Origin: Antedon mediterranea | Taxonomy: Eukaryota; Animalia; Echinodermata | DNA: 64,000 nucleotides | Direction: 5' to 3' | Assembly: GCF_964355755.1 (NCBI RefSeq) | Contig: NC_092677.1 | Span: 1,014,101-1,078,100, forward strand | Shown: piece after piece, positions 1 through 64,000 of the stretch | How positions within the stretch are numbered: position 1 is the stretch's first letter | How the letters are laid out: the number at the start of each line of letters is the position of its first letter | The notes under the pieces: generated by a model | The model's database searches: none | The model's input: the letters and a program-made list of their open reading frames with translations, nothing else | Told to the model about the DNA's origin: nothing | Program-made: the position numbers and the translations under genes

Positions 1-839
1 GCGAAATTCGCAAACAGTTTGTGTGCGAGAAAAACGTCTGTAAAATCATGAATTTAAAAATGTATTTGTTACTTTTTATGTGATTCTTTTTCATAAAAGT
101 GCCAATTCTAAGGTGTGGTATTCAGAATAAATGTTGGGAGTTAAAATACAAGGCAGGTGCGAAAGATAAATATTTGTAATCTTAGGTCTGGGGGGGGGGG
201 TCTTAGCTTTCGTGGTCTTAGGTTTCGTGACACCCCCTCAGAGGTCCCTTAAAAGTTCCCTTAACTTGGTTGTGCTGACGATTCTGTATGTGTGCGAGTA
301 CTATGCCTACTTGTAGATGGCCCCAGTGTAGGCTAGGTAGAGACTGTTGGTCTGCCCACTGTTTTGTGGAAGATGGCTTCCCATTTCGTTGTATTAATAG
401 AAATTAGCCCCATTCTAGTAGGCTAGGTAGAGGTGCTAGGGCCGCTGTTGGTCTGCCCAGTAACCAGCCTAGAGGATGCATATGCCTCAATACAGACAGG
501 TTTAGGCCTACACAGAATGTTGGTTTGTTAGTAGGCTAAACCTATTTTTCTTAATCCTCATACAAATTAGTCTGGGTTTAATATTCATTTACTTGTTTTT
601 GTTTTGACTGCCATTTTCTTTTTATTGATCATCATCGTCCATACACTTTTTTCTTCATCCTCCCCGTCCCCCCAACCCCTTACTCTTTTTTTAAAATATG
701 CAAATTAGTTTTAGAGAGGAAAGTGATTGGACCATAGGGGAATTAAATCCTCTGTTATTGGACAATGGGACAACTCATGAATATTTATGATTATTTTTAC
801 CCTTAAGTTTTACCCTTACATTAAGTGTTTTCCTTAGGT

Positions 840-1735
840 AAGTGAATGTCAGCAAAACTAATTACGTTGTTTTTAGAACTAGCCAAAAGAACTTTGACAA
901 AAACCAGTTTAAAATAAAAATGAATAATGTGTTATTACATAGAAAAGAAAATGTGACATTTCTAGGTGTAATGTTAAACGAAAATCTTAACTGGAAACAT
1001 CACATACAGCTTATTAGGAAAAAAATGTCTAGGGCAATTGGTATACTTTTAAAAGTAAGAGAATTCTTTCCTCATAAAGTCCGTATTAGTCTTTATAACA
1101 CCTTAGTATTACCTCACCTTCAGTATGGTAACTTAATATGGGGAAATACATACAAGAGCACGTTAGAAGTAATACTAAAACTCCAAAAGAGAGCTGTAAA
1201 ATGCATTACCTTCTCTAAATCCAGACAAGCCTCAGAGCCACTGTTTAAGAAACTAAAAATATTAAACGTTTATGATATTTACAAAGTAAACGTCATAGGA
1301 TTTATGGCAAACGTAAAATTCAATGAATTACCACATCACATTTTAAATATTTTTAATTACTGTGACAGTATTAGGCCTACTCATAACCTCAGAACAGAAA
1401 CTGAATTCGAAATTCCCTTCACAAGACTAACTTGCAGTCAACAGTTTATACACATATATGGACCAAAATTGTGGAAAGAATTCACTTGTAATGGTGGTAA
1501 TAAACCGGTTATCTTAAAGAAACAAAATAAATGTATAAAAAAACAGGTTAAAAAATACTTTTTATCACTATATGCTGATTAACAACACCTTTGTTTATTT
1601 AAGTTCTATATACTTGTTCTTATGTAAAAGGGTCCTACAAAAAAACGAAGCTATAGCTTTTTTATGCAGGATCCCTGTTCTCAGTTGTACTGTAATTATG
1701 ATGTACTGTAATTGATGACTAAATAAATGTGGAAT
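840..1735 (+). mobile_element. 5'-truncated non-LTR retrotransposon (CR1/L2-group LINE), C-terminal part of RT ORF plus 3' UTR
   Basis: ORF 842-1582 has typical post-RT LINE motifs (FLGVMLNENLNWKHHI, LYNTLVLPHLQYGNLIWG, LQKRAVKCI, GPKLW); AATAAA at ~1722/1732. Confidence 0.85.
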
Positions 1736-1867
1736 AAAATCCCTTAACTCAATTGTGAATACCCCTTAAGTGTTTCTCTTTGTTAAGGGAATTCTTAAAT
1801 TTTAAGGGTAAGTATTTCCCTTAGCCTAAGTGAGATTGGTGAATACGGCCATCTGGACTATAATAGA

Positions 1868-1934
1868 GATATCTTAGTTTTAAACTAAGATATCTTCGAT
1901 ATCTTAGTTTTAAACTAAGATATCTTCGATATCT
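1868..1934. repeat. Tandem 30-bp near-palindromic unit (GATATCTTAGTTTTAAACTAAGATATCTTC) x2+
   Basis: Directly visible; probably internal to a non-autonomous DNA element. Confidence 0.7.
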
Positions 1935-2286
1935 TTTTTTCCGAATAAATGACAGCTTGGCGCGCCATACGCGACTCATAATACTATCTCTTTGATGTGA
2001 CCTACATAATAATAATGTCAGAGAGGGCGGAAAACACGGGTGGTAGTAGGTCAGAGCTATATATATTCCTATGTAGAATATGGAGTTGAATCTTTTGTTT
2101 TAAAAATGTATATGGTGGCGCGCGTATGTATGCCTATAAGAAGAACACGTGGCGAACTTTCTATTGTTTATTCTTTTAATATTTTAGTTAGGCAGAGGAG
2201 CACCGGTTAGCGTTACGTTACTATGGAAGCCCGTTCGGGCCACAAAAAAAGCTATATTTTAAAAGCTGTTATCTGGCTTTTTTTAT

Positions 2287-2480
2287 TAAGTGGCGGCCAC
2301 CAGATAATTAGGTGGCGGCCGCCAGATAATTAAGTGGCGGCTGCCAGATAATTAAGTGGCGGCCGCCAGATAATTAAGTGGCGGCCGTCAGATAATAAAG
2401 TGGCGGCCGCCAGATAATAAAGTGGCGGCCGCCAGATAATTAAATGGCGGCCGCCAGATAATTAAGTGGCGGCCGCCAGA
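2287..2480. repeat. 22-bp minisatellite TAAGTGGCGGCCGCCAGATAAT, ~9 copies
   Basis: Head-to-tail units with no spacers; palindromic core TGGCGGCCGCCA. Confidence 0.9.
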
Positions 2481-2799
2481 AAATATAGTTATAATATATA
2501 TATAATAATAAATCATAGTACTATTTCATTAAAATAATATGTTCGTATTCGGCGTAGTAATATTGTCAGAAATTGTTGTCTCTGATTGGTCGAATAAGTT
2601 TTGTGCTGTGTTGTTACGACGGAAAATCAGATATTCCCCAACAATTAATGACTTTAAATCTTTTTAAATTTTTTTTTCTTCATAATTCATAATTTTAAAA
2701 GCAACATTTAATCTTTCATTAACTATTTAAACGAATGCGTGAGTTGATCTGAATCATAAGGCGATGGATTATTCACTCACTGTCGCTTGTCATTGATCA

Positions 2800-4406
2800 T
2801 TTTTTTTTTTTTTTATTCAATTTCCAGGTAACATACAAAAATCATAAACAAGGTACGGCATCATTCAATAAAACAGAACAAAAGTACTATCAGCACCTGC
2901 GGGTAACCAAAAGTGGATCAGTTCAAAAGAACTACACTGTCGAGTGGCTTTCCCAACTAATAGTACGAAAAACGCAATAGACATAAAAACACAGAGATAG
3001 TCTAGATGAATTCGATATCAGTAATACATTTTTTCAAATCCCTTCTAAACCCCACAAAGTTAAACAGGACTTTGTTACGAACTTCATGCGGGATACATTT
3101 CCATATTCGAGGGAAATTAACAAACAGGGAGTATTTAAATGCATTAGTTCTAGCATACATGTGTATGAACCATATCTGGCAAATTTAGCGTCTTAAGCCT
3201 GTCAGTGAAATCGCCTTCAACACACAATTTAGTAACCCGTCTTAATGACTTGTTAATAGCTATATTATGTTGTTTTTGATGTGGATCCCACACAAGAGCA
3301 CCATATCCAATAACAGGTCGACATAGTGAATTAAAAAGTCGTAGTAAAATTTCGGTGTCATTGAAACCTACAAACCGTTTGATAAACCCAAGCATTCTCA
3401 TAGATTTCATCGATACATCATTAACGTGAGCAGACCATTTTAAATCACGTGAGAAGTTAATACCAAGATATGTATGTGAATTAACAGCTTTAAGGGGATT
3501 GGATTCGATTGTATAAATAAAATGAGGGATATAATTACGTTTCCTAGTTATGTGCATGACTTTACACTTCTTTGCATTTAATTTCATTTTATTATCCTCA
3601 CACCATTTGGAAATTTTACAAAGATCCTGTTGTAAGGTAAGTGCATCATGACGACTGAATACAGGTTTATAAATTACTGTATCATATCTGCATACTGCTT
3701 CATAACAGAAGAGGTATTTAGAGGTAGGTCATAAACAAAGAGATTGAATAGAAGCGGGCCTAACACTGATCTCCGAGGAACACCCGAGCCCACTCTATCC
3801 CAATCAGAATGCTCCTTATTAAGAACAACACGTTGGAATCTGTCACTGAGAAAAAGGAGTGAAGACACTTTAGGAGAGATCCACATACTCCCATTTTGTG
3901 CAGTTTCTTGATTACTAAATCATGGGGAACACGGTCAAAGGCCTTCTTCCAATCAAGGAATATTGCATCAATTACAGGAGGTTGTCTAACATCCATTGTT
4001 TGTGACCAACCATGATATAACGCTGAGGCCTGTGTAATACACGATCTACCTGGATAAAACCCGTGTTGCATGGGACTTATAAATCCAAAAAATTGAAGAT
4101 GAAAAAGAATGTTATCTGCTATAATACGTTCAAAAACCTTACCTATAATAGAACATAGCGATATGGGTCGATAATTATTAACATCATTACGATTACCTGA
4201 CTTAAAAATAGGAGTGACATTCGCGAGTTTCCAATCTTTTGGTACAAAGCCATCCGTTAAGAACTTGTTAAACATTTTGCACAACACTGGGGCAATAATT
4301 GGAGCTGACATGGATAATATTTTAGGTGTAATCCCGTCAGGTTCAGGGGATTTGTTGGGTTTCAAGGACAATAGAGCCTCGAAAATAGTTTTTTCAGTAA
4401 TATTAA
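2800..4406 (-). mobile_element. Degenerate 5'-truncated CR1-clade LINE (reverse transcriptase, frameshifted)
   Basis: Overlapping minus ORFs 3760-4371 (KSPEPDGI, YRPISL, QHGF, LDWKKAFDRVPH), 3674-3886 (GVPRRSVLGPLLF, YADM) and 3150-3587 (KLNAKKCKVM, YLGI); poly-A tail seen as a T-run at ~2800-2814. Confidence 0.92.
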
Positions 4407-4449
4407 TACGCTTACGTCCTTGCGTTGCGTCCTAGTGGGAACCAAGCTT
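4407..4449. mobile_element. Right end of a MITE (TIR ...CTAGTGGGAACCAAGCTT) interrupted by the CR1 LINE; left part at ~2735-2799
   Basis: Same sequence as the intact MITE at 29042-29203 (GCGATGGATTAT...CGCTTGT on the left, CCTTGCGTTGCGT..TAGTGGGAACCAAGCTT on the right). Confidence 0.7.
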
Positions 4450-4899
4450 ACAGATTATACCATATTCATCCATATATTACCTACTTCATTATGTTATTAA
4501 ATTCCCTGTCAATTAATTTTCGTTAAAGAAAATAATTTGCATATTTTGTATAATAATAATGTACTTAGCGCACGCGCGCGCAATTATTCTTTGCTGCAAG
4601 AAGTCGGACCGCAAACTTCTGTCTTTATTCACCGTCAAATATGGAATTACATTTTGAAACATATAAAAAAAAACAATTTTATTGCTCCTATACTTTATAT
4701 GCATTACTGGAGAAAATTTGACTTGACACATTTTGATATCACGTGACTTTAACCCAATGTCGGAACTCTTTATATTATGGCTCTGGTTTTATCCACCCCT
4801 CCGCCCTCTATCATCTCAATCTTCCTCCTACAGTCCGTTCTCTTAAACAACCACTATTTAATTGAAAAAACCTCCTATTATTTTCTGAATAATCTTTTC

Positions 4900-4981
4900 A
4901 CGCTGTCGCCCTCTATTTTGCCTTTCGCGTTTTAGTTATTAGCAATTCAGTCAGACTGAAATGAACAGCGATACAATAAAA
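4900..4981 (+). other. Probable non-coding first exon of receptor gene A1 (5' boundary uncertain)
   Basis: Ends AAAA|GTAAGTTT; the same donor context precedes A2 (15321) and A3 (22216), and each leader exon starts with an acceptor a few nt before its ATG. Confidence 0.45.
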
Positions 4982-6121
4982 GTAAGTTTTTCAGAATTGA
5001 TTTTTTGTTAGACATACAATGTTTATTATTATTATCTAATCTGAATAATAATACGGTAATAGAGCAACTAATTATAATAATTGGACAGGCCTTCGTTAAA
5101 AAAGGCCGTAGGTCTAAAGCCGTATGCCGGTATATAGCCTATACAGTACGGTCCGAGAAAAATGTATTGCAATGAATCACGAAGTCATTTTTAAAACCTA
5201 CAAAATAACCTATTCAAAGTCTGATTTTAAATTCTTCATTTTTCATGTTTTTGAGAGACAATACATATTTAAAGTGACATATAGAACTTGTAAAAAAAAA
5301 GTAAAAACAGTTAGTCAATCACATCTGCCAATTTTTTCATTGGATTGGATAACCTCTACCATTAGTTATGGGATGCACTTTATTGTGACATCGACACCAA
5401 ACCATTCAAAATGCTATAAAAAAATCTAACTTATTGCTAACCTTCTTAAAGATGTACGGTGATCACATAATAGTATTACAAATACATTACAAATATATTA
5501 TGGAAGCTGATGAAATGTAGATACATCCATGTAAATTGTAGTGATATCATTGGCCACCTGAAGTGTCTAAAAGTAGGATTTATTTCTCTTTATCAAATTT
5601 ATGAGACGCATCTCACTTATTTGTGTCTGATTTTCTCAAATTTTCAAGCAATTATCATTCATTCGCATGTGTTACCACAATTTTCATTTTGGTAATGTCA
5701 TCATGTCTGAAAATGTAAATACTTTGGCTCGCGTATATCTAACATCAGTTATAGCTCAGCTCTTCAAAATGAAAGGTGACTCTCATGTTTATAGGTAATA
5801 ATAGGTATGATGTTGATGTAAAACTTTGGCCTATAGGTTGTTGTGACCTCATCATATGGCTGAATTAAAGCAATAGGATTTTTTTCTTTTTTGTTGTGGT
5901 TCATCTCATTCTAAAGAGCGCGCCCCTTATTTCTTTAATTGCACGATTTTCTTCCAAATTGTAATATGTTCTTACTCAGGCAATTTTCTTTCGTAGTTAA
6001 TCTTTGTTTAATTTAGGTTTCGTCATCATTCTATTCTATTTTGTATGACACTCTACCAAGAACAGAGCGCCTAACAATATTTAAACTACTAAATAAAAAG
6101 AAAAGTCTTATGGGCCGGGTA

Positions 6122-7320
6122 GCGATTTTTTTTTTCGTACATAAGTTGGGGACCCCATCATGAAACGTCACAAAATAAACATGAATAATTCATCAGTTAA
6201 ATTTTCTTGTTCCGTGTGCACCCAAGCGTATAGCAACAAGAAGTGATTACACAAGTGCGGTACGATTCTAGGCCTATCTCCGCTGATTTCATAATAGAAT
6301 AGCGGAGTTTTGTGTGGATTGTCGAAATAATCAGCCTTTAGTTTATGGTGTTTTTAATATAGTTTATTACTAAAGAATTACGTGTTAAAATTATAGTTTC
6401 TATTGATACTATTAGGCCTAATTACTAGTCTCTAAACCCCTGTATATTCTAGTAGTAGTAGCTGTGTGGGTGTGTGTGACTTGTGTCTTTGGGCTATGTC
6501 CAATTACTACTTAGTTTAATGTTTTGCCTAGCTGTCGATTAGCCTCGACATATTTTGCATAGTGGACGTGTGTGTGAAGAAGAGTGCGCAAAGGCAATCA
6601 CGTGAATTGACCTAGAATCCTAGGCCTATTATTGTAGAAAGAATCGTATCGCAGTTGTTGTTCCGTGTGCACCCAAGCGTTCTTGGACATAGCCCAAAGA
6701 AAGCTTAGACCCACAAGAATAAAGAATGTGTATAATTTGTGTACTGTATTTTTTTAATTCTGCTATCAATTATCAAACAATATGCAATGTACTCAAAGGA
6801 ACTTTAAAAATGCGCGTATATGAACACATGAGATGGGAAGATTTGACCCACGAGAATAAAAAATGTATTTTTGTGTAATGTTTATTGTTTAATTTTGCTG
6901 ACTTATTACTCGGATTGTGTCATACCAAAGATAGTGTAACTATCTTTGGTCATACCTAACACACACACACGTCACACACATCCACACAGCTACTACTAGA
7001 ATAGACATGGGTTTAGAGACTAATAATTAGGCCTAATAGTATTAATAGAAACTATAATTTTAACACGTAATTCTTTAGTAATAAATTATATTAAAAACAC
7101 CATAAACTAAAGGCCGATTATTTCGACAATCCACACAAAACGCCGCTATTCTTCAACAGCGGAGATAGGCCTAGAATCGTACCGCACTTGTGTAATCACT
7201 TCTTGTTGCTATACGCTTGGGTGCACACGGAACAAGAAAATTTAACTGATGAATTATTCATGTTTATTTTGTGACGTTTCATGAGGGGGTCCCCAACTTA
7301 TGTACGAAAAAAAAAATCTC
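6122..7320. mobile_element. Non-autonomous Mutator-like/foldback DNA transposon with ~360-bp terminal inverted repeats
   Basis: 6124-6485 is the reverse complement of ~6960-7318; flanked by a 9-bp direct repeat GGCCGGGTA (6113-6121, 7321-7329). Confidence 0.85.
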
Positions 7321-7631
7321 GGCCGGGTACGTTTAAATAGAGGCGCCGAATTGGTTTCTCGTAAATTAACATAGAGCAATGTTTCAGATGCACGGAGTGG
7401 TGACAGAAAAAGCGTTATAAAAATTAGTTAAAATTCTTGATATTGAATGACACTACTTAATTATTTATCTTACACACATAATAATTCTGCTGAATGAGAT
7501 TACCGCGGCAGGTTTACGTATAGAAATGTTACGGTACCGTGTGCATGATGTAGGCCTATAATGTAGGTCTAATGAGTTCCAATGACTGAAACATTATTTA
7601 TGTTGTCCGTTGGTTTCTCTACAGATTTGTA

Positions 7632-10600
7632 ATGGAAATATACAAGCTTACAACATTTCTCTTGACAATCGAACTATGTGATAGTGAGAAAACATTTATT
7701 TTCTATAAGAAAATCAAACTGAAAAATGTCATTAAAATATGTTATTATCTTTCCTTTAATTGTATACCGTACATAATTATAAAAATATACTGTAATAACT
7801 TTGACGCCAGTGGTTGATCCAAAATTCTGAAAACAGCACACCTTTTTCTTATCCCCATAGGCCTATTGTGAACCCAGTGCAGAATTGTTGATTTTTTAAA
7901 TACATATTTTTAATTAAAAATGTATAATTGACAGCAATTGCGCATTTAGATAAAGATTAATATCATGCGTATTCTATTTCAGTTATAAATAGTCAAACTT
8001 CCCCGGTAGTCAATGTACAAGATGCTATTGTAAAATTAGGTGAGAATGCTGTTATCATATGTGATTACACACTCACTGGTACAAGAACTCTTGTTGCTGC
8101 TCAATGGTACAATAGCACATCAGCAGGAGATAGGTTAAACCTTCTTGTTAATAGTGCTATAACAAATCCAGATGGTAGATATGCAGTTGATACCTCACAG
8201 ACTGATGTAGTTACTCTCACCATTGCAAACACAGTGTTGTCTGATGATGGATACTATCAATGCAGAATTGTTGATTCACCTAATGCTGAAACCGGTGAAC
8301 ATTTTGGAAAACTTAATGTTCAATGTAAGTATTTACACAGGGTCTCTGTTCACAAAAACTTCTCAATATTACATTTTAGACAGGGTCTGTTTAGAATCTC
8401 AAAAACAATGAGCCTCAACAAAAATGTCTCAATATTACACTTAAGAAAAGTTTTAGTTGGGAGAAATCTGAAACAAAAACCCCCTATAACGTAATGTTGA
8501 GAAGTTAATCCGGGTCTCTATTTCCGAGATTTTTTTTAAAACCCTATATGATGCTATATGCATTATCATGATGTGGTGTACATTATTATGAACTTTTTTT
8601 TAATCACATTGAAATAAAAAAATAAAGACCATATTAGAAATAAGCTGTTTCAGCTTATGGGTTACCCTGGTATGTTGTTCGAGTACCGAATAAAACAAAC
8701 AAATAAAGAATAAGAAGAAAAGCCGGGCTGCACTGAATTTTTGATTTACCGGTGAATGATCGGCACTTTTCACGCTGCTGCTCTAGCCCGCTATGTTCCA
8801 TTAGGACTACTCAATCAGAAGCTAAAGCAAGTAGCAGTTATAGTTCTAAGGACAGACAGTTTTGTGAAAATGGAAACTCCACTATAATTTATTGATTCCA
8901 GCTGCTACAGTTGTAGACCCAAAAAACGTCTGGGAAAGAGTCTATTAGGACATGTCATGCTAAAATTACAAATCCCTAAGCATTTCTGGTATATTCACTG
9001 TCAGATATTCATTGAATTATTATCAAAACAGTCCATTAAAGTTTGTGTTTGTAATAGGATACTTCACAATTGAAATATCTAGGGTGATGAAGTGACCCCC
9101 AGATTTGACCTTAGCAATAAAATTAACTAAAGTGACAGAAATTGAGTATTCACTTCTGTAACAAAAAAATAATATTTATTCACATATAAAAAAAGAAAAG
9201 AAACCCAAAAACCATTGTCTGACAGACAATTTAAGTATTTGTTGCTTTAAATTACATTTTTTTTAAAATGACACATTCAAAAACATTTGAAATAAAAATA
9301 TTTTTCAATATGCGAGCAGCGTTTTTTGTAAGAAATATTTCTTGTTTAACCCTCCTCCAAAAAAAAATATCATTGATCGATGGGTATCATTTTTTTCCTT
9401 CAAATATCCATCTTTACAGTCAGTTCCTGCTCCATCCATATGATAATAATAAATAACCGAAAGCTACAATTTTCTGAAAAACAAAGTAGGCCTACCCATA
9501 GCTGGATTTTTGAGTGCGACAGAGCAAACATATTCCTATACCTGTGGTGGCTCAAAATACCCCCAATTCGAATTCCTGGATATGACTTTTAACGGGTCGT
9601 GTGTGTTATATTTATCACGTACAACCATCTGTTAAAAGTCATTGACATAGTCCATAAAGCTTAACATGATAATAAATATTGTGTCTCATGTTCCTCCCAT
9701 GTTCCTTTTTTACAGATTTTGAAAGCAGTAGTAGTCTTACGATTGGTGTAAATAACAACATCACTGCACAGAATGTTATAATCACATGCTCTGGTAATGT
9801 AGTTGGCAATCCAGTTCCTGATATAAACCTCTATAGAGATAGCCCTATTATTCTAACACAGACAACATTGCCTCTAACATACACAATAGCTACTGTGTCA
9901 GAGAATGATGGAGGAATCTATAGATGTGAAGCAAACAATACTGCTGGAACTGTGACAAGTAATACTAATTTAACGCTTACTTACTGTGAGTACAGAACTA
10001 TTAACACATTTAATTAAAATGAAACCACTAAACAAATAATGTAATAAATGTTTATTTCTCTCATCAAAGAAGGACCGGTTTATAAAACTAATGAATATGT
10101 ATGTTTAGGCCTATAGGCTATGTTAAGGTAGATTTAGCAAATTAAGTTAAAAGTAGTTTATCATTATTATGCACTGTACTACTAAACCATTGAACAGCTT
10201 TAAGTTTTTATAATATTACATTTAGGACATTTCTTGGTCTTCGACTCTGAAGTGTCATTCAGGTTCCCTCTTTTAACATTGTAGAAAAATGTTATATTTG
10301 TGGTGCTTATTTATTACAAAATCAAAATTTCACTCAAATGTTGTGGTACTGCTCATGTTTAGGTTTACCTTTATTTCATATAATGAGACGCCTTGTTTAT
10401 AATATTTATGATATATAAAAAACTAGAGGGTACTCCGAGAGTACAAACCTCCGCCTACTGTAAAATTCCCCTACATAAAATGCCCCCTGAATATTTTTTT
10501 TTTACATTTTTAGTCGCGTGGAAGCGACTCTATAGTTCACTATGTCGGTCGGTCGGTCTGTCTGTCGGTCTGTCTGTCTGTCTGTCTGTCGGTCTGTCTG

Positions 10601-13600
10601 TCTGTCGGTCCGGTATCACTATGCGTTTTATCGCTTTCTGACCTTATCTTGATATCAGTTTAATCTAGCTAGGTCAATTTTTAACAGTATATTCCTTATG
10701 GCCAGGAATCAATGTGGTTATGTTTTCACGGTGCGCAATAAAAAATTACGCGGTCTACGCACGATTTAACGAAATCACGTTTGTAATCATATCTTCACAA
10801 CCATGAATCACAATTAAATAAAATTTGGTACTCATAAATTTCAGGGCATAAATCATCATATGGCAATACAATTACGTGCGTAGCGCATGTAACGCATGCG
10901 TACGCGCGCTTAACATTTTCAAAATTTATTTTCGATGAAATAAGAGTACATTTCAGGCAATTTTAAGCGTTTACAAAATTGCCATGAGTGCGCATATTTT
11001 TGCGCGCGCACTGCGCGTTAAATGTTGTTGCGCACTCTTTTTGCCCGATTTCTGTTTTCTTGACTTACTTTTCAACTCGAAATTACGTTATACGAGCACG
11101 TCGAAAGTGACAGGCTACGCACGTGTAAATTTAAAAAAAATAAATGTTTTTAAACATTTCAACATTTTTAAACATGTTCAGTAATTTCGGTCAGTATAGT
11201 TCACTATGTCGGTCGGTCTCTCTTGTCTGTCTGTCGGTCTGTCGGTCTGTCTGTCGGTCTGTCGGTCTGTCTGTCGGTCTGTCTGTCGGTCTGTCTGTCG
11301 GTCTGTCTGTCGGTCCGGTATCACTATGCATTGTAGCACGCGACTTAATGGCTGTTGGCCTTGTTTTTTATTAGTTCTAAGTGTAAATATGTTAACTGCA
11401 CACTACAAAGTTGTGGATGACAGTGTGGTGTAATGGATATGTATCCAGCCTCTCACTCCTCTCAGTTGAGATCGCTGGTTCAAGTCCCACTGAGGGTTTT
11501 TTTTTTTAATTATTTTTTTATTTCTTTTGTTTTGTTTTTTGTGAACCTTGATCTTTAACCACAATTATATGATGTGTCATTGATCATTGTGGCTAAGTTT
11601 GGTGAGAATCAGATCAAAACTGTGGTCTCTAGGCAGTAAAATAGTTTTTTGTTAGTTGTGACCTTGACCTATGACCTTTTCCCCTCAAATTCAAACTCGT
11701 CCGAGCTTTTTGGGCATAGATCATTGTGTCCAAATTTGGTTAGAATCGGATAAGAACTGTGGCCTCCAGGCTGTTCACAGACACACACACAAACACACAC
11801 ACAAACACACAAACACACACACACACACAAACATACAGGGGTGAAAACATAACCTCCTTGGCGGAGGTAATTAGTTTTAAACCTTTTAACTGAAAGTTAC
11901 GTGTTGACAAAATGAACAAGATACGTAATGGTATATAATAATAATCTATATTTTGAGATAATGTTATATAGCCTACGTGTTGTAATTATATTAGAAATTT
12001 GACAATTTTTGTTTTCTCAGTATACGTAAAATTTTACCGTAAAAGATTGAATAAAAAAATAAAGCTATTCTTTTCAGATAAACCAATATTTGAACAATAT
12101 ATATATACTGTTGGACCCGATGAGAAATATGTTATCACAGCTGATGTTAACGCCAACCCTCAAGATGTGACGTATGTTTGGAGCAGTGATGATGTTAATG
12201 ATACAGATACAAACCCTGCAACATTCACATTCATTGCGTCATCAGTGGAAGACAACACAATTTATGAAATATCAGTAATTGCTACTAATCTTATTGGATC
12301 AATTACAAAGACAATGTGGATCGCAGTCTCAGGTTGTTATTCATTATTTATAGTTCTGTATCGGAAGTTCATAATATAACAACCAACATTTTTTTTTATT
12401 AATGTATTTCCTTTCAACAAACACGTAAGAAAGGTCCGCCGAAATTATGGCAACAAACAAATCATCATACAATTACATCATCATCATAAAAGATAGAAGA
12501 AAAGCATCAACGACGCATTATGTGCATTAGATAGGACATAAATGTTTTACATTCCAAATAGGGCATATCAGTATTTACCCACGTTTTAGTCTGGTAATAT
12601 ACTCTATAAGATAAAAATGTTCCGTTTTTTAGCTACAAACCAGATTGAATCAACAAATTCAGCCAAAATCACAATACCAAGTATGGGTAAGAAGAGATAG
12701 TTAAGGATCACTCAATATGTTTTTAAGTATTAAATACTTATATTATTTAATTGCATTTATGCTTTTTATTCTTCAAAGTCAACACACAGCATTAGTTTAT
12801 TACAAATGCGGAAAATGTCATAATATCTATAAAACAAGTCAATAATAATCTATGAGATTTGTGAGTAATAAGCTCAGTGCTGTTTCATATCGTATGGTAA
12901 CATGCCCACACACACACAACATTTACTGTGTCACTGTCCAACACTAAATACCTAAACAACCCTCTAAACTAAATAATCTCTCTCACTATAGAAATTGCCT
13001 AAAGGTATTTAAAAGAGACAATGTAGAACGTAAAGTGGGAGAAATGATTTATAGTCAGGAGACACGAAACTGCAGGTGTTTTTAATGTATCATAATGCCG
13101 TACGCAAATCGATTGAATAAACCTACAGTACTTAAGTATCCCACTAAAAAATTATTTTGACGCACTATTTGAAGTTAACTAATTGGTATAGTTCATTTGT
13201 ACTAATTTACATTTATGTAACTTTTTACATTACTTTTCAGAGAAAACAGTTGAACCGTGTAATAGCAATACAGGGCTGATAATTGGAATGCTCTTTGTTG
13301 GCATCTTCATTGGTGCCGTAGGATTGTATATTGGATACATTATTCACAATAAGATAAAGAAGGTATGTTGGATTTATAATTCCAAAACTGGTGACAATAT
13401 TCGAATGCTTAAGGACCACATCAATACGTAGAATTCTGCTTATTGTTCAATTTACACAGCCAGGGAAGGGGTGAGAGTAAAGAAAAACTATATTCCACTT
13501 TTAATATTAACTGTCACATAATTATACTTTATGTGAAAAAATGTACATAAATCACATTAACTGACATACATTATGATCAGAATACTACAATATATTACTG

Positions 13601-14045
13601 TAATTTATACTTAGAAGTCACTGGCAGAGAAACAAGACACAGACAAAAAGAAACAAGATGTAAGTATTGATCTGTGAAATACAATCTAAAGATGACAGAC
13701 AAAACGATTTAAATGATATATCACAATTGTTTGATTAATTTCGGCAAAACTTAAAAAATAAACTATTAACTAAAGTGATTTGGTCTAATTTGACTCCCGA
13801 TTAAACGTATTGTTAAACTCTTTGGTAGTAAATTATTGTATTAGTTTTAGAGTTTTGCACTTTATTTATTGCCACAAAGAACAATACTTTTGTAATTTTA
13901 ATTTGCTTTTTGGTAGACTTACATGGATTACGTAGGAGACACTGGCGAGCAAAACCAAACCTATCAAGACTTACAACATAAAGAAGAAGAGTCAGCTTAT
14001 GTTAATGTTAAGGCTGGAAATAAGAACAGGAAGGGGAAAGTGTGA
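7632..14045 (+). CDS. IgSF type-I receptor A1: leader, V-set, C2/I-set, Cys-less Ig/PKD-like domain, S/T stalk, TM, ITAM-like tail
   Basis: Exons 7632-7683, 7983-8324, 9716-9985, 12078-12332, 12633-12686, 13241-13362, 13615-13659, 13917-14045; all GT-AG, phases compatible, open frame. V has C..W..DDGYYQC; TM GLIIGMLFVGIFIGAVGLYIGYII; tail TYMDY..TYQDLQHKEEESAYVNVKAGNKNRKGKV*. Confidence 0.88.
10507..11368 (-). mobile_element. DINE-1/HINE-like element with (GTCG/GTCT)n microsatellite
   Basis: Terminal hairpin TAGTCGCGTGGAAGCGACT, tetranucleotide arrays, end GGCCTTGTTTT; same family at 28150, 53287 and fragments at 27560, 52700. Confidence 0.7.
11420..11495 (+). mobile_element. Degenerate tRNA-derived (SINE-head-like) fragment
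   Basis: A-box TGGTGTAATGG and B-box GGTTCAAGTCC followed by a T-run; no clean cloverleaf. Confidence 0.45.
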
Positions 14046-15930
14046 ACAATTCAGAATTGAAATAAAAAGCATTATAAATATGCTTCATTCATGCTTAAAA
14101 CAAGTGAACGGTTTGAAAAGGAAGAGTATCGATCTACACAAAACAGAATGTGTTCAGTTAAATGTAATTAGATTAGAGTTAAGAGTGTTTAGAGAAACTT
14201 AAGAAAACTTTGACTATATATTATAATTCAAACTTCGGTATAGGCATATAACGTAAATTCATCTAGATATTTTTACTCTATGCCTACTTCCTTTTAATGG
14301 CCAAACTATTCAAACTAGAAGAGCAATAGTTTATTTGGAGCAGACTATAACGGTAATTGTTATGTTTTTATCATAAATGTGTAATTAATTAAGTCAACAT
14401 TTACAGGCTTGTATATTGTTAGCAGATTAATAAATATCTTAACGCTTTTTTTCTACGATTAAACTGAATTTCGATTTTAATCGTTTTAAGTTGAGGTCTA
14501 TTTTCATGTTGTAGGACTACATTGTTTGTGAATGCCCATGACACCCGCTTACTAACCCCCAAAATGTTTCCAGTTTTTTAGTTTTAGTAATTATATAAAC
14601 TTAAATTGGCATTGCATCAATGTATACGATTAACGAATAAAAGAAGGAATATCTTTATATACAGTATTTATAATCTTTTGTTGTCATAGTTTTGCGATTG
14701 TTTAAAATAAACATACATGACGTCTAATTTACAAAAAAGGCTAACTACCTTAAAAAGAATTTAAATTATGCTCTTTTAAAACTAAGAAAACTAATTAAAA
14801 TATCACATTTGTGATTCGTAATCATGGTGCAATGAGTTTCCATTGCCATGTTTTATCAGGTGAGGTAGAGCATTACGTTAAGTTCATGGATCCGCCACTG
14901 TTTCAGAAACATCTCGATTAACCAGCAGTTATTAATACGTACTAGTGGAAAAAACTGAAGTCGAAAACCAAAACATTATAGGCTACTTAGATATGTACTA
15001 CAAATAATGTATTGTACTTCGTAGGATATTTACTTACTATAAGGAATTACGCCACCATTGATCTCATTCTCATCGCTTTTTCTGATGACTCTAAATTTAC
15101 TTATTCGTGAACCATACGAGACGGTAATCAAGCCAATTCGCTTTAGATAAAACAAAAAGTGATTACAGTTCATTCAGTGTAAATGGAACATTAGTTTTAC
15201 CATGGAGAAATAAGTTAGGATTTCTCCATGGTTTTACTCATACCTATAATAACTCGCTGTTGCATTCACGTTTCGGTTTTCATTAATATGAGTCGACAGC
15301 GCTTGAGCAGTCATACAAAAAGTAAGTTTTATATTATATATTTTGTTGGATTTCGTGTTAGATTACACATTGCTTATCAAACTGCTTTTATAATTACCTT
15401 GATAACCTTATTTAGAATTAGAGGTTATAGAGTAATTGATTCAAGCACAGACTTTATGATACATTTCAATAGGTCTACCTTTGGCCTAGACATATAGTTC
15501 GATCATTTAAGGCGGGATTCTAAAGGTATTCATTATTATTCGTTATTTATTTAATTTAAAAAAAAAAAAATAGTATGTGTCAAATTATTCGAATACACAA
15601 ATTATATTACAATTATGTCAATTGTAATCTGTGGTACCCTGGCAGTAGAAGGCCTATATGACAATGTACGTAAAATTTGTTTACACAGAACTATAAGCCT
15701 AAGTACTAAGTTTTAATTCACTCAGTATACACATTGTAATAGTTTTTACTGAATGAAATATAATGTTTAGCTCCATGATGAGGATCTGTTCAAAGATGCT
15801 GTATGCTAAAATGAATAAAATTAACCACATTCTGTATCGCAAATATGCTTAATCGGCTTTGTTAGTTAGTGTATGTGATTGCATTAGGATTTAATAATTT
15901 TCAAGATAAACTGTTGATTCCAGACTTGTA

Positions 15931-18900
15931 ATGGCAATATACAGACTCACAATTGTCTTCATTATTCAACTATGTGATTGTAAGTACATAATACATATTT
16001 TTCTCCATAAAAGGATCCCACAACCAAATTTATGTACTAATATGTTATTATGTTTGATTATCAAATAATAAATAAAACTTAAAAGATTGTTTGGACAATT
16101 CGTTATGGGACAAATATTTTATAAAATAGCTGTATAGTTTATCACATGTTGTAAATTCCAGTCAAGTGAAGATTTGATCCAATTATAAAATTTGTAAATA
16201 AAAAATTGTACAATTAACAATTGCAAGTTTCAATATAATAATAATCTAAATTTTGTGTATTCTATTTGAGTTATAAATAGTCAAACTGAACCTGTAGTCA
16301 ATGTACAAGATGCTAATGTTATATTAGGTGAAGACGCTTTTATCACCTGTAGTTATACACTCAGTGATGCAAGAACGATTATTGCTGCTCAATGGTACAG
16401 TAGCACATCAACAGGAGATCAGTTAAACCTTCTTGTTAATAGTGCTGGTACAAATCCAAATGGTAGATATACAGTTGATATCCCCACAACAACTGCTCAA
16501 GCTACTCTCACCATTACAAACACAGTGTTGTCTGATGAAGGATATTATCTATGTAGAGTTGTTGATTCACCTCATGCTGAAACTGGTGAACAGTTTGGAA
16601 AACTTAATGTTCAATGTAAGTATATAAATTAACATGGCAATAATAGGCCTAAGCTAAGTGTTCAATGTAGTAAATTGATTAATGTGACAATATTAAGCTA
16701 TTGTGAATAAATAATTACAAATTCAAGTCTTATAATGATTTACTTGCTGGTCCTATGTAATTCGTTCTTTCAATGAGCAATTCATATTATAGTTAAAGAA
16801 CTGTTAACGTTTGATGAGCAATAATCAGTTGTCTGGATTCTAAGTGGAATTGAAATATATTTGATATTATTTGAGTTTGTACATTTTATTATAGTTGGTC
16901 AACCTCAACCTGTAGTGAATGTACAAGATACAAATGTTACATTAGGTGAAGATGCTGTTATCAGCTGTGAGCACACGCTCAGTGGTTCAAGAACACTTCT
17001 AGGTGTTCAATGGTACAATAGCACATCAACAGGAGATAGGTTGAACCTTCTTATTAATACTTTTGCCACGAATCTAATTGGTAGATATACAGCTGATACC
17101 TCGCAAACTGGTGTAACTACTCTCACCATTGCAAACACAGTGTTGTCTGATGGTGGATATTATCTATGTAGAGTTGTTGATTCGCTAACTGAAAATGGTG
17201 AACATTTTGGAAAACTTAATGTTCAATGTAAGTTTGTATTGTTCCCTCTGCTGATTGTTTGCAGTAGGTTATTATATCACCTAATTTTGGAATTCATTTC
17301 ATCTCTCTTACAGATATTGATGACGTTATTATTGATATCGATTCATATACTAATCCCTCATTCACAATGACGTGTTCTGGAAATGGTAATCCTGTTCCTA
17401 AATTAAATCTCTATCACGATGAGACTACTATAGTAACTGGTACAATAACAATACTAAGATACACACAAAGTAAAATAACAGAAGATGACAATGGAAACTA
17501 CAAATGTATAGCTAGTAGTACCGCTGGACAAAAGGAAAGTGAATTGATAGAACTAGAATACTGTAAGTAAACATTTTATTATTAATAGCTTATCCAAGAT
17601 GAAAAGTGCAGATGATCAACACACTGCTTTTAAGTATCTGGTATGAAGAAGCATTGCTGCCTTCGCATAGTTAGTAATTTTTAATCACTCCTGGAGGAAA
17701 TATATAGATATCTATATATTTCCTCCATGCATCAAGTTCTGAGATAAGGTCCTAAAATAAAAACAAATAGATCGATACTATACTGCTTGATGCATGATGT
17801 ATGCGTTATGATAAACCTTTCTATCTTCTTTAGATAAACCTGTTTTTGATTCCCTTATGAATAAAAAAGCCTCTTCTAACGAAAGTGTTATTTTTTAGAT
17901 TGAAAACCTATCATACAATCCTAATGACGTCACTTACAAATGGACAATTGATGACACAGAAATTGACTATGAAGATGGTAACCCAACATTAGAATTCACA
18001 TTGCCAGTTATGGAATATACAATAACGTTGAATGTGACCAATAGCATTGGATCCACGATAGACTCTACGACATGCACAGTTCAAAGTAAGTTATGATGTT
18101 TGAATCATTGAATTATATCATACATATTACTATCACACATACTCATAACGTTCTTGTAGTCCGATATCCGTACGCAAATGTTTAATACAGATGTATTTAT
18201 AGTGATGAGAAACATATGATACCGGTAGTGCTTAAAGCGATTCATGGGTATTATTATCTTGAATCAAATATGCCTCATTTCTGAGTTACCACATACTTTT
18301 ATAAAGTTTGTTGTTGGCTTATTGTATTTTATTTTTGAGTCACAGCCGATCTATTTAAACCCTGCGAATGTGAAGAAACAACAGAAGAAACAGGCAACAA
18401 CAGCCCAGGTTTACTCATTGGAATGTTCTTCGTTGGAATATTCATTGGTGCCCTTGGATTGTCTATTGGATTGTTTATGTATACAAAGACAACGCAGGTT
18501 TGACATCGATAGTTTTTAATTGTAAAATTGAATCTACTAATTTGCATAATAGTTTAAAGATTAAAGTAATTTGAGCAAAATCAAACTTTTACATAATATA
18601 AGGTTGTAACGTTTCTAAAACACTCTTGACATTTGTATCTAGAAGCAAACAACTAACAAGGAAAAAACGGAAAAGAAACAAGATGTAAGCATTCGCATTT
18701 ATTTTTAAATAATTTCGTCAATTACTTAGAAATTTGCAAATAAAGACGCCATTCTTTGTTATTCTATCTTTTATATTTAATGTAATATTTGGTGTACTTT
18801 AAAATTCTAGCTAACTTTATTGAATTGATTTATCTTGTCACAGACTTATATGGAGTATACTGTTGAAAGACCTACTGATGGGGAAAACCATACCTATCAA

Positions 18901-18978
18901 GATTTACAACATAAAGTTGAGGAATCAGCTTATGTTAATGTTAAGACTGGGAATAGGAACAAGGGTTTGAAAGTGTAA
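15931..18978 (+). pseudogene. IgSF receptor A2: leader, two V-set exons, C2/I-set, third-type domain with in-frame TAG, TM, ITAM-like tail (pseudogene, secreted form or exon-skipped form)
   Basis: Exons 15931-15979, 16271-16615, 16895-17227, 17314-17562, 17834-18085 (TAG at 17896-17898), 18346-18497, 18643-18684, 18844-18978. Tail TYMEY..TYQDLQHKVEESAYVNV..LKV*. Confidence 0.78.
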
Positions 18979-19859
18979 ACTAAGAAGAGAATATAATGGA
19001 CAAAGATGTAACATTACGGATGATGTGATGCCACGAGGGACTCTAGGGTATGGGGAGTATATCTTAAATAAAGAATAGAAGCACGATTAATTGTCGATTA
19101 CATTATGTAATTTAGTATTTTGAATGGATAAGGTGAGATGATCCATACAGGATATAAGTATAGCCACGTGTATGTAGACATTTAGGCCTAGTAAACATTG
19201 TGCTGTTAAAATGGTAAAATGGTAGGTTATATAAGTGGGTAAAACCCAAAGACGAGTACTATTGATGGGTAAGAACATCAATTAACACGATTGAAGCTTG
19301 GTAAAAGGAATGAAAATTAAAGATATATAAATAAATCAATTAATTCCTAAATGTATAACCAGGAGATGGTTTTACTATGAATAATGAATGGCGTGTGCCA
19401 AGATTCATGCTCGTTGAGCTTGACTTGATGTATTTCAAACTCAGGTTTAAGGATTCAAATACTGTAAGATATCGATAAGCCAGTATTGTTTTATTGTAGG
19501 AATTGCGGAAATAAAAAAAAAATGAAAAGGAAAGCAGATATAGCATCGAGAATATAGTTTCTCCATGAGTGTATTTTATGAATCATAAGTACACTTAATG
19601 AACCATGAAGGTGAACAAAAGTTAAAATAAATAATGTTTAGATTTATCGTTAGTTACTTCCCTGAAGGGACAATCTAAATATTGTGCTTATGTGAAAAAA
19701 AGATTATACCTAGTCCATGTGACGGAAAATAAATGAATAAAATTTATTCATTTAATTTCTGTCACAAGTGTACTAACATTTTATTTACTAAATCTCTATG
19801 ATGATTTGAGTATAATATTGTAAACAAATAAATATAATTTGTCATTACATTATATCCAC

Positions 19860-21960
19860 CCTATAGTATTTGTTTATGGGCCTAATTACTGTAAATAATA
19901 ATGAGTGAGTCCGAGTCATATCGAAGAAGAAGATTTCCATAACATAGACTATTGCCTATGAGATAATCGAAACAACAGTGTAGAACAACCATTCGTGTCT
20001 GAGTATGCTGCTAACGCCAAGAAGGCAAATTCATCCATTCACTTTTGTAAACAAGGCCATGTACATGGCTGCAGTCGCGTGATCAATTTAGTGTATACCG
20101 ACCTACCCGACTAAAAATTGGAAATGGGAGGGGGGGAGACTAACAGTGACGTGACTTTAGTGAAGGAGATAAGAGGAAGGTTTATCATTCTACGATACAC
20201 GAAGGTATTACTGTGCGTTTAATTACTAACGACAGCATCAATAATGCAAATACACTGCATTATCGACATTATAGCTTGAACACATTATCTTATATTATCA
20301 ATTAAGTGTCTGATCAATTATATCAATAAAATTCTACCTCAAACTACCACTAAGTACTGCACGGCAACACACGTCTCTTGAACATCATTTCTAGCCAAAT
20401 CCATTCTACAATACATATCGACGAAACAAGATTAGCTTAGAAACGTTCACTTAGAAATAGTGTTAATTATTATCAATAAGCATATAATTGCACTCAAGCT
20501 AACACTGAAACTATACTTCAAAATGTAATTTCAACAAATACTGTAAACATACTTTAAACGCTAACCTGTGCTTCTGAACCTAGATACCGTCCCTCGCTAA
20601 ACAAAACGTAAGCAAACGACGAGAAAAATAACACAAACGTCTGTTATCACCTGTATGCAAATGACGAACATTACGTAATACAACAAAGCAGTTCTAAGCT
20701 TTAACCATGTATGAAACGTCACAATATGTTTCACAATAAAATACAGAAAGAATATAGGCTACGAATGAATGGATAATACGAACTGACGCGAATGGACAAA
20801 ACAATAGACCAATTTACGAGTTAATGAAACTAAATAGTTGGTAATTATTTATCATTTATGTATATTTGTTTTTATTAACTGGTATGCCACCAAATATAAT
20901 TTCTCAGAATCAAATTGTATTTATTTATTTTATTTATTTGTTCTTTATACTGGATGACCTCTTCAGTAAAAAAATGTTCTCTCAATCAGAGGGCTCAGTA
21001 CACAAAACACAGTATACAGCAGAGAATAAAAAACCCCACCCATCCCACATTCAAAATCATCCCCACCAGCATTTACTGTTCCCATATTATTATATTTGTG
21101 AAGAAGGTAGTATACAACAAGTTATACTGTAAATGTTCTACTATACATCTGACAATATGCATAAAATTGAAGAAGTACAATGAGGAACCCAACGTATTAC
21201 ATTATCTAATAAAAGAAAAGGTTCCGGCTTTTCCCCACTTTATTCTAATTTGGTTTAAATGGTTCAAAGGCAGGGCAACGAAAAACATCTATTTTTTTTT
21301 AAAGAAGAGAAAAAAGCCATGTTATGCATACAGTTTAGAACGCGTTGGGAAAGAATAAATACAAATGTTATCTTCTAAATTGTAAAATCATTAAAAATAC
21401 AGTACTTCTATTTAGTTAAATGTTAAATGTTAAATGTAAAATGTATTATTACTGGTCCTCAAGTTTAACTGGAAACTGAGGAAATTCGGATTAGGCCCTC
21501 CACGGACCCATGGCAGCCAGCAGTGCAGCGCCTACTACCAGATCAGCACACCGGGAGACGATCGCCTACTCTTTTCGAATAGTGTACCAAGTTCTTTAAC
21601 GTGCACTGTTAAGTACACGGGACCAATGGCTTTACATCCCATCCGAAGGACGAGGAAATTTGCTATTGTATAATATTTATTTATTTCAGTTTTTGGAATA
21701 ACTTGAGCTTCACACATATTAGACGAAAGAGCACCAGGGTTTCCTGTTTGTGGCTACAAAATACAAACAGTTCCTTGTTGGTTTTATGATTATATCATGG
21801 AGGATTCCTCCATGATTATGATATTGTTATGCTTACACACTCAGTACAGTACAGTATATTACACAATACACAAAAGCACTATTTTACTTCCTTGTAGGGA
21901 TGAACTAAACATTCCAAAGACCAATTAAATTACTGAGCAAGGAATAATAATATATTCACA
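19860..21960 (+). pseudogene. Relic of a family-B gene: upstream and 3' flanking homology retained, coding exons missing
   Basis: 19861 resembles 27331; 20648 matches 27904 (CACCTGTATGCAAAT); 21191 resembles 28740; 21775-21960 resembles 33570-33710 (TTGTTGGTTTTAT; ACTTCCTTGTAGGGATG.ACTAAACATT). Confidence 0.45.
21414..21655 (-). mobile_element. 5'-truncated Deu/Nin-domain SINE
   Basis: Minus strand CGTCCTTCGGATGGGATGTAAAGCC..GCACGTTAAAGAAC..TTCGAAAAGAGTAGG..CCCGGTGT resembles the DeuSINE core; short (TTTAACA)n tail. Confidence 0.65.
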
Positions 21961-22443
21961 AAAAATAAAAAATACATTACAAAAATATATTTTGTATAAC
22001 ATATTATAAAATTCATATTGTATCATTGGGTGCAGTCTATTTACATATACTGTAGCTATTAACGTATGGGTACATTGTAAACGTACAGAGGACTTAGTTT
22101 CAATTGAAATGAACTGACATTTTGATTGGTCGCCCTCTCTCCATTTCGTATAAACTATTCTGCATGGTGTATCGATAGCCTTCTCGTGCTAGTTAAACTT
22201 TGTACACTACACAAAAGTAAGTTTGATTTGTTGTACACAATTTATTTATAAATTATTATTTCATGATTTCATACCATTAATGATTTCAGTAGAACGACTG
22301 AACGCCGTTAAACTTATACAATATAGTCAGTGTTATAGTCTGCATAGAATTGGTTATTAACTTGTATTCGACAAGGATATGTTGATCGAAAAGTTGGCAA
22401 ATACTGAATAAACATAGTATATACATTTTATAAACAGATTGAA

Positions 22444-25400
22444 ATGGTGATGATATTTCATTCTGTGATAATTTACCTGATTTTCCAGCAGTGTGATCGT
22501 AAGTACCGTACTACATATTCAAGAGGGCAAAAAAATACAACAATAAATCCACATCCTCAGACAATAACCGTAAATAGGTCGAGAAAGGTTAGACTAAAAA
22601 TATAGAATTTATTATTTAATCAACATTTTTATAAGCTTTATTATTTATCAATATTAATGACTAACATGCTGTTTAAAGTAAGTTTACCATGAGGCTATGG
22701 ATCACAAATACAAAGGAAATACTACATCTGTTCAATATAATTAAAGCACATTGACAACTCAAGTCAAAGATTTGATGATTAACTTTTGACAATTTTTTTT
22801 TTTATCAACAATAATATTCTATTTCAGTTACAAACGGTCAAACCTCTCCAGTAGTCAATGTACAAGATGCTACTATTAAATTAGGTGAAGATGCTGTTAT
22901 CATCTGTAGTTACACACTCACTGGTTCTACAAGAACACTTTTTGCTGTTCAATGGTACAATAGCACATCAACAGGAGATAGGTTCAACCTTCTTATTAAT
23001 AGTGCTGGTACAAATCCAAATGGTAGATATACAGTTGATACCTCACAAACTGGTGTAGCTACTCTCACCATTGCAAACACAGTGTTGTCTGATGATGGAT
23101 ACTATCTATGTAGAGTTGTTGATTCATTTGTTGAAACTGGTGATCATTTTGGAAAACTTAATGTTCAATGTAAGTATTCATTTACATTTTAAATGATCTA
23201 CCGTATTAGTTTGTTTTGTATTTGGTATATTTTTATACTAGAAATATTTTTATATGTTCTTGTTCGAGGGGAATAGTTTTCGTGTACTTTCTGACCTGAA
23301 ACAAATAAAAATAAAATCAACCAGACACAGATTTGGAATTCTAACTCCAAACGTTTCGATATTAGGATTGCTGACAATAATATTTCGTTTGGCTAAATGT
23401 ATTAAACAGAAAGGTCTACGTCAGAAATATGTTAATATTTTTTTTAGATAATGTATTGTTGCGGTATTATCACTATAGTTTTTAAATCAATTTAAAGTTA
23501 TTCGACTTAATTAGCGAACATTGTATATTAATGTTCTGTCTTTATCTTTGCAGACTTTGACAGTGGTAGTAATCTTGCAATTGATGTCAATAGTATAACC
23601 ACTCCACATAATGTTATAATCACATGCTCTGGTTTTATAGATGGCTCTCCAGTTCCTTATATAAACCTCTATAAAGATAACAATATTATTAAAATACAGA
23701 ATTCATTACCTATGATATACATGATAGCTACTGTGTTAGAGGATGATGGAGGAAACTACAGATGTGAAGCAAATAACAGTGTAGGAAGTGTAACAAGTAA
23801 TACAATAACACTCGATTACTGTAAGTACTATAACAAACTTTAAAATCAATCTCATTAAATTTCTTTTCTCATTATTTTTAATGAGTTCTATTATTGACAA
23901 CATTAAACAAGGTTGGTATATTAGGTATTTGCCTTTACAGTATGTACTGTTGTTAAATGTGCATGGTTATGACTATCAACAGAACAACAATTATATGTAT
24001 TTGAAGAATCTAGTGTTAGTATCTAATGATAATTAGACTACCATTCAAGTTTATCGCCTTTATTATGCCTAAACAAGGTTGGATATTTGACTTTAGAGCA
24101 TTGGCTATGAGGTACTGTTATTTTCAACTTAACTCTTAATAAACCGAATGGCCTATGATAATTCTTGCTGCTTAGAGTATCACTGTAATTAAACGAACAA
24201 TTACATGTAATTATGCTTGTCTTTAATATTCAGGCTATATCAATTTCCCCCCAGATTTAACTGGTACTATCACCATTCGTTCCACTTCTAATGATACTAC
24301 TATAGTATTCAACTGCTCTGGTTCAGTTGACGGTAATCCATCTCCTGACATAATCCTTCACAAAGATGGTGATATCATTCGACAACAATCTACATTACCT
24401 ATAATATACACAATAAGCAGTCCAACAGAGAGTGATGCTGGACACTACATGTGTGAAGCTAATAATACAGCTTTCTCTACTAGAAGCAGTGTATTAGAAC
24501 TGTGTAAGTACCTGATACAATTTGTGTTCGGTTTTCCGAAAGCGAAAATAAAAGTGTTATTATGCCAAATCATAATGATGGTTAAAAAAAATGAATTCAT
24601 TAAATAAAGACAAATAAATTCAGCAGATCATTCACAAGTAAATCTGCGTCTAATGAGAGCAATTTACCACTCTGAACCAGAATTTAATACTAAATGGATT
24701 TTAAAACGTACATTTTTTCCAGATCATTTATTCTTTTTTTTTTAAACGGAATTTGAATATTTGGATTGTTTTTTTTATCATATCACAGGTTTTACAAAAT
24801 AGTTTAGAAAAAGGGGTATTAATAAAGCTATTTTTATCAGATAAACCAATTCTTGAAGAAAATACTGTTGGACCTGGTGACAACTATGTCGTCACATTTG
24901 ATGGTGAAGCTAACCCTCAACAGGTAACTTATGTTTGGAGCATTGACGGCGTTGTGGATCCAGATGCAAATTCTGCAACATTCACGTTCACTGCATCAAT
25001 GGAAGTTGGCACAGTTCATGAAATAACAGTGATAGTTACAAATCTTATTGGGTCAACTTCTAAGACAATACGGATCACGGTCTCAGGTTGATATATACTC
25101 AGTTTATATTAAGGTCCAAGCTCAATAATCTGACCATTATAAGTGCATACAGAAAACAAATATCAAAATGAATTGCAATGGCCTAATACGATTTAACAGT
25201 ATTATTTAAGATAAATTTGCAATGATTTGTTAATGTTTTTCATTTAGCTACCAATATTGAATCAACAACAAATTCAGCAAAAACCACAATGCCATCTACC
25301 GGTAAGCAAAAGTAGTTTTTATGCTTTTTAGGCTTTTCTTATTTAATTGTGAGTGTGTTTTTATTTCATCATAGACACAAAGCATTTTGTTTAAAACAGA

Positions 25401-26436
25401 TGCGGCTAATTTTACAATATCATATTCTATTAGATAAGACCTATAATAACCTATTCGAATTTATCAAAATAATCTATTTCTAAATACTTAGTTGAAGTTG
25501 AATAAAGACTAATAAGCCTATTACAATTCAGTATAAATTATAATCCCTGTTGATACAATAATACTGCTAACCTTTATATACATATAAAACGTACTTTACT
25601 TTTCAGAGACAACAGTTGGGCCCTCCAATAGCAATACAGGTCTGATCATTGGAATGCTCTTTGTTGGTATCATCATTGGTGCCGTAGGATTTTATATTTG
25701 GCAAATTATTTACAATAAGATAAGGAAGGTTTGTTAGATTGTAATGATGACTTTAATATAATATATTTGTAATTATAAAACATGCAGACTATGAGTCCTT
25801 ATGCCATACAAAGTAATATAATGGCAATTCATGCATTCTAGCAAAAGATGCTTTGAATTCGACTACAAGCTTTACAACACGTCACAATGTCCGTTATTGT
25901 TTGGTTTCAATTTACAAAATTTACCTTCGAGTAGAAGAGATAAGGTTATGAACACTTACATCATTATCCTTAAAATATATTGCAATAAATGGAGTTGAAA
26001 GATACATGTAATGACATGCAGAGTAATAACATCATTTTGTTATTCTTTATTTAGAAGTCACTGTCAGAAAAACAAGACACAGACAAAAGAAAACAAGATG
26101 TAAGTATTGATCTATAGGCTAAATACAATAAAGATGAATAACAAAACGATTAAATATTCAATTAAATAAAAAAATGTTTAGTTTTACAAAAACTGCGAGA
26201 TTCATTTGGTCGTGGTAGACAAACATCAATAGAATGTTAAAATACAAAAACAAGAAATGACAATTACAGGCCCTTATAAGTTTACAATTAATGTATTTAC
26301 TTGCCAGACATACATGGATTATGTAGGAGAAAGTAGCGGGCCAAACCAAACCTATCAAGATTTACAACATAAAGTAGAAGAATCAGCTTATGTTAATGTT
26401 AAAGCTGGAAATAAGAAAAAGAAAGCGAAAATATGA
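22444..26436 (+). CDS. IgSF type-I receptor A3: leader, V-set, two C2/I-set, Cys-less Ig/PKD-like domain, stalk, TM, ITAM-like tail
   Basis: Exons 22444-22498, 22828-23169, 23554-23820, 24255-24503, 24841-25086, 25248-25301, 25607-25728, 26055-26099, 26308-26436; open frame; tail TYMDY..TYQDLQHKVEESAYVNVKAGNKKKKAKI*. Confidence 0.88.
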
Positions 26437-27903
26437 ACAACGTTAAGAGGATCGTTCTACTGTACATCTATATAAGTACATTATGCGCACACACACGGTT
26501 ATAGAAATTACATTATTTAATTAATATTATTTAACTACCATTGGTGGAAGTCAAAATAATTTGTTTTCAATTAATATATGCAGACTAACGGTTATTGTGA
26601 TATTATGTTATATCAGTTAATGATAGACTTTTGAACTCTTTATTGAGTCAATTATATTCTGTAATAACTCATCGGTAATTATATTAATTGTCTTGTTTCA
26701 TACTATTGCAATTCTACATCGAAGCAAGAGTGTCACTCACGTTTTGTAAATACTACAAAGGATCATTCATGCAGTAGGTTTTATATATAATATATTTGGT
26801 AAGCTGAAAACCTCTATTATACCAATATTGTTAGGCCTATTTATATAGAAAACTAAACGGAAACATTGTACGGTGTATTATTTCACCAATTTACTAGACG
26901 TATCGACTTAGGTATACTAAGGACGATACTGTCCCTGTAAGGGACAATTATCTACATATTCTGTTTATGTGAATAATAATCTATGTTAGTTTTTAGTCAA
27001 CTTGAGTAAATTCTGTAGTACTTCTGAAATGTTTGTTAATTTTGGTGTTTCTAGTTTTCGTAAATTTATGCGTAAGTCTATTTATAGTTTTTTGTTACGT
27101 ATTAATATATCTAATAATAATAATAATATGATTGTGAAAGTTGTGAGTGATAAACTGCTTGCGGAAACTCATTTATATATTTAAATATGCCATAAAAAGC
27201 AGAATGGTTTATACATCGAGGAAATAGTGTTAATGTTAATATAAAGATTTATAATAAATAAATATTTATATATAGTTATAATATAAATAAATGTAATCTG
27301 GTATTACATATAGGCCTGCATACAAATAGCCTACTGTATTTGTTTATGCACCCAGGACAACGTATCTGACTACGAGTTTGACTCATTAACTTGGACGCGA
27401 CTAATGTCAAATTACCATGATTAAAGATTGGTTTGCCGTTCTAAACAACGATGTGACGGGTAGTAACACATTCTGTGCTCATAAACTGTTCTATAAAGCC
27501 ACATAATAGAAAGTTAACAAGGCCATTATATATGGCTCAATTTAGTGTTTACCTACCGGCCGACCAACCGACCGACCGACATAGTGAGCTGTAGAGTCGC
27601 GTTGCACGCGACTAAAAACGAAACAGAAATGGGAAATAATTACGCGAACAGTAGAAGCGATTTAACCTTATCATAAATCAATGAAGATCTACGTTCCACC
27701 ATAAACGAAATGATCATCAGTAAATGACCATATCCTGTATAATACATTAATATAATAAATGATTATTTACCTCAACCATCAATGTGAGTACTGCATGTCA
27801 CTTTTCTATTGAGTAAATGCCTATACGTGTGCCTTAAGTAAACGATTGCATGTAATTAGAACCACAGATAGCAACAAACACTATACCACCAATAGTACGT
27901 GCT

Positions 27904-27918
27904 CACCTGTATGCAAAT
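27904..27918 (+). promoter_or_regulatory. Candidate E-box (CACCTG) + octamer (ATGCAAAT) composite upstream of family-B genes
   Basis: CACCTGTATGCAAAT ~750 bp upstream of the B1 ATG; identical at 53043 and in otherwise diverged DNA at 20648. Confidence 0.35.
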
Positions 27919-28149
27919 TACAACATAAAAAGAGAAAGATAATACTACTCATGGATTAATGAATTGCCTATTTATTAATCCATGCACTACTGCAACCATG
28001 GGGATTGTTTCAACTTTCTGAAAAGTTATCATCTTTTAATAATAAAAAAAAAATGAACAGACTGTTAAACAATATAAAAAAATATATACGGAATGAACGT
28101 ATGACGGACAAAGGATTGAAAAAAAACGGAGACATAATACCCAACGAAG

Positions 28150-28313
28150 AAAAACAAGGCCAACAGCCAATACGTCGCGTGCTACAATGCATAGTGATAC
28201 CGGACCGACAGACAGACCGATATACCGACAGACAGACCGATGACAGACCGACAGACAGACCGACCGACCGACCAACATAGAGAACTATAGAGTCGCGTCC
28301 ACGCGACTAAAAA
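28150..28313 (+). mobile_element. Short DINE-1/HINE-like element with (GACA/GACC)n
   Basis: AAAACAAGGCC...AGTCGCGTCCACGCGACTAAAAA; reverse complement of the ends of 10507-11368. Confidence 0.7.
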
Positions 28314-28669
28314 TGATGGTACAGGCATTGATGAACAAAGGCAGAAAAAATACAGAAAACGAAAAAAAAAATACACAAAATGAACAAACGAACACAAAAA
28401 TGAACCAGTGAGAGAACGAAAATATTAATCATTATTTAAATAATACTATTTTCGCATTTAATATCCGTTTTGATTAAAACGCAGGGTTTCTCTGAATTTA
28501 TCCATCATTCAGAGCAAAGCTAAACAAAAATATAATGCCTATCCAAAGGTCATATTATAACAGTTATAATGATCTTTTTTTGTAAATTTGCACCTACAAA
28601 AAAGGTGTAATAGGAACGTGTCGAAGTGGACAAGTGACGATTTTATTAAAGGAGAAAAAGACTTAAAAA

Positions 28670-31600
28670 ATGTACATTGTCTGCGTGTTGTCCTGTATAA
28701 TCTCAGCTGTTGGTAAGTACCACATTAATAACAACAACTAACGTATTCCATTATTCTTAGTATTCTTAAATATAAAAGCAATGTGTTTATTATGATAAAG
28801 AATTTCAGTCTAGAATTTATACTGACATTAAATAAACAAATAAGGATAAATTTAATCTAATAAATTAAAAAAATAATATCATCACGATATCCAATCATTA
28901 TCGTTTGCTAGTTGCCGTACAAAAGCTTACTTTTAAGCTTGGTTCCAATCAGAAAACGCAAGGACGTGGCACAATGTATCGACAAAATTTCTAGTGGGAA
29001 CCAAGCTTCATGACCAAGTGCATGATTCCGATGTCATCCTTAAGCTTTGTTCCTAATAGAAGCGCAACGCAAGGACGTAAGCGCAACGTAAGTAATTTGA
29101 CCAATCACAAGCGATGGATTATGTGAACTTTCGCTTGTTATTGGTCAACTTGCTTGCGTTGTGTCTACATCCTTGCGTTGCGTCTCTAGTGGGAACCAAG
29201 CTTTATGGTTCACCATTTACACTGCCTTTGCTGTTGTTGTCACAATCATTATTTTCATTTTAAAATTGATATTGTTATGAATACCAATATTTTACCTTGT
29301 CATTGACCATAGTACCCTTGACTGTTGCGCTAGAGGTTACAATAAGTGATGTGCAAGAATTTCCCGAGAATTCAGACGCGTTACTGGCTTGCGACTACAC
29401 ACCAACCGGTGCAACGGGGGTTGATATATCGTGGACACGAGTTAATGCACAGAGCGACATTATTAATTTAGTAGTACGAAGTGAAGTGGTTGATGAATTC
29501 AAACCACGTATGGAACTCCAGGTTTCTGATAATTTCCAGGGTAACGCTGGTTTAATAATTCATAATGTCACTAGAGAGGATGCTATGTCTTACGTGTGTG
29601 CAGTATTCTCTACTAGTGATGGTCAAGAACAAGGAATAACTACTCTACAGATACAATGTAAGTATTATCAATGCCCAATGAACACTAAACTGGTATTTTA
29701 CAAACCGTAAAAACACAGTAGTACTGTAAAGAATCTTTAACCTAATATTTGATAATACTTGGATTATAACATTTATAAGTGTGTAAACGGAAGAAACGGA
29801 ACCATTTAATTATATCATGCGTCACGACTTATCAGACCACTATAATCATCTATTATATCATGCGTCACGACTTATCAGACCACTATAATCATCTATTATA
29901 TCATGCGTCACGACTTATCAGACCACTATAATCATCTATTTTTATTATCAGGAATGCTGATTCTATCTTTTTTGTCTACATCATTGAAACTATTTTTGAT
30001 AACTGATAATGTAGTTTAATTGTTTTGAAAATACTTAATAACTTTTATTTGTTGCCTTAACGCAATTGTGCTTGTTTAAAAGTTGCATATTCACACAGTC
30101 GTCAATTGTTTTTTTTTTCAGGGAATTACAAGCCACAAATTACAAGTGATCCAGCTCCATATTCTTTGCAAGTTGGTGACAACGTAACATTTACGTGTTT
30201 ATCTGAAGCCAATCCTACATCAGAAATAGCATGGTTGAAGAACAACGTTACCATCGACATGGATGACAGATTCACAAAGAACGAGAATGCATCTACTCTG
30301 CACATAGATGGTTTAACTCGAGATGATCACGCCCTCTTTAGTTGTAGTTCAAGAAACATTCGAAAGGAAATCTTGAGTGATCAGATTGAACTAAATATAG
30401 AATGTAAGTGCAGTATACAAAGTAAAACATAATTTATTGTAACCATGTAAATCCTGCAGACACTGAAGACATTTATATGGCACTAAAAAATCTTAAAAAA
30501 AACAAACCAATCATTGTCATTGAAGAACAAGATATTGCATGTTCTATTAATCTATGAGATTAAGCTCTAATCCATTCTATTTGGTATTCAATCTATAAAT
30601 CAAAAACTAAATAAAGAAATTAGTAAATACGATAAAAACTACTCATTCTAAACATTAAAATATCACTATCCGTCCCATAGCTATAAATGAATAGTTTGTA
30701 TTTTTGTTATCTCCGGAAGATCAATAATATTGGCTGTTTAATGCATGCTTGCTTTATACCAGATGATCCGCCGTTGAATAATTCCAGATATAATAAAGCG
30801 AAGGTAATTTCCAAAAAGACAGATGCTTCAATTACAATTATTATTTCATTTGATTTCATTTATTGTTTTCGACAAAACGTTCGGGACTTTGAAAGGGAAG
30901 TTCCAGCATACAAATTACAAATATTTATTAACATGATGAAGATACATGTTTTAACAGATAAACCAGAGATGTATTTGAACCAGACTAGCAACAAAGTGGA
31001 ATGCACCAGTGACGCGAATCCAGCAGTGTATCAGTACGAGTTTGAAGTAGACGGTAAAGTAGTGAGGACAGCAGACGACGCAGTGTACGAATTGAAGGGA
31101 ACTGAATGTGTTAATATCACGTGCTTTGGTACTAACAAAATAGGAAGAGGCAACGCATCGGATATCGTGTGTCCTCTGTGTAAGTTTATACTGCCTAAGT
31201 ATCATTTAGTATCTACATTCTATTGGCCTAGATTCCAATTCTAATCGACGGCTACTCGATATTGATTAATTAAATTTAATCTTCTTATTTATAAGCAAAT
31301 ACTAAATACATAGATAAAACATTATTCAGAGTGTAAACGGAACAATGTTATTATTGCACTTGCACCACCTGATTGATCAGACTGTTATAATCATTTATTA
31401 TTGTACTGAATGCCAATTCTATCCTTTTTATCTTCATTATTTTAAGTAGCTGTTAATGCTTTTGTTTGTTTGTTGCTTGTCAGTTGCTTCAAAACACAAT
31501 TATGCTAGTTTAAAAGTTGCGTTCACACAGTCTTCAATTGCATTTTTAGGGAATTACAAGCCACAAATTACAAGTGATCCAGCTCCAGATTCTTTGCAAG

Positions 31601-33259
31601 TTGGTGACAACGTAACATTTACGTGTTTATCTGATGCCAATCCTACATCAGAAATAGCATGGTTGAGGAACAACGTTACCATCATAGAGATGGATGACAG
31701 ATTCACAAGGAACGACAATACATCTATTCTTCACATAGATGGTTTGACTCGAGATGATCACGCCCTCTATGGTTGTAGTTCAAGAAACATTCTAAAGGAA
31801 ATCTTGAGTGATCAGATTGAACTAAATATAGAATGTAAGTGCAGTGTAGTAAAACATATTGTAACCAAGATAAGGTATATGAATTGAAAGGAGCTCATGA
31901 ATGCGTTAATATCACGTGTTTTGGTACTAACAAAATAGGAACGAATAACGCATCGGGTATCCGTTCGTTGTCCTAAATGTAAGTTGATAGGCCTCTATTG
32001 GTTCACATTTAGAATTTAAAGATTCTATAGATTCCAAATCCAATCAACGGTTAATATTAATTAACTAGCCTTAAAGCCCTTTTGGCTTATTTATGTTTCT
32101 CCGGCATAAGTGCATTCTACATAAAAAAATAACTGTCATGTTATTTCACAATGATGTATCTTATGAAAATAAAATTGAATTGATTTGAATTATTTCGTTA
32201 TTATTATATAATAAATAATTTATTATGTTTTATTATTTATTATTATTATATTATATTTATTAAATTTTTATTTACTTTTTGGAAGAAGTGGGAGAGGGGT
32301 TAGTTAGAAAGTATATCGAAATCAAACATTCTGAAAATATAAATATTGTTATTATTATTAACTGGCAATTTGTTTTTATACTTCAATGTAGGAAATATTT
32401 TTACCGTTTGTCAGATAATTTAAAAAAAAGGTGTATATGTATGTATGTTAGCTTAGGTCTACTTATAAAAAAAGTAGTATAGTATATACACTGGCCTAAC
32501 AATATTTTTTTTTCGGCAGGTGAATGTCTAACTGTTGAATGGCCGACAGTTTATCCAGAGCCAACAGTAGAAACATTGAGTTGGAAGACAAGACTGGTCA
32601 TCGTGAATGTTTGTGTTGGAATGCTAATTGGTGCCATTGTAATGTGTATTGGAATGTTTGTCTATAACAGATGTTATATAAGAGGTTTGTCGCTTTATAT
32701 TTAGACGTATTTTGGTAACACGTCAATGTTTATTTTAAAACATTCATGTCTCATGTGAAAGGTAGATACATAATTCACTCCCATGTTTACACAAATGTTT
32801 ACTAAATAATTGTGTTTGTTACTATTCTGTTGGTATTTGATATATTTTATTACCTAGATACATTTTGTCTTTATTTTTAGAAAACACGAAAACGAAAAAA
32901 CAAGACGTAAGTGTTAAAATATTGACTATTGATTGTTTTTATAAATAATTGCCAACAAAGAAAAAAAATAATCATGTTGATTTTAATTGGAGAAGGTTAG
33001 AAACGTATACCTTTGAATATTGACAAAACAAAACAACAAGGAAGTTTCCGTGAATATTATTTATGGCTCAGCCTGCTAGCCTATTATTATTTATAATAAT
33101 GACATTTGAACTTTCGTATTTATCTTGCAGATGTATATGAATTCCATAGTAAACGACTCCGACAAAGACCATTATGACGACTTACAAAACAAATTAGAAA
33201 TGCCGGCTTATCACAGTGTTATTAGTATGATACAAAGTTCTGTCTACAAAAATGTGTGA
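28670..33259 (+). CDS. IgSF type-I receptor B1: leader, V-set, I/C2-set, short Ig, duplicated I/C2-set, Cys-containing stalk, TM, four-tyrosine tail
   Basis: Exons 28670-28712, 29313-29657, 30122-30403, 30958-31179, 31550-31834, 32520-32684, 32881-32906, 33131-33259; open frame; tail MYMN..HYDDLQNKLEMPAYHSVISMIQSSVYKNV*. Confidence 0.87.
28934..29203. mobile_element. Two adjacent MITEs with AAGCTTGGTTCC../..GGGAACCAAGCTT terminal inverted repeats
   Basis: Short copy 28934-29008; full ~160-bp foldback copy 29042-29203. Confidence 0.75.
29809..29940. repeat. 43-bp intronic minisatellite, 3 copies (4 copies at 55253-55430)
   Basis: Unit ATTATATCATGCGTCACGACTTATCAGACCACTATAATCATCT. Confidence 0.9.
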
Positions 33260-36200
33260 TGTGCCCAAATATGGTAGTAATATACTTAAATAATATGGTA
33301 GTGATATGACATCATCATGTCCATATGGGCACATCACATAAAGTCTTATATGTAGACAGAGCATTAGAAAATACGGTAATACAATACAAAGCTTAAAAAA
33401 AAAATAAAAATTAAATGAAGGAAGGTATCACTACATACTCTAGTCATCCTCAAGTTGATACACTTAAATTGTATATATTACTATAAGTGGCATGTTTAAG
33501 TATATCTGTACCAGTAAGAATGAGTCACGTCGTCGGTATTCAGTTGAAGAATACGACTTTTAAAAGCCCATTGTTGGTTTTATAATAATTATATTACAAA
33601 GTTTGTTACAGATTGCACAATACTTTGCAAAATATTTAACTTCCTTGTAGGGATGTACTAAACATTTTGTACACACCAGCGAAATTGAATGTACAAGGAG
33701 TGAAATATTTCAGTTTTATTTCTTCTTTGATGAAGAAGTTTCATATTTTGCATATTCAATCAACTTTTTCTTAAATGATTTTTCTGATATGTTCACATCT
33801 GCTTACAAAATAAGTATGAATAACGACTATATTGAAGCAAGAACGAACGTAAACCATGGAGATATAAAAATATGCGTAAACCGAACCCAGTACCATTTTG
33901 ATTTAATTCAGGAAACTACCTCGTGCCATTATTCAGATATATTGACAGTTTTGATTGATATTCACATGAAAATAATATTGAATTAGCAAAAAAAAAACAT
34001 AACATAACCATGTGGAGGTAGTCATGTTTACTGCAGTAAAATAGGCCTTTTTGCAGTAAGTATGTATCATCATTTGTTGCTGCTACTTAGGGATGTATAC
34101 CGCAACATGATTGATCATATTTCAATATTGATTTAATGTACACAGCAACACGGTAGACATTGTAACGATGGTTAATCTCATTTATTTATACAAGTAAAAA
34201 AAAACACATACATGGTTTAGATTTGAGGGGTTAGTTAAAACACAATCAGATTTCAGTTAGTAAAATTAGTTTACATTAATTAAAGTTTGGTTTAAAAAAA
34301 ATACAAGTAAACACTGAACATTGTTAGTAACCTTATTACATAATTCAATTATGTAAAAAAATAATGATGAGTTAAAAATTGAAGCTTAATATTCTTCTAA
34401 TATTTCATTATACTTACTTACATGTCAGACCATGAAGATAACAGCATTTATGTCTTATGTGAGTTTACTTACATGTCAGACCATGAAGATAACAGCATTT
34501 ATGTCTTATGTGAGTTTTAAACAAAATTATAAGCATGCACTAGATAAAAAAACAAAGCAAAGGAGATATAGTTATATAACAAAGAACATTATGTTATTGA
34601 TACAAAACATAGGCTAAGATATAAAATGTAACATTGTAAATTCTAATCATTAATTCGTATTGTATAATTTTTAATTTCTATATAATATATTTTGTTGATA
34701 ATATCTACCAAATGTATTAACTATAATGTCAGTCATTATACCATAGTGTAAAAATTAAATTTGTATGTACAAATTTAATCGAAATACCGAAAACTAACCT
34801 ACTAAAATTACGCTAACATTAATGTTACATTGTCATTATTGTTTAATGACCGTATATTTATATATGACTTTACTAATTATGATCATTTGTACATCAAAAC
34901 ATTATACTTTGTGACAACTCTATTACAATAATTATGAATTCCTGTCCATTTTGTATACTCATAAAATGTCATGTGTTGGAATTTACTTTAATTTTACATT
35001 TTAATTTCAAACTGAGTTAATGAAATTGAAATCCAATCTAAAAAATAGAAATAATAAATTCCATCTAGAGAAGGGAGCCCTCATTCAGAATGATAAATCC
35101 TTGTGATCTTTCAGGGGTCTGCTAAATATTCTACGAACCCTAGAATCAAATGTCACTCTGGACGCTTGAATACTGTGTCTCTGGTTTTGTGCGAATATTT
35201 TCATCCTGTTTACCAGGATTGTTAAGATCCAGCTCAGCATATAGCCAGTTGCTCTACGTTCTACATCAAGCAAATAGTACAATTTAAATATAATTATGAT
35301 CCTAATTATAAATATTTTCAGTATTGTTTAGGTCCAATGTTTGATGGGTGGCGTTATTGGAAAAACCGTTGTTGATGCCAAGAATTTGTTAAAATTACAC
35401 GTCTTTACTTACAGCACCAGATTTCTTTGAATCACTTGGTTTCGGCTTTTGGACGTATGCAGTACCATAACCACCAGTTAAACCTATTAATTCAGAGGTG
35501 TCTTTTGTGGTTATTACATTTCCAGCGGAGGTCCTAACCAAGTAAATGAAATTACATGAAATGGAATTATGTGATAATAATGTATGTGCAATTACTAGTA
35601 AATTATAGAATGAGTGCATAATAATTAATAAAAATACAGTACAGTATTTACATTTTGTTACCTGTGTTTTTTTTTTTATAATAATACTTACACCCTCTCA
35701 CTGAAACAATATTTTTTTCCTGTAAGAAGAAATAGCAAAAAAAAAATAAAAAAATAGTGAGATTAGGAAAATGCAAAAATTAAGTTTTGGCGAGAGGAAA
35801 AACTATATTTGACAATTCTGCTTTTATTTTCTATGGAATGGAGAGATTGTTTTCTTATATTCAGTAATTCATTAATTATAATTTCCTGTTATTCGTTTCA
35901 CGGGAACGTCTCTTCTTAGTTAGGGGTGTACACTGAATAGGGGTGTCCTACATAGTTTAATGGTACTGAGGTATAAGAAGCCCACTCATAATTATTTAGA
36001 ATACATTTTACGAAAGGAACTACTTCACTACTACTAGGTTAAGTTCACACCAAAACATTACTTATCATTTTTATTAAAGGTGTTTGTGGAAAGCCGATTT
36101 ATGATTGATTTTTTGAATGGGATACATTTTAACTGAATTACTTTTTCTTATTATATTCTATGAGATAATTATTCTAAAAAAAATATTGAAAAGGATAGTT

Positions 36201-37489
36201 TTCAATTGGGTAAATCTTCAATTACAGTATCTCATGTATGTAGATAAAATTGCCAGAATATTTTTAAAGGGAATGTTTAAAGTTTTACCTTAATAGCCTA
36301 CCAAAATTAGATATCCTGTAACACAGGTCTAAACGCTACAATAGAAGAATGCTACAGTATTCTTCATTTGAATTTTTGAACCTCCTAAATGCTTTTAAAC
36401 CTTAATAGAAAACGTCATATTCAATTTAGTAATTTTTTATTATTAATATTCACACATTCTTATCCATAACTTTATTCACAAACATGATTTTTTTTAATAT
36501 AAAAACTATATATATATCAAATATTTTTTTTTATTAATAATGTATGTTTTTGTTGTTTAGTAATGTATTTTTGTTGTTTAATAATGTATTTTTGTTACAT
36601 TAAAATTGTTTCACTACTGATATAACTTATAACTCTTGTTAGAGGACGTTTTTCTTGTTATAATTACCGGTACGATTTTGTAGACAATATTCTTTGTAAT
36701 TTGCAGATACACACTATTTAAAGGGAAATGTTATTATTGCTTTATGTTAATTGAACTTAACATTTTCGCAGTATGTAATATGTGAATAATTGATTATTAT
36801 CCTATTTATATTATTGTTTCTTAGATTAGTAGTAGGCCTACTTTATTGGTATACATAACACCTGTTTTAAGGTCAACTATTCATTTTTCCAATTGTATAA
36901 GTTAAAACTATTAACTTACTACCAAAGATAAAGCCAAAATATATAGCAAGCACTATCAATACAATCGTTACTGGTATAACAATTCCAACTGTAAAAAATA
37001 ATATAAATTATTAAGTAAAAACAACACGACATAAAATTAACTCTCTTAACTTTTGCTTAACATAACATATATATTTTATGGAAAGGCAAAAAATGTGATG
37101 AAACAACCGACCATACTCTGTGCATTGTATCTTTAATATTTTACACATTACGTCTTATGTATATAATTCATCAATTCTTACGATACATATTTATGTTCAA
37201 TGTTTATTCTCCATAACCAGTATTGCTAAACTAGTTGTTTAAAATAGATGCTCAGCTGAGTAGTTGGTAAACCTTTTATCATAAATTAGTTTTTAACCAA
37301 TTTATATTTTCTGAATAAGACTCACCTATAAGACCAGCACTTCGCCCTTCACTGGGATTATAGACATCACTAGCTGTAATATAAAGTTAAAATATTCTTG
37401 TGAAAACTTGATGCGGTACTAATCAAACGGAAAAAAACCCACAAAAGTTGTTTTATAATAATTATTTTACATTCTGTGTTATAAATGAT

Positions 37490-37733
37490 GATAACGATGA
37501 CAATTTTGAAGTAAATGGAAACTTCAGACATATGGCCATCGTGCATTTTCCTGTGCAGCACCCATTTTGTGGAATAAACTGCCAATCGACATAAAGACAT
37601 CTGAAAACATCTTTCAAAACACGACTAAAACCCATTTTTACACAGAGGCATTTCCTGCTTAACTTTGTCAGGCGCCTTTGAACATTATTTCTATGGATAC
37701 TGGCGCTATATAAATCTGATTGATTGATCGATA
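37490..37733 (+). mobile_element. 3' end of an L2-like LINE (second copy ~62940-63185)
   Basis: Translates YGHRAFSCAAPILWNKLP; tail GCGCCTTTGA..GCGCTATATAAAT then (GATT)n. Confidence 0.7.
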
Positions 37734-37747
37734 TTTGACAAAATTGT

Positions 37748-38475
37748 GCAGCATTAGCAGCAGCATTAGAATTAGCAGTAGCATTAGCATTAGAAGCAGC
37801 AATAGCATTAGCATTAGCAGTAGCATTAGCAACAGCATTAGCATTAGCAGCAGCATTATCAGTAGCAGCATTAGCAGCAGCATTAGCATTAGCAGCAGCA
37901 TTATCAGTAGCATTAACATTAGCAGCAGAATTATCAGTAGCATTAGCAGCAGCATTAGCATTAGCAGCAGCATTATCAGTAGCATTAGCATTAGCAGCAG
38001 CAGCATTAGCAGCAGCATTAGCATTAGCAGCAGCATTATCAGTAGCATTAGCATTAGCAGCAGCATTAGCAGCATTAGCAGCAGCATTAGCATTAGCAGT
38101 AGCAGCAGTAGCAGCAGCATTAGCATTACCAGCAGCATTAGCAGCAGCATTAGCATTAGCAGTAGCATTAGCAGCATCATTAGCAGCAGCATTAGCAGCA
38201 TTATCATTAGCAGCAGCATTAGCAGCAGCATTATCATTAGCAGCAGCATTAGAGCATTAGCAGCAGCATTAGCATTAGCAGCAGCATTATCATTAGCAGC
38301 ATTAGCAGTAGCAGTAGCATTAGCAGTTTCATTAGCATTAGCAGCAGCATTAGCAGCAACATTAGCATTAGCAGCAGCATTAGCATTAGCAGCAGCAGCA
38401 GCAGCAGCATTAGCATTAGCATTAGCATTAGCAGTTTCATTATCATTAGCAGCAGCATTAGCATTAGCAGTAGCA
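37748..38475. repeat. Compound (AGC/ATT)n trinucleotide repeat
   Basis: Directly visible; intronic to I1. Confidence 0.95.
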
Positions 38476-40959
38476 ATACCCAGGTGTATACATGGGTACC
38501 CAGTTAGTTCACATCCACGTCAAATAGTGATAATGGGAAATTAAGTGTTCCGAGAGCCTTTTTAATTTAAAAGTTAGCCAGAGCCTTTTTCGATAGGCTA
38601 TAAATAGAAAGTTACCGAACATTACGAGCGACGCGAGTTCTGACTTCCGTATTTTATAGGCTGTCTAAATTTCCTTTTTAACTCGTTTATATTAAATTAT
38701 ATTGCTGTTTAATTGATTTCTGTGTATTAGGAACATTTATATTAAACAAAAACCACAACAGTACCAATTTTTGTTTATTATGGATTCATTTATTCCAATT
38801 CTAAGATAAACGTCTAAGCCAAGTGTAAGCGTAAACAAAGCGAGTCATACGACGAAAACAAGAAAGTGAAAACTAACTAGTTTGTTAAAATAGTTAACAT
38901 TAATTTGGAATTTTTAAATGAAATTCTGAAAACGGTATAATATAGTCTTATATGTATTTTCTAAGATTTCCAAAAATAAGCTTGGTGTTATTTTTCAAAC
39001 AAATTCTATAAGGAGTTGAATATAGGTCTGTTTTAAGCGAAAGCACGTTGCGCGTTGGCCTAGGGAGACGCGGCAGGGCTGGAATAATCGTTTTCTTAGG
39101 CGAAGAGAATGAGGGAAGATGCGCTTCATCATTGGCCCCTCGATTGTTATTCTTGTTAAGTGGCTAATTCATAATCTTAAAATATGAGGACAAAGGGCTT
39201 ATAAATTTTGAAATAAAGTGTTGAACTTTCATTTTTCTTAAAATTATTAAGAAGTGGGTGGGGGGGACTGTCTGCAAGCTAGGCCTGGACTGTTTAAATT
39301 GGTAAAATACTATAAAATCAATACATTCTTGGGGCTAAATAATTAATGACATTTCACGATTCCCTTCTTTTTATTATAATAATGGAGCAATAAATGAAAT
39401 ACACACCATTTAACATAAAACCTTTAATATTATCACAAATTAGACAACAAGTTTTGTACATCAAATTAACATCTTTTGTACTAGGCCTTTTTCTATTTAT
39501 ATTTATAATGATTATTTATTGCCGATTTGGAAATCACATTTAAACTTTATAACAATTACCGCACAACAACAAACCTCCGCTTGAACCTTTATATAAGTAA
39601 ATTAGGAAAATATCAAGTTTTTAAAAATTAAATGTCCTTTGGGAATAAAAATCTGTAGATATCCATAAAATTACTGTATGTATGTGTTGGTTCACATGCC
39701 GGTAAATTAATGAGAAATTGTTGTTGATTAATGCTATTTCTATTGTATTGAAGTATATGCAGACACCATAAGAACATCCCTCTGTGATCTGTAAAAAAAA
39801 AAACAACATTAAATTAATAATAATCATTATTTAGTTATATTTGTAATCATTTATTTTTATTTCCTTAGGCCTAGGCCTATAAATACGCGCGCCCGACAAT
39901 GAACACGCGCCAACAATACACGCACTACTCCACTATATAATAACAGGCTAAAGCCTAGTAAACTAGGCCTAGACTATATTGATTTTTAAATAAAATAAAA
40001 GAGGCTTTGTAACGTTTTATGATTAAAAACATCTTTCCTATATATTATATAACGTTCTTATTATTTTAAAAAGCAACATTTTTAATCTTATGGTGTAAAA
40101 TAATGATTTTAGCTACAACCATGTGTTCCATTTTCAACAGTAAAATAACCAAAAAGGCACATGTTTAAGCAGCCATTAAAAAAAAATAAAAAATAACACC
40201 AACGAGATTTTTTTATTAACTACTATTGAAAAATTAAATATCCAGAAAATATAAAACCCACCTTCTCAAAAAATTAGGTTGTTTTATTACAGCCTCAACA
40301 AATTAGACGAAATTTTAACATTCGAATACCCTAAAATTGTTTAAAAAACATCGGTGTAATTCACACCCTTGTTTGACACAGATATAATGGCTTTCTCGAT
40401 AAAAAAACAATATCACGTGGTTCGTAGATGCTGTGTCAAAGGTTTTCATGAATTATTCATTAGTAAATAAAACCAAAAGTTCCAATTGGCCAGTTTGCAA
40501 AAACTTAATATTTATTTTTAAAAACAAAGTTGCTTCCGGGTAATTGTTCACACTGTCTCGTGTGCAAAAACGATTCGCTGCCGATAGAGGGCTCACTACT
40601 TTTTTTCCCTGGTGAATTGAATGTGAGTTCAAGACACAACTTTGCGCTGATTACTAGCTGCATTATGGGAGTATGTTTCCATACGTGTTTGATCCAAAAA
40701 ATGACTGGGGTAATAATAATAATGTTCAGCGCTTAGAGAAGCTTGCTTGTAGAGCGCTATATAAGAATGAATGTTTATATATATAAAGTATCTCTTCTGA
40801 GATCCCGCCTCGTAAATAAAAATACTGTAAGATGAGGGCGTATCAATTTGATCTCTGATGCGCGTGCGTACAACTGAGGACTAGTGCTGTTCCGCCGGCG
40901 TACCACGCCGAGAATGTTAAAGAGTCGCTATCCAATCGAGTTCGAACAATACCATGAAA

Positions 40960-41031
40960 GCCCCAGTGGTCTAATGGTTAGGACATCTGCATATCAAGCA
41001 GGCAGTCCGAGTTCGAGCCTCGGTTGGGGCG
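40960..41031 (+). tRNA. tRNA-like cloverleaf, anticodon ATC (Asp-type; pseudo-tRNA or SINE head likely)
   Basis: Acceptor GCCCCAG/TTGGGGC, D GTCT/GGAC, anticodon stem TCTGC/GCAGG with loop ATATCAA, T stem CCGAG-TTCGAGC-CTCGG; TTTTT 3 nt downstream. Confidence 0.5.
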
Positions 41032-41138
41032 ACTTTTTCTCATTCTCACAGATTTCCTCATCTTTATCGTTTCAAATTAATTTATTAAATTTCAGTATAT
41101 CACCGGGCGGTTTAGAATTAATGTTCTGTGCCTGATTT

Positions 41139-41215
<77 letters not shown>

Positions 41216-41244
41216 CAATGATGTTGCGTAGCACTGTGTAAATT

Positions 41245-41590
41245 ATATATAAATCATACTGTAAATTATAGAAACAGTGCTCATATTCGGAACATGATCT
41301 CATAATCGCGTCGAGCATAGCTCATTGGCGAAAGTTCCATATTTTTTAGTTGTATGAAAAAATGTCTCTGGCTGGATTCGAACCTGCAACCTCTCGCTTA
41401 CAGGGCGAGTATCATACCACTAGACTATGATACTCGCCCTGTAAGCGAGAGGTTGCAGGTTCGAATCCAGCCAGAGACATTTTTTCATACAACTAAAAAA
41501 TATGGAACTTTCGCCAATGAGCTATGCTCGACGCGATTATGAGATCATGTTCCGAATATGAGCACTGTTTCTATAATTTACAGTATGATT

Positions 41591-41597
<7 letters not shown>
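41245..41597. mobile_element. Head-to-head palindrome of a tRNA-derived SINE; third truncated copy at 42127-42270
   Basis: ~170-bp inverted arms around a 9-bp spacer CCACTAGAC (41417-41425); arms contain CTCGC-CCTGTAA-GCGAG and B-box GGTTCGAATCC. Confidence 0.85.
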
Positions 41598-41659
<62 letters not shown>

Positions 41660-41688
41660 GTATATATATATATATATGTATATATATG

Positions 41689-41724
<36 letters not shown>

Positions 41725-41774
41725 TATAAAAAAATCAAGATCAAATAAGTTAAAACTGCCTCAATATAGATTTA

Positions 41775-41817
41775 TTTTAACGACATGTTTCGGGCATAGC
41801 CCATCATCAGGTGAAAA
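41775..41817 (-). ncRNA. Minimal type-I hammerhead ribozyme motif (Penelope-like element type)
   Basis: TTTTCAC-CTGATGA-TGGGC TAT GCCC-GAAAC AT GTC-GTTAAAA; stem I has one mismatch. Confidence 0.65.
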
Positions 41818-42264
41818 GAATTGTAACAAAGGATAACATATATAAGTCACAAAATTACATAATAAAACAAATCAACCAATCAAAAATGTTAACAAACAAA
41901 AGGCATAGTTATAAAGGCACGCCTCCAAAAGCTATGGTGTACAAAGCAGGAATGGTTGCTTATAAAGCAGGAAATTTAAAACAAAGACAAAAGCTTCAAG
42001 TGTAAATAATAGTTAATATGTGAATGTCTCTGGCAAAATTAATGTTTAAAGGATCTAAATTGTACATTTATGCCGGTAGGGGCAAGAGTGCCAAGCTTTA
42101 CAATTATTCTATATATATATATATATAGGTTGCAGGTTCGAATCCAGCCAGAGACATTTTTTCATATAACTAAAAAATACGGAACTTTCGCCAATGAGCT
42201 ATGCTCGACGCGATTATGAGATCATGTTCCGAATATGAGCACTGTTTCTATAATTTACAGTATG

Positions 42265-42380
<116 letters not shown>

Positions 42381-42415
42381 GTTGAGTCTGGAAAAGAAGT
42401 AAAAACTACAGTTTG

Positions 42416-42464
42416 GTCTCTACAGGCTTGTTTCGTGAGTCGTGCAACTCACTCATCAGGAGAC
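42416..42464 (-). ncRNA. Type-I hammerhead ribozyme motif
   Basis: GTCTC-CTGATGA-GTGAGT TGCACG ACTCAC-GAAACA AGCC TGTA-GAGAC: intact core, stems I-III paired, GUA cleavage triplet. Confidence 0.82.
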
Positions 42465-42688
42465 TATAATGAGAAGAATCAATTACAACGCTGCTTATAA
42501 GCACATTTACTTGTAGAATTAGCATTTACAGGTGATATGTTTTGGAATATATATATATATAAATCCAAAGGCAAATTACTGAAAAAAATGACAATGCTGT
42601 GGGTATCAGTGGCTGGATCTCAATGGAGATACAAAAATAAAAAGCGAAAAGCTAAATCAAAACGATAAAGTAAACAGCCAGAAAAGTT

Positions 42689-42727
42689 AGCAGAGTTTTC
42701 GGGCAACACTAGCCTTTCATCAGTGCA
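42689..42727 (-). ncRNA. Degenerate hammerhead-like motif
   Basis: TGCA-CTGATGA-AAGGC TAGTGTT GCCC-GAAAACTC-TGC; weak stems. Confidence 0.4.
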
Positions 42728-42759
42728 AGTGACTGATATATATATATATATATATATAT

Positions 42760-43400
42760 AGGTGCTGATCAATTAGACGATTATGGATTGTTAAATGTAA
42801 AATATCGATTTAATATAAAGTTTTGCAAATTATCCAAGTTCATAAGATATTTATGGGCAGAAGTGCTTCATACCTAAACGAAAACTTTCGTAGAGTTAAT
42901 AACTTACATGGTCACTTCACTCGTGGTAGTAAACTCAATTTGGTTGTACCTAAAGTCCAAGGCATAGAATGTAATACATTCTATTTTAATGCAATCAGAG
43001 AATGGAATAACCTTCCTGACTATATTAAACAAATTTCCAACACATCTAAATTTAAAACTGAATTGAAACAATATTACAAAATTAAACATAGATAAATTAT
43101 TATTGTGCCATTATATCCGATGTTTTGCTTATATGCTTATATATTTATGAACCCCGTCTTATAATGTTTTTTTTGTTAAAATTATAATTACTATCTTTTT
43201 AGGGACCACATTGGAATTAAGTTGTTTTACTTTAAACGACTTTATGTGTTTTCCCGTGCATCGTCAGACTTCATTAATCCCGCCATTTTTATTTGCTTTT
43301 TTGATGTATTTTAATATTTGAGGTGATTATATATATTATTGATGTATTTTGAATGTTATGTATTGAGATGCCAAATAAATGAAAGAAAAAGAAAAACAAC
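42760..43400 (+). mobile_element. 3' fragment of a CR1/L2-group LINE
   Basis: ORF 42823-43095 (H..FTRGS..L.VP...TFYFNAIREWNNLP..IK...FKTELK); AATAAA and A-rich tail at ~43375. Confidence 0.75.
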
Positions 43401-43629
43401 GACAATGTTAAAGTAAAATCACGGAACTACAGAGTATTTGACGAAATTGTGTTCTGTTGGGAAAAGGGTAGATTGAAGACCTTTGATTAGGTATTCATAA
43501 CTATATAAATTAAGTTTGTCAATTATCATTATATAATTATAATCTTAATATGATTCCTAGTACTCTAATCTAATGGAATTACGACTTATAAAACGTCTAC
43601 CTACATAAAGACCATATGAAATATGAAGT

Positions 43630-43895
43630 TGTAGTATTAGTAGTAGCAGCAGCAGTAGCAGTAGTAGCAGCAGCAGCAGTAGCAGTAGTAGCAGTTGCAG
43701 TAGTAGTAGCAGTAGCAGCACAGCAGTAGCAGTAGTAGCAGTTGCAGTAGTAACAGCAGTAGCAGTAGTAGCAGTTGCAGTAGTAGTAGCAGTAGCAGCA
43801 GCAGTAGCAGTAGTAGCAGTTGCAGTAGTAGCACAGCAGTAGCAGCACAGCAGTAGCAGTAGCAGCAGCAGCAGCACAGCTGCAGCAGCAGTAGT
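43630..43895. repeat. Compound (AGC/AGT)n repeat
   Basis: Directly visible. Confidence 0.9.
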
Positions 43896-44297
43896 ACGTT
43901 TTTCATCTTAAGAATGATGTTAAAGATAATGGAATGTGTGTGTACTTACAGTCTAGTTTGAGTGAAGCAGTGTTTCTAAGTTTCCCTTGCATTCCACTAT
44001 AAGCAGCATTCTCTGCTCTACACTGGTAATCTCCTTCATCTGATACATTTACTTTATTAATAATTAATGCTGAATCAGAATATGAATATTTGTCTGTATC
44101 AGCCGTATTAAGTATGACGTCACCTTTACACCATATGACGGTAATGGGGGTTGGTACACCATCAAGTGAAGAACACGTAAACATTGCTGTTTCATTTACC
44201 ATCACAGACAGTTCTTGAGGCTCCAAAACTGTAGAACTATTTTCTGTTTCATGTATAAAAAAGTTATGCAAGATGGAATATCCTATCTAATTTGTAG

Positions 44298-47200
44298 TTG
44301 TAAGTGTGTATACTCGAACTAATGTGACAGTGAGTCCTGCTACATTCAATGTTGGTGAAGATGCAACAATGACGTGTACATATACACTTGAACCAGGAGA
44401 TGTGTTAGCTGGGTTAGCATGGTTCAAAGCAAATGGAATTGGAAATCAAGATGGGTCAGTACTTGTATCTACGGGAAGTACAGTCAGTGGTCGATACAGT
44501 TTATCCAGTAATAACCGTGATCTTATCATTACTAATGTTGAAGTCAGTGATGCTGGGAACTACTTGTGTAGAATTACATTGGATGTTACCTTTGCTAATG
44601 TTGAAGATTTTGAAATGATGTCAGTTGATTGTAAATAAACATTCCAACCAAATTACTTAATTATCTCAATATTTATTTTTTAAATAATTTTGATATTGAA
44701 AATGTGTGTAGTTGGTCGCTTTCTTGTAGACGCTTTTATTGTAGAACGTAATTTATTTATTTTTTCTCTGTTCTGGGTTGACCAACTAGCATAGGTGTTT
44801 AGCACCTGTTTGGTCTTTCCGTGCCTCCTTTTCTAATTGATTTGTCTTCTTTGTTTATGTATATGGCAAATTGAATAAATAAATTCATTAAATATTATTT
44901 ACTACATACTCTTACTTAATGAATGTATTAATAAATGTTACCCTATTAATTTAATTTATTATTTATTATAACATTTATTTTATTTTTATGTTTTTTTATA
45001 TCAAAGGTTAAATTATATGATTTCTATTTATTCAAACAATAACCAGCTTGTGCTACTCAACAAAGTTTCTGATGTACATATACTTCAATACTTCAATATA
45101 TAATTCAATAATTTCCCTCATCAAGTTGTTTTTACCAAAAAAAAGAAGAAAAGGTAGATGAAAAAGACCGAATAAATTGGAAGATCAGTAAAACATTTTA
45201 TAGTATGATACAGTACGGTACATTATATCTTATTACAGATATTAATGGTAGTCTTGCAATTGCTGTAAACTCTAATACCACAGCAGAGGATGTTATCATC
45301 ACATGTACTGGTATTGTAGATGGAGACCCAGTTCCTGAACTAAACCTGTATAGAGATAACAATATAATTAAAACACAGAGTACATTACCTCTAACATACA
45401 CAATAGCTACTGTGGCAGAGAATGATGGAGGAATCTATAGATGTGAAGCAAACAATACTGCTGGAACTGTGACAAGTAATACAATACAGTTTCATTACTG
45501 TAAGTGTGTTCAGTTTTGGTAAAGTTAGTTTCCTTTCATGTTGCGTTATTATCTATAAGAATGAGTTATCATGATTTAATTTGAAAAAAAAAACCCTGTC
45601 TTAATGTCATTTAAACAAAATTGTTCTGCAAATGACAACTTCCCCCGGGGAAGACATGACGTGTCTTTGCCCATATTTTCTCATCTTTTTCTAGTTAAAT
45701 AGATTCAATTATTTTATTTTGAACTAATAGCGTTTCACTTCATAGCAGTATAATCAACATATGTTGTTTTAAGGTGTTGATTATACATTGTTTAATGGTC
45801 GCTCCCGAGTATCAATGTTCTTCAGAACGTTAATTCCAAGAGTGCTAGACTAGTACAGTACTAGTATATTAAATATGTCTGTTGCATATTTTATTTGAAC
45901 AAAAATGCAACAATGTTTACATAATTCCTCGTATACGTATGATCATGAATTTATGTCAATTTTTATCTCTTATTCATCTTTGTTAGCAAACTAATTGTAT
46001 TGGTAGGATGTTTAATTACATGAATTAATTCATTTAAAGTGGCTTAGGTTCTATCCTGGCCTAACTTATTTTTATTATTTTATGTTTTTCTGTACGTAGC
46101 TGTTGTGAAAACCACAGTGTTGTTTTTAGTAATTAGTAAAGGATAATTATATCCTTTATTTATTTTGTAGATTTAAACGATATTGTTACAATTAGTTATA
46201 CTTCTAACAATACTACTATCGTAGTCACGTGTTCATGTTCAATTTATGGTAATCCATCTCCTGGTATAAACCTTCACAAAGATGATGATATCATTCTGCA
46301 ACAATCTACATTACCTTTAATATACCCAATAAGCAGTCCAACAGAGAATGATGGAGGATATTACACATGTGAAGCTCATAACACAGCTTTCTCTACAAGA
46401 GTATTAGAATTGTGTAAGTATAAAATACAAACTTTACTTGATAAAGAACGTATCTAAACAGCAAATTCACAATTGATTTAAAATCTCTATCTTTAAAGAG
46501 TCTTGAAAAATTGAAATTCTGAAATAGGCCGATGAAAAAATGGATTTAAAGTTTCACAAATACAAAATTAGTTGACAGAATGAATTAAACAACTGTTTCA
46601 AAGTAAATTTTTGATATAAATGATATATTTTCAGATAAACCAAGATATGAGACAACAGAACCAGGTACTCTTAAACCTGGAGAACAGGGTACGATTACAA
46701 TGGAAATTGTTGAAGCCAACCCTCAAGAGGTGAATTATGTTTGGAGCATCGACGGTGTTGTGGATCCAGATGCAAATTCTGCACCATTCCAGGGGCGCAG
46801 CCAGCAAAGGATTAAAGAGGGGGTCAACCAATATGTGAGTATTTTGCGAGCGAAGCGAGCAACCATGGGCTGGGGGCCAGGGGGCCGCCAAGGGCCCTTG
46901 GTTGGGGTCCAGGGGGCGAAGCCCCCTGGAAGCTTTGGCGGTCTAGGGCAATCTAGATCATTTGAATCGGTTTACGCACACACAAATATGACAATGTTAA
47001 CACTAAAAAACTGTAACAAAGAAAACAAAAAACAACTCTCATTTTCATTACAGAACATTTTTATATTCCAGGCTGCCACAGACAAACACTTTTTTTCTTG
47101 CTTGTTTGTTGATTTGTGTAGAGAGGCTGTAAACTCAGAGGAGGAATTATTTGAATTCCTCCCTTTTCACCAATACAAAAGTTGCATGAAATGAACGTAG

Positions 47201-50016
47201 AGATGCAAAAGTTTGAAAAAAGAAATTAGAATGATAGCATGGAGGGAGTGATATTATTAAATGAGAACCGTAAGGTTAGAGTTCATACACTGTGCAAGTC
47301 CAAGAAGCTATCTTAGCTCCGTGTTTATGTGAGACGCTTATCATACCCAGTACATACAATATTTTGTTTAAAAATATACCTATTTTGTTCGAATGTATAG
47401 TATAGGTGATAGCTTATACATAATTGTAATAACTAACTTCTAAATTATTATCATACATTTTACGTTAGTTACTATAACGGCGCTCTTGACATCGCGTGAT
47501 GCATCTTTAAACATAAGTTTGGAACATACATTCTTCTTGGCTTGGAGACAGAATTCGCGAATGACATTCTCTGTATTAATGTTCATGTTAAAGTGTATGT
47601 TCATGAGGCACAATCCCAAAAGCTGCTCATAAGACATGTGATTTCCCAAACAGGTTTTTTTCTCCATAAAGTCGAAAAACTCAGACGTTACGGGCATAGG
47701 CCTACGCGATTAGAAGAAGTGCACGCACATTCGGGAACACATCTGGATCCGCTAATTTTACACAGTCGCTTCCATCACTGAAGCTCGGAATGAAGATGTT
47801 CGTGTCTTGGCAGATCATCGTACCAAATTCAAGTTCCTTGAAGACTTCTTCAACATTACACTTCACTATAGACTCGGGTGCTACGCCAAATATTTTAAAG
47901 CATGGCCTGTTATCGGCAGAAAAACGGGTTTTTAACTCGGTTTGTAATCAAGAAGTTGATTTGGTAATACTGCTCGGTAGTAATCTTCCACAGTATCTCC
48001 AGGATGATTTGATCTGTATTGTTGTCTCATGTTTTTATTTATTTTTTCTAAAAAAAAGGGGGGGTCAGGACCCCCGTGACCCCCCCACTGGCTGCGCCCC
48101 TGCATTCACATTCACTGCATCAATGGAAGTTGGCACAGTTCATGAAATAACACTAATTGCTACTAATCTCATTGGATCAACTGCAGAGACAATACGGATC
48201 ACTGTCTCAGGTGTTGATTCATTTGTTTTTTTATTTTAAGAGCATATTATCATGCACCGAACAAAAACAAAAAGTCATTTAATATATCTATTTTACTCTA
48301 ATTTATCAAATCTCTGTGTGTCTGTCCGACTTTATTCAGAGACTAGAGGTCGCTAGGTCAATGTAAAATCTCAACATTCTCAAATTAGGAGCGGTATAAA
48401 GTCAAATTCTTTATTCATCCCACCTGGGGCAATTTCAAAAACAGGACTGAACAATATATAAAAAAGTACTGTATATAGTAAATCATTATAACACAATCAT
48501 CAATCATTTAAACACAACACCTTAAATCTATAACATCTCTTATTCAAAAGGCCCTAGATCAAATAATTTTATTTTTTCGTGACACATAGGACTCCGGTAC
48601 CGATATGCATACAGAGATAACAACCAATTCCATCTATCATGCATTGCTCAATTAAAAATATGTATTATAACTTTGACATTTTAGTTGTATTAAAGATGTA
48701 TTGTTCCCTTGAAAAATTAATTGAAAAAAAACATGTTTTGGTTGAAAATGCCATTTAAATGTCACATAATAGTTATTCACTTTCATAAAAAATTGGATCG
48801 AAAACAATATTTACCTGAAAAAACTGTAAAGAAATAGTCAAATTGGATGTCAGTCAATTGGTTTTTGGTTGAATTTAACCATTTATTTTGTCATTTTATA
48901 AGCGACAACATAATTTTGTTCGTTTTTTTCTATGAAAGTGATTAACTATAATAAATGGCCTATACTTTATTAATCTTCATTTTGCATGTTTTCTGGAGGA
49001 CAATATAAATATATATAAATCGTCATTCACATTAAAATTCGGTATAATTTTAGTTTCGTACATTGTAAATAAAGTGTACATTAATTTCCAGTAGAAAGAA
49101 AACGTAGGGCTTAGAAATATCGTAGGTTTGGTCATTGGAATGCTCTTTCTTGGTACCATCATTGGCTCCTTTGGACTTTATATTGGACAAATTATTTACA
49201 ACAAGATAAGGAAAGTTTGTTAGATTATTTATTAATACTTTACTTTATTGTTTTTATAATGCTAAAACATGCATGTTATACAAAGTAATAATAAGGGCCA
49301 TATTGATTTTTAACTACCAGCAGTATATCAAAAGATTTTGAATTACTTTACAACATGTTAGGATGTTGGTTATTTTAGTTTTCATGAACGCAATCCGTTT
49401 TCGAGAAAAGATGAGGTTATTGGAAAAGGGTATTTTATAAATAGTCTACATTGAATAAAACGAATTCACCTCATTTTCCATTGAAATATTATTGAAATAC
49501 ATACAATATTGAAAGTCTTATGGGATGACAATAGAGTAATGAAATATTAATTAATCTATTTAGAAGTCACTGTCAGAGAAACAAGACAAAGACAAAGGGA
49601 AACAAGATGTAAGTATTGAATACAATCTATAAAGACGATCAACAAAACGGTTTAATTGGTAGAACCATTGAAGAGAAAATATTTCTTTTTTCATTAACGG
49701 CAAAATGGACAATTAAAACTTAAATAGACTTAATGTCTAATTTGATTCTGATTAAACGTAAGTCTACGTTTACAATTCCAAATTATTGTATTAAGAGTTT
49801 AGTACAATTCCTTTATTTACCACAAGAAATAATGGTTTCTGATTTAAGTTAACAATTATTTTCTTTTTTTAACAGACTTAGGCCTACATGGATTATGTAG
49901 TAGACACTAGCCAGCAAAATCAAACCTATCAAGATTTACAATGCAGGCCTAACGAACAAGAATCAGCTTATGTTAATGTTAAGGCTGGAAATAAGAAGAA
50001 CAAAGGGAAAATATGA
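44298..50016 (+). pseudogene. IgSF receptor A5: divergent V-set, two C2/I-set, transposon-split third-type domain, TM, ITAM-like tail; no leader exon found
   Basis: Exons 44298-44630, 45239-45499, 46171-46413, 46635-48210 (hAT inserted at 46790), ~49126-49214, 49564-49608, 49876/49882-50016 (ACT TAG GCC TAC; YQDL-x10-YVNV). Confidence 0.8.
46790..48102 (-). mobile_element. Internally deleted hAT-like DNA transposon inside an A5 exon
   Basis: 15-bp TIR CAGGGGCGCAGCCAG/CTGGCTGCGCCCCTG; apparent 5-bp TSD CATTC; minus ORF 47440-47697 (PVTS..KT.L..MS.E.L.GL.LMNIH) resembles the hAT C-terminal dimerisation region. Confidence 0.85.
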
Positions 50017-50381
50017 ACAAGAAACAGCTTATACTTGCTTGATACTTGCTTGATGTTATGGGTCGGTTAGAAAGCATAACATTATGTTAATGTTATGGCT
50101 GGAAATAAGAAAAAGAAAGCGAAAATATGAACAACGCTAAGAGGATCGTTCTACTGTACATCTATATAAGTACATTATGCGCACACACACGTTTATAGAA
50201 ATTAAATTATTTAATTAATATTATTTAACTACCATTGGTGGAAGTCAAAATAATTTGTTTTCAATTAATATATGCAGACTAACGTTCATTGTGATATTAT
50301 GTTATATCAGCTAATGATAGACCTTTGAACTCTTTATTGAGTCAATTATATTCTGTAATAACACATCGGTAATTATATTAA

Positions 50382-51881
50382 CTAGATGGCACGCTCGCTT
50401 CGCTCGCGTACCATCTAGGTCGTGCCCACAGATGGTTCTCGAATACACAGTATTTCCAGCGAGAAAAAAATGGAGATTTCAAATGTACGTACCGCAGGAC
50501 TATGAATACATTGTCGTTTACAGAAACGAATAAATATACACAATGATTTATGTAGTCAACCAAAATTAGCACCCTGGGGATTACTTCCGAGAGAGAAACA
50601 AATTGAGTCAAATTTTTTTATTTGGACTCATTTAAACAAACCCAATTTGTGTTTTGTATGTAACATTAAGGGTTGAGGGATGGGGGAAGAAGATGGGTAC
50701 AAAGAGGAAACATTTTAAAATATATTCTTATCCACTCAGTAACGAAATATTGTTTTTAATGTTTTATAGGCCTATAAATAATATACCACTAAATACAGTA
50801 AAACATTTACGATTTAATACGGTACTTTGTTAAAACTCTCACTGTCATAGTCGATTGAAATAGTAAAGTACATGTAACGATACACCACTACGACGTTTAT
50901 ATATTTTTAAATTATTAATTAATACAAACGTTGAGAAGCAACTGTCAGTAATAACGTTTATTTATTTGTATATTATATGTTTATAATCTAACAGTAGGGC
51001 CTACCCACACTCACAGTAATAAAGTTTATTTGTATATATTTTTGTGGTTAATACCTTAACAGTATTGTACAGCATTGCAATACTATTTATGTTTATTCTC
51101 CAAGGGGGCCCATAAATCTAAATCTAAATCTATACCTCTATGGTTAAACCAAATAATTTGGAATGTTTATTTGTATATTATATGTTTATAATCTAACAGT
51201 AGGGCCTACCTATACTCACAGTAATAAAGTTTATTTGTATATATTTTTATATTACATCTAACAGTACCAACACTCACAGTAAGAAATTTGCGATTCAAAT
51301 TGCGATCAAAAGTGGTTAATACCTCAACAGTATTGTACAGTATTGCAATACTATTTATGTTTATTCTCCAAGGGGGCCCATAAATCTAAATCTATACCTG
51401 TATGGTTAAACCAAATAATTTGGAATGTTCCATTCATCACAAATCAATACATTTGTAAAAACGTATATTAAATGTATCAAAATAGTATTTTTTAAAGAAA
51501 ATCGGCCTGTCTTCAACATTATGATGCTGTACTCGAACTGTTCAACCGGTTTTCAGCTATTAAAAACAATTATCGTAGGAGGAGATAGGAAAATGCGAAG
51601 CCTCCTCGCATTTTTGTGGCGGGTATTTTTCAAGATGGACATCCATTAGACAGTGTATACCACGATCGGAAAACACCCCTATTTGGGGCAAATCGTTGAA
51701 CCTAAATTCGCTTTAATCGTCAATAACTAATTATCTAACTTAATTTAATTAGTAAACAGGGTTACATCAGGTGGTTAAAATCAGTACCGAAAGTACGAAC
51801 CAACTTTATATACCATCGAGTAAAAATTCTAGAAGTAAGGCGCGATTTACCGAATTTTGCCCTTACGTAAATTTATATAGA
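50382..51881 (-). mobile_element. Non-autonomous Helitron, 1.5 kb
   Basis: Absent from copy A (26686). On the minus strand it starts TC, ends CTAG, sits between A and T with no TSD, and has a terminal hairpin CTAGATGGTACGC..GCGTGCCATCTAG. Confidence 0.9.
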
Positions 51882-53286
51882 TTGTCTTGTTTCATACTAT
51901 TACAATTCTACATCGAAGCAAGTGTGTCACTCACGTTTTGTAAATACTACAAAGGATCATTCATGCAGTAGGTTTTATATATAATATATTTGGTAAGCTG
52001 AAAACCTCTATTATACCAATATTGTTAGGCCTATTTATATAGAAAACTAAACGGAAACGTATCGACTTAGGTATACTAAGGACGATACTGTCCCTGTAAG
52101 GGACAATTATCTACATATTCTGTTTATGTGAATAATAATCTATGTTAGTTTTTAGTCAACTTGAGTAAATTCTGTAGTACTTCTGAAATGTTTGTTAATT
52201 TTGGTGTTTCTAGTTTTCGTAAATTTATGCGTAAGTCTATTTATAGTTTTTTGTTACGTATTAATATATCTAATAATAATAATAATATGATTGTGAAAGT
52301 TGTGAGTGATAAACTGCTTGCGGAAACTCATTTATATATTTAAATATGCCATAAAAAGCAGAATGGTTTATACATCGAGAAAATAGTGTTAATGTTAATA
52401 TAAAGATTTATAATAAATAAATATTTATATATAGTTATAATATAAATAAATGTAATCTGGTATTACATATAGGCCTGCATACAAATAGCCTACTGTATTT
52501 GTTTATGCACCCAGGACAACGTATCTGACTACGAGTTTGACGACTAATGTCAAATTACCATGACTAAAGATTGGTTTGCCATTCTAAACAAAGATGTGAC
52601 GGGTAGTAACACATTCTGTGCTCATAAACTGTTCTATAAAGCCACATAATAGAAAGTTAACAAGGCCAATATACATGGCTCAATTTAGTGTTTACCTACC
52701 GGCCGACCAACCGACCGACATAGTGAGCTGTAGAGTCGCGTTGCACGCGACTAAAAACGAAACAGAAATGGGAAATAATTATGCGAACAGTAGAAGCGGT
52801 TTAACCTTATCATAAATCAATGAAGATCTACGTTCCACCATAAACGAAATGATCATCAGTAAATGACCATATCCTGTATAATACATTAATATAATAAATG
52901 ATTATTTACCTCAACCATCAATGTTAGTACTGCATGTCACTTTTCTATTGAGTAAAGGCCTATACGTGTGCCTTAAGTAAACGATTGCATGTGATTAGAA
53001 CCACAGATAGCAACAAACACAATACCACCAATAGTCCGTGCTCACCTGTATGCAAATTACAACATAAAATGAAAAAGATAATACTACTCATGGATTAATG
53101 AATTGCCTATTTATTAATCCCTGCACTACTGCAACCATGGGGATTGTTTCAACTTTCTGAAAAGTTATCATCTTTTAATAATAAAAAAAATGAACAGACG
53201 GTTAAACAATATAAAAAAAAATATACGGAATGAACGTATGACGGACACAGGATTAAAAAAAAACGGAGACATAATACCCAACAAAG

Positions 53287-53450
53287 AAAAACAAGGCCAA
53301 CAGCCAATAAGTCGCGTGCTACAATGCATAGTGATACCGGACCGACAGACAGACCGATATACCGACAGACAGACCGATGACAGACCGACAGACAGACCGA
53401 CCGACCGACCAACATAGTGAACTATAGAGTCGCGTCCACGCGACTAAAAA
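53287..53450 (+). mobile_element. DINE-1/HINE-like element (duplicate of 28150-28313)
   Basis: Same termini and microsatellite. Confidence 0.7.
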
Positions 53451-53808
53451 TGATGGTACAGGCATTGATGAACAAAGGCAGAAAAATTACAGAAAACGAA
53501 AAAAAAAATACACAAAATGAACAAACGAACACAAAAATGAACCAGTGAGAGAACGAAAATATTAATCATTATTTAAATAATACTATTTTCGCATTTAATA
53601 TCCGTTTTGGTTAAAACGCAGGGTTTCTCTGAATTTATCCATCATTCAGAGCAAAGCTAAACAAAAAATATAAGGCCTATCCAAAGTTCATATTATAACA
53701 GTTATAATGATCTTTTTTTTGTAAATTTGCACTTACAGAAAAGGTGTAATAGGAACGTGTCGAAGTGGACAAGTGACGATTTTATTAAAGGCGAAAAAGA
53801 CTTAAAAA

Positions 53809-56800
53809 ATGTACATTGTCTTCGTGTTGTCCTGTATAATCTCAGCTGTTGGTAAGTACCACAGTAATAACAACAACTAACGTATTCCATTATTCTTAGT
53901 ATTCTTAAATTTTAAAGCAATGTGTTTATTATGATTAAGAATTTCAGTCTAGAATTTATACTGACATTAAATAAACAAATAAGGATAAATTTAACCTAAT
54001 CAATTAAACAAATAATATCATCAGGATATCCAATCATTATCGTTTGCTAGTTGCCGTACAACAGCTTACTTTTAAGCTTGGTTCCCATCAGAAAACGCAA
54101 GGACGTGGCACAATGTATCGACAGAATTTTTAGTGGGAACCAAGCTTCATGACCAAGTGCATGATTCCGATGTCATCCTTAAGCTTGGTTCCTAATAGAA
54201 GCGCAACGCAAGGACGTAAGCACAACGTAAGTAATTTGACCAATCATACTTTTGCTATAATATAATATAAAGAAAGAATTCATAAAGTAATAAACTGAAT
54301 ATCTTCTTTTTAAGAAAAATAAATGTATAAATAATCATATTAGAAAAACACTATCGCTTTTTGATGATGAACAACTCTAAAATGTATATAGGAAATGTTT
54401 TTTTTATTTTGTATCTATTATGCTTATTGTATTATGTTTTTTATGTAAAAGGGTCCTGCGAAAACAGAAGTGTAAATTTCTCTATGCAGGATCCTTGCCA
54501 TCATTTATGCTATGAAACTATATTTATAAAGGATGAGTAAATAAATGAATTGAATTGAATGGATTATGTGAACTTTCGCTTGTGATTGGTCAACTTGCTT
54601 GCGTTGCGTCTACGTCCTTGCGTTGCGTCTCTAGTGGGAACCAAGCTTTATGGTTCACCATTTACACTGCCTTCGCTGTTGTTGTCACAATCATTATTTT
54701 CATTTTAAAATTGATATTGTTATGAATACCAATATTTTACCTTGTCATTGACCATAGTACCCTTGACTGTTGCGCTAGAGGTTACAATAAGTGATGTGCA
54801 AGAATTTACCGAGAATTTAGACGCGTTACTGGCTTGCGACTACACACCAACCAGTGCAACGGGCGTTGATATATCGTGGACACGAGTTAATGCACAGAGC
54901 GACATTATTAATTTAGTAGTACGAAGTGAAGTGGTTGATGAATTCAAACCACGTATGGAACTCCAGGCTTCTGATAATTTCCAGGGTAACGGTGGTTTAA
55001 CAATTCATAATGTCACTAGAGAGGATGCTATGTATTATGTGTGTGCAGTATTCTCCACTAGTGATGGTCAAGAACAAGGAATAACTAGTTTACAGGTACA
55101 ATGTAAGTATTATCAATGACCAATGAATACTAAACTGGTATTTTACAAACCGTGAAAACACAGTAGTACTGTAAAGAATCTTTAACCTAATATTTGATAA
55201 TACTTGGATTATAACATTTATAAGTGTGTAAACGGAAGAAACGGAACCATTTTATTATATCATGCGTCACGACTTATCAGACCACTATAATCCTCTATTA
55301 TTATAACATGCGTCACGACTTATCAGACCACTATAATCATCTATTATATCATGCGTCACGACTTATCAGACCACTATAATCATCTATTATATCATGCGTC
55401 ACGACTTATCAGACCACTATAATCATCTATTTTTATTATCAGGAATGCTGATTCTATCTTTTTTGTCTACATCATTGAAACTATTTTTGATAACTGATAA
55501 TGTAGTTTAATTGTTTTGAAAATACTTAATAACTTTTATTTGTTGCCTTAACGCAATTGTGCTTGTTTAAAAGTTGCATATTCACACAGTCGTCAATTGT
55601 TTTTTTTTTTCAGGGAATTACAAGCCACAAATTACAAGTGATCCAGCTCCATATTCTTTGCAAGTTGGTGACAACGTAACATTTACGTGTTTATCTGAAG
55701 CCAATCCTACATCAAAAATAGCATGGTTGAAGAACAACGTTACCATCGACATGGATGACAGATTCACAAAGAACGAGAATGCATCTACTCTGCACATAGA
55801 TGGTTTAACTCGAGATGATCACGCCCTCTTTAGTTGTAGTTCAAGAAACATTCGAAAGGAAATCTTGAGTGATCAGATTGAACTAAATATAGAATGTAAG
55901 TGCAGTATACAAAGTAAAACATAATTTATTGTAACCATGTAAATCCTGCAGACACTGAAGACATTTACATGGCACTAAAAAATCTTTAAAAAAACAAACC
56001 AATCATTGTCATTGAAGAACAAGATATTGCATGTTCTATTAATCTATGAGATTAAGCTCTAATCCATTCTATTTGGTATTCAATCTATAAATCAAAAACT
56101 AAATAAAGAAATTAGTAAATACGATAAAAACTACTCATTCTAAACATTAAAATATCACTATCCGTCCCATAGCTATAAATGAATAGTTTGTATTTTTGTT
56201 ATCTCCGGAAGATCAATAATATTGGCTGTTTAACTATGCTAATGCATGCTTGCTTTATACCAGATGATCCGCCGTTGAATAATTCCAGATATAATAAAGC
56301 GAAGGTAATTTCCAAAAAGACAGATGCTTCAATTACAATTATTATTTCATTTGATTTCATTTATTGTTTTCGACAAAACGTTCGGGACTTTGAAAGGGAA
56401 GTTCCAGCATACAAATTACAAATATTTATTAACATGATGAAGATACATGTTTTAATAGATGAGCCAGAGATGTATTTGAACCAGACAGGCAACACAGTTG
56501 AATGCACCAGTGACGCGAATCCAGCAGTGTATCAGTACGAGTTTGAAGTAGACGGTAAAGTAGTGAGGACAGCCGACGCAGTGTACGAATTGAAGGGAAC
56601 TGAATGTGTTAATATCACGTGCTTTGGTACTAACAAAATAGGAACAGGCAACGCATCGGATATCGTGTGTCCTCTGTGTAAGTTTATACTGCCTTGGTTC
56701 TAAGTATCATTTAGTATCTACATTCTATTGGCCTAGATTCCAATTCTAATCGACGGCTACTCGATATTGATTAATTAAATTTAATCTTCTTATTTATAAG

Positions 56801-58726
56801 CAAATACTAAATACATAGATAAAACATTATTCAGAGTGTAAACGGAACAATGTTATTATTGCACTTGCACCACCTGATTGATCAGACTGTTATAATCATT
56901 TATTATTGTACTGAATGCCAATTCTATCCTTTTTATCTTCATTATTTTAAGTAGCTGTTAATGCTTTTGTTTGTTTGTTGCTTGTCAGTTGCTTCAAAAC
57001 ACAATTATGCTAGTTTAAAAGTTGCGTTCACACAGTCTTCAATTGCATTTTTAGGGAATTACAAGCCACAAATTACAAGTGATCCAGCTCCAGATTCTTT
57101 GCAAGTTGGTGACAACGTAACATTTACGTGTTTATCTGATGCCAATCCTACATCAGAAATAGCATGGTTGAGGAACAACGTTACCATCATAGAGATGGAT
57201 GACAGATTCACAAGGAACGACAATACATCTATTCTTCACATAGATGGTTTGACTCGAGATGATCACGCCCTCTATGGTTGTAGTTCAAGAAACATTCTAA
57301 AGGAAATCTTGAGTGATCAGATTGAACTAAATATAGAATGTAAGTGCAGTGTAGTAAAACATATTGTAACCAAGATAAGGTATATGAATTGAAAGGAGCT
57401 CATGAATGCGTTAATATCACGTGTTTTGGTACTAACAAAATAGGAACGAATAACGCATCGGGTATCCGTGTCCTAAATGTAAGTTGATAGGCCTCTATTG
57501 GTTCACATTTAGAATTTAAAGATTCTATAGATTCCAAATCCAATCAACGGTTAATATTAATTAACTAGCCTTAAAGCCCTTTTGGCTTATTTATGTTTCT
57601 CCGGCATAAGTGCATTCTACATAAAAAATTAACTGTCATGTTATTTCACAATGATGTATCTTATGAAAATAAAATTGAATTGATTTGAATTATTTCGTTA
57701 TTATTATATAATAAATAATTTATTATGTTTTATTATTTATTATTATTATATTATATTTATTAAATTTTTATTTACTTTTTGGAAGAAGTGGGAGAGGGGT
57801 TAGTTAGAAAGTATATCGAAATCAAAAATTCTGAAAATATAAATATTGTTATTATTATTAACTGGCAATTTGTTTTTATACTTCCATGTAGGAAATATTT
57901 TTACCGTTTGTCAGATAAATTAAAAAAAAGGTGTATATGTATGTATGTTAGCTTAGGTCTACTTATAAAAAAAGTAGTATAGTATAAACACTGGCCTAAC
58001 AATATTTTTTTTTCGGCAGGTGAATGTCTAACTGTTGAATGGCCGACAGTTTATCCAGAGCAAACAGTAGAAACATTGAGTTGGAAGACAAGACTGGTCA
58101 TCGTGAATGTTTGTGTTGGAATGCTAATTGGTGCCATTGTAATGTGTATTGGAATGTTTGTCTATAACAGATGTTATATAAGAGGTTTGTCGCTTTATAT
58201 TTAGACGTATTTTGGTAACACGTCAATGTTTATTTTAAAACATTCATGTCTCATGTGAAAGGTAGATACATAATTCACTCCCATGTTTACACAAATGTTT
58301 ACTAAATAATTGTGTTTGTTACTATTCTGTTGGTATTTGATATATTTTATTACCTAGATACATTTTGTCTTTATTTTTAGAAAACACGAAAACGAAAAAA
58401 CAAGACGTAAGTGTTAAAATATTGACTATTGATTTTTTTTATAAATAATTGCCAACAAAGAAAAAAAATAATCATGTTGATTTTAATTGGAGAAGGTTAG
58501 AAACGTATACCTTTGAATATTGACAAAACAAAACAACAAGGAAGTTTCCGTGAATATTATTTATGGCTCAGCCTGCTAGCCTATTATTATTTATAATAAT
58601 GACATTTGAACTTTCGTATTTATCTTGCAGATGTATATGAATTCCATAGTAAACGACTCCGACAAAGACCATTATGACGACTTACAAAACAAATTAGAAA
58701 TGCCGGCTTATCACAGTGTTTATTAG
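53809..58726 (+). CDS. IgSF type-I receptor B2 (paralogue or allele of B1) with shortened tail
   Basis: Exons 53809-53851, 54758-55102, 55614-55895, 56459-56677, 57055-57339, 58020-58184, 58381-58406, 58631-58726; an extra T at ~58721 ends the tail at YDDL-x8-YHSVY*. Confidence 0.85.
54247..54560 (+). mobile_element. ~310-bp LINE 3' end inserted in a MITE (MITE pair 54074-54648)
   Basis: Absent in copy A; TATGTAAAAGGGTCCT..TATGCAGGATCC matches the LINE 3' UTR at 1621-1675; (GAATT)n tail. Confidence 0.75.
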
Positions 58727-60615
58727 TATGATACAAAGTTCTGTCTACAAAAATGTGTGATGTGCCCAAATATGGTAGTAATATACTTAAATAATATGGT
58801 AGTGATATGACATCATCATGTCCATATGGGCACATCACATACAGTTTTATATGTAGACAGAGCATTAGAAAATACGGTAATACAATACAAAGCTTTAAAA
58901 AATAAAAATAAAATGAAGGAAGGTATCACTACATAATCTAGATATCCTCAAGTTGATACACTTAAATTGTATATATTACTATAAGTGGCATGTTTAAGTA
59001 TATCTGTACCAGTAAGAATGAGTCACGTCGTCGGTATTCAGTTGAAGAATACGACTTTTAAAAGCCCATTGTTGGTTTTATAATTATATTACAAAGTTTG
59101 TTACAGATTGCACAATACTTTGCAAAATATTTAACTTCCTTGTAGGGATGTACTAAACATTTTGTACACACCAGCGAAATTGAATGAACAAGGAGTGAAA
59201 TATTTCAGTTTTATTTCTTCTTTGATGAAGAAGTTTCATATTTTGCATATTCAATCAACTTTTTCTTAAATGATTTTTCTGATATGTTCACATCTGCTTA
59301 CAAAATAATTATGAATAACGACTATATTGAAGCAAGAACGAACGTAAACCATGGAGGTATAAAAATATGCGTAAACCGAACCCAGTACCATTTTGATTTA
59401 ATTCATGAAACTACCTCGTGCCATTATTCAGATATATTGACAGTTTTGATTGATATTCACATGAAAATAATATTGAATTAGCAAAAAAAAACATAACATA
59501 AACATGTGGAGGTAGTCATGTTTACTGCAGTAAAATAGGCCTTTTTGCAGTAAGTATGTATCATCATTTGTTGCTGCTACTTAGGGATGTATACCGCAAC
59601 ATGATTGATCATATTTCAATATTGATTTAATGTACACAGCAACACGGTAGACATTGTAACGATTGTTAATCTCATTTATTTATACAAGTAAAAAAAAACA
59701 CATACATGGTTTAGATTTGAGGGGTTAGTTAAAACACAATCAGATCACGACAAGAAAACCAAACTTCTAGGTTTCAGTTAGTAAAATTAGTTTACATTAA
59801 TTAAAGTTTGGTTTAAAAAAAATACAAGTAAACACTGAAAATTGTTAGTAACCTTATTACATAATTCAATTATGTAAAAAAATAATGATGAGTTAAAAAT
59901 TGAAGCTTAATATTCTTCTAATATTTCATTATACTTACTTACATGTCAGACCATGAAGATAACAGCATTTATGTCTTATGTGAGTTTTAAACAAAATTAT
60001 AAGCATGCACTAGATAAAAAAACAAAGCAAAGGAGATATAGTTATAAAACAAAGAACATTATGTTATTGATACAAAACATAGGCTAAGATATAAAATGTA
60101 ACATTGTAAATTCTAATCATTAATTCGTATTGTATAATTTTTAATTTCTATATAATATATTTTGTTGATAATATCTACCAAATGTATTAACTATAATGTC
60201 AGTCATTATACCATAGTGTAAAAATTAAATTTGTATGTACAAATTTAATCGAAATACCGAAAACTAACCTACTAAAATTACGCTAACATTAATGTTACAT
60301 TGTCATTATTGTTTAATGACCGTATATTTATATATGACTTTACTAATTATGATCATTTGTACATCAAAACATTATACTTTGTGACAACTCTATTACAATA
60401 ATTATGAATTCCTGTCCATTTTGTATACTCATAAAATGTCATGTGTTGGAATTTACTTTAATTTTACATTTTAATTTCAAACTGAGTAAATGAAATTGAA
60501 ATCCAATCTAAAAAATAGAAATAATAAATTCCATCTAGAGAAGGGAGCCCTCATTCAGAATGATAAATTCTTGTGATCTTTCAGGGGTCTGCTAAATATT
60601 CTACGAACCCTAGAA

Positions 60616-62824
60616 TCAAATGTCACTCTGGACGCTTGAATACTGTGTCTCTGGTTTTGTGCGAATATTTTCATCCTGTTTACCAGGATTGTTAAGATCC
60701 AGCTCAGCATATGCCAGTTGCTCTACGTTCTACATCAAGCAAATAGTACAATTTAAATATTATTATGATCCTAATTATAAATATTTTCAGTATTGTTTAG
60801 GTCGAATGTTTGATGGGCGGCGTTATTGGAAAAACCGTTGTTGATGCCAAGAATTTGTTAAAATTACACGTCTTTACTTACAGCCCCAGATTTCTTTGAA
60901 TCACTTGGTTTCGGCTTTTGGACGTATGCAGTACCATAACCACCAGTTAAACCTATTAATTCAGAGGTGTCTTTTGTGGTTATTACATTTCCAGCGGAGG
61001 TCCTAACCAAGTAAATGAAATTACATGAAATGGAATTATGTGATAATAATGTATGTGCAATTACTAGTAAATTATAGAATGAGTGCATAATAATTAATAA
61101 AAATACAGTACAGTATTTACATTTTGTTACCTGTGTTTTTTTTTTATAATAATACTTACACCCTCTCACTGAAACAATATTTTTTTCCTGTAAGAAGAAA
61201 TAGCAAAAAAAAAAAAAAAGTTTTGGCGAGAGGAAAAACTATATTTGACAATTCTGCTTTTATTTTCTATGGAATGGAGAGATTGTTTTCTTATATTCAG
61301 TAATTCATTAATTATAATTTCCTGTTATTCGTTTCACGGGAACGTCTCTTCTCAGTTAGGGGTGTACACTGAATAGGGGTGTCCTACATAGTTTAATGGT
61401 ACTGAGGTATAAGAAGCCCACTCATAATTATTTAGAATACATTTTACGAAAGGAACTACTTCACTACTACTAGGTTAGGTTCACACCCAAAACATTACTT
61501 ATCATTTTTATTAAAGGTGTTTGTGGAAAGCCGATTTATGATTGGTTTTTTGAATGGGATACATTTTAACTGAATTACTTTTTCTTATTATATTCTATGA
61601 GATAATTATTCTAAAAAAAATATTGAAAAGGATAGTTTTCAATTGGGTAAATCTTCAATTACAGTATCTCATGTATGTAGATAAAATTGCCAGAATATTT
61701 TTAAAGGGAATGTTTAAAGTTTTACGTTAATAGCCTACCAAAATTAGATATCCTGTAACACAGGCCTAAAAGGCTACAATAAAAGAATGCTACAGTATTC
61801 TTCATTTGAATTTTTGAACCTCCTAAATGCTTTTAAACCTAATAGAAAACGTCATATTCAATTTAGTAATTTTTTGTTATTAATATTCACACATTCTTAT
61901 CAATAACTTTATTCACAAACATGATTTTTTTAAATATAAAAACTATATATATATCAAATATTTTTTTTATTAATAATGTATGTTTTTGTTGTTTAGTAAT
62001 GTATTTTTGTTGTTTAATAATGTATTTTTGTTACATTAAAATTGTTTCACTACTGATATAACTTATAACTCTTGTTAGAGGACGTTTTTCTCGTTATAAT
62101 TACCGGTACGATTTTGTAGACAATATTCTTTGTAATTTGCAGATACACACTATTTAAAGGGAAATGTTATTATTGCTTTATGTTAATTGAACTTAACATT
62201 TTCGCAGTATGTAATACGTGAATAATTGATTATTATCCTATTTATATTATTGTTTCTTAGATTAGTAGTAGGCCTACTTTATTGGTATACATGACACCTG
62301 TTTTAAGGTCAACTATTCATTTTTCCAATTGTATAAGTTAAAACTATTAACTTACTACCAAAGATAAAGCCAAAATATAGGCCTATAGCAAGCACTATCA
62401 ATACAATCGTTACTGGTATAACAATTCCAACTGTAAAAAATAATATAAATTATTAAGTAAAAACAACACGACATTATGTGTATAAAATTAACTCTCTTAA
62501 CTTTTGCTTAACATAACATATATATTTTATGGAAAGGCAAAAAATGTGATGAAACAACCGACCATACTCTGTGCATTGTATCTTTAATATTTTACACATT
62601 ACGTCTTATGTATATAATTCATCAATTCTTACGATACATATTTATGTTCAATGTTTATTCTCCATAACCAGTATTGCTAAACTAGTTGTTTGAAATAGAT
62701 GCTCAGCTGAGTAGTTGGTAAACGTTTTATCATAAATTAGTTTTTAACCAATTTATATTTTCTGAATAAGACTCACCTATAAGATCAGCACTTTGCCCAT
62801 CACTGGGATTATAGACATCACTAG
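60616..62824 (-). CDS. Inhibitory-type receptor I2, 3' part (stalk, TM, ITIM+ITSM tail); ectodomain exons beyond the window
   Basis: Minus exons 62824-62777, 62430-62356, 61187-61160, 61002-60882, 60729-60616; phases 1-1,1-1,1-2,2-0,0 all join. Protein ..VGIVIPVTIVLIVLAIGLYFGFIFGRKKYC..NVEQLAYAELDLNNPGKQDENIRTKPETQYSSVQSDI*. Confidence 0.85.
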
Positions 62825-63201
62825 CTGTAATATAAAGTTAAAATATTCTTGTGAAAACTTTATGCGGTACTAATCAAACGGAAAAAAAACCCCACAAAAG
62901 TTGTTTTATAATAATTATTTTACATTCTGTGTTATAAATGATGATAACGATGACAATGTTGAAGTGAATGGAAACTTCAGACATATGGCCATCGTGCATT
63001 TTCTTGTGCAGCACCCATTTTGTGGAATAAACTGCCAATCGACATAAAGACATCTGAAAACATCTTTCAAAACACGACTAAAACCCATTTTTACACAGAG
63101 GCATTTCCTGCTTAACTTTGTCAAGCGCCTTTGAACATTATTTCTATGGATACTGGCGCTATATAAATCTGATTGATTGATTGATATTTGACAAAATTGT
63201 G

Positions 63202-64000
63202 CAGCATTAGCAGCAGCATTAGAATTAGCAGTAGCATTAGCATTAGAAGCAGCAATAGCATTAGCATTAGCAGTAGCATTAGCAACAGCATTAGCATTAG
63301 CAGCAGCATTATCAGTAGCAGCATTAGCAGCAGCATTAGCATTAGCAGCAGCATTATCAGTAGCATTAGCATTAGCAGCAGCATTATCAGTAGCATTAGC
63401 AGCAGCATTAGCAGCAGCATTAGCAGCAGCATTAGCATTAGCAGTAGCATTAGCAACAGCATTAGCATTAGCAGCAGCATTATCAGTAGCAGCATTAGCA
63501 GCAGCATTAGCATTAGCAGCAGCATTATCAGTAGCATTAGCATTAGCAGCAGCATTATCAGTAGCATTAGCAGCAGCATTAGCATTAGCAGCAGCATTAT
63601 CAGTAGCATTAGCATTAGCAGCAGCAGCATTAGCAGCAGCATTAGCATTAGCAGCAGCATTATCAGTAGCATTAGCATTAGCAGCAGCATTAGCAGCAGC
63701 ATTAGCAGCAGCATTAGCATTAGCAGTAGCATTAGCAACAGCATTAGCATTAGAAGCAGCATTATCAGTAGCATTAGCAGCAGAATTAGTATTAGCAGCA
63801 GCAGCATTAGCAGCAGCAGCATTAGCATTAGCAGCAGCATTAGCAGCAGCATTAGCATTAGCAGTAGCATTAGCAACATCATTAGCAGCAGCATTAGCAG
63901 CATTATCATTAGCAGCAGCATTAGAGCATTAGCAGAAGCATTAGCAGTAGCATTAGCAGCAGCATTATCATTAGCAGCAGCATTAGAGCATTAGCAGCAG
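63202..64000. repeat. Compound (AGC/ATT)n repeat, longer than in copy A
   Basis: Directly visible. Confidence 0.95.

Follow-up and report, generated by a model that had tools for sequence, protein, structure and literature searches.

A tandem cluster of single-pass immunoglobulin receptors with two cytoplasmic tail types in the feather star Antedon mediterranea

Introduction

Receptors with opposing tyrosine motifs are known in vertebrates and, among invertebrates, mainly from the colonial allorecognition systems of Hydractinia and Botryllus. In the CD33-related Siglecs, SIRP, PIR/LILR and CD300, the inhibitory tail combines an ITIM with an ITSM and ectodomains are homogenised between opposing members; activating members mostly have a charged transmembrane (TM) residue and use DAP12 or FcR-gamma. 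The 2006 sea-urchin genome papers reportedly described an expansion of transmembrane V-Ig genes, of which some bear tyrosine motifs. Echinoderms are known to reject grafts, and we know of no receptor for this response.

Here we describe, in a window of 64,000 nucleotides from Antedon mediterranea, tandemly clustered members of a feather-star family of Ig receptors that span the membrane once and bear one of two types of tail, hereafter A and B. The crinoid family resembles CEACAM1/CEACAM3-type receptors, including Xenopus Ceacam, in having an N-terminal V domain followed by C-type Ig domains, an inhibitory type with ITIM and ITSM, another type that is ITAM-like with YxN sites and uses no charged-TM adaptor, transcription of the two types in opposite directions, and V domains that are most similar inside a species (PMC5112662). 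The features by which pairing is judged here are those used for the Xenopus Ceacam pairs (PMC5112662). Unlike Ceacam, the crinoid family has matches confined to crinoids, with no orthology found, and its membrane-adjoining domains are PKD-like, with EGF as well in Anneissia. Its A-type motif terminates in YxxV and is contained within the last exon, whereas the Ceacam YxxL motif is split by phase-0 introns, and V identity between types is 58-80% in crinoids versus 80-93% in Xenopus (PMC5112662).

Two invertebrate systems are also close in layout. Like the Hydractinia Alr genes, the crinoid genes form a tandem invertebrate IgSF array with one domain per exon, a V-set domain 1, many pseudogenes, and ITAM- or ITIM-type tails on different members (Huene et al. 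2022, PMC9546547). Alr differs in its Fn3-like membrane-proximal domain, strict ITAMs and mapped allorecognition locus (PMC9546547); the crinoid membrane-proximal domain scores, weakly, as PKD, and no sequence link to Alr was found. Botryllus FcoR is likewise an IgSF cluster of an invertebrate deuterostome, with haplotype copy-number variation and tails of ITIM, hemITAM and YxxV-type 'core' classes (PMC12582321). FcoR differ in pairing with tail-less Fester-family partners encoded adjacent and in having hemITAM and dual core-2 motifs in place of YxxL-x8-YxxV (PMC12582321), and no sequence link was found.

Results

The cluster extends from 7632 to 62824 and comprises eight Ig-receptor loci in 55 kb, six on the + strand (A1 to A6) and two on the - strand (B1 and B2), as the initial annotation had reported. 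Complete models have canonical AG/GT sites at each junction, and each Ig-type exon is phase 1-1. When 19 ectodomain exons from loci other than A6 were scanned with Pfam, 15 matched Ig families, one weakly matched PKD and three gave no match; all six V exons scanned scored above the V-set cut-off. A full open frame is found in only three of the eight loci (A1, A3 and A4), and four are broken by lesions (A2, A5, A6 and B1). The nine Antedon protein clusters that were looked up all lie on one contig of 28,587,047 bases.

A1 (7632..14046, + strand) is intact and encodes 422 aa. Its exons specify a signal (7632-7683), a V domain (7983-8324), a C2-like domain (9716-9985), a domain called PKD-like from its resemblance to the A2 exon and to protein P0168 of Anneissia japonica (12078-12332), an S/T stalk (12633-12686), the TM segment (13241-13362) and a tail (13615-13659 and 13917-14046) with YQDL-x8-YVNV at 13962. 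A3 (22444..26437, + strand), also intact, encodes 502 aa from signal (22444-22498), V (22828-23169), two C (23554-23820 and 24255-24503), PKD-like (24841-25086), stalk (25248-25301), TM (25607-25728) and tail (26055-26099 and 26308-26437; YQDL-x8-YVNV) exons. A lack of spliced transcripts had been named beforehand as evidence against the proposed receptor locus; among the matches listed, at least one contig of run X5, which is probably RNA, splices the A3 V-C intron exactly. Compared with A3, this contig has differences at 36 of 337 bases in V and at 9 of 228 in C, and it represents either an allele or a paralog.

A2 (15931..18979, + strand) has the order signal, V, V, C2-like, PKD-like (17834-18085), TM (18346-18497) and tail (18643-18684 and 18844-18979; YQDL-x8-YVNV). 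An in-frame stop lies inside the PKD-like exon, and A2 is either a pseudogene or functional only with this phase-1/1 exon skipped; the C-terminal 134 aa of the model are identical to A. mediterranea RefSeq protein P0021. A4 (28670..33260, + strand; intact, 491 aa) has the ectodomain of another subfamily, with a signal exon, V (29334-29657), I-set (30122-30403), short Ig-like (30958-31179) and I-set (31550-31834) exons, followed by TM (32520-32684) and tail (32881-32906 and 33131-33260) exons carrying YDDL-x8-YHSV and a terminal SVYKNV. A6 (53809..58761, + strand) is a near copy of A4 that has lost the distal tyrosine motif to a +1 frameshift directly behind YHSV.

A5 (44298..50017, + strand) is a pseudogene with V (44298-44630), two C (45239-45499 and 46171-46413), PKD-like (46635-48210), TM (49099-49214) and tail (49564-49608 and 49882-50017; YQDL-x10-YVNV) exons. 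Its PKD-like exon is split by a DNA-transposon-like insertion of 1.3 kb (46790..48102), whose 15 bp terminal inverted repeats are perfect and which is flanked by a duplication of 5 bp. Pfam gave no match on two ORFs of the insertion, and with this result and the 5 bp duplication a hAT-like identity was dropped.

On the - strand, B1 (35146..44243) is a pseudogene with a 5'-truncated I-set exon (43950-44243), stalk (37326-37373), TM (36920-36988) and tail exons (35692-35719, 35413-35533 and 35146-35260). A scan of the window revealed no V exon for B1 and no signal exon for B1 or A5. The B1 I-set exon stands back to back with the A5 V exon (44229..44298), and similarity to P0007 begins at 44229; this junction is likely a deletion in which two genes arranged head to head lost their 5' ends. 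B2 (60615..62824, - strand) is the putative 3' part of an inhibitory-type receptor, present in the window as stalk (62777-62824), TM (62356-62430) and tail exons (61160-61187, 60882-61002 and 60615-60729). Its ectodomain probably lies beyond base 64000, the candidate being RefSeq P0007 (signal-V-V-I). The annotated tail LxYxxL plus TxYxxV is in frame only in B2, as LAYAEL (60717) and TQYSSV (60648); in B1 a 1-base insertion (+1 frameshift) is present and the frame stops just upstream of the LxYxxL ITIM.

Because A4/A6 and B1/B2 form a single duplicated block, about 1.3% diverged, the eight loci, real as they are, correspond to about six independent genes. The left copy (26388..38473) contains the A3 end, A4 and the 3' part of B1. 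The right copy (50082..64000) contains an A3-like 3' end, a 1.5 kb insert (50382-51872), A6 and the 3' part of B2, and continues past the window edge. Between A4 and A6, the V exon shows 13 changes against one in the two I-set exons (p=2e-5). The right copy (50082-64000) might instead be an uncollapsed second haplotype, a reading that concerns gene number only. Divergence between the copies (1.2% in non-exon and 1.5% in exon sequence) falls within the allelic range of marine invertebrates, and the A6 and B1 frameshifts, being single-base insertions, are possibly assembly errors. However, the window contains no N gaps and the neighbours differ, with truncated B1 and A5 on the left. Moreover, the start of the copy falls where the last exons of A3 and A5 are homologous to each other, an arrangement expected from unequal crossing-over. 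We consider the haplotype reading possible but rather doubtful.

YxxL-x8-YxxV lies within the last exon of A1, A2, A3, A4 and A6, and with x10 spacing in that of A5, in agreement with the initial annotation. In composition-preserving shuffles of five window tails, the x8 pattern arose in 0.3-3.1% of 5000, for a motif picked after the sequence was seen and tails that are related. Strict ITAM (Yxx[IL]x6-9Yxx[LI]) is matched by none of nine A-type tails, and by eight only once V is accepted as the final residue; the label 'activating' is insecure for this reason. In contrast to the Siglec, SIRP, PIR/LILR and CD300 families, none of 14 crinoid TM segments contains a charged residue.

The tails may not be opposites: A tails could carry Grb2-docking and endocytic (Yxx-hydrophobic) signals, or be ITIM-like, in an immune or scavenging family of uptake or decoy receptors with one SHP-recruiting member. 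Besides the missing strict ITAM, this reading draws on YVN in six of nine A-type tails and on a loose ITIM consensus in five (SAYVNV/SVYKNV). In LAT, YVNV is a classical docking site for Grb2 (PMC2194190), and the Anneissia P0012 tail retains YVNV although the YxxL tyrosine is gone. However, the YxxL...YxxV pair at a spacing of 8-10 is kept in eight of nine tails, including A4 and P0006, which have no N at +2 of the second tyrosine; the S that loose ITIM requires is missing from P0005, P0006 and P0012; and YxN sites are present in the ITAM-like Ceacams of Xenopus too (PMC5112662). We regard non-opposite tails as unlikely.

The B-type tail recurs in a second genus. LxYxxL and TxYxx[IV] are common to B2 and Anneissia P0168 (LQYADL + TTYSSI), and the two are 51% identical across the last exon (E 3e-6), a score reached by none of 5000 shuffles. 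The link was seen only with isoform P0168; a BLASTP comparison of P0129 with one of the tail exons of B2 gave no match. P0168 carries this tail on an A-type V-C-PKD ectodomain, and its accession adjoins that of A-tailed P0012 on the same 154,236-base contig. Its V domain is 79-80% identical to those of Anneissia P0001, which has an A-type TM and a model whose tail is cut short, and 55% identical to the Antedon B-type V; presumed B-type and A-type V domains of Antedon are 58-66% identical. If P0007 is B type and P0001 A type, as this comparison assumes from inferred assignments, the Anneissia V clade has support of 100/100, and uniting the two B-type V domains in one clade is rejected (p-AU 0.0037) in a tree without A4 V, A5 V, P0007 V2, P0012 V and P0144 V; a 19-row V tree gave long-branch warnings. 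V domains cluster by species and tails by type, a pattern as in vertebrate paired receptors and of the kind described for restricted homogenisation (PMC3210942). Since Anneissia has both tail types and shows this split, the paired design proposed in the initial annotation gains support, while the activating half of that proposal remains insecure.

The V-set hallmarks C26, W42, D88, Y92 and C94 are invariant in 15 alignment rows, and the IgSF V-set features (B- and F-strand Cys, C-strand Trp, D-x-G-x-Y-x-C and a C' strand) are present. The predicted model of A3 V (pLDDT 92.5) has a V-set fold, and its best fold matches are V domains. The best solved-structure matches are TCR V-alpha (E 4e-7), a likeness generic to V-sets; neither a J-like FGxG nor a rearrangement signal was found, and an antigen-receptor reading was rejected. 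The V domains of A4 and A6 form a separate subfamily (21-28% identical to those of A1-A3), for which no B-type partner with a similar V was found; matches of A4 V to CEACAM are only weak, partial stretches. V differences concentrate in CDR-like loops, with a variability of 1.10 bits against 0.70 elsewhere (123 of 20000 permutations, p=0.006), for loop windows set after the alignment was seen. The dN/dS of the A1/A3 TM and tail is 0.32 (0.15-0.64); that of six V pairs is 0.60-1.38, with an interval that includes 1 in all six and none significantly above 1. Between A1 and A3, synonymous divergence is lower in V (0.17) than in C plus PKD (0.36; p=0.04). V versus tail contrasts are not significant (synonymous p=0.09, N:S p=0.48).

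The family appears lineage-specific, as first proposed. The six matches to A3 V are all crinoid, the top non-crinoid match in a profile search is 28% identical over 43% of the query, and of 166 proteins retrieved, only crinoid records match A3 V above 55%. An HMM search of representatives added only P0129, P0144 and P0165; about 140 of its 150 rows were giant multi-Ig proteins, which may mask distant echinoderm relatives with short ectodomains. Neither sea-urchin proteins nor Alr or FcoR sequences were among the named homology matches, and a literature search, with the 2006 sea-urchin immune-repertoire papers outside it, found no crinoid description of such a receptor family. The family is easily missed, because related database records are labelled with generic names for adhesion molecules, and neither A1 nor A3 turned up among database proteins.

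These generic labels also suit a non-immune role in adhesion or recognition (nervous system, gametes, larval settlement or regeneration), in which relaxed selection on tandemly arrayed genes would account for the turnover. Values of V dN/dS near 1 and four broken loci of eight fit relaxed selection, the A3 V fold is about as close to Dpr/DIP and NCAM domains as to those of antibodies, PD-1 and VSIG4, and ITIM-like tails are found on adhesion molecules as well. However, two tails across genera, species-grouped V domains and loop-focused variation are unexpected under drift alone. One-to-one orthology to an adhesion family, together with neuronal or epithelial expression and low polymorphism, had been named in advance as an outcome that would count against an immune locus, and the A3 V and profile searches found no ortholog with conserved domain order in the nephrin/Kirrel, nectin or NCAM families, nor any outside crinoids. 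A non-immune role seems improbable to us.

Discussion

Taken together, our analysis points, with moderate confidence, to a crinoid family of paired-type (activating plus inhibitory) immune receptors. In the model that we propose, the V domain of the B type would engage a ligand of self or microbial origin, and phosphorylation of its tail by a Src-family kinase would recruit an SHP-type phosphatase. The A types, with look-alike V domains, would signal through their own tails, independently of a DAP12/FcR-gamma-type adaptor, by way of a Syk/Shark-type tandem SH2 protein and/or Grb2 at YVNV, and so may drive uptake or activation, in the way that CEACAM3 acts alongside CEACAM1. More tentatively, and somewhat short of an even chance, this could be a true paired-receptor system that evolved independently in echinoderms, with V domains kept alike in each species through exon exchange, an ITIM+ITSM tail and an activating but non-canonical YxxL-x8-YxxV tail both preserved between genera, and a missing-self or decoy logic in coelomocytes as in vertebrate CEACAM, Siglec and SIRP pairs. 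If so, paired-receptor logic was reinvented outside allorecognition and before chordates, in a solitary echinoderm. The cluster offers concrete candidate receptors for self/non-self discrimination in echinoderms.

Feather stars are solitary, and we know of no natural fusion reaction among them, which argues against the allorecognition role that had been raised for this locus. A histocompatibility complex comparable to Alr of Hydractinia or to fester/FcoR of Botryllus is very improbable: clustered IgSF genes with one domain per exon, many pseudogenes and ITAM/ITIM-type tails are a shared layout (PMC9546547, PMC12582321), allograft rejection occurs in sea urchins and in sea stars (PMC2248247), and the difference between the X5 contig and A3 could be allelic, but no Alr or FcoR sequence link emerged in the homology searches, and we found no evidence specific to allorecognition.

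Under the paired-type reading, pressure from microbes or parasites would favour V-exon exchange, duplication and loss. The family shows repeated duplication and decay, and the evolution by duplication, domain shuffling and pseudogenisation envisaged in the initial annotation is borne out by the duplicated block, mixed architectures and broken frames. One such shuffled architecture is P0006, in which a B-type I-set domain is fused to an A-type tail.

Organization and probable duplication of the cluster

Sequence reading together with splice-site testing recovered eight Ig-receptor loci in the window, which is animal DNA of 32% GC without gaps, confirming that the cluster described in the initial annotation is real. 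Six loci lie on the + strand (A1 to A6) and two on the - strand (B1 and B2). A1, A3 and A4 have complete open frames (422, 502 and 491 aa), their junctions being AG/GT and their domain exons phase 1; A1 reads signal-V-C-PKD-like-stalk-TM-tail, A3 has one extra C domain, and A4 reads V-I-short Ig-I-TM-tail. The PKD-like exon of A2 (V-V-C-PKD-like) is interrupted by a stop, A5 lacks a signal exon and has a 1.3 kb inverted-repeat element inside an exon, and A6 is an A4 copy frameshifted after YHSV. Within the window, B2 consists of a stalk, TM and three tail exons with LAYAEL and TQYSSV at the end, as claimed for both - strand genes (LxYxxL and TxYxxV), whereas B1, a B2 copy with one truncated I-set exon, is frameshifted right before these motifs. 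A signal-peptide exon scan of the window, with thresholds set by us, gave six + strand candidates, at the starts of A1, A2, A3 (twice), A4 and A6, and no candidate that suits A5; five - strand candidates mismatch the position of B1 or fall in duplicated intergenic DNA.

Of 19 ectodomain exons, Pfam assigned 15 to Ig families; four tail exons gave no match. The A3 V domain is predicted to adopt a V-set fold (pLDDT 92.5). The final 134 residues of the A2 model, spanning three splice junctions, are identical to RefSeq protein P0021 of Antedon mediterranea, which places the window in this species or a nearly identical one; this independent annotation concurs with the exon borders concerned. None of the runs is catalogued as RNA. 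In run X5, presumed RNA by inferred type, from another study with the same organism code, one 570-base contig among the matches listed aligns to 22829-23165 and 23554-23781 in two blocks four letters apart, reproducing the predicted A3 V-C splice exactly. Mismatches to A3 fall at 36 of 337 bases in the V part of the contig and at 9 of 228 in the C part (p=0.004), so that it is either a divergent A3 allele or a close paralog.

Because 26679-38473 recurs at 51873-64000 with substitutions of only 1.2% (non-exon) and 1.5% (exon), A4/A6 and B1/B2 represent one recent event; the eight genes or pseudogenes first counted thus stand as loci but less firmly as a gene number. It is possible, if rather unlikely, that the second block is an uncollapsed haplotype and no true duplication. 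The copy starts in sequence that A3 and A5 share in their final exons, a pattern expected of unequal crossing-over. The B1 I-set exon and the A5 V exon lie back to back, both missing their 5' exons, most simply read as a deletion between two head-to-head genes. Total depth in run X1 is about 135-160 with no second letter at 12070, 16971-16977, 23755-23783 and 25424, and about 300, evenly split between two letters, at other places; this weakly hints that the other haplotype lacks, or differs strongly in, parts of A1-A3, contig depth not being equal to copy number.

In A4 and A6, the short Ig-like exon has an incomplete, degenerate second copy after the second I-set exon (31875-31979 and 57380-57480); an I-set and short-Ig pair was duplicated within the gene, and half was then lost. 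Intron 1 of both contains a small inverted-repeat element (29042-29203 and 54181-54648), with an extra insertion of ~310 bases in A6 only. The right-hand duplicate alone has a 1.5 kb insert (50382-51872) with internal direct repeats (50946-51429), and a long GCA/TTA-type minisatellite in the B1 and B2 intron (37748-38475 and 63201-64000) differs in length between copies. Inverted duplicated elements of ~250 bases, flanked by long (TA)n runs, occupy 41138-42379 in the long B1 intron. Directly upstream of A1 is a 360-base inverted repeat pair (6124-6486 and 6965-7318). Elsewhere are a tandem array of a 22-base unit (2285-2484) and LINE-like retroelement fragments (842-1579, +; 3153-4431, -; 42814-43092, +), with a reverse-transcriptase domain in two of four scanned ORFs.

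The two tail types

Over its last exon, the B2 tail matches that of P0168, an Anneissia japonica protein, at 51% (E 3e-6; 0 of 5000 shuffles), and both tails contain an ITIM and an ITSM, by the consensus definitions of PMC9546547, PMC5112662 and PMC8211107. The P0168 ectodomain (V-C-PKD-EGF-C) is of the A family, and its accession is adjacent to that of the A-tailed Anneissia protein P0012, on equal-sized contigs.

The activating label given earlier to the A tails is less secure: YxxL-x8-10-YxxV is present in eight of nine A-type tails and a strict ITAM in none (0/9); in P0012 the first tyrosine of the motif is lost. YxN occurs at some tyrosine in 8/9 (YVN in six), YVNV being a classical Grb2 site (PMC2194190), and a loose ITIM in 5/9. 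All nine, Anneissia included, have a third conserved tyrosine motif at the start of the last exon, YM(D/E/T)Y or YMN (e.g. 13917-13935), which matches none of the consensus motifs tested. Charged residues were absent from all 14 TM segments. On these motif, TM and tail comparisons, the predicted inhibitory role of the B type is well founded, and an activating role of the A type is likely, though less sure; that the A tails do not differ in sign from B seems improbable.

Evolution of V domains and tails

A phylogeny of 14 A-family V domains, with five long-branch rows excluded, placed the three Anneissia sequences, ITIM-tailed P0168 among them, in one 100/100 clade, and a constraint uniting the two B-type V domains was rejected (p-AU 0.0037). 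The P0168 V domain is 79-80% identical to that of P0001 (Anneissia) and 55% to that of P0007 (Antedon). Hence, binding domains group by species and tails by type, a pattern known from paired leukocyte receptors (PMC3210942 and PMC5112662). Either conversion or repeated shuffling of exons would produce it.

The dN/dS of the A1/A3 TM and tail is 0.32; V pairs range over 0.60-1.38 with every interval including 1, so positive selection is not demonstrated. Between A1 and A3, the V domain shows less synonymous divergence than C+PKD (p=0.04); its deficit relative to the tail does not reach significance (p=0.09). Among 11 Antedon V domains, variation is higher at CDR-like positions, in windows set post hoc on the viewed alignment by secondary structure alone, than at the remaining positions (123 of 20000 permutations), and higher in tip loops than in other loops (p=0.0025).

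With the B tail conserved in P0168 and with this split between V domains and tails, the paired design is firmer than first proposed, and anatomy and history make a paired-receptor system likely. We somewhat favor a joint reading in which the B type would recruit SHP and act as a brake, the A types, resembling B, would engage Syk/Shark and/or Grb2 by way of their own tails, and turnover would be driven by microbes or parasites. CEACAM1/CEACAM3 offer a model for such a brake and look-alike split and for pathogen-driven turnover.

Relatives of the cluster

A search with the A3 V exon found six proteins, all crinoid (61-75%). Outside crinoids, similarity is at the generic Ig level, the best match being 28% across 43% of the query. 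This does not support orthology to nephrin/Kirrel, nectin or NCAM, conserved adhesion families of the kind the initial annotation had set against its own reading. The cluster belongs to no named family tested. A non-immune adhesion role is, in our judgment, improbable to a slightly greater degree than A and B tails of like sign.

Full-text searches of the main texts of non-subscription papers gave no description of crinoid ITAM or ITIM receptors. V-type Ig transmembrane genes bearing tyrosine motifs reportedly figure in the 2006 sea-urchin genome papers, and we make no claim to be first in echinoderms. Invertebrate analogues are Hydractinia Alr (PMC9546547), Botryllus FcoR (PMC12582321), an ITAM receptor of oyster cited in a review and an ITIM receptor of amphioxus (PMC8211107). 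Allorecognition as the function of the crinoid cluster we regard as very unlikely.

All nine Antedon protein clusters looked up are on a 28.6 Mb contig, and their proteins recombine shared parts, though some may be incomplete models: P0006 joins an A-type tail to a B-type I-set domain, P0004 and P0011 have short tails, and P0002 and P0003 have no clear TM-tail. P0007 (signal-V-V-I) is 97% identical to the B1 exon and its intron run-on, and most likely represents the B2 ectodomain, located outside the window. In the database model of P0012, a partial trypsin domain precedes the V domain, and the model is probably two merged genes.

Follow-up and report, generated by a model that had tools for sequence, protein, structure and literature searches.

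Immunoglobulin (Ig) receptor families with tyrosine motifs in their tails have been described in Hydractinia (10.1101/2022.03.04.482883), Botryllus (PMC12582321), oyster (PMC6994640) and among the CEACAMs (PMC2832619, PMC5112662). Syk-type kinases are reported in the same accounts of Hydractinia, Botryllus and oyster, and the oyster receptor CgIgR is reported to recruit Syk via its ITAM (PMC6994640). A 2026 review of sea-cucumber immunity never mentions ITAM, ITIM, Syk or Grb2. No description of an echinoderm ITAM-type Ig receptor family was found in the literature searched, which included few subscription papers; supplements of genome papers may list such genes. The 2006 sea-urchin genome papers reportedly list V-type Ig gene families, which may bear on novelty.

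The crinoid family described here was recognised from a 64,000-nucleotide stretch of Antedon mediterranea DNA (the window). It is similar to the activating CEACAMs (CEACAM3, marsupial and Xenopus receptors) in its tandem V-plus-C2 Ig domains and rapid turnover, and the tails are alike in combining an intrinsic ITAM-like motif, lacking the acidic residue at -3, with a Grb2-type YxN (PMC2832619, PMC5112662). As described in these accounts, the CEACAM YxN is a separate site and Xenopus CEACAM ITAMs are split by introns, whereas the crinoid YxN is itself the distal member of the ITAM-like pair, and a single exon encodes the entire motif. The crinoid receptor also differs in possessing a PKD-like domain. 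Putative ties with the CEACAMs consist of automatic "-like" names and a fold match of 19% identity, and a frog CEACAM19-like protein matches the profile weakly (E 4.9e-5). Convergence is the more likely source of the resemblance. The distal tyrosines of LAT (YVNV, YVNV, YENL) provide the same Grb2-family site and the same variants as the crinoid tail (PMC2194190, PMC6669380). However, LAT is an adaptor without an ectodomain, while the crinoid site is located on a putative ligand-binding receptor, beside a YxxL half-site.

Botryllus FcoR, like the crinoid proteins, are Ig receptors of an invertebrate deuterostome with mixed tyrosine motifs, and their core-2 motif [A/D]VYxxV matches AVYVNV of the models P0015-17 and P0027 (PMC12582321). 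Unlike in the crinoid tail, the core-2 motifs are described there as paired, 29-33 residues apart; FcoR are also paired with motif-less Fester genes, and YxNM is reported absent in that account. Hydractinia Alr share with the crinoid family clustered V/I-set receptors, a third non-Ig sandwich and ITAM/ITIM tails (10.1101/2022.03.04.482883), and oyster CgIgR is likewise a single-chain Ig receptor, with an intrinsic ITAM leading via Syk to ERK and phagocytosis (PMC6994640). The Alr and CgIgR ITAMs are canonical according to these reports, whereas those of the crinoid tails mostly are not. Alr tails are reported to diverge more than their ectodomains; the crinoid family shows the reverse, with one tail module in common. 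Overall, the crinoid tail resembles those of known activating receptors, yet it is not a canonical ITAM, a hemITAM or a conserved ITIM.

The exon under study is the genuine spliced last exon of an intact receptor model, A1, and encodes the cytoplasmic tail of a crinoid type I receptor of the Ig superfamily (Table 1). The A1 model is open over eight exons and 422 residues, has AG/GT ends at each junction and reads, in order, leader, V-Ig, I/C2-Ig, PKD-like domain, stalk, uncharged transmembrane segment (TM) and tail; the leader, the V-set and I/C2 Ig domains and the single TM are those of an IgSF type I receptor. The tail exon starts in phase 0 behind an AG acceptor and includes 42 codons and a stop (translation TYMDY...TYQDLQHKEEESAYVNV...stop). 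The NCBI A. mediterranea model P0005 is identical to the last 200 residues of A1; as P0005, P0009 and P0012 probably derive from the same assembly, they lend no independent support to the window models. In the X1 contigs, considered to be RNA by an automated guess, the TM exon is joined to the 45-nt exon at GT..AG and the first tail bases stand directly behind 13659. These contigs inform on splice joints only, expression level and tissue not being derivable from them. Such exon joints were looked for in the DNA-like run X3 and none were present.

A Pfam search with the A1 PKD-like exon itself gave no match. Its homologues in A2 (E 1e-4) and P0045 (E 4e-5) match Pfam PKD below the cut-off, and the homologous domain is all-beta in the structure model of P0008. 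The A1 tail matched no Pfam family and had no relative among solved structures (one match, E 0.39); its Atlas feature scores were 0.79 or lower, and the TM homodimer prediction scored 0.08.

Table 1. Features of the A1 receptor gene and its paralogues in the window
Feature	Position	Strand	Basis or remarks
A1 signal-peptide exon (predicted)	7632..7683	+	resembles A2 leader exon; GT donor, phase 1
A1 V-set Ig exon	7983..8324	+	Pfam V-set E 3e-8; AG/GT ends
A1 I/C2-type Ig exon	9716..9985	+	Pfam Ig_2 E 4e-11
A1 PKD-like beta-sandwich exon	12078..12332	+	homologous exons match PKD below cut-off
A1 Ser/Thr-rich stalk exon	12633..12686	+	included in NCBI model P0005; AG/GT ends
A1 TM exon	13241..13362	+	uncharged, three GxxxG; joined to 13615 in X1 contigs
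A1 basic juxtamembrane exon, 45 nt	13615..13659	+	splice ends; X1 contigs
A1 tail exon, four tyrosines, basic C-terminus	13917..14045	+	translation, splice acceptor, X1 contigs
Membrane-proximal tyrosine pair YMDY	13920..13931	+	Y[MTA]xY in 29/32 genes
YQDL, ITAM-type first half-site (predicted Syk-family SH2 site)	13962..13973	+	Y[QED][DEG][LI] in 31/32 genes
YVNV, predicted Grb2-family SH2 site	13998..14009	+	Asn at +2 in 29/32 genes
A2 paralogue: leader, V, V, C2, PKD-like, TM, tail at 18844	15931..18978	+	C-terminal part = P0012
A3 paralogue, open 509-residue model: V, C2, C2, PKD-like, stalk, TM, tail at 26308	22444..26436	+
B1 divergent paralogue, open model	28670..33259	+	tail at 33131: YMNS..YDDL-x8-YHSV
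A4 broken paralogue	44298..50016	+	tail at 49882, 10-residue spacer
B2, recent duplicate of B1	53809..58726	+	tail at 58631: YMNS..YDDL-x8-YHSV; tail matches P0014

The initial annotation described three copies of this tail, in A1, A2 and A3. The A2 and A3 copies are indeed there, but the window holds six copies in all, A4, B1 and B2 being the others. A2 has an in-frame TAG at 17896-17898, in the PKD-like exon and upstream of the TM exon, which may reflect a broken gene, a short secreted form or skipping of this phase-1/1 exon. One X1 contig splices into the exon, and the contig alignments have no row at 17896-17898 among the matches listed. The last 280 residues of A3 are those of P0009, and its V-to-C2 splice was found in one X1 contig. 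A4 is damaged by an insertion in the PKD-like exon and by a frameshift at the TM exon. The insertion (46790-48102, about 1.3 kb) has 15-base terminal inverted repeats and a 5-base target duplication and is likely a DNA transposon. Behind A4, at 50083-50381, lies a second partial tail end (YVNVM..) that is 96.7% identical to the tail end and 3' flank of A3. On the minus strand, at 43906-44286, an I-set exon of the P0002/P0003 type (62-63% identity) adjoins the plus-strand V exon of A4, which suggests inversion-driven exon shuffling. B1 and B2 lie in segments that are 95.6% identical (26679-38473 and 51873-64000), representing either a recent duplication or an uncollapsed haplotype; in B2 an extra base terminates the tail right behind YHSV. 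Long low-complexity tandem arrays (37412-38541 and 63185-63991) were duplicated along with the B segment. Frames at 842-1579 (+), 3153-4431 (-) and 42814-43092 (+) resemble, as judged by eye, reverse-transcriptase (LINE) fragments.

Relatives were sought by three word-based searches and by a full scan with an HMM profile built on TM plus tail (31 matches). Matches to TM and tail are almost confined to A. mediterranea and Anneissia japonica, which belong to different crinoid families. The tally set consists of 32 genes from these two families: six window copies, 12 further Antedon genes and 14 from Anneissia. Isoforms (P0020-22, P0046-47), models of window genes (P0005, P0009, P0012, P0014), V relatives without a TM (P0002, P0003, P0018), models with a TM and no tyrosine module, which are probably incomplete (P0030-32, P0037, P0044), and the non-crinoid matches P0039 (unnamed), P0040 (frog) and P0043 (sea urchin) were omitted. 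Since all 32 genes were found via tail similarity, conservation is partly built into the set and members with other tails are missed. Of the six tails in the profile, all have Val at +3 and five have Asn, which biases the search toward both.

The tail had been described as having three tyrosines, but that of A1 carries four (13920, 13929, 13962 and 13998). When the A1 tail was shuffled 100,000 times, 151 of the results had the ITAM-like spacing, 5,355 had an ITIM, 33,284 a YxN and 13 all three. The YQDL-x8-YVNV spacing is unlikely to arise from composition, while a loose ITIM (5.4%) or YxN (33%) alone comes cheaply. Within the family, P0026 is the single exception to the first half-site, its proximal tyrosine being lost. 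The spacer between the half-sites ranges from 6 to 13 residues (8 in 20 genes, 6-8 in 21, 9 in eight, 10 in one, 13 in two), and the 8 residues of A1 fall inside the canonical ITAM range of 6-8. The ITAM-like spacing with Val at the final position, noted earlier for A1, is borne out, and further paralogues keep the tyrosines and the spacing (proximal half-site in 31/32, spacer of 8-9 in 28/32). A true ITAM is, however, not a family feature. A1 fails at the canonical second half YxxL/I with its YVNV, and the full form with 6-8 spacing occurs in two of the 32 genes (P0010, P0024). The consensus D/E at -3 of the first tyrosine (PMC2832619) is found in none of the 32, Asn occupying this position in A1. 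The hemITAM consensus [DE][DE][DE]xYxxL (PMC12582321) has no match in the 32 genes either. The PI3K site YxxM (0/32 genes), ITSM (1/32 genes) and the STAT3 site YxxQ (0/20 modules) were rejected as candidates.

At the distal tyrosine Asn is kept at +2, as listed in Table 1, and YxN occurs somewhere in 31 of the 32 tails: B1 and B2 lack the distal Asn but have YMN at the first tyrosine, and the P0033 tail is without any YxN. Position +3 is V in 24 genes, A in four, L in two, S in one and I in one, and +1 is V, I, H, M or E. Asn at +2 is described as essential for the Grb2 SH2 domain and +1/+3 as less stringent, with sites including YVNV, YVNL, YVNA and YENV (PMC3694890); the drift at +1/+3 stays among residues known from Grb2 sites. 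The YVNV sites of LAT are reported to bind Grb2 (PMC2194190), and the YQDL half-site agrees with the opening half of the DAP12 ITAM, given as YQELQ (PMC11335228). Taken together, the distal Asn pattern, the LAT sites and the DAP12 match indicate that the distal motif is best read as a Grb2 site and the proximal one as an ITAM half, so the predicted Grb2-type site gains support from the comparison of paralogues. Its advantage over an ITAM ending in Val is small, aliphatic V/L/I standing at +3 in 27 of 32 genes against Asn at +2 in 29.

The earlier suggestion that the tail reads as ITAM-like, ITIM and Grb2 site at once does not hold, since all three readings use one distal phosphotyrosine. A phosphotyrosine accommodates one SH2 domain at a time, and the three readings are therefore alternatives. 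Charged residues (D/E/K/R) were absent from the TM core in all 25 database models that have a TM. This agrees with the uncharged TM noted for A1: a DAP12/FcR-gamma-type adaptor calls for a charged TM, and an intrinsic tyrosine-based tail appears to be the better interpretation. Polarity had been considered impossible to settle from sequence alone; comparison of paralogues shifts the balance toward activation, short of proof.

As first described, the tail is almost unchanged among A1-A3, the 17-residue YQDL..YVNV core being identical pairwise at 16/17, 16/17 and 17/17 positions. The accompanying statement that the ectodomains diverge needs qualification. Among A1-A3 it fails for the V domains, whose identity of 67-81% is comparable to that of the entire tail exon (67-76%), but it is correct for the C2 (33-62%) and PKD-like (35-63%) exons. 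It clearly applies across the wider family, P0007 and P0019 being 30-32% identical to A1 in V and 93-95% in the tail. The proposed dN/dS check gave 0.29-0.56 for the tail (A1-A4), below the 0.65-1.48 of the V exons (A1-A3), although most single tail tests are non-significant (Fisher p 0.005-0.36).

We favour an activating tail, in which an ITAM half-site for a Syk-type kinase is predicted to be combined with a LAT-like Grb2 site, and consider this account slightly likelier to be right than wrong. A ligand would cluster the receptor through the variable ectodomain, possibly assisted by the GxxxG-rich TM (GxxxG is conserved in the family TM), and a Src-family kinase would phosphorylate the tail. 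The pYQDL site may then dock a tandem-SH2 kinase of the Syk/Shark type, either when two half-ITAMs meet in a dimer or with YVNV serving as a second, imperfect half, while pYVNV would dock Grb2 and lead to Ras-ERK and actin regulators, as in LAT. The signal would probably lead to activation or to phagocytosis, serving defence or the recognition of self and non-self. The evidence that suggests an immune role is the family dynamics: broken copies, tandem genes and swapped ectodomains fit a family of recognition receptors.

The foremost rival, which we regard as unlikely, is a non-immune one: YQDL and YVNV may function chiefly as YxxPhi sorting signals in the unphosphorylated state, or serve Grb2-ERK signalling in growth, regeneration or wiring. 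Both motifs fit YxxL/V, listed as endocytic or ITAM-like (PMC5112662), and a fold search with P0008 ranked adhesion molecules highest, CEACAM6, nectins and Robo among them (14-23% identity), though these matches reflect generic Ig domains. Sorting leaves unexplained the kept Asn, the YxxY pair, the spacing of 8-9 in 28 genes and the tandem modules, and gene turnover together with the higher dN/dS of V exons suits recognition better. Slightly less probable is a tunable tail, in which the distal -2 and +3 residues set the polarity of each paralogue and one module exists in full-ITAM, ITIM-compatible and Grb2-only versions. It is favoured by the canonical ITAMs mentioned above for P0010 and P0024, by a strict ITIM at the distal tyrosine of P0029 and P0036, by Ala/Ser at distal +3 in five Anneissia genes of two subclades and by the report that Botryllus FcoR alternate between ITIM and hemITAM depending on allele and splicing (PMC12582321). 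Relaxed constraint at positions not essential for Grb2 predicts the same variation.

An inhibitory receptor, with SAYVNV as an ITIM recruiting an SHP-type or SHIP phosphatase, seems to us improbable to a somewhat higher degree. SAYVNV of A1 does fit [SIVL]xYxx[IVL], the loose consensus (given as [I/L/V/S]xYxx[I/V/L]; 10.1101/2022.03.04.482883), as do A2-A4, and to this extent the ITIM noted earlier stands. Family-wide it does not: 13 of the 32 genes fit at the distal tyrosine and 19 do not, and seven different residues occupy -2 (S 11, T 7, P 5, A 4, V 2, N 2, Q 1). Ten of those that fit are closely related Antedon genes carrying Ser, which is the weakest permitted residue, and Anneissia fits in only 3 of 14 genes; the frequency of a loose ITIM in the shuffled tails argues in the same direction. 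Counts of an ITIM anywhere (18 loose, 6 strict), which include tyrosines at the TM edge, were set aside. Finally, the similarity might be passive, produced by recent duplication or gene conversion of a TM-tail block with the tyrosines unselected. The flanking introns are partly alignable between A1 and A4 and between A3 and A4, and the broken A4 retains all four tyrosines. Yet the core is unchanged at a synonymous divergence (dS) of 0.28-0.83, and the motif positions persist in two crinoid families despite differing linkers, so we give this explanation very little credence.

Across the family, the tail is found on V-I-PKD, V-I-I, Ig-EGF and FN3 ectodomains, and P0007 and P0008 have a common V domain and differ behind it. 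In a tree built from TM and tail (30 rows), two subfamilies separate with support 100/100. Both species are present in each, so the tail module is older than the split between Antedon and Anneissia. In predicted gene models the module occurs in tandem, four-fold in P0011 and two-fold in P0023, and P0041 and P0042 have repeats of the YxxL half. Chains with several ITAMs exist elsewhere, e.g., CD3-zeta, and the repeats of P0011 and P0023 recall them. Three Antedon models (P0002, P0003, P0018) have A1-type V domains (76-80% identity) and no TM, and may be soluble decoys or incomplete models.

We speculate, while holding it about as doubtful as the leading rivals, that crinoids possess a large innate repertoire of receptors in which V-Ig, Ig-EGF and FN3 ectodomains were shuffled onto one portable tail of half-ITAM plus LAT-type Grb2 site, with module repeats tuning gain and two residues around the last tyrosine tuning polarity, and with P0043 hinting at an echinoderm-wide range. 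If so, receptor, Syk dock and adaptor scaffold would be united in a single chain. Echinoderms are placed between chordates, on one side, and cnidarians and molluscs, on the other, with ITAM receptors described on both sides. The tail recurs in no fewer than 32 crinoid genes, whose natural variants (a full ITAM, an ITIM-like and a Grb2-only form, a four-fold repeat) offer a direct way to test the wiring of Syk, SHP and Grb2 signalling in a deuterostome invertebrate. Should the Grb2 or sorting reading alone prove true, this is an ordinary expanded Ig family.

P0043 of Strongylocentrotus purpuratus, a borderline profile match (E 4.9e-4), is an FN3 receptor whose tail has YENP, several HTYQDL/TYQDL-like repeats and a final YVNV. 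It hints that the tail module is perhaps echinoderm-wide, and either homology or convergence could account for it.

Follow-up and report, generated by a model that had tools for sequence, protein, structure and literature searches.

The end of a minus-strand gene at positions 60616-62824 of a 64,000-nt stretch of the genome of the crinoid Antedon mediterranea (NCBI RefSeq assembly GCF_964355755.1, contig NC_092677.1; the whole stretch analyzed is called the window below) raises the question of whether a series of very small exons encodes the tail of an inhibitory receptor, and to which kind of receptor such a tail would belong. A first-pass annotation had read these exons as a hidden gene with a Siglec/PD-1-like tail carrying an ITIM and an ITSM. 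The reading favored here is that the five exons probably form the stalk, membrane helix and tail of an Antedon Ig-superfamily receptor, likely with a V-V-I-set ectodomain, of the predicted inhibitory class of a clustered paired-type family. Established for this gene, referred to as copy B, are its exons and reading frame, splice joints that are exact at two introns, a connection with an I-set exon, the retention of the tyrosines in a paralogue and the existence of two tail classes in the family.

Copy B consists of a stalk exon (62824-62777, 48 nt, phase 1-1, CAG/GTGAGT borders), a transmembrane exon (62430-62356, 75 nt) whose helix has no charged residue, a juxtamembrane exon (61187-61160, 28 nt) with a basic RKK stop-transfer sequence, a tail exon (61002-60882, 121 nt) that holds TAYVQK, and a last coding exon (60729-60616, 114 nt) that ends in TGA and holds both LAYAEL (60717-60700) and TQYSSV (60648-60631), all on the minus strand. 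These five exons had been proposed to join in phase, and their borders are indeed AG/GT throughout, with five of five acceptors reading CAG or TAG after pyrimidine-rich tracts and four of four donors reading GTAAGT or GTGAGT. The joined translation is stop-free over 127 residues and displays the order foreseen by the first-pass annotation, namely a 15-residue stalk, a hydrophobic helix (Kyte-Doolittle mean 3.06, residues 14-32), RKK and an 87-residue tail that ends in S-D-I. Two of the five tail tyrosines fit the motifs, with 17 residues between LAYAEL and TQYSSV, at a distance of 55-80 residues from the membrane. The last exon is absent from the list of minus-strand open reading frames (at least 80 aa), as had been noticed, because it has only 37 codons and is preceded by an in-frame TAG. 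Use of another frame for 60729-60616 had been named as a finding that would refute the proposal; the spliced frame is the motif frame, and the other two, which lack tyrosines, run into a stop after only 1 and 7 codons. Searched against Pfam and, at E values up to 10, against PDB chains, the last exon gave no match. The window as a whole has the composition of AT-rich animal DNA (25-41% GC).

LAYAEL, behind the membrane helix, conforms to the ITIM consensus (I/V/L/S-x-Y-x-x-L/V) and TQYSSV downstream to the ITSM consensus (T-x-Y-x-x-V/I), and this layout agrees with the definitions in the part of the source drawn on here (PMC13358205). When the tail of copy B was shuffled 200,000 times, an ITIM appeared in 18.5% of the shuffles, an ITIM followed by an ITSM in 0.29%, and the pair with 15-30 residues between the motif starts in 0.096%. 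In six-frame translations of the block-shuffled 64-kb window (n = 100), the motif pair occurred 1.05 times per shuffle on average and at least once in 62 of 100 shuffles, compared with one occurrence in the real window, and the raw-DNA count was discarded as evidence. The motif pair is thus unsurprising in raw DNA and surprising as a spliced last exon behind a membrane helix, so that the case rests on splicing and conservation.

Splicing was checked in contigs of four of the five public runs that contain the stretch, no run being recorded as RNA; for one of the four, X1, RNA status is the guess of the tool. In X1, intron 60730-60881 is skipped exactly at GT..AG (joint 60729/60882, depth 62), as is intron 61003-61159 (joint 61002/61160, depth 21), which places exact joints on both sides of the tail exon. 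A third joint, 62378/62786, has imprecise ends with unplaced letters between them, and joint 61187/62356 is absent from the joints listed, giving two of four introns exact and one imprecise. The other three runs, from one sample, cover the introns and have none of the X1 joints. An X1 contig covers 62786-62821 of the stalk exon, and its loose end behind 62821 matches a single place in the window (43947-43976); of the 3 mismatches, two fall at the intron start, and no such match was obtained in 100 shuffles. Since this loose end is the end of an Ig I-set exon, the I-set exon is joined straight to the stalk exon, with phase 1 on both sides. In the X1 tail three residues depart from those encoded in the window (Y72D, Q108R and N111I); all three changes lie outside both motifs, and one of them removes another tyrosine. 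A probable 3' untranslated region (59000-60615, minus strand) is suggested by an X1 depth of 42-90 over 59000-61054 that drops to 0-25 in the upstream introns, the contigs themselves giving no strand or end; AATAAA occurs in it at 59680 and 59215. A second X1 contig (60700-60911, depth 27) reads through the last intron, 60730-60881, and could derive from DNA, from unspliced RNA or from a retained-intron form, which, if it is an mRNA, would stop five residues on without ITIM or ITSM and would resemble the retained-intron variants of Botryllus FcoR.

The Ig I-set exon identified by this join lies at 43950-44228 on the minus strand, upstream of a second copy of the gene end (copy A, see below); it is 279 nt long, in phase 1-1, and scores 47.6 bits against Pfam I-set (cut-off 23.7). 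A protein search with it returned 5 matches among 48 candidates, all crinoid, the best being the A. mediterranea protein XP_071958664.1 (P0004) at 97% identity. The match begins at residue 251 of P0004, the exon being shorter than the P0004 form by about five codons at its 5' end. P0004 consists of a signal peptide, two V domains (V1 and V2) and an I-set domain, and its last 40 residues match the translation, across two frames, of the window intron after 43950; the RefSeq model therefore reads through into an intron and has neither membrane helix nor tail. The introns behind the I-set exon contain GCT/AAT tandem repeats (37748-38475, 43631-43894 and 63201-64000) with long spurious frames, one of which supplies the end of XP_071958664.1; on the same ground, the Ala/Asn and Leu/Met frames, also long, at 63.1-64.0 kb are not regarded as exons. 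Filed as 'amalgam-like' without helix or tail, XP_071958664.1 would escape a search of echinoderm proteomes for such motifs. The fourth exon (40 residues), used as a protein query, gave 0 matches among 11 candidates, a weak hint that the tail of copy B is unannotated in protein records. The V1 and V2 domains of P0004 likely belong to the copy B gene, as judged from the RNA join and from how the duplicate is arranged. The predicted structure of P0004 (AlphaFold) shows three Ig folds with a mean pLDDT of 69.7 and a pTM of 0.45, V1 being weak.

This ectodomain separates the two halves of the Siglec/PD-1 comparison: the likeness stands for the ITIM and ITSM layout of the tail and fails for the ectodomain, which has the V-V-I-set order of a crinoid family. 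No Siglec or PD-1 chain was among the listed matches of three structure-database searches (best 60 of 111, best 41 of at least 500 and best 60 of 169). The order of domains in P0004 is not that of Siglecs, and Ig_CD22 reached 18.6 bits, below its cut-off of 27, on the second domain. Siglecs deviate from the ordinary B-F cysteine pairing, and P0004 V1 has an ordinary pair (C46 and C118); V1 also carries an arginine after the F-strand cysteine (YQCR), at a place tentatively comparable with Siglecs. The single IgV domain of PD-1 and the CD28 family is likewise not found, an I-set exon being spliced to the stalk, and the host, by the 97% match to P0004, is a crinoid and not a jawed vertebrate. PD-1 was accordingly discarded as the identity of the gene, and the tie to Siglecs lies only in the tail.

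Conservation was examined from the P0004 ectodomain, a search with which found 12 proteins among 2594 candidates; with isoforms, 21 family proteins were compared. ITIM plus ITSM tails occur in two of the 21, both isoforms of one gene (P0017 = XP_071958243.1, and P0022), with VTYAQV followed by LTYVEV-x17-TTYSSV; P0021, a third isoform of this gene, has a 13-residue tail. The last exon of copy B is identical to the end of P0017 at 18 of 34 positions, and from stalk to stop the two share 54 identical residues in 114 columns. The tails align with z = 18.3 (0 of 1000 shuffles), compared with z values of -1.0 to 0.9 for five ITAM-like tails. TAYVQK in the tail exon aligns with VTYAQV, the first ITIM of P0017, its consensus being lost in copy B. 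A lack of conservation of the tyrosines had also been named as a refuting observation; both are kept with the same 17-residue spacing, in one paralogous gene of one genus. No ITIM plus ITSM tail was found among 8 Anneissia proteins.

The first-pass annotation described the five-exon gene correctly and overlooked its surroundings, namely copy A with its Ig exon inside the window and a series of ITAM-like neighbors. At least six plus-strand Ig receptor genes are present (7960-19000, 22800-26440, 29270-33260, 44290-50020 and 54715-58760); their exons are of V and C2/I type, their membrane helices are rich in Gly and uncharged, and their tails contain tyrosines. A PKD-like exon type occurs in some of them and also in P0016. 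Their last exons read YQDL-x8-YVNV at 13917-14045, 18844-18980 and 26307-26436, YQDL-x10-YVNV at 49877-50020, and YDDL-x8-YHSV at 33131-33260 (with a third tyrosine in YKNV) and at 58630-58760 (ends approximate), the latter gene being convergent with copy B and a duplicate of the 33.1-kb gene. Near a duplication border, at 49930-50130, part of the end of a plus-strand last exon is repeated behind it, with a second YVNV-coding stretch past the stop, and at 46790-48100 an insertion of about 1.3 kb splits a plus-strand exon that is whole in its paralogues at 12058-12340 and 24821-25094. The window tails thus comprise six of the YxxL-x8/10-YxxV type, four of them with YVNV, and two minus-strand copies of the ITIM/ITSM type. 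The V1-type domains of the neighbors are 61-65% identical to P0004 V1.

The same two classes recur among the 21 family proteins, and both are present in A. mediterranea: two proteins (one gene) have ITIM plus ITSM, nine (five genes, two of them in Anneissia japonica) have ITAM-like tails, and ten belong to neither class, most of these being models that lack a helix or have a short tail. The loose ITIM consensus is also fitted, at the second tyrosine, by five of the nine ITAM-like proteins and five of the six window tails. YxN is a Grb2-binding pattern, and from it and the tandem YxxL..YxxV layout the ITAM-like tails are predicted to be activating. Closely linked genes with similar ectodomains and two tail classes, as in paired families, are found in the window. 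A canonical ITAM, also expected of an activating member, was found in none of the 21 proteins and none of the six window tails (the last residue is V and the spacing 8-10), nor was a charged residue found within any of the six neighbor membrane helices. Of the surroundings of copy B, these ITAM-like neighbors are the more telling part.

P0017, with its ITIM/ITSM tail, and P0013 (XP_071959085.1), with an ITAM-like tail, agree at 98 of 99 positions in the V domain and at 78 of 96 in the I-set domain, and their tails are unrelated. Trees were made for the V domains (20 rows) and the I-set domains (15 rows) of 14 of the 21 proteins plus the window exons, with isoforms and the two-unit model P0005 excluded; the group tested, P0004 plus P0017, had been set beforehand by tail class. 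Both trees group P0017 with P0013, and the P0004 plus P0017 clade was rejected (p-AU 0.0003 for V and 2.6e-35 for I-set). Homologous tails on non-sister ectodomains indicate a putative exchange of exons between ITIM/ITSM and ITAM-like genes. P0013 and P0017 are automatic RefSeq models that could be mis-joined. For the copy B gene itself, no near-identical activating twin was found among the family proteins compared, its domains being at most 55-66% identical to paralogues.

Another explanation is a receptor for adhesion or guidance (JAM/CAR-, NCAM- or PZR-like) whose tyrosine pair recruits SHP2 as a positive junctional scaffold, with no immune role. The best ectodomain matches among the solved structures listed are indeed the adhesion molecules NCAM, LRIG1, titin, Dscam and Robo, although the Foldseek matches to the P0004 model (NCAM, LRIG1, titin and Dscam; best 41 of at least 500) are generic Ig matches at no more than 23% identity, and the matches listed for a V1 profile include TCR V-alpha, TIM-3, pIgR and CEA, all with comparably modest scores (best 60 of 169). 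The only Pfam families above cut-off in P0004, P0013 and P0017 are Ig families. Some family members are named amalgam-like or junctional adhesion molecule B-like in RefSeq, and the S-D-I tail end fits the class I PDZ ligand consensus, but this PDZ-like end is not retained in P0017, and conserved adhesion genes do not typically show rapid tandem duplication, two classes of tail or an exchange of exons. An adhesion role is consequently considered unlikely.

A further explanation concerns the locus itself, since copy B could be a 3' fragment left as an orphan, or a haplotype that was falsely duplicated, with the transcript derived from another copy. Positions 29114-38473 are repeated at 54559-64000 with 95.6% identity, as part of a larger duplicated unit (26388-38473 and 50082-64000, about 96% identity, offset about 25.4 kb) in which a plus-strand ITAM-like gene and a minus-strand ITIM/ITSM gene are carried together and which could be either a recent tandem duplication or a product of falsely duplicated haplotypes. 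Copy A has the same five exons at 35146-37373 on the minus strand, truncated and frameshifted: a 6-nt in-frame deletion affects the membrane exon, and one extra base at 35243 leads to a stop at residue 96, before the ITIM. Run X5 has the deletion as well, whereas none of the four contigs that cover 35243 shows the extra base among the indels listed, contigs being prone to drop rare variants. Copy A is likely a truncated pseudogene because its I-set exon lacks the 5' codons, a plus-strand V exon starts about 60 bases from it and the 64-kb window contains no minus-strand V exon. The junction at 44228-44330, where the 5'-truncated minus-strand I-set exon and a plus-strand V2-type exon stand back-to-back with no room for a signal exon, may be an inversion breakpoint or a misassembly. 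Copies A and B are about 1% apart (4 of 380 exon and 18 of 1812 intron positions), and a comparison of exon with intron divergence for signs of selection was dropped, the differences being too few. That copy A is broken and so close to copy B, that the upstream exons of copy B lie outside the window, and that the X1 transcript agrees with copy A at 62799, 60885 and 60569 and has other, private letters would all be in keeping with an orphan copy B; on the other side, the frame of copy B is open and its splice sites are intact throughout, and four contigs that cover the ITIM, one per run, show no gap against it. An orphan or false copy is therefore regarded as quite improbable, and even if it were true the biology would stand, since an intact expressed version exists. 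Other repeats in the window include an inverted repeat of about 360 bases (6124-6486 and 6965-7318) whose arms are 94% identical and separated by 480 bases, possibly the remnant of a DNA transposon, fragments that by eye resemble LINE-type reverse transcriptase (842-1582 on the plus and 3150-4431 on the minus strand), and a repeated element, some 250 bases long, that carries tRNA-like internal motifs and occurs in both orientations next to long TA runs (41138-41700 and 42127-42379), possibly a SINE.

Least probable, and very much so, are unphosphorylated sorting signals for the endocytosis of a scavenging or uptake receptor, since YAEL and YSSV both fit the Yxx-hydrophobic sorting pattern but lie 55-80 residues from the membrane and have kept in the paralogue the L or T two residues before each tyrosine and the 17-residue spacing, which sorting does not need.

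For an inhibitory-class receptor of a paired-type family, ligand binding would lead a Src-family kinase to phosphorylate the tyrosines of LAYAEL and TQYSSV, and the phosphotyrosine pair would bind the tandem SH2 domains of a SHP phosphatase, or SHIP. Such recruitment would damp the signals of the ITAM-like sisters; for their YxxL-x8/10-YxNV tails, the expected binding partners would be a Syk-type kinase and Grb2. The V domains of the family may recognize self or microbial ligands, and the family would evolve by duplication and by exchange of ectodomain exons between tail classes. Crinoid SHP, SHIP and Syk are presumed present by analogy with Hydractinia, where four SHP homologues, SHIP, Syk and Shark are described (PMC9546547, in part), and Botryllus, where SHP-1, SHIP, Syk and Grb2 are expressed (PMC12582321, in part). 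An amphioxus ITIM receptor in Jurkat cells gave inhibition that depended on the ITIM and its tyrosine, and bound SHIP1 more than SHP1/2 (part of PMC8211107).

A broader proposal, held tentatively and at somewhat less than even chances, is that crinoids independently built a true paired immune-receptor system, i.e., a tandem cluster of inhibitory (ITIM plus ITSM) and activating (ITAM-like, Grb2-binding) Ig receptors whose V exons are swapped by gene conversion, an activating decoy copying the inhibitory binding site as in Siglec-5/14 and CEACAM1/28 of mammals. If true, it would be the first described in an echinoderm, as far as the literature searched. Echinoderm immunity is known mainly for expanded pattern receptors. 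The locus would bridge the gap between cnidarian Alr and tunicate FcoR, would add the sharper, vertebrate-style mark of a V domain nearly identical between opposite tail classes, and allows a test of whether the arms race between inhibitory receptors and activating decoys is pre-chordate or convergent. No ITIM/ITAM Ig-receptor cluster of crinoids or other echinoderms was found in the openly accessible literature searched, and crinoid genome papers may list the genes; the consulted part of an invertebrate IgSF review holds no echinoderm case (PMC11999971). Receptor pairing in invertebrates has been noted (PMC2413239, in part), and ITIM/ITAM Ig clusters are already known from Hydractinia and Botryllus (parts of PMC9546547 and PMC12582321).

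As described in the parts of the sources drawn on here, several known systems resemble the crinoid family to different degrees. CD33-related Siglecs carry, like copy B, an ITIM and then an ITSM at the tail end, have an N-terminal V-set, and include opposing pairs with almost identical V domains (Siglec-5/14 and -11/16); unlike the crinoid protein with two V domains and an I-set, they have one sialic-acid-binding V-set followed by C2-sets, and they activate through a charged membrane residue and DAP12, whereas the neighbor helices here are uncharged (PMC13358205, PMC6829431). PD-1 shares with copy B the stalk, helix, ITIM and then ITSM, but has a single V domain, belongs to the CD28 family and is confined to jawed vertebrates (PMC11599192). 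The Alr family of Hydractinia is, like the crinoid one, a large tandem family of V-set and I-set receptors with many ITAMs and few ITIMs; it differs in the partial absence of the canonical Ig cysteines, an added Fn3-like fold and strict ITAMs, and neither an ITIM plus ITSM pair nor a near-identical opposing pair is described in that part of the source (PMC9546547). FcoR of Botryllus, also from an invertebrate deuterostome, comprises clustered IgV type I receptors with ITIM or activating-type motifs and with tail variants that arise by intron retention, and its core-2 motif [A/D]VYxxV resembles AVYVNV of P0013, but it has a sushi domain, fester partners, hemITAMs and a genetic tie to allorecognition (PMC12582321, PMC12065747). 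Neither the sushi region of FcoR nor the Fn3-like region of Alr is present in the crinoid protein, where Pfam finds only Ig domains in P0004 and the I-set meets the 15-residue stalk directly; crinoids are also not colonial, and their family is known here from sequence alone. The closest analogue of the crinoid family is the dog pair CEACAM1 (ITIM) and CEACAM28 (ITAM), which are likewise clustered Ig receptors with opposing motifs in their own tails (PMC2110893). No orthology is implied. The dog pair is mammalian, with gene conversion shown on genomic DNA and expression shown in immune cells (PMC2110893), whereas for the crinoid genes, seen as sequence, both would be predictions and the activating tails are no more than ITAM-like. 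The degree of sharing is nonetheless similar, at 98% for the N-terminal domain and 86-88% for the next one in the dog pair, compared with 99% and 81% for P0017 and P0013 (PMC2110893).
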